Source of the DNA: Eukaryota sp. GEM-RC1
Taxonomy: Eukaryota
Direction of reading: 5' to 3'
Length of the DNA stretch: 64,000 nucleotides
Assembly (NCBI GenBank): GCA_040285855.1
Contig: JAUFOQ010000018.1
Location: forward strand, 186,001 to 250,000
Below the pieces are notes generated by a model. The model saw only the letters and a program-made list of their open reading frames with translations. It made no database searches and was not told the origin of the DNA. Of the stretch, positions 1 through 64,000 are shown one piece after another. The translations under genes and the position numbers were made by a program. Position 1 is the first letter of the stretch; every line of letters starts with the position of its first letter.

Positions 1-241
1 TTGACTTAAGTCATGAATGGATACATACAAAAGATGGGACATATTTTTCACTCAATTTAGCTCTTTCTATATTAGCCATCACGTCATCATCAAAAACAGT
101 AACACGACAAAGCATAGTCAGATATAGCCTTCATGTACAGTATAAACAGAAGAAAACAACACATAAGTCCGCTGTTACACATATAATAGTATGACCAAGA
201 TGCTTTATGGCAACTACATGTACTTGCTGGAATTGGGTAGT

Positions 242-295
242 TTATTTAAAAAGACATTATTTAAAAAGACATTATTTAAATAATCCTTATTTAAA
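242..295. repeat. 15-bp tandem repeat (TTATTTAAAAAGACA), ~3.6 copies
   Basis: Two exact copies at 242-256 and 257-271, then degenerate copies starting at 272 and 287. Confidence 0.8.
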
Positions 296-339
296 GTTAG
301 TTTCTTGTTGTTCTCACCACGTAAATCCTGTTTCTAATG

Positions 340-530
340 TACTAGTACACTTGAAAACGAGCCATAGAGAGAAAAAAACGAAGGGGCAGAAAAGGTAGGA
401 AATATGCTTGTTTATTGAAAACAATGAAAAAATAAAATTGAACCACTGTTTTTATCATCGGTGATCTGTTTCTATGATCAATTCCAGCGAAAAAAATTCC
501 GGCAGAGTAAAAACAAGTGCAAACACTTTG
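340..530 (-). mobile_element. Degenerate 3' remnant of an RLE-type non-LTR retrotransposon
   Basis: The minus strand reads approximately CPFVFSLYGSF (one T-run indel). The preceding AACAAGCATATTTCCTAC matches 23718 and 31698. This is the PF(A/V)xSxxG motif seen in the other remnants. Confidence 0.5.
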
Positions 531-613
531 GAATAACACTGCTTAAGTGTTTTATTATTTACACATAAAACAAAACCCACTAAATAGTAAGACGTTGTCA
601 GTTGAAGCTGTTT

Positions 614-3315
614 TTAATAATATGAAGTATCGATTCTAGTTTCATCACGAAACAATGCTGAAGGACGTTTGTCTAAATGAGGGAAACTCTTTAATATTGG
701 ATAATTCTTGACACTTGAAATGAAAGAAAGGTTAAGATCTTCTAGTAGAGGAAAAGGACTCAAATAACTACAATCAACATCGCTTATTCTACTTAGATTG
801 AGCTTCTTTAAACAAGAATATGATTGAAAGGGGATCAACAAATCCATGTGTGTTCCATGAAGGTCTAACTCCAGGTATTTCCCGTTCCACTTAACACGCC
901 GTGTAGAAAATGAACAAACATCAGCTTTAAGAAGCTCCAAACCAAGTTCTAAGTCATTTGATGCTGACCCGAAGGTAGCTTTTGAACAATCAAACACTTT
1001 GATATCACGAGTAACTAGACTGTCAATCAGATTTGATGGAATTCCTGCTTCAAAACGTCCTGCAAACCCAAGAAATCCACTGTTAACATTCAATTGGTAA
1101 TTACCTAGATTAAGATTAATACCTTTGATGTATCTCAATTCATCATACACAACTAGAAAAGCATCATAGCTAAACCTTGAGTCAAGAAATTCTACTAAAA
1201 CAATATGGTTTTGTTCTTTCAGCAAGCTAAAGAAATATTCTAAAGTATTAGTTTCAAGTAAATTACATTTGAAAAACGTGATTGTTGTGATAATGGTGTT
1301 AGACACGTCACAAAGGTCTAACAATTGTTGTAATGATTTCACATGTTCTAATACAACAGTATAACCGGTAACATCAATCACATTTGATGGATGAGAAGTT
1401 AAAATCTTGACTTTTCTTGCCTTTTGTTGATTGCAAACGTCAGCAATTGCCAGTCGTCCCATTAGAGAATAGTCATTGCCAATTAAATTGAGCCACATTA
1501 ATGATCTGTTTTGACTCAAGAGATTAGCAAACACCTCAACGCCGTTGTCATCTAGTTTGCATTGAGAAAGATTTAAAGAGACAATGGAAGATCTTTCAGA
1601 AATAACAGAAGCGATGTGATTGTAATCAAAATCATCAAGATAATTAGATGATAGGTCTAACTCTAAAAGTTTAGGACAATTAGGTAAAACTGTGTTACAG
1701 AGAAAGTCCCGGATATAATGTAATCCGCATCGTTCCAAACTCAAATATTTTAAATTAGTTGGTGGTACGTGTAGAGGTATTTGGAAAGTTTCTTCAAAGC
1801 AAACCTGACGATTGTAATTAGCAAAGTGAAGATCCTTGTATGAGCCCAGAAAATAAGTACTATTCATATTCAATCGTAAACGTTCCAATGATTGAGAAGA
1901 GATCAATCCTGTAAGAAGATTAAGAAGGTTCGTTGGGGTCCCATCAAACGTAGAAAAATCAAGATCAAGACTTCTCAAAACAGGGTTCGAACTGATAGCA
2001 ACACCAAGTTCTTCTATAAATTGAGCCATGTCACTTTTGGTAATATTCCTTCCGTGTGAACGTTGGATACTTAAAGAAAGATTGGTAAATGAAGAGTTGT
2101 TCCACAGTAATTTGTTTAAACAGATGCCTGAAGCAAGAGTAAATGGAACGAACAATTTTAAACATTTCACCGAGGTTTGTTTCAAAAGATTGTCAATGAA
2201 GAATAAAGATTGTCGGGCATTCCCAACAGTTGTCGAAAGACTAACTTTTTCCAACATAGTATTGTTTGAGATGTTCGTAACCAATGCCATCACGTCATCA
2301 TTGAAAAACAATACTTAAAAGTTAATTCGGACAAACAAGACTGGTGTTCAAATATAGAAAAGTTGTCAACCAAGATTCTTTCAAAAGAAAGTGAAGTTAT
2401 TGATGGACTTAAAGAAAACGAAGCCAGATTAATACGGGGAATTTCAGCAGAATTTGGATTGTAGTGATCTGCAACACAAATAGCAAGATTACGTAAATTA
2501 CGACAGAAGAACTGACTATGTGGAGCTAAAAAGTCAAACTTTGCAAAATTGGGAAGAGTAAGTGAGTGAATGTTATCAAATAGTTGATGAGGAAAACTTG
2601 AAACAGACCTCAAATGAGCATCAAAGAACATGTTTGAGAACAATTGATCGAAGGTGAAGTTGAACAAAGGTCGTAGTACGGATTGTTGGATTTTTAAGGC
2701 ATTAAAAACTGGAACCGGAAGATAACTTGCTGAGCAAACAGAAAAGGTTCGTTCAAAACAGAAAATTGGGAATATGTTTTGGAATAGACTTAGAAATCTT
2801 TTACTGATGCATACACAGTGAAATAATCGGTATAATATTATAAATAGACCATCGATCTTGAAGTACAGAGATGTTGGTTTTATAGAACCTGTTAGTTGAT
2901 GATGAACTTGTCTACAACACCGAAGCATAACTTCTTGAAGGAGATAGTTAGGAAGATGAAGTTTCGGGACTAGAAGAGCTGAACTTTCAGTGTTGATCAA
3001 CTCATTTTGGAGACAAGCTTGGAACTTTTCGAGATCTTCAAGAACCTCGCACTCGTTTGAGGAAAGATGTGGAGTGGAAAGAACACTGTTTGATTCTGCT
3101 ATAACTTGTTCTTCTGTTTGAAACGCGATTCGTGTGTCTTCATCGGCCTCTGAAAAATCCAATAGTTCCTCACATTGAGGACATATGATGACTTCCTCCA
3201 TCCATTTATCGTGACATGATTGTGAACAGAAGGTACGATCGCAACATCCAAAGATAAGATTTTCAGTAAATGTTGTTTCAGAGTTACACTGATAGCAGTG
3301 AGAAGCCTCTGACAT
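614..3315 (-). CDS. Leucine-rich-repeat (RNI-like) protein with N-terminal Cys-rich RING-like finger; one gene split by a homopolymer frameshift near 2305
   Basis: ORFs 2290..3375 and 614..2311 overlap. Adding one T to TGTTTTTCAAT joins FKYC to FFNDDV. LRR motifs include LELDLSSNYL, SLNLSQCKL and LKKLNLS. The N-terminus has CYQC...CCDRTFCSQSC...CPQC. First ATG is at 3315. Confidence 0.8.
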
Positions 3316-3842
3316 TAGATGTTTCGAAGAGTGGAAGTAGTGGCTCAGATAGTCAAATTTCAAAAGTGTCTTCAAAACGATTTAAAAACATACTGAATAT
3401 TCTACTGCAATTGTATTGTCATGAATATACTCACAATAGACATATTTCACAAAAGACATATATCAGGTTCACAAATATGAAATATTTGACAGGATAAATG
3501 TACTGTAAATTCAACATTTGGTATATTTGCTAATACGCCTATTCAAGAGAGAACACTAAAATAAACACGCCTATTCTGTATTACATTTTGCACACGCCAC
3601 TTCTCTTTTTTTAAATGAATCATATATACTCATTCTCAAACTACATTTCTGGAATTCGCGTAATAAAGAATCTTGATGAGTTACAATACCTTAATTTGGA
3701 CAAAAGTAAGGTACAAGTCATTAAACTATCCAGCACACTCCCACACGTGTTGCAGTAGCAGCGTTCCCTCTATCTAAAGAAACTAACTATAAATCTTGGA
3801 ATTGAAATACTTCAAAATTTAAATACATCAAAAATACCCAAC

Positions 3843-4696
3843 CTAAGGCAATGTCCGTAATGGTCCAGAGTGATTCATCTTATGAGTAACTACTTCGGCA
3901 ACCTTATCCAATACTTTCTGATAGTCATCTACATCTTTTCTCAAACAAACAAAACTAGCCAATGTCGTGTCACCTCTACCTGTTCTACAAGAAATCTTCC
4001 ATTCTCCCCACTTACTCTCATACATTTGTCCATTTACATATAACTTCACTCCTTCTACATGGGTACACAGCACTTCCTCAACCCCCACTCACCAACCATC
4101 CTCATTCCCTCTTCAACATCACTCTGTCCAGTTAAAACACGTATTTCATCTTCATCCACCTTGAGAATATTGATGTAATTGAGAAATTCAGCCTTCAAAG
4201 GCCAGTCTTGTTGATGCATTCGTTGGTCAACCACATGTCGAGTGTATCCTTGAACATCTAGGGCTAATGTGTGGCAAGACTTAGCCAACACTGGGATCAG
4301 TTGTTCAGGGAATTCTCCATTAACAAGAGGAGAGAGAATAATTGTGTTTGAGAGCTTATTAGTAGATAAATCACTTTCTGAGAAGGAATTAGCTCGGAAA
4401 AGACACATGGAGACACGTTGGTTGGCCTTGCCATCGATGTACACGTTTTTCATGGTGGTTGTTTTAACAGATGGAATAACTGTGAAGTTGATTTGATTCA
4501 GTGACGATAAAAGAGGAGAGTCTTCTGGGTTGTAGCAAGTAATTACGTTGGGTGTTGCTCCCAGAGTTGCAGCAGCGATCGATCCATAAAATACGCCTCC
4601 GCCAGGTTGATAGGAGATGTTGTCGTCAACTTCGTTGTTATCAGAAGTATTTTCCTTGACATCAAGTGTTACATGTCCAATAAAAGTGATATCCAT
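3843..4696 (-). CDS. PfkB/ribokinase-family carbohydrate kinase; frameshift in a G run near 4085
   Basis: N-terminal FIGHVTLD...PGGGVFYGSIAA, central DVQG and LKVDEDE, and the C-terminal anion-hole motif TGRGDT. One extra G joins EWG to VEEVLCTH. Confidence 0.85.
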
Positions 4697-4790
4697 AAGT
4701 TTCAAGTCAGCGAAAGAATTTTCCCTGCGAATTTGGTTCTCTTGATCTCTTCAATATTCTACTATACCACTACCTTTTGGATCGGATTGA

Positions 4791-5825
4791 ATGTCTTCTT
4801 GTGACGAACCTTCGATACAGACACTTTTTGCTGAACTTCAAACACTTCAACATCATTATGAAGATAATGTGCAACAAGTGAAACTTCTGAAGCAGGAATC
4901 ATTCTCTCTTGATCAAGACGTAGACATTCTGGCTCAGAAAACATCTGAATGTCGAGTTCTGTATGATGAACTTCAAAAGTAATGATTTATTGTAGAAGCT
5001 AATTCAAGAGAGGTACAGAGCGCCAAGCAAACGGAAGGACGAATGGCTACTGAAATGAAAACCGTACGAAAAGACATGGAAAGAATTCTCATTGATCACA
5101 AACGGCTAGCTGAAGATTTAAACAACTTAAAGCAACATGACTGCGATTCTCTGTATGACAACTCAATGACTAATCACAGTAAAATGTTTGTTCAAACCAT
5201 GCAGAACATTCAAAAAGACATTGTGGCAGAAAAACGGGGTAATGTTGAAGAACAATTGAAGAAGAGGCATACTGAAACAGATGAAAAACTAATGCAAGCA
5301 AAACAATCACTAATTGAAGAGAAGAAACTCATGAACGAAAAGAAGACAGAGATTATCACCATCCAAAAGAAGATCAACGACTACAAGAATGACAACATGC
5401 ATACTCAGCATCAGATCAGTCAGCTTGAAGAGGCAACGAGAGCTAAAAGTCACAACCTGAGTTTAAAGAAACAGCAGAGGTTGGTTCTCATGACTGAAAC
5501 CGCAGAAGTCGAAGGGAATCTATACGAGAAGGAAAACATGTCCCATCATATGCTGAACATTCAAATGAGAGAACAAAATGCTTCACAAGACGAATCTCGA
5601 AAGTCCTTTTACAGCTTTCGTCCAGGATTTTCCAAATCAATTCCAGGTCGGTTTATTTCTCCATTGGCCAAGAAACATAAACCTGGAGCTCTACTGAACA
5701 AATTAACGCCAACAACTATTTCTCCCCCAAAGTTATCTAACAGAATTCAATCACCGTCCACTCCTCAGAGCTTCATCACTCAACAAAACGATGGAAACGA
5801 ATTCTTATTGGATCTAAATGACTAA
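4791..5825 (+). CDS. Coiled-coil protein of unknown function, two exons (4791-4978, 5009-5825)
   Basis: Removing the GT..AG intron at 4979-5008 joins ORF 4791..4982 in frame to ORF 5043..5825 (ELQKEVQSAKQTEGRMATE). Heptad-rich body with an S/P-rich tail. Confidence 0.8.
4979..5008 (+). other. 30-nt spliceosomal intron
   Basis: GTAATG...GCTAATTCAAG. It contains in-frame TAA TGA, and removing it restores a continuous ORF. Confidence 0.8.
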
Positions 5826-5915
5826 CTTCATGTCTGAAATGTATCTCGCTGTTCAATGAATATTCTAGTAAAGCTTAAATAGGAGATATACAAACATTAG
5901 GGTTTCTCAATTCAA

Positions 5916-7523
5916 ATGGCTTTTCCCCAGTTCCACTTACTTAATAAGCTTCTAACCAGCAACGTCCTGTCAATAAAGACGTTGTTTAAGCTCCGACTTA
6001 TCTCCAATAAATTCTGTAATCTCTGCAATGCAAATCTGTGTCGAAAATCTTTCATTTCGTTTCCAGATCAATGTCTATCAATCGATGCTCTTGACATTCT
6101 CACACCGTATCTTGTTGAAGATTGTCTCATAGTCATATCTCTTCTTTCTCCACATAGATATCCTCTTGTGAACTCAGAATCATTGATAGATTCTTTAGCT
6201 TCACTCCCCAGTAATATCCTCATCAAATTCCTACCAGCTAAATCACATGCCCAACTATCTCGCAAAGTACGTCGTTTGATCATCCACCGTCTCTCTCACA
6301 AGGTCATCACCCTTGACGTAACAATTCACGATCTGTCTTCTCATAAACACACTGTCTTTCCCTATGTGACTAGTCTCTGGATCTCTCTATTCAGTCAAAG
6401 TGATATCTCACAGTGGCCTGGGGTTTCATCACGTTTCCCTTGCCTAAAAGAGCTGATAATCACGTGTTGTTGCAACTGTTCTGAAAACGTTTCTACCTTA
6501 ATGAATGTTTTGTCCACAGATCTTGTCCTTTCCACACTTACTTCTCTTCAATTTAAATCAAACGGATGTCCAGATGAGTTCGAACCTCATTGTCTTCACA
6601 TTCTTCCTCATGTTTTGTCCAAAGCTCCCCGTGTTTGTCATTTTAGTTCATCAATTTCCCATTCAGTTTCAGAATTTATACTTGCTGCTACTTCTTTTCT
6701 GTCCCGTTTGAGAAGTCTTGCTGTCGTCAATATCACTCCAAGTTTGTTATCTCGACTGAATCCTCAAGAACTATTTAAACTTTCAGGATCAATTAAAAAT
6801 GACAAGACTTTTGATCTTCTACTTCGTCTGTCAAATCTCTCAGTTTTAAACCTAACTATCGAGGTCATTCCTTCATCTTTCACTTTCTTTTCTTTTCTTG
6901 TTCATCTTAAATCTCTCTCGCTTCGCTTTTCATTTCCTCTTTCAAATGATTATCTTTCCAATCTTTTTCAACAACATCTCCCAAAACATTTAGATTCTTT
7001 AGACTTTACTGGAACTCTGACTAATGATGTCTTTTCTTTAATTGCTCAAAATCTTTCTCTGACTCATTTATCTCTATCAAATGAATCTGATCACGAAGAT
7101 ACTTTTTCAGGAGACGATTTCATTTATTTAATTTCCAATTCTGTCTATCTCCGTTCTTTGTCTCTGTCTAACTTCCACATCATCCTTGGTTCTAGCTTTG
7201 TCTCTCAAACTCTAAAGCTTTCCTCTTTAGTTCTCTCTCATTGTATCATCGCTTGTACTTTGATTAGAAATGTTGTTATGTGTTCTCCTAGACTTCGAGA
7301 GCTTGATCTACCTTCAACCCCCTTTCTAGTATCATTTAAGTTTGTTGAACTGCTGGAATCGAACAAACATATTGATTCTGTTTTCTTTGATAGTTATCAA
7401 GATGAAGAATTAGGTGCTTCAAAAATAATGTTTGAATTATTTGAAAAACGAAGATTTATGACGAAAATTCCTTTTAAAAGTGTTAGAAATAGAGATGGTG
7501 GAATTCCTTTGATATTGATTTAG
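5916..7523 (+). CDS. F-box-like/LRR protein
   Basis: 535-aa ORF. The N-terminal LSIKTLFKLRLISNKF resembles the end of an F-box, followed by repeated LxxLxL motifs (LKELII, LKSLSL, LRSLSL, LRELDL). Confidence 0.7.
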   Translation: MAFPQFHLLNKLLTSNVLSIKTLFKLRLISNKFCNLCNANLCRKSFISFPDQCLSIDALDILTPYLVEDCLIVISLLSPHRYPLVNSESLIDSLASLPSNILIKFLPAKSHAQLSRKVRRLIIHRLSHKVITLDVTIHDLSSHKHTVFPYVTSLWISLFSQSDISQWPGVSSRFPCLKELIITCCCNCSENVSTLMNVLSTDLVLSTLTSLQFKSNGCPDEFEPHCLHILPHVLSKAPRVCHFSSSISHSVSEFILAATSFLSRLRSLAVVNITPSLLSRLNPQELFKLSGSIKNDKTFDLLLRLSNLSVLNLTIEVIPSSFTFFSFLVHLKSLSLRFSFPLSNDYLSNLFQQHLPKHLDSLDFTGTLTNDVFSLIAQNLSLTHLSLSNESDHEDTFSGDDFIYLISNSVYLRSLSLSNFHIILGSSFVSQTLKLSSLVLSHCIIACTLIRNVVMCSPRLRELDLPSTPFLVSFKFVELLESNKHIDSVFFDSYQDEELGASKIMFELFEKRRFMTKIPFKSVRNRDGGIPLILI

Positions 7524-7825
7524 TACTATTTTGTTGTTGTTTTCTTTTGATGATTGTTTGTTCATCGTGCTATATTAAACTATTTTTCTAAGATCAATCT
7601 GCCACGTGTCAACACAAACACCGATTCGAATTGTGTAGCTTTTAGACAAACACGGTGCGATTTGGAAGATATGGAACAAAACTTGAAGACAAATCAATAC
7701 AATCATCAAAGGGATAAGTCAGATAGATGTTTCTGAAGGTATATATGTTAAGTTTATGTGCATGTCAACTTAAGTGTACTACTATAGCATTTTGAAAAAA
7801 CCCATCATTGACTATCAACGTCTGC

Positions 7826-8050
7826 TCATTTCGTCTTCCGTATCTTGTTGAATACAGAGGCTTTACATCCAGGTTGAAAGCATTTCTTAATTGTGTGTCC
7901 TGTCTTACCACAGTAGCTACAAACGGGAGGCTTTTTAACTTTGGGTTTTGGTCTCGGTTTTGTCTTGTATATCACAGTTGCGGGTTTAGAGCTCATATTA
8001 TAGATAATCAAAGCAAGTGCAACGATGATTAGGAAGAGAAGGAACGACAT
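7826..8050 (-). CDS. Small single-pass membrane/signal-anchored protein with a CCHC zinc knuckle
   Basis: Hydrophobic N-terminus (FLLFLIIVALALII), K/P-rich linker, then CSYCGKTGHTIKKC. Paralog of 8497-8856. Confidence 0.75.
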   Translation of the reverse strand: MSFLLFLIIVALALIIYNMSSKPATVIYKTKPRPKPKVKKPPVCSYCGKTGHTIKKCFQPGCKASVFNKIRKTK

Positions 8051-8496
8051 GAAGACCAAAGAGAGAGATATTGGAAGATGGATCTGGGTTGGAAGGAAAA
8101 TTTAAATCTAGATCATGATCACTGGTTTGTACTTAAGGGAATAACTAAATTTTGGATTGATGACTTGCGTGTCATGGTTTCCCCAACTTCACTACATGCA
8201 CCTTCCATTTCAACAATAGTACATCGCCATTGGCTGTCGTTTTCGTAAATGAATACAAGAAATAGTATTAAAGTGACAGACCATTGCTTTCTCATAAAAC
8301 AAAGTTTTGTAAAATGCTTTATTGAATTGATGTGTCATTTTACAGTAAACAAAACTTTTCCTTAAGTCCCAGACTGTTTGTGGAAAGATTTTTTGAGTCG
8401 AATGTGGTCACTCTAAGTATAAACACAAACTGTCTCGTCATTTATAAAGCTTAAAGAATCTTGGATACGTCTACATGAATACCTTACTTATAGATA

Positions 8497-8856
8497 TCAT
8501 CGTTTCTTGAGTTGTTGAATAATTGGGTGGAAAACAGATTTTTTACAATTCGGTCGTAGGCAAGTTGCAATGGTATGACCCTTCTTGCCACAATACTTAC
8601 AGACGGGTGCTTTTATGGCTTTAGGTTTAACTGGAGCAGCTCTTTTCGTGGATGTGGGTTTTGTTGGAGTGGCAGACGGAGTGTATGATAAGCTATAGTT
8701 TGATCTTGTTGTGTAGGTAGGTGTGGGTGGTGGGAAAATTTCGTCTTTGAGGGCGATCAACATTCTCTTGCACCAGCAAATGGCTCGATAGATCCCATAG
8801 AAAATTCCAACCCAAAAGGCTAGGACAAAACACATCAAAACAAGTTCTCCAATCAT
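8497..8856 (-). CDS. Small single-pass membrane protein with a CCHC zinc knuckle (paralog of 7826-8050)
   Basis: Hydrophobic N-terminus, P/T/K-rich linker, then PVCKYCGKKGHTIATCLRPNCKKSVF. Confidence 0.8.
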   Translation of the reverse strand: MIGELVLMCFVLAFWVGIFYGIYRAICWCKRMLIALKDEIFPPPTPTYTTRSNYSLSYTPSATPTKPTSTKRAAPVKPKAIKAPVCKYCGKKGHTIATCLRPNCKKSVFHPIIQQLKKR

Positions 8857-9031
8857 GAGTCTGATAAGTGAGGTGGGGAATGAAAATTTAAATGTTCATT
8901 GTTCATGTTCAGTTTCGTTCTCCTGAATCAAGTCACACAATTTGAAATTCTATCTAGCGTGTAAACAGATTGTAGTTCTACATGTTTTACATCTCGGCAA
9001 ACAATCTTTAGAGTCTTCACATACTGTGCAG

Positions 9032-9804
9032 CAGTGATCGTCAAAATATAGAACCGTAAATACGGTGACTTTTCAGACAACTTCGTAAATAATTCCCGTA
9101 TTTTACGGAACGTTATATTTTACCGGAACAATATGATTTTTCTGTATATAATTGCAATACCAAACCGTATTTCACCGTATATTTGCTTTTGGATTTCCAC
9201 CTATCTACAATAAGAATTTTTTATCAAACTGTTCGCTTGTCCGGAGTGAATACCATAGTAAACATCATATTTCTTGCTAACACCACAATGCTCATATGTT
9301 CGTTTTGGCAAGCATTGAAACATCATATTACACACTATTTTTCTGATGTTATGAAGATTCAAAACTCTCCCTTGCCCTTCTTACTCCAGGCGAAAACAAT
9401 GGGTTGACAGTACTTACACTTGTAGCAGTCAGAAGAGATTACAGTATGGTTCCTGGGAGGAGGTAGCGGGTCTTCCAGCTTCGTGAAGAAGTTTTGATAC
9501 GCACAGTGTCGGCTTTGTTTACGGAACAATACATGTTTTAAGAAAATCTTTTATCTCTCAAAGATACATAAAATCTAAAGTCGTAAACAAAATTAACAGT
9601 ACCATTTCGTGACATGGTCTTGAACCCCAAACAGTTTCTTCAAAAGTCCGTCGATAAATATTATACGGAAAAGCTTTAACGGAAATAATTGCCGTATTGT
9701 ACGGGAAACTCTACTTTATGGAAAGCAATAGTTGGAACCGTACCATATTTACGGCAATTCCGTAAATTCGCTTTTTTTGATATTTTACGGTTTGACGATC
9801 ACTG
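9032..9804. mobile_element. Non-autonomous hAT-type DNA transposon (773 bp)
   Basis: 14-bp perfect TIR CAGTGATCGTCAAA / TTTGACGATCACTG. Perfect 8-bp TSD CTGTGCAG at 9024-9031 and 9805-9812. Many subterminal CCGTA/TACGG motifs. An internal YKCKYC on the minus strand may be a BED-finger remnant. Confidence 0.9.
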
Positions 9805-9876
9805 CTGTGCAGTCAAAGTGTTCATTATCACACTCTACACCTTTTCACGTCATTGATCACGATTTTACCTTCAAAT

Positions 9877-10019
9877 CAGTGATGTAGAAAATATAAAATA
9901 CCGATATACCTACCGTTAAATAGCATACAGCAGACTCGGTATCGGTAAAAATATGCAAGTAATTTACAGATAACTTATAAAGGTACCGTATTTACGGCTA
10001 CTATTTCTGTACATCCCAG
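9877..10019. mobile_element. Probable old hAT-type MITE (~143 bp)
   Basis: Imperfect TIR CAGTGATGTAGAAA vs TTTCTGTACATCCCAG. Flanks CTTCAAAT / ATTCAAAC match at 6 of 8 positions. Internal ACCG/CGGT motifs. Confidence 0.45.
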
Positions 10020-10621
10020 ATTCAAACTTCATGGTGTACCAGTACAGTTTTCGATTTATGACAATCTCGGTTTTACATTACTCTTGCTTCTTTAAAGAAA
10101 GAAGGAACCAAAAGATTGAATTCCAAAATACTACATCATACCACTCATTGAACGGCATTACGAAGACATGAATCAGACAAAGCACTTTGAGAACATCATG
10201 AGTTTTACAGAAACAATAGTTATAATAATGTTTTATTAAATCATTCAAGTAGATTGTATTTTCGTCTACACCTGCACTAGTACCGTTTCAGTGTGATTAG
10301 CGGTGGTTAAACTGATACTGTGTGTATGATTTGTAATATTCAAACATTACCATACTGAACCAGGAGCGTTCACATCTAAGAAAAAGTGCGGGTAGTTGAT
10401 ACAATGACTTCCCTTAAATATATTATTCAAAGCCACAAGAAAACAAGCTTATCACTTTCCAAATGATTTAGACCACAGTTTCATATTTAGCGTGATAGCA
10501 TACAAAGAACGTCAGTTTGGAAACAGAAATGTCAAAGAGCAACAATCGGATTGTCGTGTTCTTGAGAAATTGTCTTTTCCAAAACAATTTCTCTCACTAC
10601 TTCTCATCCACTTCTTATATA

Positions 10622-11281
10622 ATGTCAGATAAAGCAAAAGAATCTGATCCTAAATCATCCCAAGAGTCTACTGAGGAATCAACCAAACCTCAAGAATCTT
10701 CTTCTCAGCCACCCAAAGAAGAATCTTCTGAAGAACAACAGACTGATGTCAAGAGTGACAAAAAGAGACGCAAGCGTGTCAAGAAGAAGGTCATCCAAAA
10801 AAAGATCACTCGTACTGACGGTTCCGAAGAAATAAGCAAAACAGTTGAAAAAGCACCTGAACCTGAACCCGAGGTTCCAAAGGATCGACGCACCACCAGG
10901 CCAAAACCTGGTGTAACTAAACCAGAACCCCGCAAAACCAGAACTTCTGACAGGAAAGTCGCTCCACCTGCAAAGAAAAAGAAGGAAGAAGAAGAACCCA
11001 CTCCTGAAATCGATCCTTCTACCGCTGAGTTCGTCTTTGCTCCCTATCCCAAGAAGTTCTACGTAGGGGCTCTGGAGAAGAAGGAACCAGATGAGGATGG
11101 TGAGATCTTGGTCAGGTTTTATGGCTATCCAGACCCTAACCTTGGGTGGGTTAAGGACGATAAAGCTCTTCCTTTTGATGTGGAGACTTTTGAAAGGTTG
11201 AAGAGTGAGAAGAAGCTTCCCTCTGGTAAGGGATATAAGTTGATTGTGGAGGTTTTCAAGCATAAGGGCATCACTGTCTAG
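10622..11281 (+). CDS. Charged low-complexity protein with a C-terminal PWWP/Tudor-like domain (probably chromatin-associated)
   Basis: K/E/S-rich N-terminus with a basic NLS-like KKRRKRVKKK. The C-terminal FVFAPY...ILVRFYGYPDPNLGWV..ALPF follows the PWWP beta-barrel pattern. Confidence 0.7.
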   Translation: MSDKAKESDPKSSQESTEESTKPQESSSQPPKEESSEEQQTDVKSDKKRRKRVKKKVIQKKITRTDGSEEISKTVEKAPEPEPEVPKDRRTTRPKPGVTKPEPRKTRTSDRKVAPPAKKKKEEEEPTPEIDPSTAEFVFAPYPKKFYVGALEKKEPDEDGEILVRFYGYPDPNLGWVKDDKALPFDVETFERLKSEKKLPSGKGYKLIVEVFKHKGITV

Positions 11282-11649
11282 TTTCTGTAATAAAAGATAA
11301 ATTTAATTATTGGTGTTTATTAAATGTAACAGTTTAATTGAAAACCTCTTGCGTTACATTGTAAGTGAGTTGAACTTGGAAGTATGTTTTGACAGAAATT
11401 TACAATTTATTTCGTAATCATTTGAGGTTAACATTGGTTTACAATTTCATATTGATTCTTATCAAAAAAAATGATTCTTCTTCCTATTGTAAACAAAGAT
11501 ACTCCGTAAGAATTCCAAATTTAAACCAATCAAAAATCAAACTGGAAAACACAAGATAAATAACTAAAGATTAAACTAAATAAATATGACTCATCAATAC
11601 AAATCCAAATAACTAACAAAAGAATCTCTAACAATAACTAAATCCAACA

Positions 11650-12670
11650 CTAATTATCTATACTAAACAAATGAATTCCATTGAAACCTTGTTCAAGATT
11701 AGCGACTTTCCACCTACCACTTCTATGCTCTCTGCCAACTAAGCAAATCACGTCATTACCTTCAATCAAAATTTGATTGACACAACCTCGGACAGTTTCC
11801 TCTTGAATCTCAATCAATTTAAATGGATTCTGATTCAGCTCCATCACAACAACTTTGTTCCACCCACCAGCTACAACAATGTTCTTATGGACAGCAATAG
11901 ATATCACCCAATCATCGAGGACATTGATTGAAAAGATTGGTCGTTTACGTTGATCAGACCATAAAGTGACGTCACCATTTTGAGAGCCAGTCACCCACAG
12001 TCTGGCTTTACCTACCTTCCCAAAACAAGCAAGACAATCGAGTGAAATCACTGGTGTTGATGTCTTAAAACATAAATGATTTTCCAGTGATAGATTCCAT
12101 AAACGGCAGGTCCGATCAATGCCAGTCGAAACAGGAGCAATCGACTCCACCATTTGATTAGTGTCAGGGTCAAATGACAATATCTTTAAGTCAGTCACGG
12201 TTCCTTGATGTCCAAAGTGAGTATCCATGTGAGCACCAGTCTGAGGGTCCCAGAGTTTAAGGGATTGGTCTACACCAGTGGAGAGGAGGCGATCAGCAAC
12301 GTCCCAGTGGATGGAAGTGACTTGACCTTTGTGGCAGAAGGAGTCTGTGGTAGGAGATATGAAAACAACTTCATTAAAGGAGGGGGGAAGTAAGGGAGAT
12401 TGAGTAGACACGGATGGAACCATCTTCACAGCCCACAGCTACAAGAGTACCGAAGGAACGTAGATTGGCAGGGGGAGAACATATGCAGGTTATGGAAGGG
12501 GGATATGTACCAGAGAGAGGAGGTATTGTCAATGTGAGGAGGATTTCATGTGAAGTCAGGGAAATAAGTGTGAGAACACCAGCTTTGTTACCAATAACTA
12601 AATGAGACTCTCCACAGAAAGAGGTACATGTGGGAACCTTTGCAGTCCCTGATGGGAGGTTGATTTGCAT
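11650..12670 (-). CDS. RRP9: WD40 protein, U3 snoRNP-associated RRP9/U3-55K homolog; frameshift in the homopolymer-rich stretch near 12385
   Basis: WD repeats (DQSLKLWD, DRTCRLWN), DTHFGHQ, and the C-terminal GREHRSGRW matching the RRP9 G(Q/R)EHRxGRW signature. Two overlapping ORFs. Confidence 0.7.
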
Positions 12671-12751
12671 GAGTACGGTAAAGTTTTCAATGAAAATTTT
12701 TTGGTTTGAGTAGGTCAACTTTTGTGTTGTTTCGTTCAAAGCACAGATGTT

Positions 12752-13150
12752 TTAATTCAATTTTATGTAAGTTGTTCGATGATGGACAGAAGGATCATAG
12801 TTTAGATACTTTGAAAAGAAGCTTAAGTTTAGAATGGCTGAATGGAAAAACCGTATAGTGTTTTCCATATATCGGAATATGCTTTTCTATTTCTCTCGAT
12901 TAATTGAGAAATTGTACAAGTTTGGTGTGAAGGTTAATGTTGAAAAATGTAACCTTTTACCGGGTGGTGATGAAGTCGTTTGGATTTAATCTTAGTATTA
13001 TTTGTTTGTTTTTACAATTTCATAGTTTTGTAGGAAAGTTACCTTATTGGGTGCCGAATAAAGTCATTAAATTGTTATTGTTTTGATACTTTAGTTAGTG
13101 TATGTTAGTTTTTTCTGCAAATGCATTTACTTCACTGATTGATCTTAAAC
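12752..13150 (+). mobile_element. RLE non-LTR 3' end interrupted by a second, 5'-truncated RLE copy (12813-13084) with an 8-bp duplication
   Basis: The flanks match 25422-25547 contiguously. The insert encodes MAEWKNRIVFSIYR. GATACTTT is present at 12805-12812 and 13085-13092. Confidence 0.75.
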
Positions 13151-13309
13151 TAGAGGTGGGAAAACAATAATGCAGTAAATATAAACATATTTTAGCCACA
13201 AAATAAATATTGCAATTCTGAAAAGTGCCAATAAATATTGCAATGTTTCAATATTGCAACAATATGAATCATATTATGTATTTATCACAAAAAACCCGCA
13301 TATTCTATT

Positions 13310-13620
13310 GCTCATCGTCATTAGAAGTATCCGATATTATCTCAATACCATTATCTACATCTTCGAATTTTTTACAGTAATCCTTGAAAAATTGATCACC
13401 AGCAGGACTAATCGATCCAAAATGAGAAACAGCAAAAGGTTGAAATACAAATAAAGGTTTCGATTTAATTCTTCTACTTGAGAGTCATAATTTGAGTGTT
13501 TGATCTTTTCAGCAGAAAAATTTCTCAGTAATGTTTGAAGTTGAAAGTATTGGTTTGAATTGCGCTCCCTTTTATGTGTTACAGTTGAAATATAGGAGAA
13601 AATTTCAGAATGTCATCAAA
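13310..13620 (-). mobile_element. Degenerate 3' remnant of an RLE-type non-LTR retrotransposon
   Basis: The minus strand reads AEKIKHSNYDSQVEELN and, after a frameshift, FQPFAVSHFGSISPAGDQFFKD. Confidence 0.65.
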
Positions 13621-13844
13621 GATTGTTCAATTACTGAAGCTCTGAGCCAACGAATGACTATTTCGTAATATGCATTTACGAAATAGTCAAACAATAGTTA
13701 AATTATTGACCAGAATGGACTCTGAAATCGATACAATTAACAGCTTTGTAGAAAACATCTCTAATTTACTCATACAAAATATTCAAAAATATAACATTTA
13801 TCTAAAAAGAGAAATCTACCAAAAGAACACACACATTAACAACA

Positions 13845-14666
13845 CTAATTAAAGGTGACTTTGGGTGGAGTCTCCCTAAAATGCAAAAACAATACCACAG
13901 CAACCATTGCCAACACCAAAAGTAACAAACAACAGATCTTCCCCCTTGATCTCCGTTGACGACCAGACGCCCTTTCCAAATGATTAGCTGCTGATTGAGT
14001 TTGTTGTTCTGTGATTTCTATATGAGAGTCAAGAGAATCTACATAACCTTCCTGATCCTTAACTAAGGTGACGATATCTCTGTACATGTGATTGATCTTA
14101 TGAAGGTCACGGGTGATCCCTTCTACGTCTTGTTCTGTTTCTTCTATAAGGGATTTGTTGTGTAGGATTTGACTTTGCATCTGTTCTTGCTCCGCCCTTT
14201 GAGCTTCTAGTAGGGCTTGTCTTTCATCAGTGGCTTTAGTTCCTTGGGTAGCGATGGGATTAAGAACGTGCTTGGCGGTTTCCCTGCACCAGTCTTGATG
14301 AACTGTGTTAAAGCGCTGTTGGGCTTGTTGTAGAGAGCTCATGAGACGTTTCTTTTCCACGCTACGTTTGGAGGCTTGATGGGAATCAGTGATTTGCTTG
14401 CGAGATAGTTTAGTAATGAGTTGAGCAAGAGAATTGAGGTCATTAGTTGTAGATCGAGCAAGAGCAGCAGCGCGCTGACGAAGGTCAATTGAATCCTTAG
14501 GAGTACCAACTTGTTGTAAGAACTGCTGGTATCTGTTGGTAGAAGACGTAACATGTTGAAGCTTCTGTGAAATATCAGAGTACAGAGTGTTATACTCCGA
14601 ATCTACATCAGGAGTGGGTTGTAAGGATCGCCGAGGTTGGTCTCCGTCTTCATCTGCAAAAGACAT
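13845..14666 (-). CDS. Endosomal/vacuolar Qa-SNARE, syntaxin 7/12/Pep12-like
   Basis: Habc region with VGTPKDSIDLR, SNARE motif INHMYRDIVTLVKDQEGYVDSLDSHIE, and a C-terminal TM helix after RGKICC. Likely ATG at 14666. Confidence 0.9.
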   Translation of the reverse strand: MSFADEDGDQPRRSLQPTPDVDSEYNTLYSDISQKLQHVTSSTNRYQQFLQQVGTPKDSIDLRQRAAALARSTTNDLNSLAQLITKLSRKQITDSHQASKRSVEKKRLMSSLQQAQQRFNTVHQDWCRETAKHVLNPIATQGTKATDERQALLEAQRAEQEQMQSQILHNKSLIEETEQDVEGITRDLHKINHMYRDIVTLVKDQEGYVDSLDSHIEITEQQTQSAANHLERASGRQRRSRGKICCLLLLVLAMVAVVLFLHFRETPPKVTFN

Positions 14667-15248
14667 TGCAAGATTGATTTTATTTCTTTCAAAATCATTT
14701 TTACATGTCTGATAATTATTCAGACCATAAACTGAAACAAACTGAAACGAAAAACAGGGAAGAAGTGGTTCATGCCGATGTTTTGCTAACACTAAAACTG
14801 TACTTTTGATTCCACCGATATATGTCATTTACCAGAATTACTTGAAAATCAAAGACAACAAATTTACCTTTTCTCCTGGACTTTATTCAAGAAAGAATTT
14901 TGGACTTGATTAAACTAAATTGTTTCGTTCACTCTTTAGTATATTGGGAGGTGGCACAGTGAAACACAGTTGGAGCAGACTACTTTAAATGATCTTTTAT
15001 TGTTTTCGAACACCACAAGTAAAAACAAAACTTCTCACAACGTTACTTCAGTAATGAGGTGGCTGATTAACCTAAAGAACCATACAACGAAACCGAAAGA
15101 GTTGACTCTTGAGAAATTATGTTGAATCGTTTCCAAGTGTCCACCGACCAGTAGCTAGATACATATGTACAATGTACTGAATACTATAAGATCTGTGTTG
15201 GCATGAAATAAACACGTGTTAAGGATTATTTTGGTCTCCCACAACTAC

Positions 15249-15959
15249 ATGTTCTATCTATCGATCGGTATACTGGTACTACATCTCTCACTGGCATTTG
15301 CATTCGACTCATCATGTTTCTTCGGCTCCTATGACCTTTCTGCTCTTTCAAAACCCAATGGAACTGCTTTCCATACTCACGCTGGCTCAGTCTTCATCAA
15401 CCCATGCACTGAAATCGAGATTCACTCAGAAACTCCCTATGTTCAACACATCAAATCCTTTTGTGTCTTCCAAGATCGCCACGGCCTCCTCTCATCATGT
15501 GGGTCTTCCGTAAGCTTCGGAGAACTGTCTAAGAGACAACACGGTGTCCGCGCCATCTTTTCTGATGGCCTTGAGTGCCCCACCTCTAAACAAATTCTAG
15601 ATCTCTCAATCATTTGTTACGGGGGTTCCTCTTCCATCGCTCCTGAAGAGGAAACCTTCTTCTTAGATGGATGTAACCCTGAAGGTGACACTGTCTGGGT
15701 AGTTGAATGGTTAACTGGAAGTGGTTGTCCAAGAGGGAAAGATAGACATTGGTTTGTCATTGGTTTACTAGCAGTTGTATTCTCTTTTGCCGCGTATTTA
15801 GGTATCGGTGTTGCTTTTAATTCATCTTTTTCTAGTAAGACTGGTCTTGAACTTATCCCTCATTTTGATTTTTGGGTTGGCTTAAAGAACAAAATAGCAT
15901 TGTTTTTTACTAAGTGTATTGGGAAAGTTAGTGGTAGAAGTAGTTATGAAAGTGTTTAG
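15249..15959 (+). CDS. ATG27 / cation-dependent mannose-6-phosphate-receptor-like type I membrane protein (MRH domain)
   Basis: Signal peptide, YDLSAL...FINPC MRH start, conserved Cys spacing, TM helix, GLELIPHFDFW motif and C-terminal YESV (YxxPhi) sorting signal. Confidence 0.85.
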   Translation: MFYLSIGILVLHLSLAFAFDSSCFFGSYDLSALSKPNGTAFHTHAGSVFINPCTEIEIHSETPYVQHIKSFCVFQDRHGLLSSCGSSVSFGELSKRQHGVRAIFSDGLECPTSKQILDLSIICYGGSSSIAPEEETFFLDGCNPEGDTVWVVEWLTGSGCPRGKDRHWFVIGLLAVVFSFAAYLGIGVAFNSSFSSKTGLELIPHFDFWVGLKNKIALFFTKCIGKVSGRSSYESV

Positions 15960-16204
15960 GTTTTTGATGTACATGTATTATTAGTTTTTAAAATTGTTTC
16001 AAATGTTTGAATTTTAGAAAATGTGTCTTGAATATCTGATCTGTAGTAAAAGTCAAATATAATTCTCAAGTTCATATCGAATATATAACTGAAACAAAAC
16101 AAAACAAGGGTTGGTAAAAATCGAAACCAGGCAAAAAGTAAAATACACAATGGAATGGGTGAAAATAAATTAAATATGTTACATAATAATTCAAATATTT
16201 GCTC

Positions 16205-17236
16205 CTACTTCCACGGCTTTTTGGACTTTTTACTTCGTTTTTTGACACTTTTCCTGGAAGGTGAAGAGAAATACTTTGGTGATTCTAAATCAGACAGAAA
16301 ATCATCGAAATCAAGATCAACATACGGCTGAACAGAAGATTCGAAATTATTTAAATTTTGAACAGAACGTCGAGAATTCAACACTGAACTTTGAATACTT
16401 CGTAATTTTTCATCAAAAGCATCTAAAACCGAAGAACTTTTCTTACTTTTTGAAACTTTCGGAACTCGTGCACCTTTTGAAAATTTAGCAGAATTTTTAA
16501 TTGGAGAATGTGTCACAGTACTTCTCTGCAACGAATCAATTTTTTCTTTCAAATTTAAAATTTCACTTTCCAAATCAATTGGTTCATACTTTGGTGATAG
16601 CGACCGTTCAACCTCCCTCAAATCATGTTTATATTTAGAAACCAACTCTCTAGACTTCACATGTTGATCTTGAACAAGATCCATCTCAGTGGACAAGTAC
16701 TTAACGTCAGCATTATACTTGCTCTGAAGTCGTGCGACTTCTTCTTGTAGACTAAGATTATATGAGGTCAACTCTAGTTTGGTTTTAGACAGCTGATGGA
16801 CAGAATCTTCTAGCTTTTGAATAGTTTTTGTCTGTTCATTAACTGTTTGACGGAGCTCTGTGTTTTCAGAGAGAATTTGAGATAGTTTCTGAGCTAATGG
16901 AGCGTCCCTTTTAGAGGATCGCTCTTGTTGAAGAACTTTGAGATTCATGTTTTCTAGTTCTAACTTTAATGTGTTTGTTTTGGAGATTTCGTTTCTTAGC
17001 GTGGTGATCTCCTTTTGGAGAGATTCAGTGTTGACAAGGTGGTCTTTAAGAGAAGATATTTCCTGTTGATGTCTCATAATGGATCGTTGGAGTTCAATGT
17101 TTTCATTACGAAGTTGGAGAAGTTCTGAATCCTTCTTTTGGATAGTTGAATCGAAAGTTTCAGCTTTGGCTTTTAGATTTGTATATGTTTGGTGAAGAGC
17201 AGCAAATTTTGAATGACAAAGACATGAACATGGCAT
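16205..17236 (-). CDS. Coiled-coil protein of unknown function
   Basis: 343-aa ATG-initiated ORF with long heptad repeats and a basic/Ser-rich tail. Confidence 0.75.
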   Translation of the reverse strand: MPCSCLCHSKFAALHQTYTNLKAKAETFDSTIQKKDSELLQLRNENIELQRSIMRHQQEISSLKDHLVNTESLQKEITTLRNEISKTNTLKLELENMNLKVLQQERSSKRDAPLAQKLSQILSENTELRQTVNEQTKTIQKLEDSVHQLSKTKLELTSYNLSLQEEVARLQSKYNADVKYLSTEMDLVQDQHVKSRELVSKYKHDLREVERSLSPKYEPIDLESEILNLKEKIDSLQRSTVTHSPIKNSAKFSKGARVPKVSKSKKSSSVLDAFDEKLRSIQSSVLNSRRSVQNLNNFESSVQPYVDLDFDDFLSDLESPKYFSSPSRKSVKKRSKKSKKPWK

Positions 17237-17360
17237 TTTGGGAATAAGTTTTGAAGTTCTGGTTGAAGTTCAAAGCTGAAGCAGAATTAAGTCAATTGTT
17301 GACTCATGGCCACTACTCTATAAAATTTGATCCTAGATTAGCTGAACCATTGTTTAAGCT

Positions 17361-17428
17361 AGATAGTGTCTGTTTGCTGTTATTGTTGTCAACAGCAATT
17401 ACTTCACTGAATGATCATAAACCCCGTG
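17361..17428 (+). repeat. Dispersed repeat matching the 3' tail of the RLE element
   Basis: TAGTGTCTGTTTG...TTCACTGAATGATCATAAACCCCG resembles 25488-25550 and 13095-13150. Confidence 0.6.
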
Positions 17429-17845
17429 TTGTGGCCTAAGCAAAACTACGCTAAATTAGTGACAAAAGACAAGCTTTTTAGAACACACACCGGCTGGCCT
17501 TCAATCAAACTTTGTGTTCAACACAGCTTTTGAATCAGTTTGTTGAGATTGAATTAGATTAAAGCATTTTAACATTAATATCAAATTCGAATCTTTAATT
17601 GAAACACGTACCTAGACAGTCTAGGCAGTATTCTTGTATTTGATTGTTGTTGATGTTTGTATTCTCTAAAAGATTTCGAAACAAGTGGATCTAAGGAACT
17701 TAAAGTGTCGTTAGACATCTATAAGCCAATCCAATGGTTCTGTAAATTGAAATGCACAGTACATGTTATTAAGTATACCAGAGTAGGAGAACAGCACAAA
17801 TATCAGACAAACACATTCATCGACTCTCAGCAAACTTTTCTCATC

Positions 17846-20800
17846 ATGCCAATGGATCCACTGTTGGACTTTATCAACAGATTCACAGATCCTGACCACT
17901 GTTTTCCACCTCTTACTTCTTTTGCCCAACTTTCTGATGGGGTTCTTCTTCTGTCAGCTCTACGAAACTTCATCCCACCAGTTCTTCTTCAGTCCTTTAG
18001 TATTCCTTTCCCAACACCAGTAAATGCGTTTGAACGGTTCCGCAACCTTTTCTACTTCGTTATCTCTGCCCGAGACTCCCTCTTCTCCACTGTCAATGAG
18101 TCCCCTTCTTTCATATCTCTCCCTCTCAAACTTCTTGCTCTCGGTCACCCTCTAGCAGAAGCCAATTCAGCAGGGAAACAGCTCATTTACCTTCTCATTC
18201 GTGTTGCTGCCCACTCTAACCACAACTCCCGTCTATTCGACCTTATCTCTCTACTTCCAGCTGAGTCTGGTAAAACTATCATGGACGAAGTTCAAAAAGC
18301 CTTTCAACCGATCAAAAATCCAGTGAAACCTGGAGAAGATTCTGGTCTAAGTGACTGGAATGACGACAAGAAATCTAAACTCTTTAAAAGTAAGGATTGG
18401 CGAAGTTATTGTTCAGAATTGGAATCTGAGATTAAGAAAATGGCGGGAAATAGAAGTAATTCATCAGATGTTCGTTTCTATGAAGAAGAAATTTTAAAAT
18501 ATAAGGAATTACTTGAAGAGAAAGATACCGACCTTCAATCAAAACAGAGTGAATCGTTGAAGGAAAGTCAACGTTTAACTGCCGAATTATCTGAAACAAA
18601 GTCGTTGTTGGGTCAAAAATCGGAAGAAATTTCAAAACTTTCATCAGATTTTGACAATGTGAATGGACAACTTGCAGAGAAATCAAATTTGATTAGCAAA
18701 ATCACAACTGACTTCAAGAAGCAGTTCTCTGATCTAGAATCACGTCATGAGCAATCAATTTCCGACCTCAATCAAAAGATTGCCACTCTCGAAGAGGAAA
18801 GAGTCGACCTTGATGACGTTAATAAGAGACTTCAATCAGAATTAGACGATCAACGATCCAAAACTCAAGCTAATACGGTTAAAAACAAAGATCTTGTTTC
18901 GGAAGTTTCCAGTTTAAAGACCAGTTTAAAATCTGAGGGTCAGAGACGTGATGAGTTAACCAATCAGAATTCTCAGCTTATGGTCAAAATTCAAAATTTG
19001 GAACGTGATTTGACATCTGCTCATAAATCAGTTGATGATAAGTTGTCTGAAATTTCTAAACTTTCTTCTGAATTGAAATCTGTTCGTGATGACCTCCATA
19101 ATCAAAGATCACGTCATTCTGAAGATCTTTCAAAGTCAACCAAGGATTTAGAACAAGCTCAAAATGAAATTGACCGTCTGCAATCGTTGATCTCTTCTAT
19201 TCAATCAGAGAAGCTTCAATTGGACTCTACTATTTCTGATAACTACTTAATTTCAAAATCAAAAACTACTAGTATTGAGTCCTTCACTCAAGCAATTAAG
19301 GTTCTTTGCTCAGTTTTGGAGAGAAATTCTAAATTTGTCAGGAAGAATTTTTCAAATATTTCAGAAAGTCTATCAGCTGATTTAATGAATTTAAAAAATT
19401 CCTTGATGGAGTTATCTTCTAACATTTTTGAGGATGATTCTCTTAATAATAGATTGTCTGCGATGGAAACACGTATTTCTGAGCTATTAGATCAAAATGA
19501 CGATCTTTCTGGTAAGTTGTCTGTAAAAGAACAAGAAAATGTCTCATTGTCAAGTCAACTTCAGGATTTACAATCATCTGACAGTCAAAATCAAACTCAA
19601 ATAGGAAAGTTATCATCATCAATCTCTGAGTTAGAACGTCAATTACAATCAATCAAATCTGATTATGGTGAAGAAGTGTCCAAAACGAAATCTTTAATGA
19701 CTGAAATTGATTCTCTCAAAGAGGAAATTGCTTCTTTGAGCTCAATCATTGAAGAAAACAAATCAAAACACACTGAACTTCAGTCTGCAAATGATGGCCT
19801 TAAGTCTAAAACCCAACTTCTTTTGAACCAAATTGATGAGCAAAAACTGAATGCAGAAGCTCAATTGGTCGAACAACAATCAAACTTTGATGAGAAGATT
19901 CAAATTTTAGAAAAAGATTTCACTGTTGAACGGGAAAAACTACAGAAATCTGCGTCAAAATTGAAAAATTTAAATTTGAAATTATTAGAGCAGGTTAAGA
20001 AAATGGAATCAGACAAAACTTCTCTTCTAGAATCAATGTCTTCCAAAGACGAGTCAATTGCCAACTTGGAACAAAATATTCAAAATCTGAACAAAATGAT
20101 TGATTCTCTCACGTCAACGAACAAGACTTCTTCTGAAGCAGCTGCTGCTTTGGAAAAAGAAATTGGTATTCTTAAAAATGAAATCAAATCCAAAACCGAG
20201 ACAATCATTCAATTAGAAACAACCATCAATTTGTCAAAAATTGAAAATCAAAAGTTGATTGATGCGCAAAAGAATTCTTCAGAAGTCAAATCACAATCAG
20301 AAAAACTTCAACACGATCTTGAAGAAGCTCTTTCCAACTGTAAACGTTTAACAGATCAAAATTCTGAATTGGAAGGTCAAAACTCTAAACTGAAATCTTC
20401 TGTAATTACTCTACAATCAGAAATAGAAGGGCTCACTCAGAAAGTAGAAGAGTTGAAAACGACTTTTTCAGACTTGCAATCAGTTGTCGATGAAAAGGAA
20501 GTTTCAAATCAGAAGTTAATTGCTTCGATATCTGATTTAGAACAAGATTCTCTCAATCAAAAATCTGAAATTGAAAAATTAAACTCTGAAAATCAATCAA
20601 TTTCTCAAAATTATTCAAAAATTTGCAATGATTTAGATATTATGGCGAAGAACTTGGACAAATCTGCCTTGAAATGTTTTGAACTTCAGAAGGTTATCGA
20701 AGAAGGGAATTCCAAGATTTCAAACTTTGAGAAGTCAACTGTAACTCTAAATTCTACTATTTTGAAATTAGAGAACACTATTCAGGAAAAAGATTCCAAA

Positions 20801-23582
20801 ATTTCAGAACTTCAATTTGTAGTTGATCAAAAGGGGACAGATATTCAAGAGTTTGCCAGTCTCATGAACGAAAAATCTACCACTATTTCAGAACTAAATT
20901 CTAAAATTCAAACTCAAGGTGAAGTTATTAAAAATTTGGAAAACCAAGTTGATGAACAAAAGACCTCCATTTCTGCGCTAGAAGAAAAATTGAAAACCAA
21001 TTTGGAAGAAATTTCAATTTTACAACAGAATTTGACGGACCAAAATTCAAAATTCGCTGACCTTGAAGCCGTAACTCTCAATCAAAAATCAGAAACAGAG
21101 GAATTACAAACTTTACTTGATAAAAGAGATCATTCGATTTCCATTTTAAATCAAACTCTGGAGGACAAAAATTCAAATATTGAAGAATTTCATAAATTAA
21201 TGTCTGAATTGGATGCTACGATTACTCAACTCCAAAATGAAGTTACAGAGAAATCAAAACTGATTACTCAACTTGAAGCTGAAGCTGGTAACAAATCATC
21301 AACAATCTCCAAAAATGTTCTGCTATTTCAAAATTTGGAAAAGATTTCCAATCATTTGTTTCCACCCAGCAGAGTCTTTTGATGAACTCTCAACTCAGAT
21401 TTCCGAGCTTATTTCTCAATCAAAAGTCGATCACGACATGATCAATCAATTTAAGGATCAATTATCTCAACAAACTGTTGACTTTTCAAGACTTGATACT
21501 GATCATAATGACCTTTTGGACAGATTTGAAGCTGTTGCTGAACAGAAATCTCGCTTAGAAGACCAACTTAACAGTCTGAAAGAACTTTTGAATGAACAAT
21601 CAGTGGTGATGGAAAAACAACTTTCAACCATTGAGGTGCTTGAAAGTAAAAATTTAAATTTGGAAGAGAAATTCAATCAGGTTGCTGCTGATCTACCGGT
21701 ACTTCAAAAGAATTGGACTTAGAGAACAAAGTTTTAGATTTAAATAGTCAAAATTCTCAATTAATATCTGAAAATTCGAGGTTATATTCAGAAAATCAAC
21801 AAGTTTTGGGGGAGTTTAAAAAGCTATTAGAACAAGAACATGCTGATGTCCACAAAATTAAACAAAAGTTGACTGACAAAACAAAAGAAATTCTTGAACT
21901 GAAGAAAATTTTAAAAAGAACGAAGTCTTGTTCAATTGAAAAGGATATGATTATTGAACATTTGAAACTTCGAAATTCTACGCTATTTTCGAAATTTTCT
22001 TCTCTTCAACACCGAATCTTGTTTTTAGAAGGACAAAAGCTTAATTTCAATGAAATTTTAAATAATCAATGTCAAATATCTGCCAGTCAATCTTTGAAGC
22101 AACTTTCTGAGAAGAATTCGAATTCAGACGAAATTGTTAAAATTTCTCAACATCCATTATTTTTAGAAGGTCAAAAGATGAATTTCAATGAAAATTTAAA
22201 AATGCAGTGTAAACTGTTTGCCAGTCAAGCATTGAAGCAACGTTCTGAGAAGAATTCGAATTCAGACGAAATTGTTAAAATTTCTCAACATCCATTGTTT
22301 TTCGAAGGACTTTCTGTTGCACGTAATTCGATCAATGTGGATTCATGTTTAGAATTTGGAAACAAAAGTTTAAGAAACTATACTTTGGGAAAAACAAGGT
22401 GTAATCAAACTGATGATCGACAGTCACTCAATCAAAATCATTTGTTCAATGAAGGTCAGCGGTTATCTTATTCGTCTGTTTTCAATGAATTTTCCATCAA
22501 ACTAGCAAATTCTAAAATCTCCAAAAATTTCAAAATTGATACTGCTACTTCCACTTCTATGTCTTCTCCAGCTGAAGTAATAAGAAAGGTTGGACTTGAA
22601 AGTTCTTCGCTATTAATGGCGAATATGAGTCTTGATATTTTCAAACTTTCAAAGCAATTAAATTCTAATATTCAACAAAATTCAAATTTGTCTTATATGA
22701 GTCAAAGTGGACAAGAAGTTTCGTCTGAAAAGTCTCTAGAAGTCAATGCTGTTCGAATTGGTGACGTGGCACTTAGTAGGTACGTTCCCAGCAACGTCAA
22801 GAAGGAAAACAGTTCCACTAATATTTTAAATATTTTAAAATTGAGAAACGAAGGTTCCGTTTATTGTCAAAATCTTCTTCAACAGCGTTTAATGACAGTT
22901 AATGCAACCAATGGTTATTTAGATTTTAAAAATTTAAATATGGATTGTATCAAACCATCTCTTTCTGTTTCTTCACTGGAACACGCAGGACTTTCTTGTT
23001 TGCTGAGAACTAGTGTTCAGCGTCTTGCTGTTAAAAATGGAGAGAATCAATTGTTAAAATTTCAACTTTCTCAAACTCAATCGTTACAAGAAGATTCTTT
23101 TGATGACGTATTCTCACCAAATATTGCGCTTCAAAACTCTGTTGATGAACCTAAAATTACTCAAGTTGAGTTAGATCAAGCTGAAAACGTTCCCACCATT
23201 GATGTATCGCGTATTGAAGAAGAACTTCAACAAGAACGTAATCTCCGCCAAAAGTTACTTCAACAATACCAAGAAAAGTGTAGTCTGTTGGAACAGAATT
23301 CTAATCAAATTTCAAAATTGTCTACAAAAGTCAAGTTACTTCAAAATGAAAAGAGTGGCCAACGTTTTGTGTTTGACGAAGTGTCTAAATCTGTTAATGA
23401 AAAGATGAACGAATTAAAATTCTTGAGACTGAACAAAATTCTTTACTTTTAAAAATTAATGAGCAGACGTCAAAAGTATCTAAATTACAAAAGTCAAATT
23501 AAAGTTTTACAGGAAGAGTTGGATTCAAGTCAAGCTGAAATTGAACGATTGTCTCACAGAAAAAGATTTATCTGTATTTGAT
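17846..23582 (+). CDS. Very long coiled-coil protein (~1,900 aa reconstructed) with an N-terminal Hook/CH-like domain; broken by several homopolymer frameshifts; 3' end approximate
   Basis: The N-terminal LLDFINRF...FAQLSDGVLLLSAL resembles the Hook/Girdin/NuMA CH-like domain. ORFs 17657, 21273 and 21713 are joined by single-base A/T-run indels whose intact state is shown by the duplicate at 29-31.5 kb. Confidence 0.7.
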
Positions 23583-24282
23583 TTTAACCGTATTTTTCTT
23601 ATTTTATTTTTTGTTTTTGACTTCAATTTAATACAATTGTTCATGTGTTTATGGTATTTTTTTCAATCAATAGAAGTATAATCTTGAAGTATGAAGCTGT
23701 GATGAAGAACTTGAAAAACAAGCACATTTCCTACATTTTTGTACCTTTACATTTTCTCTTTTTGACTCGGTTTGCTACCAAAGCAATGAAATTGTTACAA
23801 AAATTTGACTTGTAACAAGCCTTTCAACCAACATTATTGGACTTACAGATTGGTATTTTCTGTGTTCAAGACTATTCCTTAGATGCTGAAAAGAAGTCTG
23901 ATTTCTTTAAACGATTTTTACAGAGAGAAGATTTCAGGCTTCCTGTTTGTTGGCAAAAGAGATTTTGAGCAGTTCCTATTGTACAGACACGTGTTCAGTA
24001 TGAATGTAACAGAAAAGTGGTGAATTTTGCAATACTGGTGCAAACCACGGAATAAGCAAAGATCAGAAACTTGAACTCAATATCATTAAAACAACAGTCA
24101 TTACAGATGCTTTTTCTGTATAAAAAAACTTAAAGCTAAAGGGCATTTGAATTCATAGAATGAATTGTAAGACAAGACTTTCAACCAAAACTTTTGATCA
24201 AACTTTTTGTTCATTGGTTGTTAAACAACTTTGCCAAAATCAGAGAGAAAACAACGAACATCCGTACCGAGTCGACCATAAA
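21040..24282 (+). repeat. Segmental duplication, copy 1
   Basis: Colinear with 29002-32431. Nearly identical over the coding part and more diverged over the downstream RLE remnants. Confidence 0.9.
22022..22310 (+). repeat. 138-bp (46-aa) internal tandem repeat, ~2 copies; also present at ~29985-30270
   Basis: LFLEGQK(L/M)NFNE...SEKNSNSDEIVKISQHP is repeated, with unit starts near 22022, 22160 and 22298. Confidence 0.85.
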
Positions 24283-24285
24283 CAA
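23600..24285. mobile_element. Two convergent degenerate RLE 3' remnants (about 23600-23900 plus, 24070-24285 minus)
   Basis: The plus part resembles 340-530 and 31600-31880 (NRLAFSVFKA). The minus part has TATGGTCGACTC (YGRL), as at 32420. Confidence 0.5.
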
Positions 24286-24495
24286 AAACAGTATGATACA
24301 AAGTAAGACACAGAAGAGCGTATTTGTCAACTACTTGTGCTGTTCTTAACAACTTTGCCAAAATCAGAGAATTCGTTATTTTGACTCATGTAATCTGGAA
24401 AATATCCCAAAAAGACATAAGATTGTGCAAGGTGTACCATCTCTGTGCTATAGCGATATGATTGAATCCTGGCGGAACTGAGTTGATTTAGGATT

Positions 24496-25550
24496 GTGAA
24501 TGGCGACCTTAAAGTTCTTCAAGATTTAATTGATAATATTGACTCCAATTTGTGGTTAGATATATTTCCTGTTGGGGTAACAGAAATTCAGCAGAGAAGC
24601 ATTTTCTCTTTGCATTCGTGTGTTCGCAAGTTACAGAAGAAGTTTGTTTTGTTTCACGATAGCTTGGACTTTAAAAACCGTATTAGCTTGGCTTAGACTG
24701 AGAGTCCCGCTTTTTGTGCTTTTTGGCATGCTGTTTCTTCCAAGCGCTGCGTCTTCTTTTGTTTCTCGTTTGCCAAGAAAATTTTGTTTTAATCTTAAGG
24801 ATCATGAATGGCTTATAAACATGAGACTTAGGTTAGGTTTATGGCCTTCAGGTCTTTTGAAGCATTCTCCATGTCTTTGTGGTCGTTCAAAGGCTTCAAA
24901 TTTCATCATTTAATTAAGTGTCATCAGTTTATCCATTTTGGATCAATTATTCACATCAATATCCGATGTACTTGTTTGGACATGTTTAAAGCTAATGGTT
25001 TTTATGGGAAAATTGAACCTTTACTTGCTAATCTTTCTGATCAGCCAAAAGTTGATAGAAGTCGTGGTGATTTGATTGGTCCTTGGTTATCTTGTCAGGA
25101 AATTTTCATGGATTTCACGACTGTTGATCCTTGTAATTCAAGATCAATTTCCAAAATTTTTGATGATGATTTTTCTGCCCTTGAAGTAGCTGCAAAAGCA
25201 AAATTTGCAAAGAACAGTCACTTAATTAACCAATTGAATGTTGACAGGTACCATTCTATGTGTTTCAATCTTTTGCGATGTCGATATAGGGTAATATTGG
25301 ACCAGCTGCACAATGTGTTTTAACTTCCTTTGGTAAATTGTGTTCTGAGTATGGTAAAGTGTTCAATTTTTTTTTACTTGAGTAGGTTAACGTTTGCGTT
25401 GTTTCGGTCGATGCATAGATATTTTAATTCAATTTTAGGTAAATTGTTCGGTAATGGACATAATGATCATAGTTTAGATACTTTAGTTAGTGTCTGTTTG
25501 TTATTAATTTCTGCAAATGCTTTTATTTCACTGATTGATCGTAAACCCCG
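24496..25550 (+). mobile_element. 5'-truncated, frameshifted RLE-type (CRE/SLACS-like) non-LTR retrotransposon: zinc finger, restriction-like endonuclease and 3' tail
   Basis: MRLRLGL...CLCG...HLIKC (CCHC finger), then IH..IR, IEPLL, RGDL...MDFTTVDP (PD..D-type core), AAKAKF and RLTFALFR. No RT domain remains. Confidence 0.8.
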
Positions 25551-25841
25551 TTTTTTAAAGTACCTAAAGAAACAAAGTCAGAAATATTAAAATGATGTAA
25601 TTGGAAGTGATTGACGGTGTTAAACAGCACAAATAACAATAAATACTAACACATACAGAGAAGCAGTTTCTACGTACTGCTCTCTCGTATGACAATACGT
25701 ACCATTTACCACACGATCTCTTCCGTTATGTAAATGAGACAAAGAATAGTCAATCCGTAACTACACAAGCAATTGAAACCAAATTATTCAAGAAAACAAG
25801 TAAATTTGAAAGTTGATTAGTATTTCGTAAAAACTATTCCA

Positions 25842-28521
25842 TCAACAACTGTCCTCGTCGTCCTGAAGATCATCCACACATACCAACTCTTCCAAGTTCT
25901 CATCGATTGGGGGCAATTCAAATTTCTCTCCGAACGACTGGAACAAATTCTTCAATTGAGGAGATATTTGAGAGACATTAATAACCCAACCAACTTTGAG
26001 ATCACCTTCACGAGGACTGATGTCAATCGTATCACGTGACCAATTCTCAGTAAAAGAAATACCCAAATTGATATGAGTAAAAGCAGTTGGAGACTTTGTT
26101 CTTTCCTCAACAAGATCTGGTATCATTCTACCAACATTCTTACCAGTTTTTACAGAAACTTTTAAAATTCCAATGAAGTGGTGGACATTTTGATCATCTT
26201 TGATGATTGTTCTTAGTTCTGCAGCAGTTTTTCCTAGAGCTTCCTTTGAGAGCATTGGAACAAGTAGATCAAAACCAACGTTTCCTGGTGGACACATGAA
26301 CATTACACGGAGAATAAATGCATCGAGAATCATAGTTTGCAGTTCATGATATTCTTGAAGTAAGTCACAGGAAAGCTTGGTATTCGAGAAGGCAGAAGGC
26401 ATGGGGACAACATGATTTGCATTGGCAAACCAGTTCTTATCTGTATTAAATTCGTCTTCAGTACAAGGTTCACGAAATCGAAACTTAACAATCTTATTCT
26501 TAGTTCCGACCAATGCAATTCATCACATCAAATAGTGACACTGGATGTAAGAAGTCAGTAACACTACATGCCGTTGATCCTCTGGCCAATGCAAATAAGT
26601 AAAGTAACACACACGCAGCAATTGATTCACTAATAAGGCTGATAGAACTGGAACTAACTCCAGAAAATATCAACACCGACAATAATTCCTTTAAAGATGA
26701 AAAGAATTCATAGGGACGACCTCGAACCTTATCCATGATCACGTTCCAACAACACGTTGCTACTAAAGGATCAACCATAGGAACTGATAAAAACACTTCT
26801 TCACCAGAGGAACATGATTTAGGATTTCTGGTAACTGATGCAAAAGAGCACTCAACCAATGTTGAAAGAACGTGATAGGGAACAGTAGAACTAAGGCAAC
26901 ATGTTAACAGAAGAGCAGATAAAACTGTACTGTTAGAACTAGTAGCAGTTGGAACTTTTGATGACGAATACGTTAAAGCACTTGTAACTTTGGCGTTTAC
27001 TCTAATCATATAATCATCCGGATGACTAGTAAAATAAGCAATCCATAAAGGTCTCAATGATAGAGCCAAACCATGGCTAAGCAGAGAAGACAAGGGCTCA
27101 AGAAGTCTACAGTGTTTCACAAAATGAAGAGGATTTAGGTAGGGAGGAGAAATGAACACAGGGGGGAGAGTAAGACCTCGAGGAACGGAAAGTTCGTGAG
27201 GCTTTATGGTTGCAGGTCGATTTGTTCCCATTCGAGTATCCGAATGACAGAAATTCGCAAGATTGCAGTTAGTACCTGTAACAATTAACATAAGTCTGTC
27301 TGCAGTTGGAATTATTATGGATCGTAATACAATCAAAAGGTTCCGGGCAGCATGCCGAAGTGATCTATATAAGTTCCAAGTAGGATCTTCGAAAAAAGAC
27401 CTTTTTTTTAAAAAAGAAAGACATGGGAAGTTGTAATTATTAACCAAAGTACCGACATCATCTAGAAACAAACAAAAGATCGTTTGAGGGGAAATTGAAG
27501 CCTGAAGTGTTGTAACAGAAGCTGTTGTGAACTTCTCCAGATCTTGTTGTTCTTTGTATTGTTTCAGGAGTTGATCAGTGCGTTTGGTGATGCCAAGGTA
27601 CAAACCAGTCGTGTTGGCAGTGGCAACATTAAATGCTTCTGAACTTCCCTCAAGCAAAGACACAAGTAAACACTGAAACACAACAACGGAATACTTGATA
27701 GAACATTTAAAATGGAACTTACCCTGCAACCAAGTATAAAATTCAGCAGGACAGTTAGGCCAAGTTTCTTGGGTCTCACAGTCCTGTAAACGGGGAAACG
27801 TCATATAGTAAGTGTTGCAAACAACGGCCTTCTTCTTCAGTATTAGTTTTAGTTTAGGTCCAGACGAAGCACCTTCCTGAATTAAACGGGATTTTCCGCA
27901 ACCTGTACTGCCAATGACAGGCAAAACATTTGAATGGTATTTGCTTAGTAAGGATTCACGTTTAATAAATTGATATTGAAAAGCATCACTAATAGACTGT
28001 TGAAGTTTCTCCCAGGAATCTACAGGTTCGAAGGGGAATTCACTCAAGGGGTCTTCTTGTAAAGAAATGCATTGCGGCTCTGCTGATATTGGCTCTGGCT
28101 GAGAACATGACAAAATAAGCAGGTTAAGATTAGAGAGATCATACTGAGCAAACTGATATTTGTCGAACTGTGTGCTTTACTCACGACAACGAGCGAATTC
28201 GGAAGGCGTTTTGGGATCAGTATTTAAAAGCACACGTGCCAAGGCATTCCGAAGAGGTTCCGAAAGCTCCACGGTGTTGTTGTTACTCCTTTTACTCATG
28301 ATCAAGGTAGTAACGGTGGAGGGCACATCATCTATGCGAAGGGTGAGTTCTTCTGTTGATGTTTTGGCTGGATGCATGAACAAGAATGAAGGAATTTCTG
28401 CTTTTGGATATAATACTTATGCTGCTGCTATTGCGGTTCTAATTTCCTTCTTTCGCTCTCTGCATTCCTTCCTATAAAGTTGAACTAGTCTAGGTCCCAA
28501 CTCTACGTTTTTATCTGTCAT
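25842..28521 (-). pseudogene. Crinkler-like P-loop NTPase plus C-terminal PD-(D/E)xK-like endonuclease; two in-frame TAA stops and one frameshift
   Basis: Walker A PVIGSTGCGKSRL, Walker B LFLDDVG, C-terminal CPPGNVGFDLLVP...ILKVSVK. One frame runs from ATG 28521 through TAA 28417-28419 and TAA 28177-28179 into ORF 26500..28113, with a frameshift near 26515. Confidence 0.6.
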
Positions 28522-28643
28522 TCTTCAACTTTCCATGCAATTTTTGTTTCTGAGTCCCGTTGTTGATTTAAACCTGTGGAACGAGTTGTCGACCAAAGCA
28601 CTTCTTTACAGAACGACCCTTTAATGCATACTTCTTCCAAGAA

Positions 28644-28990
28644 GTGGAATCCATGAGAGATCTCTTCAAATCTATCAGTACTGCTTTATTATGTACTAAT
28701 TTGCTCGATATCTACCATTCAAACGTTTTGCCTGTCATTGGAAGTTCAGGTTGGCGAAAATCCCGTTTGATGAGGGAGTTTGTTTCACGTCCCTTGTCTG
28801 TGGAAGTTTTCCTCATATCGGTGTACTTTTTGCAGTACTCTCTATTTGACTTTTCCCAGTCTTAATATTCCAGTGTTTTCTTGCGTCTTTACTTGAGCGA
28901 AGTTCAAGTTCAGTCTCTTTGATGTTACCGATGCCTATAATGACGAATTATATACGGACATCAAGAACATAACCGATGAACAAATATATT
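28644..28990 (+). pseudogene. Inverted, degenerate paralogous fragment of the Crinkler-like NTPase
   Basis: YHSNVLPVIGSSGWRKSRL matches YHSNVLPVIGSTGCGKSRL encoded at ~27885-27940 on the opposite strand. Confidence 0.75.
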
Positions 28991-29001
28991 TTGTAGACCT
29001 T

Positions 29002-32000
29002 CCAAAATTCAAAAATAGCCGATCTTAAAGCCATAACTCTCAGTCAACAATCAGAAACAGAGGAATTACAAATTTTACTTGATAAAAGAGATCATTCGAT
29101 TTCCATTATAAATCAAACTCTGGAGGACAAAAATTCAAATATTGAAGAATTTCACAAATTAATGTCTGAATTGGATGCTACGATTACTCAACTCCAAAAT
29201 GAAGTTGCAGAAAAATCAAAAATGATTACTCAACTTGAAGCTGAAGCTGGTAACAAATCATCAACAATCTCCAAAAATGTTCTTCTATTTCAAAATTTGG
29301 AAAAAGATTTCCAATCGTTTGTTTCCACCCAGCAGAGTCTTTTTGATGAACTGTCAACTCAGATTTCCGAGCTTATTTCTCAATCAAAAGTCGATCACGA
29401 CATGATCAGTCAATTCAAGAATCAATTATCTCAACAAACTGTTGACTTTTCAAGACTGGATACTGATCATGATGACCTTTTGGACAGATTTGAAGCTGTT
29501 GCTCAACAGAAATCTCGTTCAGAAGACCAACTTAACAGTCTGAAAGAACTTTTGAACGAACAATCAGTGGTAATGGAAAGCAACTTTCAACCATTGAGAT
29601 GCTTGAAAGTAAAAATTTAAATTTGGAAGAGAAATTCAATCAGGTTGCTGCTGATCTACCAGTACTTCAAAAAGAATTGGACTTAGAGAACAAAGTTTTG
29701 GATGTAAATAGTCAAAACTCTCAATTAATATCTGAAAATGCGAGGTTATATTCAGAAAATCAACAAGTTTTGACGGAGTTTATAAAGCTATTAGAACAAG
29801 AACATGCTGATGTCCACAAAATTAAACAAAAGCTGACTGACAAAACAAAGGAAATTCTTGAATTGAAGAAAGTTTTAAAAGAACGAAATCTTGTTCAATT
29901 GAAAAGGATATGATTATTGAACATTTGATACTTCGAAATTCTACGCTATTTTCGAAATTTTCTTCTCTTCAACACCGAATCTTGTTTTAGAAGGACAAAA
30001 GCTTAATTTCAATGAAATTTTAAATAATCAGTGTCAAATGTCTGCCAGTCAAGCATTGAAGCAACGTACTGAGAAGAATTCGAATATAGACGAAATTGTT
30101 AAAATTTCTCAACACCCATTATTTTTAGAAGGACAAAAGATGAATTTCAATGAAAATTTAAAAATGCAGTGTAAACTGTTTGCCAGTCAAGCATTGAAGC
30201 AACGTTCTGAGAAGAATTCGAATATAGACGAAATTGTTAAAATTTCTCAACACCCATTGTTTTTAGAAGGACTTTCTGTTGCATGTAATTCGATCAATGT
30301 GGATTCTTGTTTAGAATTTGGAAACAAAAGTTTAAGAAACTATACTTTGGGAAAAACCAGGTGTAATCAAACTGATGATCGACAGTCACTCAATCAAAAT
30401 CATTTGTTCAATGAAGGTCAGCGGTTATCTTATTCGTCTGTTTTCAATGGATTTTCCATCAAACTAGCAAATTCTAAAATCTCCAAAAATTTCAAAATTG
30501 ATGCTGCTACTTCCACTTCTATGTCTTCTCCAGCTGAAATAATAAGAAAGGTTGGAGTTGAAAGTTCTTCGCTTTTAATGGCGAATATGAGTCTTGATAT
30601 TTTCAAACTTTCAAAGCAATTAAATTCTAATATTCAACAAGATTCAAATCTGTCTTATTTGAGTCAAAGTGGACCAGAAGTTTCGGCTGAGAAGTCTCTA
30701 GAAGTCAATGCTGTTCGAAGTGGTGACGTGGCACTTAGTAGGTACGTTTCCAGCAAAGTCAAGAAGGGGAACAATTCCACTAATATTTTAAATATTTTAA
30801 AATTGAGAAACGAAGGTTCCGTTTATTGTCAAAATCTTCTTCAACAGCGTTTAATGACAGTTAATGCAACCAATGGTTATTTAGATTTTAAAAATTTAAA
30901 TATGGATTGTGTCAAACCATCTCTTTCTGTTTCTTCACTGGAACACGCAGGACTTTCTTATTTGCTGAGAACTAGTGTTCAGCGTCTTGCTGTTAAAAAC
31001 GGAGAGAATCAATTGTTAAAATTTCAACTTTCTCAAACTCAATCGTTACAAGAAGATTCTTTTGATGACGTATTCTCACCCAATATTGCGCTTCAAAACT
31101 CTGTTGATGAACCTAAAATTACTCAAGTTGAGTTAGATCAAGCTGAAAACGTTCCCACCATAGATGTATCTTGTATTGAAGAAGAACTTCTACAAGAACG
31201 TAATCTCCGCCAAAAGTTACTTCAACAATACCAAGAAAAATGTAGTCTGTTGGAACAGAATTCTAATCAAATTTCAAAATTGTCTACAAAGGTCAAGTTA
31301 CTTCAAAATGAAAAGAGTGGCCAACGTTTTGTATTTGACGAAGTGTCTAAATCTGTTAATGAAAAGATGAACGAATTAAAAGTCTTGAGGCTGAACAAAA
31401 TTCTTTACTTTTAAAAATTAATGAGCAGACGTCAAAAGTATCTAAATTACAAAGTCAAATTAAAGTTTTACAGGAAGAGTTGGATTCTAGTCAAGCTGAA
31501 ATTGAGCGATTGTCTAATAGAAAAGATTTATTTGTATTTGATTTTAGACTTATCTTTGTATTTTTTGGTGTGAATTTAATACAATTGTTTTTGTGTTTAT
31601 GGAATTGTTATCAATTAATTGAAGTGAAATCCATAAAAATAAGTATGGAAAGTGCGAAATCCAAAGTCTTGAAGGTGTAATGAAGAATTTGTAAATCAAG
31701 CACATTTCCTATAATTTTTGTCCTTTGCGCAGATTTTCTTCTTGGATCCTTTTGGTACCAAAGCAATGAAATTGTTTCATTGCTCTTTCAAGAATTTGAC
31801 TTGCAACAATCGATTTCTTTCAATCAATGATAACAGATTGGCATTTTCTGTTTTCAAGGCTAATCCTCAGATGCTGAAGTCTAATCTCTACATATCTATT
31901 AGAGTAGATTTCTGCTCGTGTCTGTAAGAAAACGAGGTTTTTACGATTTTTTTTGAACAATAGTTTTCTGTTTGTATAATTCACCACCTTTCTATTACAC

Positions 32001-32431
32001 TCTAGTTGTGTTTGTACAATAAGAACGCGTCACTATCACTTTTGACGGTACACAATCTCAAACTATAAATTTTGAATCTCTGTTAGATGGCCGAAGTCAC
32101 GTTGCCTGTTTCAGTGTTCTATATTTGTGATGTACTGATAATGATAATTTAATAATGTAATACTGACCCAAACCAGAAAATAAGCAAAGCACATATACTT
32201 GAACTCAATATCATTGAAACAACCGCATTACCAAATTCGCAGAAGCTTTATCTGCATAAAAAATACAATGAGCTGGAAAAGCTTTTGAGATCACAACAGG
32301 ACACACAATAAGACAGTAAGACGATACGATTCAACCAAGGCTTTTGATCAAATTTCCTGTTCGTTCTTTTTTGCCAGCTTTCTCAAAATCAGAGAGAAAT
32401 CAAAGACCATCCTTACGGAGTCGACCATAAA
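29002..32431 (+). repeat. Segmental duplication, copy 2: 5'-truncated copy of the Hook-like gene (about 29002-31545) plus downstream RLE remnants
   Basis: ORFs 29162, 29599 and 30038 are near-identical to 21200-23450. The copy lacks the first ~1,060 codons and starts directly after the Crinkler-like fragment. Confidence 0.9.
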
Positions 32432-32640
32432 TTGAAATGGCAAAAGGACTTAGTATATACAGGAAGTGCTTTGTGTGTGAGATCTGTCAAGGAGGCATCA
32501 AATTTGATTCCTTTAAATTTTTCAGAAAAATCAAGGAGAGAAACTTCAAGTGTAGTTTGTTTACAATCATCAACAGTAATCACATCAACGATAATCATTG
32601 ACTGGTTCTCTTTCAAATATTCTTTAAATCGTCGACACTG
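32200..32640 (-). mobile_element. Degenerate RLE non-LTR 3' remnant
   Basis: SMIIVDVITVD...LDFSEKFK, then PFAISIYGRLRKDGL*FLSDFEK and LNRIV. Confidence 0.7.
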
Positions 32641-33025
32641 TTCATTTTCTGAATTAATATGTATGTATTTATTGTTGTAAATGAACTCTCATATCTACAT
32701 CATTTATGTACATGTAGTTGTTTAAATGGAATGCGAGTATACCTGCAAAGAGTTTCCGGTCACAAGTTAACGTTCTTGGAACTTTAGAACAATGATACTA
32801 CATGGATGCTCTAAATGCAACATTAAGCCAGTAGTGATACTTGAATAAGTATATTTGTCAAAATTAAGTTGTCGAAAATTGAAGGAGACAATATGAGCAA
32901 GGCTATTGTACTGGATGAATCATAGTAAACTCCATCTGATTGTGTTTTCACAATGAAATATTCAACATACAGATCTAAAGCTTTATTTTTTTGAATTTTA
33001 TTTATAAATGTAACAGATCAAACAA

Positions 33026-33320
33026 CTAAAAATTGATATCATTAAAACAGCACCCGGCTCTATCAAATGTTACAACAGCTTTGTCCTCATAAAAGGAACT
33101 CACTGCTAATAAAGCTTTGGAGATGATTAGGGGAATTGTTTTAAAAACAGTAAAAACGATCCGATTCAACCATAACATATGATCAAAACGTTTGTACATC
33201 CTATATTTTACGATTTTTTCGAAATCGTTTAAAAAATTCAATGTACTTTTTTCTAAACGTCCGTAAATTGAAACAGCAAAAGATGTAAAGCTTTAATAAC
33301 TGTTAAGTTTAATTCAAGAG
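33026..33320 (-). mobile_element. RLE non-LTR 3' remnant directly downstream of the Hsp70 stop
   Basis: FTSFAVSIYGRLEKSTLNFLNDFEK...WLNRIVFTVFK. Confidence 0.75.
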
Positions 33321-33330
33321 AATGATGAAA

Positions 33331-34591
33331 TCACGAGAACTTCATATGTAGATGAGCAACAGCAGCACCCATTGCTATCGCGTGATCAGCTAGTACTGTA
33401 CTTCGAAGTTTGTTTGGGAAACGGTCCGCCATCAGTTCCACTAGTTTAGGAATGTCACGAGAACCTTCAACCATAAGGACTAGATCAATTTGATCACGTG
33501 ATATTGAACTTTGGTCAAGGATGGCATCTACAACACCAATACATCGAAGGAAGAAGTCATGGCATTCCCGTTCAAGATCTTCTCTGGTAATTGTGACATC
33601 AAGATCGTCACCTCCAACGAAATTTGTAACCAAAACATCTTCTTCTTCTGCAGAAGAAAGAGTTTCCTTCGCTTCTGCAACAGCTTTTTTTAACTTTGCC
33701 ATGTTTTGAGCAGATATTTCTTCTGAACAGCCTGTTTCTTCACGAAATTCCTTAATACAATAGTCAACCATTATCGTATCAATTTCAACATCTCTTAGAG
33801 AAGTATCTCCTATTGTTAGAATTCAAAATAAACAACATACCTCCAGTGGCTAGTACAGTAACATCTTGTTCAGTTATCTTGACAATGGATACGTCAAGAG
33901 TTCCTCCACCAAAGTCAAAAACTAAAGCAGTTTTACCAATAGCTCTGTTGTCTTCTTGTTTGAAAGCTAAAGCAGCAGCGGTGGGTTCATTCAGAATTCT
34001 GACAGTGTCAAAACCGGCCATTTCTGCAGCATCTTTTGTTGCTTGTCTTTGTTCATCATTAAAGTAAGCAGGGCATGTTACGGTTAAAGCATCAATTTGT
34101 CCTCCAAGTGATTCTTCAGCTACTTCTTTAAGATGAGTTAGAACAAAGGCAGATACTTGTTCAGGACTGAATTTCCTTTCAGTACCTCCATCTGAAAGAA
34201 TCAAGAGAGGATTATCGTCTGAAGTTCCATCACTTTCAACTTTAAAGGGCCAATGTGATGGTTTTCCTTGATTATGTCTCAAGTTCTTCTGAATCTCTGG
34301 GTCTGAGAACTTTCTTCCAATAAATCGTTTAGCTTCAAAGATTGTGGATTCGGGAGACTTTAAAGAACGCTTTTGAGCCGCATGCCCTACTTCAATATGT
34401 CCTTTACGACAAGCTATTACACTTGGAGTGGTGTTTTTACCTCGATTCAGTATGATTTCCATCATTTCTGGCTTTATTCGACCTTGAGGATCTTTTGTGG
34501 ATCGATAGACAGCCATACAACAATTGGAAGTACCAAGATCTATTCCAATGTGGAATCCTTGTTGAGAAAGTAGAGATTTAGGTTTAGACAT
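33331..34591 (-). CDS. Hsp70-family protein with the nucleotide-binding domain only, two exons; possibly a pseudogene
   Basis: IGIDLGTSN, TTPSV, TCPAYFNDEQRQATKDA, ILNEPTAAA, VFDFGGGTLDVSI and AIAMGAA, then a stop. Removing the intron at 33810-33840 gives ATGGDTSL. There is no linker or substrate-binding domain. Confidence 0.85.
33810..33840 (-). other. 31-nt spliceosomal intron
   Basis: GTATGT...TCTAACAATAG. Removing it puts ORF 33785..35107 in frame with ORF 33331..33771 at a conserved Hsp70 position. Confidence 0.9.
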
Positions 34592-34932
34592 TGAATTAGT
34601 GGAAAATGACAGTGATGATAATGAAAACGATTGTTCATCAACATTCATGTCAAAAACTGATGAGGATGGTTTCAAGAAGTAACAATGACTTGGGAAACAT
34701 TTTGAATCAACATTTTGTAATGATTTCCTATTGTTTGCTTGTAGAAGTTGAATTTGATCATTTTGAAATTGTGTTATCTTTTTAAAATATTCAAGTTCTT
34801 CTAGTAAAGAGGAATTATTATCATCTTTCATTGAATTTTGAAACTCTGAATTTTGAAAAATGTCAATTATTTCAGAAATTCTAGGACGTTGATCAATATT
34901 TATTGACAATACGAGATCTTGAACAATATGAT

Positions 34933-35396
34933 CAGGGATGGGAAATATTGAATTTCCAATCCAATATTGCCAATCAATATCTATAAGATTATTTTCTCCC
35001 ATTACTAGTAAGCTTTGTATGGGCCAAAATCGATATTGTTTATCGTCAGCAAGATTTGAGCAATAGCCATGGCTGCCCTTCAATCGAAGTCCTTGGAATG
35101 TGAACACTTTTAGAAATGCTTGCCAATCCCACTGGTCTGAAGAAGATGAAATCGTTGATGGAGATGGAGTTTAGAGGCTCAAAACTTAAAACTATTTGTT
35201 CGCAACAAATTGTTGCATTTCTTTCTGTAGTATAAAATTTAGATAGGTTTTGTTTTGATATCTTTCATTATTTTAGTGTATTAACTATACAATCTACATA
35301 TTGCAATATTGACAATATATTGGAGCCAATACTGTATTGATTGGTGTGCTGTTTTCCAATACCAATATATTGCCAATCCAATATTTCCTATCCCTG
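34933..35396. mobile_element. Non-autonomous hAT-type element/MITE (464 bp)
   Basis: TIR CAGGGATGGGAAATATTG / CAATATTTCCTATCCCTG (1 mismatch in 18). Perfect 8-bp TSD AATATGAT at 34925-34932 and 35397-35404. Subterminal CAATATTG motifs. Confidence 0.9.
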
Positions 35397-35427
35397 AATA
35401 TGATATTGTTATTGGGAACAATAAATA

Positions 35428-37177
35428 CAGTCAACTACCGAATAGAGCCCCTACCGAATAGAGCCCCAATTGACAGGGGCTCTAAATTTGAAGCCCTACC
35501 GAATAGAGCCCGTTTCTGAAAATAACTTATTATTTGACATATTCATATAAAACATCAAATATAATCAGTATTTACTATTTTTTATTATCTGACTATTAAT
35601 GAGCATAAAGTCAAAAAACTCCTCCCCTGTATTAACTATGGCTCCTAGATCTCATCGTAACCAATTGGGTTTACCAATCCCTCTACAACCTCGCCCCCAA
35701 TTAAACCGTACTCGAGCTCAAATCACCATCGGCTTTGAACAAAAAATCATCACCGAAATGGAAACGAAAGGCAAAGCTGCTGTTCTTTCTCAGTACCGGA
35801 ATCTGAATCACCGCCAGTTGGAAGACTGGCAGGCTGATAAGATTAATATCATGAGGTCAGACCCTTCTTCCTTTCGGGTATCTGGTGCAGGACGTAAGCC
35901 TTTGAGCACTGACCTTGAGGAATCCTTGTGCGATGAGATATTGGACAAACGATCCCGTTTAGAACAAGTTACGGTGAATTGGGTAAAAGCCAGAGCTCTT
36001 ACATTGGCAGCACTGAACAATGTCAATCTTCAAGCCTCGGACATGTGGGTTAGAGGTTTTTTTAAAAGAAAAAACATGTCCTTGAGAGCTGCCAATCTTG
36101 CATCCATAACACAGGAAGCTGCTGCAGAGAAGGCGACGAGTTTTCTTCATATGTTACAGGATTTGATGGGTGAATTCAAGATAAACGAGGACAAAATCTG
36201 GAATTTTGATGAAACTGCTCTTTTGTTGATCCAGGACAAACAAGAACAATCGACTTTATTGGAAACAAAACGGTTTTGATTAAGTCAGAGAAGCTTGAAA
36301 AGTTTAGACTGACACGTGTGGTGTTGGCATCAGCAGCAGGAGTGAAGAAACCCGCAACACTCATTGCAGGAGGTGGGAGTTCAGTACACGGTCACTTTGA
36401 CATCAATTCATTGATCTTAACTGAAAAAAACAGTCGGATGAATGCCGAAATGATGAAAGTCTTCTTGGATCTCCAATTTCCCCCTTTACTTTACCCTGAT
36501 ACTTTAAAAGAACCTCTCCTTCTAGTGTTCGATAGTGCCAGGTCACACTTAGCTGCTTCTGTTAAGTCTTACTTGAAAGATCGCAATATCCTTTTTCTTG
36601 TTATACCTGGTGGAATGACTCCACTTCTACAACCTGCAGATGTTTGTTGGTTTCGACCTCTTAAGCGAGTGATGGCAGCTGAAGTTAGGCAGTGGTTGGA
36701 TTCAAATCCACCAAGAACTAGGTCAGGTAACATACGTTCCCCTGATGTTGCAACGATGGCATCATGGTTAAGTAAAGCCCAGCAATCTCTCACACCAGCA
36801 TCAATTTCGCACTCTTTTCAAAGTTGCTTTTTGGGTCCTTTGAACCAGCTCCATATTGCCCAAAAATTCTGTATATGGTCCTGCTTTTCAACGTCTGAAT
36901 TTCGGTAGAGAAGGTGTTGCAGAGCATCCTGAAGTTGAGGTATTACATCCCTTGGAATTGATTGAGGAAGATATTGTTGCATATTATTAGTAGAACAGTT
37001 ATTTATAAAGAAAATTAGAAAATATTAATTCTTTTCTGTACATATTTTCATAGAAAAAACTACCAAATAGAGCCCTATGCGGAAGGGGCTCTAAATTAGA
37101 GCACTACTGAATAGAGCCCCTAAATAATTTTTCGGGGCTCTAAATTAGAAACCCGGGCTCTATTCGGTAGTTGACTG
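35428..37177 (+). mobile_element. pogo/Tigger-like (Tc1/mariner superfamily) DNA transposon, full length (1,750 bp)
   Basis: 23-bp perfect TIR CAGTCAACTACCGAATAGAGCCC. TA on both sides (35426-27, 37178-79). Subterminal AATAGAGCCC and GGGCTCTAAATT repeats. Confidence 0.95.
35638..36990 (+). CDS. pogo-like transposase (CENP-B-type HTH + DDE_1); two single-base frameshifts (~36225, ~36865)
   Basis: GAGRKP, ASDMWVRGFFKR, and catalytic WNFDET, VFDSARSH and LQPADV. Confidence 0.85.
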
Positions 37178-37299
37178 TATATATTTCTGACAAAATATTG
37201 CAATATTGAAAAATACAAACATAACGGAACTTATTTACAACAAAAGTGTTCTCTAAGAGTTTGAAATCATGCATATAAAACAATCTTTTATCTCTTAAA

Positions 37300-37720
37300 G
37301 ATACATGAAAACTAAAGACGTTAACAAAATTAACAATACTATTCCATGACAAAATCTTGAACCTCAAAGCGTTTCTTCAAAATTGCGTCAAAATACTAAA
37401 ACATTGAACGAAATTTAGAAAAAACGAGACGATCCCTCCAAAAATAACTTTACTTATACGCAACACAATTGAGTATAAGGTGACAAAAACGTTTGAGCTG
37501 CAGAACCTAGATTTTCTTTACTTTGGTTGAAACACCAAAGCAGTATATCTTCGTGAATTCAATTTAGAAATATAATCACAATGACGAAGGCATTTCTTGT
37601 CTTCAGCAATATCCAAAGATGAAAATTGAGCATCCAATATTTTGCTACTAGCAGTATCAATCCATGGATCCACAGTGGTGAAAACCAAAACAACTTCCTG
37701 CGAATTGTTTGATTATTCCA
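37300..37720 (-). mobile_element. Degenerate RLE non-LTR remnant
   Basis: SQEVVLVFTTVDPWIDTASSKILDAQFSSLDIAEDKK aligns with CQEIFMDFTTVDPCNSRSISKIFDDDFSALEVAAKAK at ~25095-25205. WRDRLVF follows downstream. Confidence 0.75.
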
Positions 37721-37841
37721 GAAGGCACGTTTGTATAGCAAGAACTATTGTTTTCCATAATAAAATTATCTGGAGCATGTCCATGACAACCTATAGTGAG
37801 TTTTATGCGACTGAATAGTCAATACACTTCATCCAAGGATG

Positions 37842-37886
37842 TGTCAGCCACAGTGTTACAAGATCATATTATTATATTTATAAACA
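37842..37886 (+). repeat. Left-most LTR-like terminus (45 bp, TGTC...AACA)
   Basis: Similarity to the array begins exactly at this TGT, the position that follows the PPT in internal junctions. Confidence 0.65.
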
Positions 37887-37936
37887 TCTTTTCCCTACCC
37901 TTTGTAGCCAAACGGTATCAATAAATATAGTCCAAG

Positions 37937-38632
37937 ATGGTGAAGAAAAGGACTACTAACCCCCCAAAACCGGGAAACAAAACTAATCGAAGAAACAAAC
38001 CTTTGACAAGATCTAAGTCTAGCTCCAAAATGTCTTCCCGTCGAAAGGAGCCATTGGTTCCTGAGACAGAAGAGTCAGTTGACTCGTCGGACTTTGAAAG
38101 TGACCCATCTGAGGATGGATGCCTGTCTGAGGACGGATGCCTATCTGAGGATAGAAGCCCCACTTCCCACAAGTAGGTGACGGAAATCTCACCTGAGGTT
38201 GGTGAATCTACTTCTCGTAGAGTTGTAGATGTTCAACCTGAAGGTGGATGCCCATCTGAGGATGGAAGGACTTCGTCTTCCCGCAAGGATGGCGAAGTGG
38301 GTTTGGATACTCTTTTCTGTAATTTCAGACCGTATCCCAAGCTTGTTAGAGAAGTATAGAGTAAGCGATGCTGACAGTAGCAGTACTCCGCATTCCGAGA
38401 GTCATGATGTTGTTGTAACAGCGTCTCCTCTCCCCATTCTTCCTCGTAGAAATAGTTTTAATAAAGAAAGCATTCCCGATGTTGTTCCAGTTCCTCAAAA
38501 GAGGTCAACTGAAGTGGTTGAAGAGATTCGCAAGTTACAGGAATCTTTCGCCAAACAGCAGTCTAGAAGACTCGAAGCAGAACAGAAGCTTTTATTTGAA
38601 AAGGAACTTCTAGCTCGTAAGATGAGTCTCTC
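37937..38632 (+). pseudogene. Unit 1 5' ORF remnant (gag-like N-terminus: basic, S/E/D-rich, short coiled coil); repeated in every unit
   Basis: MVKKRTT... with 18-bp SEDGCL repeats, an in-frame TAG at 38174-38176, a later frameshift, then EEIRKLQES...LARKMSLS. The gag identity is inferred from position only. Confidence 0.5.
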
Positions 38633-38664
38633 TTCTAGAAGATCGAGGCAACAAAGTTGTCTTG

Positions 38665-39691
38665 TGTGGGATGTGATTGCTATCTTTGGAATACCGTTTT
38701 GTATCCATAGTGATAATGGTACGGAGTTTGCCAATGCTATTTTCGAGGCAATATGTAACCTACTGGCGATTGAAGTAAGTCGTTCGATTCCTCATTTCTC
38801 CCAGAGTAATGGACTGGTGGAACGACGTCACAGAGACGTTCTGCAAAGCCTACGTCGTCTTCTTGTGGACTTCAATGATTATGACAATTGGTCAACGTAC
38901 ATTCCAACTGTACAGTTGCAGATCAACGCAACAAAGAGTTCAATAACTGGACATACTCCTTACGAACTGATGTTTGGTTGTGACATAAGTCCTGGTGCAG
39001 ATCCTAGTAGTTTACTAGATGCTGTTGAGAAATCAACAAAGAATGTTCCGTTTATTGACGACATTAAAACGAAACTAGAACGTTTAACGAAACAAAGAGA
39101 AGAGGCAGAGGATCGTCAATCAGTACTCAAGCCTAAGAAGAAGTCTAACACTAGTCAATCATTTAAGATTGGAGATCTTGTGTTAAAGGTCGTCAAAACT
39201 AGTAAGCTCCATGGAAACTACACTGGACCTTTTCTAGTTGTCTCAGTTGATTCAAAATCTTTGTTTCATTAAAAAATCTGATCACTATATATGTTAGTAA
39301 GACTAGCATTCATCAATGTAAGATCTTTCAATCAGATTTACCTGCTGATTATGATCTCCACAGAGCAATTGCTTCTGGGAATTCTGAAGAACACATCGTG
39401 GTTAAGATGCTAGATAGGTTTGATACACCCGATGGTGAACTCTGCACTGTACTTTGGTTTGGCGGTGATACTACATCAGTTCCCATCAAGGACATCAAGA
39501 ACACCAAAGCGTATAGTGACTTTGTAAAATTAGACAATTTAGATTTATTTCGTAACAATAGAAACAGGTCTAGTAATAACAATACTAAGCATAAACCCAC
39601 CTCCAGAAGTAAGAGTACTCCAAAGACGTCTTCCAAAGTTAAGGCACCTGTAGCAAAGAGAACTAGGAGCTCGAAAGGAGAGAAGAAGTAA
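38665..39691 (+). pseudogene. Unit 1 N-terminally truncated Gypsy-like integrase with GPF motif and chromodomain-like tail; repeated in every unit
   Basis: FGIP..IHSDNGTEF...SNGLVERRHR with exact D-35-E spacing, TGHTPYELMFG, FKIGDLVL...KLHGNYTGPFLV, a frameshift near 39270, then EEHIVVKMLD...CTVLWFGGDTTSVP. The HHCC finger and first catalytic Asp are absent. Confidence 0.9.
39673..39688 (+). other. Polypurine tract (representative; present at the end of every complete unit)
   Basis: 16 consecutive purines, GAAAGGAGAGAAGAAG, 3 nt before the TGT that starts the LTR-like sequence. Confidence 0.8.
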
Positions 39692-39748
39692 TGTTAGCCA
39701 CAGGTGTTAGTGAAGTGTTACAAGATCATATGATTTTATTTATAAACA
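39692..39748 (+). repeat. Shared internal mini-LTR (representative, 57 bp TGTT...AACA; may extend to the CA at 39771)
   Basis: Follows the PPT, has TGTT/AACA inverted ends, and occurs once between consecutive units. Confidence 0.6.
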
Positions 39749-42700
39749 TCATTTCCCTACCCTTGTAGCCAAACGGTATCAATAATTATTGTCCAAGATG
39801 GTGAAGAAAAGGACTACTAACCCCCCAAAAGCGGGAAACAAAACTAATCGAAGAAACAAACCTTTGACAAGATCTAAGTCTAGCTCCAAAATGTCTTCCC
39901 GTCGAAAGGAGCCATTGGTTCCTGAGACAGAAGAGTCAGTTGACTCGTCGGACTTTGAAAGTGACCCATCTGAGGATGGATGCCTGTCTGAGGACGGATG
40001 CCTATCTGAGGATAGAAGCCCCACTTCCCACAAGTAGGTGACGGAAATCTCACCTGAGGTTGGTGAATCTACTTCTCGTAGAGTTGTAGATGTTCAACCT
40101 GAAGGTGGATGCCCATCTGAGGATGGAAGGACTTCGTCTTCCCGCAAGGATGGCGAAGTGGGTTTGGATACTCATTTCTGTAATTTCAGACCGTATCTCA
40201 AGCTTGTTAGAGAAGTATAGAGTAAGCGATGCTGACAGTAGCAGTACTCCGCGTTCCGAAAGTCATGATGTTGTTGTAACAGCGTCTCCTCTCCCTATTC
40301 TTCCCTCGTAGAAATAGTTTTAATAAAGAAAGCATTCCTGATGTTGTTCCAGTTCCTCAAAAGAGGTCAACTGAAGTGGTTGAAGAGATTCGCAAGTTAC
40401 AGGAATCTCTCGCCAAAGAGCAGTCTAGAAGACTCGAAGCAGAACAGAAGCTTCTTGTTGAAAAGGAACTTCTAGCTCGTAAGATGAGTCTCTCTTCTAG
40501 AAGATCGAGGCAACAAAGTTGTCTTGTGTGGGATGTGATTGCTATCTTTGGAATACCGTTTTGTATCCATAGTGATAATGGTACGGAGTTTGCCAATGCT
40601 ATTTTCGAGGCAATATGTAACCTACTGGCGATTGAAGTAAGTCGTTCGATTCCTCATTTCTCCCAGAGTAATGGACTGGTGGAACGACGTCACAGAGACG
40701 TTCTGCAAAGCCTACGTCGTCTTCTTGTGGACTTCAATGATTATGACAATTGGTCAACGTACATTCCAACTGTACAGTTGCAGATCAACGCAACAAAGAG
40801 TTCAATAACTGGACATACTCCTTACGAACTGATGTTTGGTTGTGACATAAGTCCTGGTGCAGATCCTAGTAGTTTACTAGATGCTGTTGAGAAATCAACA
40901 AAGAATGTTCCGTTTATTGACGACATTAAAACGAAACTAGAACGTTTAACGAAACAAAGAGAAGAGGCAGAGGATCGTCAATCAGTACTCAAGCCTAAGA
41001 AGAAGTCTAACACTAGTCAATCATTTAAGATTGGAGATCTTGTGTTAAAGGTCGTCAAAACTAGTAAGCTCCATGGAAACTACACTGGACCTTTTCTAGT
41101 TGTCTCAGTTGATTCAAAATCTTTGTTTCATTAAAAAATCTGATCACTATATATGTTAGTAAGACTAGCATTCATCAATGTAAGATCTTTCAATCAGATT
41201 TACCTGCTGATTATGATCTCCACAGAGCAATTGCTTCTGGGAATTCTGAAGAACACATCGTGGTTAAGATGCTAGATAGGTTTGATACACCCGATGGTGA
41301 ACTCTGCACTGTACTTTGGTTTGGCGGTGATACTACATCAGTTCCCATCAAGGACATCAAGAACACCAAAGCGTATAGTGACTTTGTAAAATTAGACAAT
41401 TTAGATTTATTTCGTAACAATAGAAACAGGTCTAGTAATAACAATACTAAGCATAAACCCACCTCCAGAAGTAAGAGTACTCCAAAGACGTCTTCCAAAG
41501 TTAAGGCACCTGTAGCAAAGAGAACTAGGAGCTCGAAAGGAGAGAAGAAGTAATGTTAGCCACAGGTGTTAGTGAAGTGTTACAAGATCATATGATTTTA
41601 TTTATAAACATCATTTCCCTACCCTTGTAGCCAAACGGTATCAATAATTATTGTCCAAGATGGTGAAGAAAAGGACTACTAACCCCCCAAAAGCGGGAAA
41701 CAAAACTAATCGAAGAAACAAACCTTTGACAAGATCTAAGTCTAGCTCCAAAATGTCTTCCCGTCGAAAGGAGCCATTGGTTCCTGAGACAGAAGAGTCA
41801 GTTGACTCGTCGGACTTTGAAAGTGACCCATCTGAGGATGGATGCCTGTCTGAGGACGGATGCCTATCTGAGGATAGAAGCCCCACTTCCCACAAGTAGG
41901 TGACGGAAATCTCACCTGAGGTTGGTGAATCTACTTCTCGTAGAGTTGTAGATGTTCAACCTGAAGGTGGATGCCCATCTGAGGATGGAAGGACTTCGTC
42001 TTCCCGCAAGGATGGCGAAGTGGGTTTGGATACTCATTTCTGTAATTTCAGACCGTATCTCAAGCTTGTTAGAGAAGTATAGAGTAAGCGATGCTGACAG
42101 TAGCAGTACTCCGCGTTCCGAAAGTTATGATGTTGTTGTAACAGCGTCTCCTCTCCCTATTCTTCCTCGTAGAAATAGTTTTAATAAAGAAAGCATTCCT
42201 GATGTTGTTCCAGTTCCTCAAAAGAGGTCAACTGAAGTGGTTGAAGAGATTCGCAAGTTACAGGAATCTCTCGCCAAAGAGCAGTCTAGAAGACTCGAAG
42301 CAGAACAGAAGCTTCTTGTTGAAAAGGAACTTCTAGCTCGTAAGATGAGTCTCTCTCCAGAAGATCGAGGCAACAAAGTCGTCTTGTGTGGGATGTGATT
42401 GCTATCTTTGGAATACCGTTTTGTATCCATAGTGATAATGGTACGGAGTTTGCCAATGCTATTTTCGAGGCAATATGTAACCTACTGGCGATTGAAGTAG
42501 GTCGTTCGATTCCTCATTTCTCCCAGAGTAATGGACTGCTGGAACGACGTCACAGAGACGTTCTGCAAAGCCTACGTCGTCTTCTTGTGGACTTCAATGA
42601 TTATGACAATTGGTCAACGTACATTCCAACTGTACAGTTGCAACAGGTCAACGCAACAAAGAGTTCAATAACTGGACATACTCCTTACGAACTGATGTTT

Positions 42701-45700
42701 GGTTGTGACATAAGTCCTGGTGCAGATCCTAGTAGTTTACTAGATGCTGTTGAGAAATCAACAAAGAATGTTCCGTTTATTGACGACATTAAAACGAAAC
42801 TAGAACGTTTAACGAAACAAAGAGAAGAGGCAGAGGATCGTCAATCAGTACTCAAGCCTAAGAAGAAGTCTAACACTAGTCAATCATTTAAGATTGGAGA
42901 TCTTGTGTTAAAGGTCGTCAAAACTAGTAAGCTCCATGGAAACTACACTGGACCTTTTCTAGTTGTCTCAGTTGATTCAAAATCTTTGTTTCATTAAAAA
43001 TCTGATCACTATATATGTTAGTAAGACTAGCATTCATCAATGTAAGATCTTTCAATCAGATCTACCTGCTGATCATGATCTCCACAGAGCAATTGCTTCT
43101 GGGAATTCTGAAGAACACATCGTGGTTAAGATGCTAGATAGGTTTGATACACCCGATGGTGAACTCTGCACTGTACTTTGGTTTGGTGGTGATACTACAT
43201 CAGTTCCCATCAAGGACATCAAGAACACCAAAGCGTATAGTGACTTTGTAAAATTAGACAATTTAGATTTATTTCGTAACAATAGAAACAGGTCTAGTAA
43301 TAACAATACTAAGCATAAACCCACCTCCAGAAGTAAGAGTACTCCAAAGACGTCTTCCAAAGTTAAGACACCTGTAGCAAAGAGAACTAGGAGCTCGAAA
43401 GGAGAGAAGAAGTAATGTTAGCCACAGGTGTTAGTGAAGTGTTACAAGATCATATGATTTTATTTATAAACATCTTTTCCCTACCCTTTGTAGCCAAACG
43501 GTATCAATAAATATAGTCCAAGATGGTGAAGAAAAGGACTACTAACCCCCCAAAAGCGGGAAACAAAACTAATCGAAGAAACAACCCTTTGACAAGATCT
43601 AAGTCTAGCTCCAAAATGTCTTCCCGTCGAAAGAAGCCATTGGTTCCTGAGACAGAAGAGTCAGTTGACTCGTCGGACTTTGAAAGTGACCCATCTGAGG
43701 ATGGATGCCTGTCTGAGGACGGATGCCTATCTGAGGATAGAAGCCCCACTTCCCACAAGTAGGTGACGGAAATCTCACCTGAGGTTGGTGAATCTACTTC
43801 TCGTAGAGTTGTAGATGTTCAACCTGAAGGTGGATGCCCATCTGAGGATGGAAGGACTTCGTCTTCCCGCAAGGATGGCGAAGTGGGTTTGGATACTCAT
43901 TTCTGTAATTTCAGACCGTATCCCAAGCTTGTTAGAGAAGTATAGAGTAAGCGATGCTGACAGTAGCAGTACTCCGCATTCCGAGAGTCATGATGTTGTT
44001 GTAACAGCGTCTCCTCTCCCCATTCTTCCTCGTAGAAATAGTTTTAATAAAGAAAGCATTCCCGATGTTGTTCCAGTTCCTCAAAAGAGGTCAACTGAAG
44101 TGGTTGAAGAGATTCGCAAGTTACAGGAATCTTTCGCCAAACAGCAGTCTAGAAGACTCGAAGCAGAACAGAAGCTTCTTGTTGAAAAGGAACTTCTAGC
44201 TCGTAAGATGAGTCTCTCTCCAGAAGATCGAGGCAACAAAGTCGTCTTATGTGGGATGTGATTGCTATCTTTGGAATACCGTTTTGTATCCATAGTGATA
44301 ATGGTACGGAGTTTGCCAATGCTATTTTCGAGGCAATATGTAACCTACTGGCGATTGAAGTAAGTCGTTCGATTCCTCATTTCTCCCAGAGTAATGGACT
44401 GGTGGAACGACGTCACAGAGACGTTCTGCAAAGCCTACGTCGTCTTCTTGTGGACTTCAATGATTATGACAATTGGTCAACGTACATTCCAACTGTACAG
44501 TTGCAGATCAACGCAACAAAGAGTTCAATAACTGGACATACTCCTTACGAACTGATGTTTGGTTGTGACATAAGTCCTGGTGCAGATCCTAGTAGTTTAC
44601 TAGATGCTGTTGAGAAATCAACAAAGAATGTTCCGTTTATTGACGACATTAAAACGAAACTAGAACGTTTAACGAAACAAAGAGAAGAGGCAGAGGATCG
44701 TCAATCAGTACTCAAGCCTAAGAAGAAGTCTAACACTAGTCAATCATTTAAGATTGGAGATCTTGTGTTAAAGGTCGTCAAAACTAGTAAGCTCCATGGA
44801 AACTACACTGGACCTTTTCTAGTTGTCTCAGTTGATTCAAAATCTTTGTTTCATTAAAAAATCTGATCACTATATATGTTAGTAAGACTAGCATTCATCA
44901 ATGTAAGATCTTTCAATCAGATTTACCTGCTGATTATGATCTCCACAGAGCAATTGCTTCTGGGAATTCTGAAGAACACATCGTGGTTAAGATGCTAGAT
45001 AGGTTTGATACACCCGATGGTGAACTCTGCACTGTACTTTGGTTTGGCGGTGATACTACATCAGTTCCCATCAAGGACATCAAGAACACCAAAGCGTATA
45101 GTGACTTTGTAAAATTAGACAATTTAGATTTATTTCGTAACAATAGAAACAGGTCTAGTAATAACAATACTAAGCATAAACCCACCTCCAGAAGTAAGAG
45201 TACTCCAAAGACGTCTTCCAAAGTTAAGGCACCTGTAGCAAAGAGAACTAGGAGCTCGAAAGGAGAGAAGAAGTAATGTTAGCCACAGGTGTTAGTGAAG
45301 TGTTACAAGATCATATGATTTTATTTATAAACATCTTTTCCCTACCCTTTGTAGCCAAACGGTATCAATAATTATTGTCCAAGATGGTGAAGAAAAGGAC
45401 TACTAACCCCCCAAAAGCGGGAAACAAAACTAATCGAAGAAACAAACCTTTGACAAGATCTAAGTCTAGCTCCAAAATGTCTTCCCGTCGAAAGGAGCCA
45501 TTGGTTCCTGAAACAGAAGAGTCAGTTGACTCGTCGGACTTTGAAAGTGACCCATCTGAGGATGGATGCCTGTCTGAGGACGGATGCCTATCTGAGGATA
45601 GAAGCCCCACTTCCCACAAGTAGGTGACGGAAATCTCACCTGAGGTTGGTGAATCTACTTCTCGTAGAGTTGTAGATGTTCAACCTGAAGGTGGATGCCC

Positions 45701-48700
45701 ATCTGAGGATGGAAGGACTTCGTCTTCCCGCAAGGATGGGGATGTGGGTTTGGATACTCATTTCTGTAATTTCAGACCGTATCTCAAGCTTGTTAGAGAA
45801 GTATAGAGTAAGCGATGCTGACAGTAGCAGTACTCCGCGTTCCGAAAGTCATGATGTTGTTGTAACAGCGTCTCCTCTCCCTATTCTTCCCTCGTAGAAA
45901 TAGTTTTAATAAAGAAAGCATTCCTGATGTTGTTCCAGTTCCTCAAAAGAGGTCAACTGAAGTGGTTGAAGAGATTCGCAAGTTACAGGAATCTCTCGCC
46001 AAAGAGCAGTCTAGAAGACTCGAAGCAGAACAGAAGCTTCTTGTTGAAAAGGAACTTCTAGCTCGTAAGATGAGTCTCTCTTCTAGAAGATCGAGGCAAC
46101 AAAGTTGTCTTGTGTGGGATGTGATTGCTATCTTTGGAATACCGTTTTGTATCCATAGTGATAATGGTACGGAGTTTGCCAATGCTATTTTCGAGGCAAT
46201 ATGTAACCTACTGGCGATTGAAGTAAGTCGTTCGATTCCTCATTTCTCCCAGAGTAATGGACTGGTGGAACGACGTCACAGAGACGTTCTGCAAAGCCTA
46301 CGTCGTCTTCTTGTGGACTTCAATGATTATGACAATTGGTCAACGTACATTCCAACTGTACAGTTGCAGATCAACGCAACAAAGAGTTCAATAACTGGAC
46401 ATACTCCTTACGAACTGATGTTTGGTTGTGACATAAGTCCTGGTGCAGATCCTAGTAGTTTACTAGATGCTGTTGAGAAATCAACAAAGAATGTTCCGTT
46501 TATTGACGACATTAAAACGAAACTAGAACGTTTAACGAAACAAAGAGAAGAGGCAGAGGATCGTCAATCAGTACTCAAGCCTAAGAAGAAGTCTAACACT
46601 AGTCAATCATTTAAGATTGGAGATCTTGTGTTAAAGGTCGTCAAAACTAGTAAGCTCCATGGAAACTACACTGGACCTTTTCTAGTTGTCTCAGTTGATT
46701 CAAAATCTTTGTTTCATTAAAAAATCTGATCACTATATATGTTAGTAAGACTAGCATTCATCAATGTAAGATCTTTCAATCAGATTTACCTGCTGATTAT
46801 GATCTCCACAGAGCAATTGCTTCTGGGAATTCTGAAGAACACATCGTGGTTAAGATGCTAGATAGGTTTGATACACCCGATGGTGAACTCTGCACTGTAC
46901 TTTGGTTTGGCGGTGATACTACATCAGTTCCCATCAAGGACATCAAGAACACCAAAGCGTATAGTGACTTTGTAAAATTAGACAATTTAGATTTATTTCG
47001 TAACAATAGAAACAGGTCTAGTAATAACAATACTAAGCATAAACCCACCTCCAGAAGTAAGAGTACTCCAAAGACGTCTTCCAAAGTTAAGGCACCTGTA
47101 GCAAAGAGAACTAGGAGCTCGAAAGGAGAGAAGAAGTAATGTTAGCCACAGGTGTTAGTGAAGTGTTACAAGATCATATGATTTTATTTATAAACATCAT
47201 TTCCCTACCCTTTGTAGCCAAACGGTATCAATAATTATTGTCCAAGATGGTGAAGAAAAGGACTACTAACCCCCCAAAAGCGGGAAACAAAACTAATCGA
47301 AGAAACAAACCTTTGACAAGATCTAAGTCTAGCTCCAAAATGTCTTCCCGTCGAAAGGAGCCATTGGTTCCTGAGACAGAAGAGTCAGTTGACTCGTCGG
47401 ACTTTGAAAGTGACCCATCTGAGGATGGATGCCTGTCTGAGGACGGATGCCTATCTGAGGATAGAAGCCCCACTTCCCACAAGTAGGTGACGGAAATCTC
47501 ACCTGAGGTTGGTGAATCTACTTCTCGTAGAGTTGTAGATGTTCAACCTGAAGGTGGATGCCCATCTGAGGATGGAAGGACTTCGTCTTCCCGCAAGGAT
47601 GGCGAAGTGGGTTTGGATACTCATTTCTGTAATTTCAGACCGTATCTCAAGCTTGTTAGAGAAGTATAGAGTAAGCGATGCTGACAGTAGCAGTACTCCG
47701 CGTTCCGAAAGTCATGATGTTGTTGTAACAGCGTCTCCTCTCCCTATTCTTCCTCGTAGAAATAGTTTTAATAAAGAAAGCATTCCTGATGTTGTTCCAG
47801 TTCCTCAAAAGAGGGCAACTGAAGTGGTTGAAGAGATTCGCAAGTTACAGGAATCTCTCGCCAAAGAGCAGTCTAGAAGACTCGAAGCAGAACAGAAGCT
47901 TTTATTTGAAAAGGAACTTCTAGCTCGTAAGATGAGTCTCTCTCCAGAAGATCGAGGCAACAAAGTCGTCTTGTGTGGGATGTGATTGCTATCTTTGGAA
48001 TACCGTTTTGTATCCATAGTGATAATGGTACGGAGTTTGCCAATGCTATTTTCGAGGCAATATGTAACCTACTGGCGATTGAAGTAGGTCGTTCGATTCC
48101 TCATTTCTCCCAGAGTAATGGACTGGTGGAACGACGTCACAGAGACGTTCTGCAAAGCCTACGTCGTCTTCTTGTGGACTTCAATGATTATGACAATTGG
48201 TCAACGTACATTCCAACTGTACAGTTGCAGATCAACGCAACAAAGAGTTCAATAACTGGACATACTCCTTACGAACTGATGTTTGGTTGTGACATAAGTC
48301 CTGGTGCAGATCCTAGTAGTTTACTAGATGCTGTTGAGAAATCAACAAAGAATGTTCCGTTTATTGACGACATTAAAACGAAACTAGAACGTTTAACGAA
48401 ACAAAGAGAAGAGGCAGAGGATCGTCAATCAGTACTCAAGCCTAAGAAGAAGTCTAACACTAGTCAATCATTTAAGATTGGAGATCTTGTGTTAAAGGTC
48501 GTCAAAACTAGTAAGCTCCATGGAAACTACACTGGACCTTTTCTAGTTGTCTCAGTTGATTCAAAATCTTTGTTTCATTAAAAAATCTGATCACTATATA
48601 TGTTAGTAAGACTAGCATCCATCAATGTAAGATCTTTCAATCAGATCTACCTGCTGATCATGATCTCCACAGAGCAATTGCTTCTGGGAATTCTGAAGAA

Positions 48701-51700
48701 CACATCGTGGTTAAGATGCTAGATAGGTTTGATACACCCGATGGTGAACTCTGCACAGTACTTTGGTTTGGCGGTGATACTACATCAGTTCCCATCAAGG
48801 ACATCAAGAACACCAAAGCGTATAGTGACTTTGTAAAATTAGACAATTTAGATTTATTTCGTAACAATAGAAACAGGTCTAGTAATAACAATACTAAGCA
48901 TAAACCCACCTCCAGAAGTAAGAGTACTCCAAAGACGTCTTCCAAAGTTAAGGCACCTGTAGCAAAGAGAACTAGGAGCTCGAAAGGAGAGAAGAAGTAA
49001 TGTTAGCCACAGGTGTTAGTGAAGTGTTACAAGATCATATGATTTTATTTATAAACATCTTTTCCCTACCCTTTGTAGCCAAACGGTATCAATAAATATA
49101 GTCCAAGATGGTGAAGAAAGGACTACTAACCCCCCAAAAGCGGGAAACAAAACTAATCGAAGAAACAACCCTTTGACAAGATCTAAGTCTAGCTCCAAAA
49201 TGTCTTCCCGTCGAAAGGAGCCATTGGTTCCTGAGACAGAAGAGTCAGTTGACTCGTCGGACTTTGAAAGTGACCCATCTGAGGATGGATGCCTGTCTGA
49301 GGACGGATGCCTATCTGAGGATAGAAGCCCCACTTCCCACAAGTAGGTGACGGAAATCTCACCTGAGGTTGGTGAATCTACTTCTCGTAGAGTTGTAGAT
49401 GTTCAACCTGAAGGTGGATGCCCATCTGAGGATGGAAGGACTTCGTCTTCCCGCAAGGATGGCGAAGTGGGTTTGGATACTCATTTCTGTAATTTCAGAC
49501 CGTATCCCAAGCTTGTTAGAGAAGTATAGAGTAAGCGATGCTGACAGTAGCAGTACTCCGCATTCCGAGAGTCATGATGTTGTTGTAACAGCGTCTCCTC
49601 TCCCCATTCTTCCTCGTAGAAATAGTTTTAATAAAGAAAGCATTCCCGATGTTGTTCCAGTTCCTCAAAAGAGGTCAACTGAAGTGGTTGAAGAGATTCG
49701 CAAGTTACAGGAATCTTTCGCCAAACAGCAGTCTAGAAGACTCGAAGCAGAACAGAAGCTTTTATTTGAAAAGGAACTTCTAGCTCGTAAGATGAGTCTC
49801 TCTTTTGCAGAAGATCGAGGCAACAAAGTTGTCTTGTGTGGGATGTGATTGCTATCTTTGGAATACCGTTTTGTATCCATAGTGATAATGGTACGGAGTT
49901 TGCCAATGCTATTTTCGAGGCAATATGTAACCTACTGGCGATTGAAGTAAGTCGTTCGATTCCTCATTTCTCCCAGAGTAATGGACTGGTGGAACGACGT
50001 CACAGAGACGTTCTGCAAAGCCTACGTCGTCTTCTTGTGGACTTCAATGATTATGACAATTGGTCAACGTACATTCCAACTGTACAGTTGCAGATCAACG
50101 CAACAAAGAGTTCAATAACTGGACATACTCCTTACGAACTGATGTTTGGTTGTGACATAAGTCCTGGTGCAGATCCTAGTAGTTTACTAGATGCTGTTGA
50201 GAAATCAACAAAGAATGTTCCGTTTATTGACGACATTAAAACGAAACTAGAACGTTTAACGAAACAAAGAGAAGAGGCAGAGGATCGTCAATCAGTACTC
50301 AAGCCTAAGAAGAAGTCTAACACTAGTCAATCATTTAAGATTGGAGATCTTGTGTTAAAGGTCGTCAAAACTAGTAAGCTCCATGGAAACTACACTGGAC
50401 CTTTTCTAGTTGTCTCAGTTGATTCAAAATCTTTGTTTCATTAAAAAATCTGATCACTATATATGTTAGTAAGACTAGCATTCATCAATGTAAGATCTTT
50501 CAATCAGATTTACCTGCTGATTATGATCTCCACAGAGCAATTGCTTCTGGGAATTCTGAAGAACACATCGTGGTTAAGATGCTAGATAGGTTTGATACAC
50601 CCGATGGTGAACTCTGCACTGTACTTTGGTTTGGCGGTGATACTACATCAGTTCCCATCAAGGACATCAAGAACACCAAAGCGTATAGTGACTTTGTAAA
50701 ATTAGACAATTTAGATTTATTTCGTAACAATAGAAACAGGTCTAGTAATAACAATACTAAGCATAAACCCACCTCCAGAAGTAAGAGTACTCCAAAGACG
50801 TCTTCCAAAGTTAAGGCACCTGTAGCAAAGAGAACTAGGAGCTCGAAAGGAGAGAAGAAGTAATGTTAGCCACAGGTGTTAGTGAAGTGTTACAAGATCA
50901 TATGATTTTATTTATAAACATCTTTTCCCTACCCTTTGTAGCCAAACGGTATCAATAATTATTGTCCAAGATGGTGAAGAAAAGGACTACTAACCCCCCA
51001 AAAGCGGGAAACAAAACTAATCGAAGAAACAAACCTTTGACAAGATCTAAGTCTAGCTCCAAAATGTCTTCCCGTCGAAAGGAGCCATTGGTTCCTGAGA
51101 CAGAAGAGTCAGTTGACTCGTCGGACTTTGAAAGTGACCCATCTGAGGATGGATGCCTGTCTGAGGACGGATGCCTATCTGAGGATAGAAGCCCCACTTC
51201 CCACAAGTAGGTGACGGAAATCTCACCTGAGGTTGGTGAATCTACTTCTCGTAGAGTTGTAGATGTTCAACCTGAAGGTGGATGCCCATCTGAGGATGGA
51301 AGGACTTCGTCTTCCCGCAAGGATGGCGAAGTGATTTTGGATACTCATTTCTGTAATTTCAGACCGTATCTCAAGCTTGTTAGAGAAGTATAGAGTAAGC
51401 GATGCTGACAGTAGCAGTACTCCGCGTTCCGAAAGTCATGATGTTGTTGTAACAGCGTCACCTCTCCCTATTCTTCCTCGTAGAAATAGTTTTAATAAAG
51501 AAAGCATTCCTGATGTTGTTCCAGTTCCTCAAAAGAGGGCAACTGAAGTGGTTGAAGAGATTCGCAAGTTACAGGAATCTCTCGCCAAAGAGCAGTCTAG
51601 AAGACTCGAAGCAGAACAGAAGCTTTTATTTGAAAAGGAACTTCTAGCTCGTAAGATGAGTCTCTCTCCAGAAGATCGAGGCAACAAAGTCGTCTTGTGT

Positions 51701-54700
51701 GGGATGTGATTGCTATCTTTGGAATACCGTTTTGTATCCATAGTGATAATGGTATGGAGTTTGCCAATGCTATTTTCGAGGCAATATGTAACCTACTGGC
51801 GATTGAAGTAAGTCGTTCGATTCCTCATTTCTCCCAGAGTAATGGACTGGTGGAACGACGTCACAGAGACGTTCTGCAAAGCCTACGTCGTCTTCTTGTG
51901 GACTTCAATGATTATGACAATTGGTCAACGTACATTCCAACTGTACAGTTGCAGATCAACGCAACAAAGAGTTCAATAACTGGACATACTCCTTACGAAC
52001 TGATGTTTGGTTGTGACATAAGTCCTGGTGCAGATCCTAGTAGTTTACTAGATGCTGTTGAGAAATCAACAAAAAATGTTCCGTTTATTGACGACATTAA
52101 AACGAAACTAGAACGTTTAACGAAACAAAGAGAAGAGGCAGAGGATCGTCAATCAGTACTCAAGCCTAAGAAGAAGTCTAACACTAGTCAATCATTTAAG
52201 ATTGGAGATCTTGTGTTAAAGGTCGTCAAAACTAGTAAGCTCTATGGAAACTACACTGGACCTTTTCTAGTTGTCTCAGTTTATTCAAAATCTTTGTTTG
52301 ATTAAAAAATCTGATCACTGGATATGTTAGTAAGACTAGCATTCATCAATGTAAGATCTTACAATCAGATCTACCTGCTGATCATGATCTCCACAGAGCA
52401 ATTGCTTCTGGGGATTCTGAAGAACACATCGTGGTTAAGATGCTAGATAGGTTTGATACACCCGATGGTGAATTCTGCACTGTACTTTGGTTTGGTGGTG
52501 ATACTACATCAGTTCCCATCAAGGACATCAAGAACACCAAAGCGTATAGTGACTTTGTAAAATTAGACAATTTAGATTTATTTCGTAACAATAGAAACAG
52601 GTCTAGTAATAACAATACTAAGCATAAACCCACCTCCAGAAGTAAGAGTACTCCAAAGACGTCTTCCAAAGTTAAGGCACCTGTAGCAAAGAGAACTAGG
52701 AGCTCGAAAGGAGAGAAGAAGTAATGTTAGCCACAGGTGTTAGTGAAGTGTTACAAGATCATATGATTTTATTTATAAACATCTTTTCCCTACCCTTTGT
52801 AGCCAAACGGTATCAATAATTATTGTCCAAGATGGTGAAGAAAAGGACTACTAACCCCCCAAAAGCGGGAAACAAAACTAATCGAAGAAACAAACCTTTG
52901 ACAAGATCTAAGTCTAGCTCCAAAATGTCTTCCCGTCGAAAGGAGCCATTGGTTCCTGAGACAGAAGAGTCAGTTGACTCGTCGGACTTTGAAAGTGACC
53001 CATCTGAGGATGGATGCCTGTCTGAGGACGGATGCCTATCTGAGGATAGAAGCCCCACTTCCCACAAGTAGGTGACGGAAATCTCACCTGAGGTTGGTGA
53101 ATCTACTTCTCGTAGAGTTGTAGATGTTCAACCTGAAGGTGGATGCCCATCTGAGGATGGAAGGACTTCGTCTTCCCGCAAGGATGGCGAAGTGGGTTTG
53201 GATACTCATTTCTGTAATTTCAGACCGTATCCCAAGCTTGTTAGAGAAGTATAGAGTAAGCGATGCTGACAGTAGCAGTACTCCGCATTCCGAGAGTCAT
53301 GATGTTGTTGTAACAGCGTCTCCTCTCCCCATTCTTCCCTCGTAGAAATAGTTTTAATAAAGAAAGCATTCCCGATGTTGTTCCAGTTCCTCAAAGAGGT
53401 CAACTGAAGTGGTTGAAGAGATTTGCAAGTTACAGGAATCTTTCGCCAAACAGCAGTCTAGAAGACTCGAAGCAGAACAGAAGCTTTTATTTGAAAAGGA
53501 ACTTCTAGCTCGTAAGATGAGTCTCTCTCCAGAAGATCGAGGCAACAAAGTCGTCTTGTGTGGGATGTGATTGCTATCTTTGGAATACCGTTTTGTATCC
53601 ATAGTGATAATGGTACGGAGTTTGCCAATGCTATTTTCGAGGCAATATGTAACCTACTGGCGATTGAAGTAAGTCGTTCGATTCCTCATTTCTCCCAGAG
53701 TAATGGACTGGTGGAACGACGTCACAGAGACGTTCTGCAAAGCCTACGTCGTCTTCTTGTGGACTTCAATGATTATGACAATTGGTCAACGTACATTCCA
53801 ACTGTACAGTTGCAGATCAACGCAACAAAGAGCTCAATAACTGGACATACTCCTTACGAACTGATGTTTGGTTGTGACATAGTCCTGGTGCAGATCCTAG
53901 TAGTTTACTAGATGCTGTTGAGAAATCAACAAAGAATGTTCAGTTTATTGACGACATTAAAACGAAACTAGAACGTTTAACGAAACAAAGAGAAGAGGCA
54001 GAGGATCGTCAATCAGTACTCAAGCCTAAGAAGAAGTCTAACACTAGTCAATCATTTAAGATTGGAGATCTTGTGTTAAAGGTCGTCAAAACTAGTAAGC
54101 TCTATGAAAACTACACTGGACCTTTTCTAGTTGTCTCAGTTTATTCAAAATCTTTGTTTGATTAAAAAATCTGATCACTGGATATGTTAGTAAGACTAGC
54201 ATTCATCAATGTAAGATCTTACAATCAGATCTACCTGCTGATCATGATCTCCACAGAGCAATTGCTTCTGGGGATTCTGAAGAACACATCGTGGTTAAGA
54301 TGCTAGATAGGTTTGATACACCCGATGGTGAATTCTGCACTGTACTTTGGTTTGGTGGTGATACTACATCAGTTCCCATCAAGGACATCAAGAACACCAA
54401 AGCGTATAGTGACTTTGTAAAATTAGACAATTTAGATTTATTTCGTAACAATAGAAACAGGTCTAGTAATAACAATACTAAGCATAAACCCACCTCCAGA
54501 AGTAAGAGTACTCCAAAGACGTCTTCCAAAGTTAAGGCACCTGTAGCAAAGAGAACTAGGAGCTCGAAAGGAGAGAAGAAGTAATGTTAGCCACAGGTGT
54601 TAGTGAAGTGTTACAAGATCATATGATTTTATTTATAAACATCTTTTCCCTACCCTTTGTAGCCAAACGGTATCAATAATTATTGTCCAAGATGGTGAAG

Positions 54701-57700
54701 AAAGGACTACTAACCCCCCAAAAGCGGGAAACAAAACTAATCGAAGAAACAAACCTTTGACAAGATCTAAGTCTAGCTCCAAAATGTCTTCCCGTCGAAA
54801 GGAGCCATTGGTTCCTGAGACAGAAGAGTCAGTTGACTCGTCGGACTTTGAAAGTGACCCATCTGAGGATGGATGCCTGTCTGAGGACGGATGCCTATCT
54901 GAGGATAGAAGCCCCACTTCCCACAAGTAGGTGACGGAAATCTCACCTGAGGTTGGTGAATCTACTTCTCGTAGAGTTGTAGATGTTCAACCTGAAGGTG
55001 GATACCCATCTGAGGATGGAAGGACTTCGTCTTCCCGCAAGGATGGCGAAGTGGGTTTGGATACTCATTTCTGTAATTTCAGACCGTATCCCAAGCTTGT
55101 TAGAGAAGTATAGAGTAAGCGATGCTGACAGTAGCAGTTCTCGGCATTCCGAGAGTCATGATGTTGTTGTAACAGCGTCTCCTCTCCCCATTCTTCCTCG
55201 TAGAAATAGTTTTAATAAAGAAAGCATTCCCGATGTTGTTCCAGTTCCTCAAAAGAGGTCAACTGAAGTGGTTGAAGAGATTCGCAAGTTACAGGAATCT
55301 TTCGCCAAACAGCAGTCTAGAATACTCGAAGCAGAACAGAAGCTTTTATTTGAAAAGGAACTTCTAGCTCGTAAGATGAGTCTCTCTCCAGAAGATCGAG
55401 GCAACAAAGTCGTCTTGTGTGGGATGTGATTGCTATCTTTGGAATACCGTTTTGTATCCATAGTGATAATGGTACGGAGTTTGCCAATGCTATTTTCGAG
55501 GCAATATGTAACCTACTGGCGATTGAAGTAAGTCGTTCGATTCCTCATTTCTCCCAGAGTAATGGACTGGTGGAACGACGTCACAGAGACGTTCTGCAAA
55601 GCCTACGTCGTCTTCTTGTGGACTTCAATGATTATGACAATTGGTCAACGTACATTCCAACTGTACAGTTGCAGATCAACGCAACAAAGAGTTCAATAAC
55701 TGGACATACTCCTTACGAACTGATGTTTGGTTGTGACATAAGTCCTGGTGCAGATCCTAGTAGTTTACTAGATGCTGTTGAGAAATCAACAAAGAATGTT
55801 CCGTTTATTGACGACATTAAAACGAAACTAGAACGTTTAACGAAACAAAGAGAAGAGGCAGAGGATCGTCAATCAGTACTCAAGCCTAAGAAGAAGTCTA
55901 ACACTAGTCAATCATTTAAGATTGGAGATCTTGTGTTAAAGGTCGTCAAAACTAGTAAGCTCCATGGAAACTACACTGGACCTTTTCTAGTTGTCTCAGT
56001 TGATTCAAAATCTTTGTTTCATTAAAAATCTGATCACTATATATGTTAGTAAGACTAGCATTCATCAATGTAAGATCTTTCAATCAGATCTACCTGCTGA
56101 TCATGATCTCCACAGAGCAATTGCTTCTGGGAATTCTGAAGAACACATCGTGGTTAAGATGCTAGATAGGTTTGATACACCCGATGGTGAACTCTGCACT
56201 GTACTTTGGTTTGGTGGTGATACTACATCAGTTCCCATCAAGGACATCAAGAACACCAAAGCGTATAGTGACTTTGTAAAATTAGACAATTTAGATTTAT
56301 TTCGTAACAATAGAAACAGGTCTAGTAATAACAATACTAAGCATAAACCCACCTCCAGAAGTAAGAGTACTCCAAAGACGTCTTCCAAAGTTAAGACACC
56401 TGTAGCAAAGAGAACTAGGAGCTCGAAAGGAGAGAAGAAGTAATGTTAGCCACAGGTGTTAGTGAAGTGTTACAAGATCATATGATTTTATTTATAAACA
56501 TCTTTTCCCTACCCTTTGTAGCCAAACGGTATCAATAAATATAGTCCAAGATGGTGAAGAAAAGGACTACTAACCCCCCAAAAGCGGGAAACAAAACTAA
56601 TCGAAGAAACAACCCTTTGACAAGATCTAGGTCTAGCTCCAAAATGTCTTCCCGTCGAAAGGAGCCATTGGTTCCTGAGACAGAAGAGTCAGTTGACTCG
56701 TCGGACTTTGAAAGTGACCCATCTGAGGATGGATGCCTGTCTGAGGACGGATGCCTATCTGAGGATAGAAGCCCCACTTCCCACAAGTAGGTGACGGAAA
56801 TCTCACCTGAGGTTGGTGAATCTACTTCTCGTAGAGTTGTAGATGTTCAACCTGAAGGTGGATGCCCATCTGAGGATGGAAGGACTTCGTCTTCCCGCAA
56901 GGATGGCGAAGTGGGTTTGGATACTCATTTCTGTAATTTCAGACCGTATCTCAAGCTTGTTAGAGAAGTATAGAGTAAGCAATGCTGACAGTAGCAGTAC
57001 TCCGCGTTCCGAAAGTCATGATGTTGTTGTAACAGCGTCTCCTCTCCCTATTCTTCCTCGTAGAAATAGTTTTAATAAAGAAAGCATTCCTGATGTTGTT
57101 CCAGTTCCTCAAAAGAGGGCAACTGAAGTGGTTGAAGAGATTCGCAAGTTACAGGAATCTCTCGCCAAAGAGCAGTCTAGAAGACTCGAAGCAGAACAGA
57201 AGCTTTTATTTGAAAAGGAACTTCTAGCTCGTAAGATGAGTCTCTCTCCAGAAGATCGAGGCAACAAAGTCGTCTTGTGTGGGATGTGATTGCTATCTTT
57301 GGAATACCGTTTTGTATCCATAGTGATAATGGTACGGAGTTTGCCAATGCTATTTTCGAGGCAATATGTAACCTACTGGCGATTGAAGTAAGTCGTTCGA
57401 TTCCTCATTTCTCCCAGAGTAATGGACTGGTGGAACGACGTCACAGAGACGTTCTGCAAAGCCTACGTCGTCTTCTTGTGGACTTCAATGATTATGACAA
57501 TTGGTCAACGTACATTCCAACTGTACAGTTGCAGATCAACGCAACAAAGAGTTCAATAACTGGACATACTCCTTACGAACTGATGTTTGGTTGTGACATA
57601 AGTCCTGGTGCAGATCCTAGTAGTTTACTAGATGCTGTTGAGAAATCAACAAAGAATGTTCCGTTTATTGACGACATTAAAACGAAACTAGAACGTTTAA

Positions 57701-60700
57701 CGAAACAAAGAGAAGAGGCAGAGGATCGTCAATCAGTACTCAAGCCTAAGAAGAAGTCTAACACTAGTCAATCATTTAAGATTGGAGATCTTGTGTTAAA
57801 GGTCGTCAAAACTAGTAAGCTCCATGGAAACTACACTGGACCTTTTCTAGTTGTCTCAGTTGATTCAAAATCTTTGTTTCATTAAAAATCTGATCACTAT
57901 ATATGTTAGTAAGACTAGCATTCATCAATGTAAGATCTTTCAATCAGATCTACCTGCTGATCATGATCTCCACAGAGCAATTGCTTCTGGGAATTCTGAA
58001 GAACACATCGTGGTTAAGATGCTAGATAGGTTTGATACACCCGATGGTGAACTCTGCACTGTACTTTGGTTTGGTGGTGATACTACATCAGTTCCCATCA
58101 AGGACATCAAGAACACCAAAGCGTATAGTGACTTTGTAAAATTAGACAATTTAGATTTATTTCGTAACAATAGAAACAGGTCTAGTAATAACAATACTAA
58201 GCATAAACCCACCTCCAGAAGTAAGAGTACTCCAAAGACGTCTTCCAAAGTTAAGACACCTGTAGCAAAGAGAACTAGGAGCTCGAAAGGAGAGAAGAAG
58301 TAATGTTAGCCACAGGTGTTAGTGAAGTGTTACAAGATCATATGATTTTATTTATAAACATCTTTTCCCTACCCTTTGTAGCCAAACGGTATCAATAAAT
58401 ATAGTCCAAGATGGTGAAGAAAAGGACTACTAACCCCCCAAAAGCGGGAAACAAAACTAATCGAAGAAACAACCCTTTGACAAGATCTAAGTCTAGCTCC
58501 AAAATGTCTTCCCGTCGAAAGGAGCCATTGGTTCCTGAGACAGAAGAGTCAGTTGACTCGTCGGACTTTGAAAGTGACCCATCTGAGGATGGATGCCTGT
58601 CTGAGGACGGATGCCTATCTGAGGATAGAAGCCCCACTTCCCACAAGTAGGTGACGGAAATCTCACCTGAGGTTGGTGAATCTACTTCTCGTAGAGTTGT
58701 AGATGTTCAACCTGAAGGTGGATGCCCATCTGAGGATGGAAGGACTTCGTCTTCCCGCAAGGATGGCGAAGTGGGTTTGGATACTCATTTCTGTAATTTC
58801 AGACCGTATCTCAAGCTTGTTAGAGAAGTATAGAGTAAGCAATGCTGACAGTAGCAGTACTCCGCGTTCCGAAAGTCATGATGTTGTTGTAACAGCGTCT
58901 CCTCTCCCTATTCTTCCTCGTAGAAATAGTTTTAATAAAGAAAGCATTCCTGATGTTGTTCCAGTTCCTCAAAAGAGGGCAACTGAAGTGGTTGAAGAGA
59001 TTCGCAAGTTACAGGAATCTCTCGCCAAAGAGCAGTCTAGAAGACTCGAAGCAGAACAGAAGCTTTTATTTGAAAAGGAACTTCTAGCTCGTAAGATGAG
59101 TCTCTCTCCAGAAGATCGAGGCAACAAAGTCGTCTTGTGTGGGATGTGATTGCTATCTTTGGAATACCGTTTTGTATCCATAGTGATAATGGTACGGAGT
59201 TTGCCAATGCTATTTTCGAGGCAATATGTAACCTACTGGCGATTGAAGTAAGTCGTTCGATTCCTCATCTCCCAGAGTAATGGACTGGTGGAACGACGTC
59301 ACAGAGACGTTCTGCAAAGCCTACGTCGTCTTCTTGTGGACTTCAATGATTATGACAATTGGTCAACGTACATTCCAACTGTACAGTTGCAGATCAACGC
59401 AACAAAGAGTTCAATAACTGGACATACTCCTTACGAACTGATGTTTGGTTGTGACATAAGTCCTGGTGCAGATCCTAGTAGTTTACTAGATGCTGTTGAG
59501 AAATCAACAAAGAATGTTCCGTTTATTGACGACATTAAAACGAAACTAGAACGTTTAACGAAACAAAGAGAAGAGGCAGAGGATCGTCAATCAGTACTCA
59601 AGCCTAAGAAGAAGTCTAACACTAGTCAATCATTTAAGATTGGAGATCTTGTGTTAAAGGTCGTCAAAACTAGTAAGCTCCATGGAAACTACACTGGACC
59701 TTTTCTAGTTGTCTCAGTTGATTCAAAATCTTTGTTTCATTAAAAATCTGATCACTATATATGTTAGTAAGACTAGCATTCATCAATGTAAGATCTTTCA
59801 ATCAGATCTACCTGCTGATCATGATCTCCACAGAGCAATTGCTTCTGGGAATTCTGAAGAACACATCGTGGTTAAGATGCTAGATAGGTTTGATACACCC
59901 GATGGTGAACTCTGCACTGTACTTTGGTTTGGTGGTGATACTACATCAGTTCCCATCAAGGACATCAAGAACACCAAAGCGTATAGTGACTTTGTAAAAT
60001 TAGACAATTTAGATTTATTTCGTAACAATAGAAACAGGTCTAGTAATAACAATACTAAGCATAAACCCACCTCCAGAAGTAAGAGTACTCCAAAGACGTC
60101 TTCCAAAGTTAAGGCACCTGTAGCAAAGAGAACTAGGAGCTCGAAAGGAGAGAAGAAGTAATGTTAGCCACAGGTGTTAGTGAAGTGTTACAAGATCATA
60201 TGATTTTATTTATAAACATCTTTTCCCTACCCTTTGTAGCCAAACGGTATCAATAAATATAGTCCAAGATGGTGAAGAAAGGACTACTAACCCCCAAAGC
60301 GGGAAACAAAACTAATCGAAGAAACAAACCTTTGACAAGATCTAAGTCTAGCTCCAAAATGTCTTCCCGTCGAAAGGAGCCATTGGTTCCTGAGACAGAA
60401 GAGTCAGTTGACTCGTCGGACTTTGAAAGTGACCCATCTGAGGATGGATGCCTGTCTGAGGACGGATGCCTATCTGAGGATAGAAGCCCCACTTCCCACA
60501 AGTAGGTGACGGAAATCTCACCTGAGGTTGGTGAATCTACTTCTCGTAGAGTTGTAGATGTTCAACCTGAAGGTGGATGCCCATCTGAGGATGGAAGGAC
60601 TTCGTCTTCCCGCAAGGATGGCGAAGTGGGTTTGGATACTCATTTCTGTAATTTCAGACCGTATCCCAAGCTTGTTAGAGAAGTATAGAGTAAGCGATGC

Positions 60701-63700
60701 TGACAGTAGCAGTACTCCGCATTCCGAGAGTCATGATGTTGTTGTAACAGCGTCTCCTCTCCCATTCTTCCTCGTAGAAATAGTTTTAATAAAGAAAGCA
60801 TTCCCGATGTTGTTCCAGTTCCTCAAAAGAGGTCAACTGAAGTGGTTGAAGAGATTCGCAAGTTACAGGAATCTTTCGCCAAACAGCAGTCTAGAAGACT
60901 CGAAGCAGAACAGAAGCTTTTATTTGAAAAGGAACTTCTAGCTCGTAAGATGAGTCTCTCTCCAGAAGATCGAGGCAACAAAGTCGTCTTGTGTGGGATG
61001 TGATTGCTATCTTTGGAATACCGTTTTGTATCCATAGTGATAATGGTACGGAGTTTGCCAATGCTATTTTCGAGGCAATATGTAACCTACTGGCGATTGA
61101 AGTAAGTCGTTCGATTCCTCATTTCTCCCAGAGTAATGGACTGGTGGAACGACGTCACAGAGACGTTCTGCAAAGCCTACGTCGTCTTCTTGTGGACTTC
61201 AATGATTATGACAATTGGTCAACGTACATTCCAACTGTACAGTTGCAGATCAACGCAACAAAGAGTTCAATAACTGGACATACTCCTTACGAACTGATGT
61301 TTGGTTGTGACATAAGTCCTGGTGCAGATCCTAGTAGTTTACTAGATGCTGTTGAGAAATCAACAAAGAATGTTCCGTTTATTGACGACATTAAAACGAA
61401 ACTAGAACGTTTAACGAAACAAAGAGAAGAGGCAGAGGATCGTCAATCAGTACTCAAGCCTAAGAAGAAGTCTAACACTAGTCAATCATTTAAGATTGGA
61501 GATCTTGTGTTAAAGGTCGTCAAAACTAGTAAGCTCCATGGAAACTACACTGGACCTTTTCTAGTTGTCTCAGTTGATTCAAAATCTTTGTTTCATTAAA
61601 AATCTGATCACTATATATGTTAGTAAGACTAGCATTCATCAATGTAAGATCTTTCAATCAGATCTACCTGCTGATCATGATCTCCACAGAGCAATTGCTT
61701 CTGGGAATTCTGAAGAACACATCGTGGTTAAGATGCTAGATAGGTTTGATACACCCGATGGTGAACTCTGCACTGTACTTTGGTTTGGTGGTGATACTAC
61801 ATCAGTTCCCATCAAGGACATCAAGAACACCAAAGCGTATAGTGACTTTGTAAAATTAGACAATTTAGATTTATTTCGTAACAATAGAAACAGGTCTAGT
61901 AATAACAATACTAAGCATAAACCCACCTCCAGAAGTAAGAGTACTCCAAAGACGTCTTCCAAAGTTAAGGCACCTGTAGCAAAGAGAACTAGGAGCTCGA
62001 AAGGAGAGAAGAAGTAATGTTAGCCACAGGTGTTAGTGAAGTGTTACAAGATCATATGATTTTATTTATAAACATCTTTTCCCTACCCTTTGTAGCCAAA
62101 CGGTATCAATAAATATAGTCCAAGATGGTGAAGAAAAGGACTACTAACCCCCAAAAGCGGGAAACAAAACTAATCGAAGAAACAAACCTTTGACAAGATC
62201 TAAGTCTAGCTCCAAAATGTCTTCCCGTCGAAAGGAGCCATTGGTTCCTGAGACAGAAGAGTCAGTTGACTCGTCGGACTTTGAAAGTGACCCATCTGAG
62301 GATGGATGCCTATCTGAGGATAGAAGCCCCACTTCCCACAAGTAGGTGACGGAAATCTCACCTGAGGTTGGTGAATCTACTTCTCGTAGAGTTGTAGATG
62401 TTCAACCTGAAGGTGGATGCCCATCTGAGGATGGAAGGACTTCGTCTTCCCGCAAGGATGGCGAAGTGGGTTTGGATACTCATTTCTGTAATTTCAGACC
62501 GTATCCCAAGCTTGTTAGAGAAGTATAGAGTAAGCGATGCTGACAGTAGCAGTACTCCGCATTCTGAGAGTCATGATGTTGTTGTAACAGCGTCTCCTCT
62601 CCCCATTCTTCCTCGTAGAAATAGTTTTAATAAAGAAAGCATTCCCGATGTTGTTCCAGTTCCTCAAAAGAGGTCAACTGAAGTGGTTGAAGAGATTCGC
62701 AAGTTACAGGAATCTTTCGCCAAACAGCAGTCTAGAAAACTCGAAGCAGAACAGAAGCTTTTATTTGAAAAGGAACTTCTAGCTCGTAAGATGAGTCTCT
62801 CTCCAGAAGATCGAGGCAACAAAGTCGTCTTGTGTGGGATGTGATTGCTATCTTTGGAATACCGTTTTGTATCCATAGTGATAATGGTACGGAGTTTGCC
62901 AATGCTATTTTCGAGGCAATATGTAACCTACTGGCGATTGAAGTAAGTCGTTCGATTCCTCATTTCTCCCAGAGTAATGGACTGGTGGAACGACGTCACA
63001 GAGACGTTCTGCAAAGCCTACGTCGTCTTCTTGTGGACTTCAATGATTATGACAATTGGTCAACGTACATTCCAACTGTACAGTTGCAGATCAACGCAAC
63101 AAAGAGTTCAATAACTGGACATACTCCTTACGAACTGATGTTTGGTTGTGACATAAGTCCTGGTGCAGATCCTAGTAGTTTACTAGATGCTGTTGAGAAA
63201 TCAACAAAGAATGTTCCGTTTATTGACGACATTAAAACGAAACTAGAACGTTTAACGAAACAAAGAGAAGAGGCAGAGGATCGTCAATCAGTACTCAAGC
63301 CTAAGAAGAAGTCTAACACTAGTCAATCATTTAAGATTGGAGATCTTGTGTTAAAGGTCGTCAAAACTAGTAAGCTCCATGGAAACTACACTGGACCTTT
63401 TCTAGTTGTCTCAGTTGATTCAAAATCTTTGTTTCATTAAAAATCTGATCACTATATATGTTAGTAAGACTAGCATTCATCAATGTAAGATCTTTCAATC
63501 AGATCTACCTGCTGATCATGATCTCCACAGAGCAATTGCTTCTGGGAATTCTGAAGAACACATCGTGGTTAAGATGCTAGATAGGTTTGATACACCCGAT
63601 GGTGAACTCTGCACTGTACTTTGGTTTGGTGGTGATACTACATCAGTTCCCATCAAGGACATCAAGAACACCAAAGCGTATAGTGACTTTGTAAAATTAG

Positions 63701-64000
63701 ACAATTTAGATTTATTTCGTAACAATAGAAACAGGTCTAGTAATAACAATACTAAGCATAAACCCACCTCCAGAAGTAAGAGTACTCCAAAGACGTCTTC
63801 CAAAGTTAAGACACCTGTAGCAAAGAGAACTAGGAGCTCGAAAGGAGAGAAGAAGTAATGTTAGCCACAGGTGTTAGTGAAGTGTTACAAGATCATATGA
63901 TTTTATTTATAAACATCTTTTCCCTACCCTTTGTAGCCAAACGGTATCAATAAATATAGTCCAAGATGGTGAAGAAAGGACTACTAACCCCCCAAAAGCG

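Follow-up and report, generated by a model that had tools for sequence, protein, structure and literature searches.

Shared-LTR tandems of LTR retrotransposons follow the order LTR-internal-LTR-internal, with one LTR at each junction, are ascribed mainly to ectopic LTR recombination and, in the portions of the literature used here, are mostly dimers or otherwise short; the route through LTR-LTR exchange has been established in Drosophila and plants (PMC5932611, PMC11899658, PMC7215508). The array described here, from Eukaryota sp. GEM-RC1, has the same order but comprises at least 14, and probably at least 21, copies of one deleted unit, and is found in a metamonad.

Further close systems have been described. 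Cassandra/TRIM elements resemble the array in that they combine a small non-autonomous unit, shared LTRs and long near-identical arrays; however, in the portion of the source considered, TRIMs are characterized as lacking gag and pol remnants and as being dispersed and mobilised (PMC7215508), whereas decayed gag and integrase account for ~95% of the array unit, which is found on one contig only. Because its internal region is decayed coding sequence, the array unit is not a TRIM. The maize repeats CRM1TR and CRM4TR are, like the array, locus-specific tandem repeats derived from one element, with gene conversion shuffling the variation, but their monomers are sub-sequences consisting of LTR and UTR (PMC3648361, in the portion considered), whereas the array unit retains both termini of the element. 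Finally, the Athila-derived arrays of Rosa canina have monomers of 1.6-2.2 kb, close to the size of the array unit; these monomers, too, are sub-sequences, and CENH3 binding has been shown for them (10.64898/2026.09.17.752431, again in part), whereas the array is known from sequence alone.

The conversion of a retrotransposon into satellite DNA is an already known route; what is new is the presence, in the unit, of a chromodomain-like tail and of a hairpin in the first LTR. Among the papers that a search of the literature listed, none described a retrotransposon-to-satellite case in metamonads.

Organization of the array and its surroundings

In the window, that is, the whole stretch of 64,000 nt that was analysed, unit alignment delineates a head-to-tail array on the forward strand (37842..64000) that consists of 14 full units of 1,841-1,863 bp and the first 142 bp of a 15th unit, which is cut at the window end, beyond which the array continues. 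Units 1 to 8 start at positions 37842, 39692, 41554, 43416, 45277, 47140, 49001 and 50864, and units 9 to 15 at 52725, 54585, 56444, 58304, 60162, 62018 and 63859. When unit 2 was used as the query in a search of the window, the other 13 full units were recovered at 97.6-99.7% identity and no copies of the unit were found at positions 1-37841. All 14 internal junctions run from a purine tract through TAA to TGT, with a single LTR-like block each, and the left edge of the array is the TGT at 37842, i.e., the 5′ end of an LTR, with no unit sequence to the left of it. By its single-LTR junctions and its left edge at an LTR start, this is a shared-LTR tandem LTR-retrotransposon array. An earlier note on this DNA had described 14 or more near-identical units of ~1.86 kb, one LTR-like sequence between neighbours and a start exactly at the TGT of an LTR, all of which is borne out; its description of the LTR as shared by the units applies to the internal LTRs, whereas the first LTR differs from these (see below).

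Behind its LTR, each unit carries a 5′ part of gag that is broken by a stop codon and a change of frame and extends up to a deletion junction (37937..38660 in unit 1, forward strand). This region was recognized by homology to the N-terminus of the polyprotein P0001: the first 720 coding bases of the unit match it with scores of 99 and 84, neither of which was reached in any of 500 shuffles. The junction between gag and integrase is placed at 38656..38660 (forward strand) by comparison with P0124, which has the unit's last 12 gag residues at its start and then continues into further gag, and the protein sequences suggest a microhomology of 2-3 bp at this point. The integrase core (38661..39260, forward strand), delineated by alignment, resumes at residue 1389 of P0001, is identical to P0045 in 193 of 200 residues, and ends in a frameshift that is common to all units and absent in the parents. 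Given that it lacks the zinc finger as well as the first catalytic Asp, the integrase piece cannot be active; the unit is integrase-bearing, as had been claimed, inasmuch as the core is present, but this integrase is dead. A polypurine tract of 16 nt (39673..39688, forward strand) precedes a stop codon and the next LTR.

The order proposed in the earlier note, namely mini-LTR, gag-like start, second half of integrase and PPT, thus stands, with a chromodomain-like fold added to it. The same holds for the absence of protease, RT and RNase H: residues 261-1380 of P0001, which hold the RT and RNase H, have no match on the array at E <= 0.1, and P0006, which also has the protease, matches unit 1 in the integrase only. 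The sequence lost would amount to ~1,160 codons in P0001 numbering and, judging from sister polyproteins of 2,100 residues, probably to ~4.5 kb. Nine short ORFs of the unit have no exact match in the protein collection.

The closest proteins are Ty3/Gypsy polyproteins of Eukaryota sp. GEM-RC1, TZLM3-RCL and TZLM1-RC. P0001, the integrase of which is 90% identical, encompasses RT (residues 807-928), RNase H (993-1134) and integrase (1263-1433), and P0006 adds a protease (708-799), so that the parent family has the Gypsy domain order of gag, protease, RT, RNase H and integrase. The proposed search for an autonomous parent with RT and RNase H thus yielded these two relatives, whereas metagenome scans for DNA of the parent returned none of 226 candidate stretches and then one of 76, a distant match of 32% on a 2.1-kb contig. 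Skoliomonas are free-living anaerobic metamonads with isolates that include GEMRC and RCL (PMC11316075, in the portion considered), and the three sets of records named above are here taken to belong to the Skoliomonas group. By protein homology, the unit arose by deletion from a member of a Ty3/Gypsy family of Skoliomonas-type metamonads.

The left flank is rich in transposon debris. A decayed C-terminal piece of what is likely a non-LTR retroelement was detected by homology on the reverse strand (37333..37706); RT is present in 5 of the 15 scanned relatives of this fragment. The homology of this fragment ends 135 bp before the array, so that an insertion of the array inside the non-LTR coding region would be hypothetical. 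Domain search and repeats reveal, further to the left, a pogo/Tc5-type DNA transposon with 31-nt terminal inverted repeats (35420..37185, forward strand). Also left of the array are a piece of Hsp70 and a duplication of 2.9 kb at 92%, and ordinary-looking genes extend over most of the 33 kb to the left of the transposon debris. No Rfam families were found in 35000-42000, and no tRNA genes in the window.

Predicted self-priming hairpin and chromodomain-like integrase tail

Self-priming by LTR retrotransposons has been described from fungi, vertebrates and some plants, in the available portions of PMC4600332 and PMC6317226: in Tf1 and Tj1 (PMC4600332), as in Tcn1 and the elements of an accompanying survey (PMC6317226), the primer-binding site (PBS) has its complement in a segment within the 5′ LTR. 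The same arrangement is predicted here. The first (5′) LTR of the array (37842..37920, forward strand, ~79 bp, TG...CA), delineated by alignment and, at its 3′ end, by the hairpin, contains a predicted self-primer of 11 nt (37871..37881, forward strand) that is complementary to a predicted PBS located directly after the CA of the LTR (37921..37931, forward strand). Both assignments come from the fold and a shuffle test, in which 6 of 2000 shuffles gave an 11-bp helix of any kind and none of 2000 gave one after CA; this test was post hoc, the helix having first been noticed in a fold, and refers to one LTR copy. The placement of the hairpin after CA yields the LTR sizes of ~79 bp for unit 1 and ~90-91 bp for the internal copies, the first of which is located by alignment at 39692..39781 (forward strand). 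Priming by a tRNA-type site close to where gag begins was also considered, but was set aside because the hairpin fits better. The predicted pairing makes it likely that the Gypsy family is self-priming.

The full pairing of 11/11 bp occurs in unit 1 only; the internal copies retain 10/11 (n=7) or 8/11 (n=7). Furthermore, within the first 45 alignment columns, in which the internal LTRs are identical in 14 of 14 copies, the first LTR differs from them by 3 private substitutions and a 12-bp gap; at the mean divergence of the array, the 3 substitutions correspond to a Poisson p of 0.008. Because it alone keeps the full 11-bp hairpin and because of its private differences, the first LTR is interpreted as the original 5′ LTR, which stands outside the homogenisation of the array.

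The likeness to Tf1/Sushi-type chromoviruses extends to the integrase, which in these elements has a chromodomain tail comparable to the chromodomain-like tail in the parent family of the array; however, the LTR of the array, at ~80-90 bp, is very short and differs in this from the Tf1/Sushi type, and self-priming is in this case predicted from one copy. The C-terminal tail of the integrase (39386..39550, forward strand), out of frame with the core, is predicted to fold into three strands and a helix (pLDDT ~90). In a profile comparison with six relatives that bear Pfam Chromo domains, the tail scored a probability of 87% with an E of 3.6e-6, whereas four control windows stayed below 0.4%. The best Foldseek hits among the matches listed are chromo and chromoshadow domains, with a best E of 0.033 and none at E <= 0.001, and only the middle one of the three aromatic cage residues is kept. 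The tail appears to be divergent, given that the Pfam Chromo model matches none of 23 family members; a small HMM built from the 6 relatives missed it as well. Chromo annotation is present on 6 of 20 among the matches listed outside the Skoliomonas-type protist group. Going by the predicted fold and the profile comparison, the parent family appears to possess the chromovirus trait of a chromodomain at the integrase C-terminus.

Variation among units and growth of the array

Public gene models provide a view of the array beyond the window. In this evidence, a non-random sample of gene models, 18 distinct models bear the marks of the derivative and all 18, like the window ORF, lie on a contig of 2,239,312 bp, with none on another contig and no such marks in 93 further family proteins. 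The models include four window ORFs, six that match window units 2, 3, 4, 5, 6 and 14 apart from splice joints, and eight that match no window unit. Among these eight, seven integrase-covering accessions were found (P0110, P0112, P0114 twice, P0046, P0118 and P0119); three of the seven join the tail of one unit to the integrase of the next, and P0110, which differs at the start only, is the weakest of them. Variants that in the window are private to unit 3 recur in two of the gene models without a matching window unit (P0114). The array likely comprises at least ~21 units, as estimated from these models and provided that the extra ones are no assembly errors. A spread of copies along the contig, as the locus tags 010280-011172 might imply, was rejected: the six tagged models that match window units do so exactly apart from splice joints, and the locus tags are therefore not in positional order.

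Substitutions distinguish the 14 full units at 59 sites, of which 29 are shared and 30 are private, the latter spread across 11 units; the mean divergence is 0.88% and all 14 haplotypes are distinct. Four-gamete conflicts involve 14 of 91 site pairs less than 150 bp apart versus 149 of 256 pairs more than 400 bp apart (permutation p = 0.0005), and a minimum of 4 recombinations among units is required. Six linked gag sites in 221 bp divide the units 7 to 7, and a tract of 231 bp contains 8 substitutions common to units 8 and 9. In that tract, units 8 and 9 retain three parental residues that are missing in the other 12 units and yet have the frameshift of the derivative; with these features combined, random error is not the source of the tract. 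Old tracts that are 3-4% apart persist among the units, and one 150-bp stretch is represented by six haplotypes, four of them present in at least two units. Neighbouring units do not resemble each other more closely than distant units do (Mantel r = 0.04, p = 0.37), which counts against simple stepwise unequal crossing-over, a process that tends to make neighbours alike.

On balance, we consider it probable that the array derives from one dead, internally deleted Ty3/Gypsy copy, likely a single insertion, that likely grew in place, with partial homogenisation, through recurrent unequal recombination. An element that had a chromodomain and likely primed itself would have inserted among older transposon debris and would have lost most of gag-pol either before or after the insertion. 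Recombination of its 3′ LTR with the 5′ LTR of a sister copy would then have generated an initial dimer, in which the original 5′ LTR stayed behind at the left edge, and further out-of-register exchange along with gene conversion would have yielded at least ~21 copies with a mean divergence of ~0.9%, among which old tracts of 3-4% survive. With a comparable degree of confidence, growth by unequal exchange can be regarded as most likely neutral, any function of the array remaining putative. The 14 mosaic units, the recombination signal and the distinct first LTR favour slow unequal exchange over a single rolling-circle burst or an artefact. Consequently, the suggestion that a non-autonomous derivative was amplified in place, by unequal exchange or rolling circle, holds with respect to in-place growth, the shared LTRs and unequal exchange, whereas a single rolling-circle burst fits poorly (29/59 sites shared, p = 0.0005, first LTR versus 14 internal ones).

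It is accordingly unlikely, even if this is the strongest of the competing explanations, that rolling-circle replication of a one-LTR circle of the deleted element, or reverse transcription of a read-through transcript into a multimer, gave rise to a concatemer that entered the genome in a single step, most plausibly via recombination with a resident LTR. Such an origin would explain the uniform unit ends together with the unlike first LTR, would find the priming and PPT signals in cis and would be compatible with the missing gradient of neighbour similarity, and both routes have been proposed for plant tandems (PMC11899658, PMC7215508, in the portions considered). However, a single burst is expected to leave mostly private mutations, whereas half of the variable sites are shared, in linked 3-4% tracts with recombination between them; a fresh multimer inserted by integrase would have identical LTRs; and primer pairing is weakened in 14 of the 14 internal LTRs. 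A one-LTR circle that recombined into a resident LTR would produce the same left edge and could be a founding step that preceded recombination among the units.

Contig-restricted Gypsy lineages and the centromere question

Local copying in the GEM-RC1 genome does not seem to be confined to the array. In an integrase tree of 92 models and 87 columns, in which many forks are unresolved, the array forms a clade of 14 rows (96/84), and several other clades are restricted to a single contig. When the 14 rows of the array are left out, 40% of the 78 remaining integrase rows have their nearest relative on their own contig, compared to 10% in shuffles (0/2000), in a sample of ten chosen clusters with up to 15 members each among the matches listed. 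At least seven models on a contig of 3,558,747 bp have private residues in common, and at least four on a contig of 2,618,283 bp have a private frameshift in common, in both cases among the matches listed; P0169/P0179 are located on the contig of the array, so that one contig seems to carry more than one restricted lineage. From these observations, dead Gypsy elements seem to be copied locally time and again in this genome, the lineages being known from gene models and their tandem order being putative. The existence of other contig-restricted Gypsy lineages renders the array less special and yet keeps alive the idea of chromosome-specific arrays. The presence of Gypsy integrases on at least 13 contigs is at odds with the description of the genome as compact.

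The idea that each chromosome would carry one array of this unit is not supported by the location of 18 of 18 derivative models on one contig, although chromosome-specific centromeric repeats are still compatible with this distribution. We regard as doubtful the proposal of a functional centromeric or pericentromeric role for the array, in which a chromodomain-guided Gypsy family targets heterochromatin and each chromosome has expanded a dead copy of its own to form a chromosome-specific satellite. The chromodomain-like fold at the end of the parent integrase, the transposon debris in the left flank and the restricted defective Gypsy lineages on the 3,558,747-bp and 2,618,283-bp contigs are all consistent with this proposal, as is the precedent of the 1.6-2.2-kb Athila-derived arrays that bind CENH3 on some chromosomes of Rosa canina (10.64898/2026.09.17.752431, in part). 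Against it, ordinary-looking genes occupy most of the 33 kb beyond the debris, the chromodomain has one of the three cage aromatics, and the other lineages are known as gene models, with one contig seemingly holding more than one of them (P0169/P0179). In rice, moreover, LTR elements in tandem are not biased towards centromeres, according to the portion of PMC11899658 considered here, and the argument for the GEM-RC1 array proceeds from sequence and a predicted fold, leaving a role in chromatin putative. The broader conjecture, that each chromosome has its own array from a different dead chromodomain-bearing, self-priming Gypsy copy and that these arrays serve as centromeres, is improbable on present evidence.

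Least probable of all is an assembly artefact, in which a few real copies were inflated and mosaic variants arose from consensus building and polishing: single-base homopolymer losses are commoner from unit 9 onward, building up rightward and indicating weaker assembly quality inside the array, the copy number is derived here from the assembled sequence, and the published assemblies of the group, per the available part of PMC11316075, were made from Nanopore reads and polished with Illumina data, a step in which alleles of different repeats can be mixed and false mosaics created, but one or two real copies are unlikely in view of the six haplotypes in 150 bp (four of these found in at least two units) and the residues of parental type that units 8 and 9 retain, all 14 units differ, with 30 private substitutions over 11 units, further variants come from gene models that match no window unit, and no unit contains blocks of residues of the dispersed parents in the integrase core, as cross-mapping would leave.

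Under the favoured scenario of growth in place, the array offers a clean and datable example of how a retrotransposon becomes satellite DNA, with a left edge that preserves the original LTR of the founder, and it points to a metamonad Gypsy family that bears a chromodomain and is likely self-priming. A centromere atlas of 325 genomes lists Metamonada as unrepresented (10.64898/2026.09.17.752431, in the portion considered). If the arrays were indeed centromeres, they would offer the first sequence handle on metamonad centromere DNA, and if the contig-restricted lineages correspond to one CenH3-binding array per chromosome, the centromere DNA of metamonads would become directly testable.

Coding sequences upstream of the array

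Part of a long coiled-coil gene is covered by a direct duplication of 2.9 kb (window positions 21040-23890 and 29002-31878; 92% identity), each copy of which contains a 138-bp tandem repeat. On the reverse strand lie an open frame of 558 codons (26500-28176), which includes a P-loop-like motif and for which no Pfam match was found, and a fragmented Hsp70-family sequence (33331-35170), the N-terminal 200 residues of which look unrelated.

Remnants of other transposons

A DNA transposon of the pogo/Tc5 type (35420-37185) is bounded by 31-nt terminal inverted repeats accompanied by sub-terminal repeats, and its transposase is divided between two frames. Six fragments (9596-9673, 12632-12941, 13376-13516, 24493-25497, 33035-33292 and 37333-37706) belong to a retroelement family that is probably of the non-LTR type, relatives of which possess an RT.

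Gypsy elements within and beyond the window

The very short LTR of this metamonad Gypsy element encompasses a predicted hairpin of the self-priming type (37871-37931). Among the public gene models of the family, P0005 and P0020, both on the contig of 3,977,043 bp, place one Gypsy lineage directly after part of the pol of a different element, a layout that suggests nested insertion into related elements. Defective Gypsy copies were also observed on the contigs of 3,558,747 bp (P0056, P0075, P0185, P0187, P0191, P0192 and P0196) and 2,618,283 bp (P0049, P0120, P0126 and P0215). Each of these two sets is restricted to its single contig, and the members of each have private residues or a private frameshift in common. 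Both sets are candidates for additional local arrays that originate from other members of the family.
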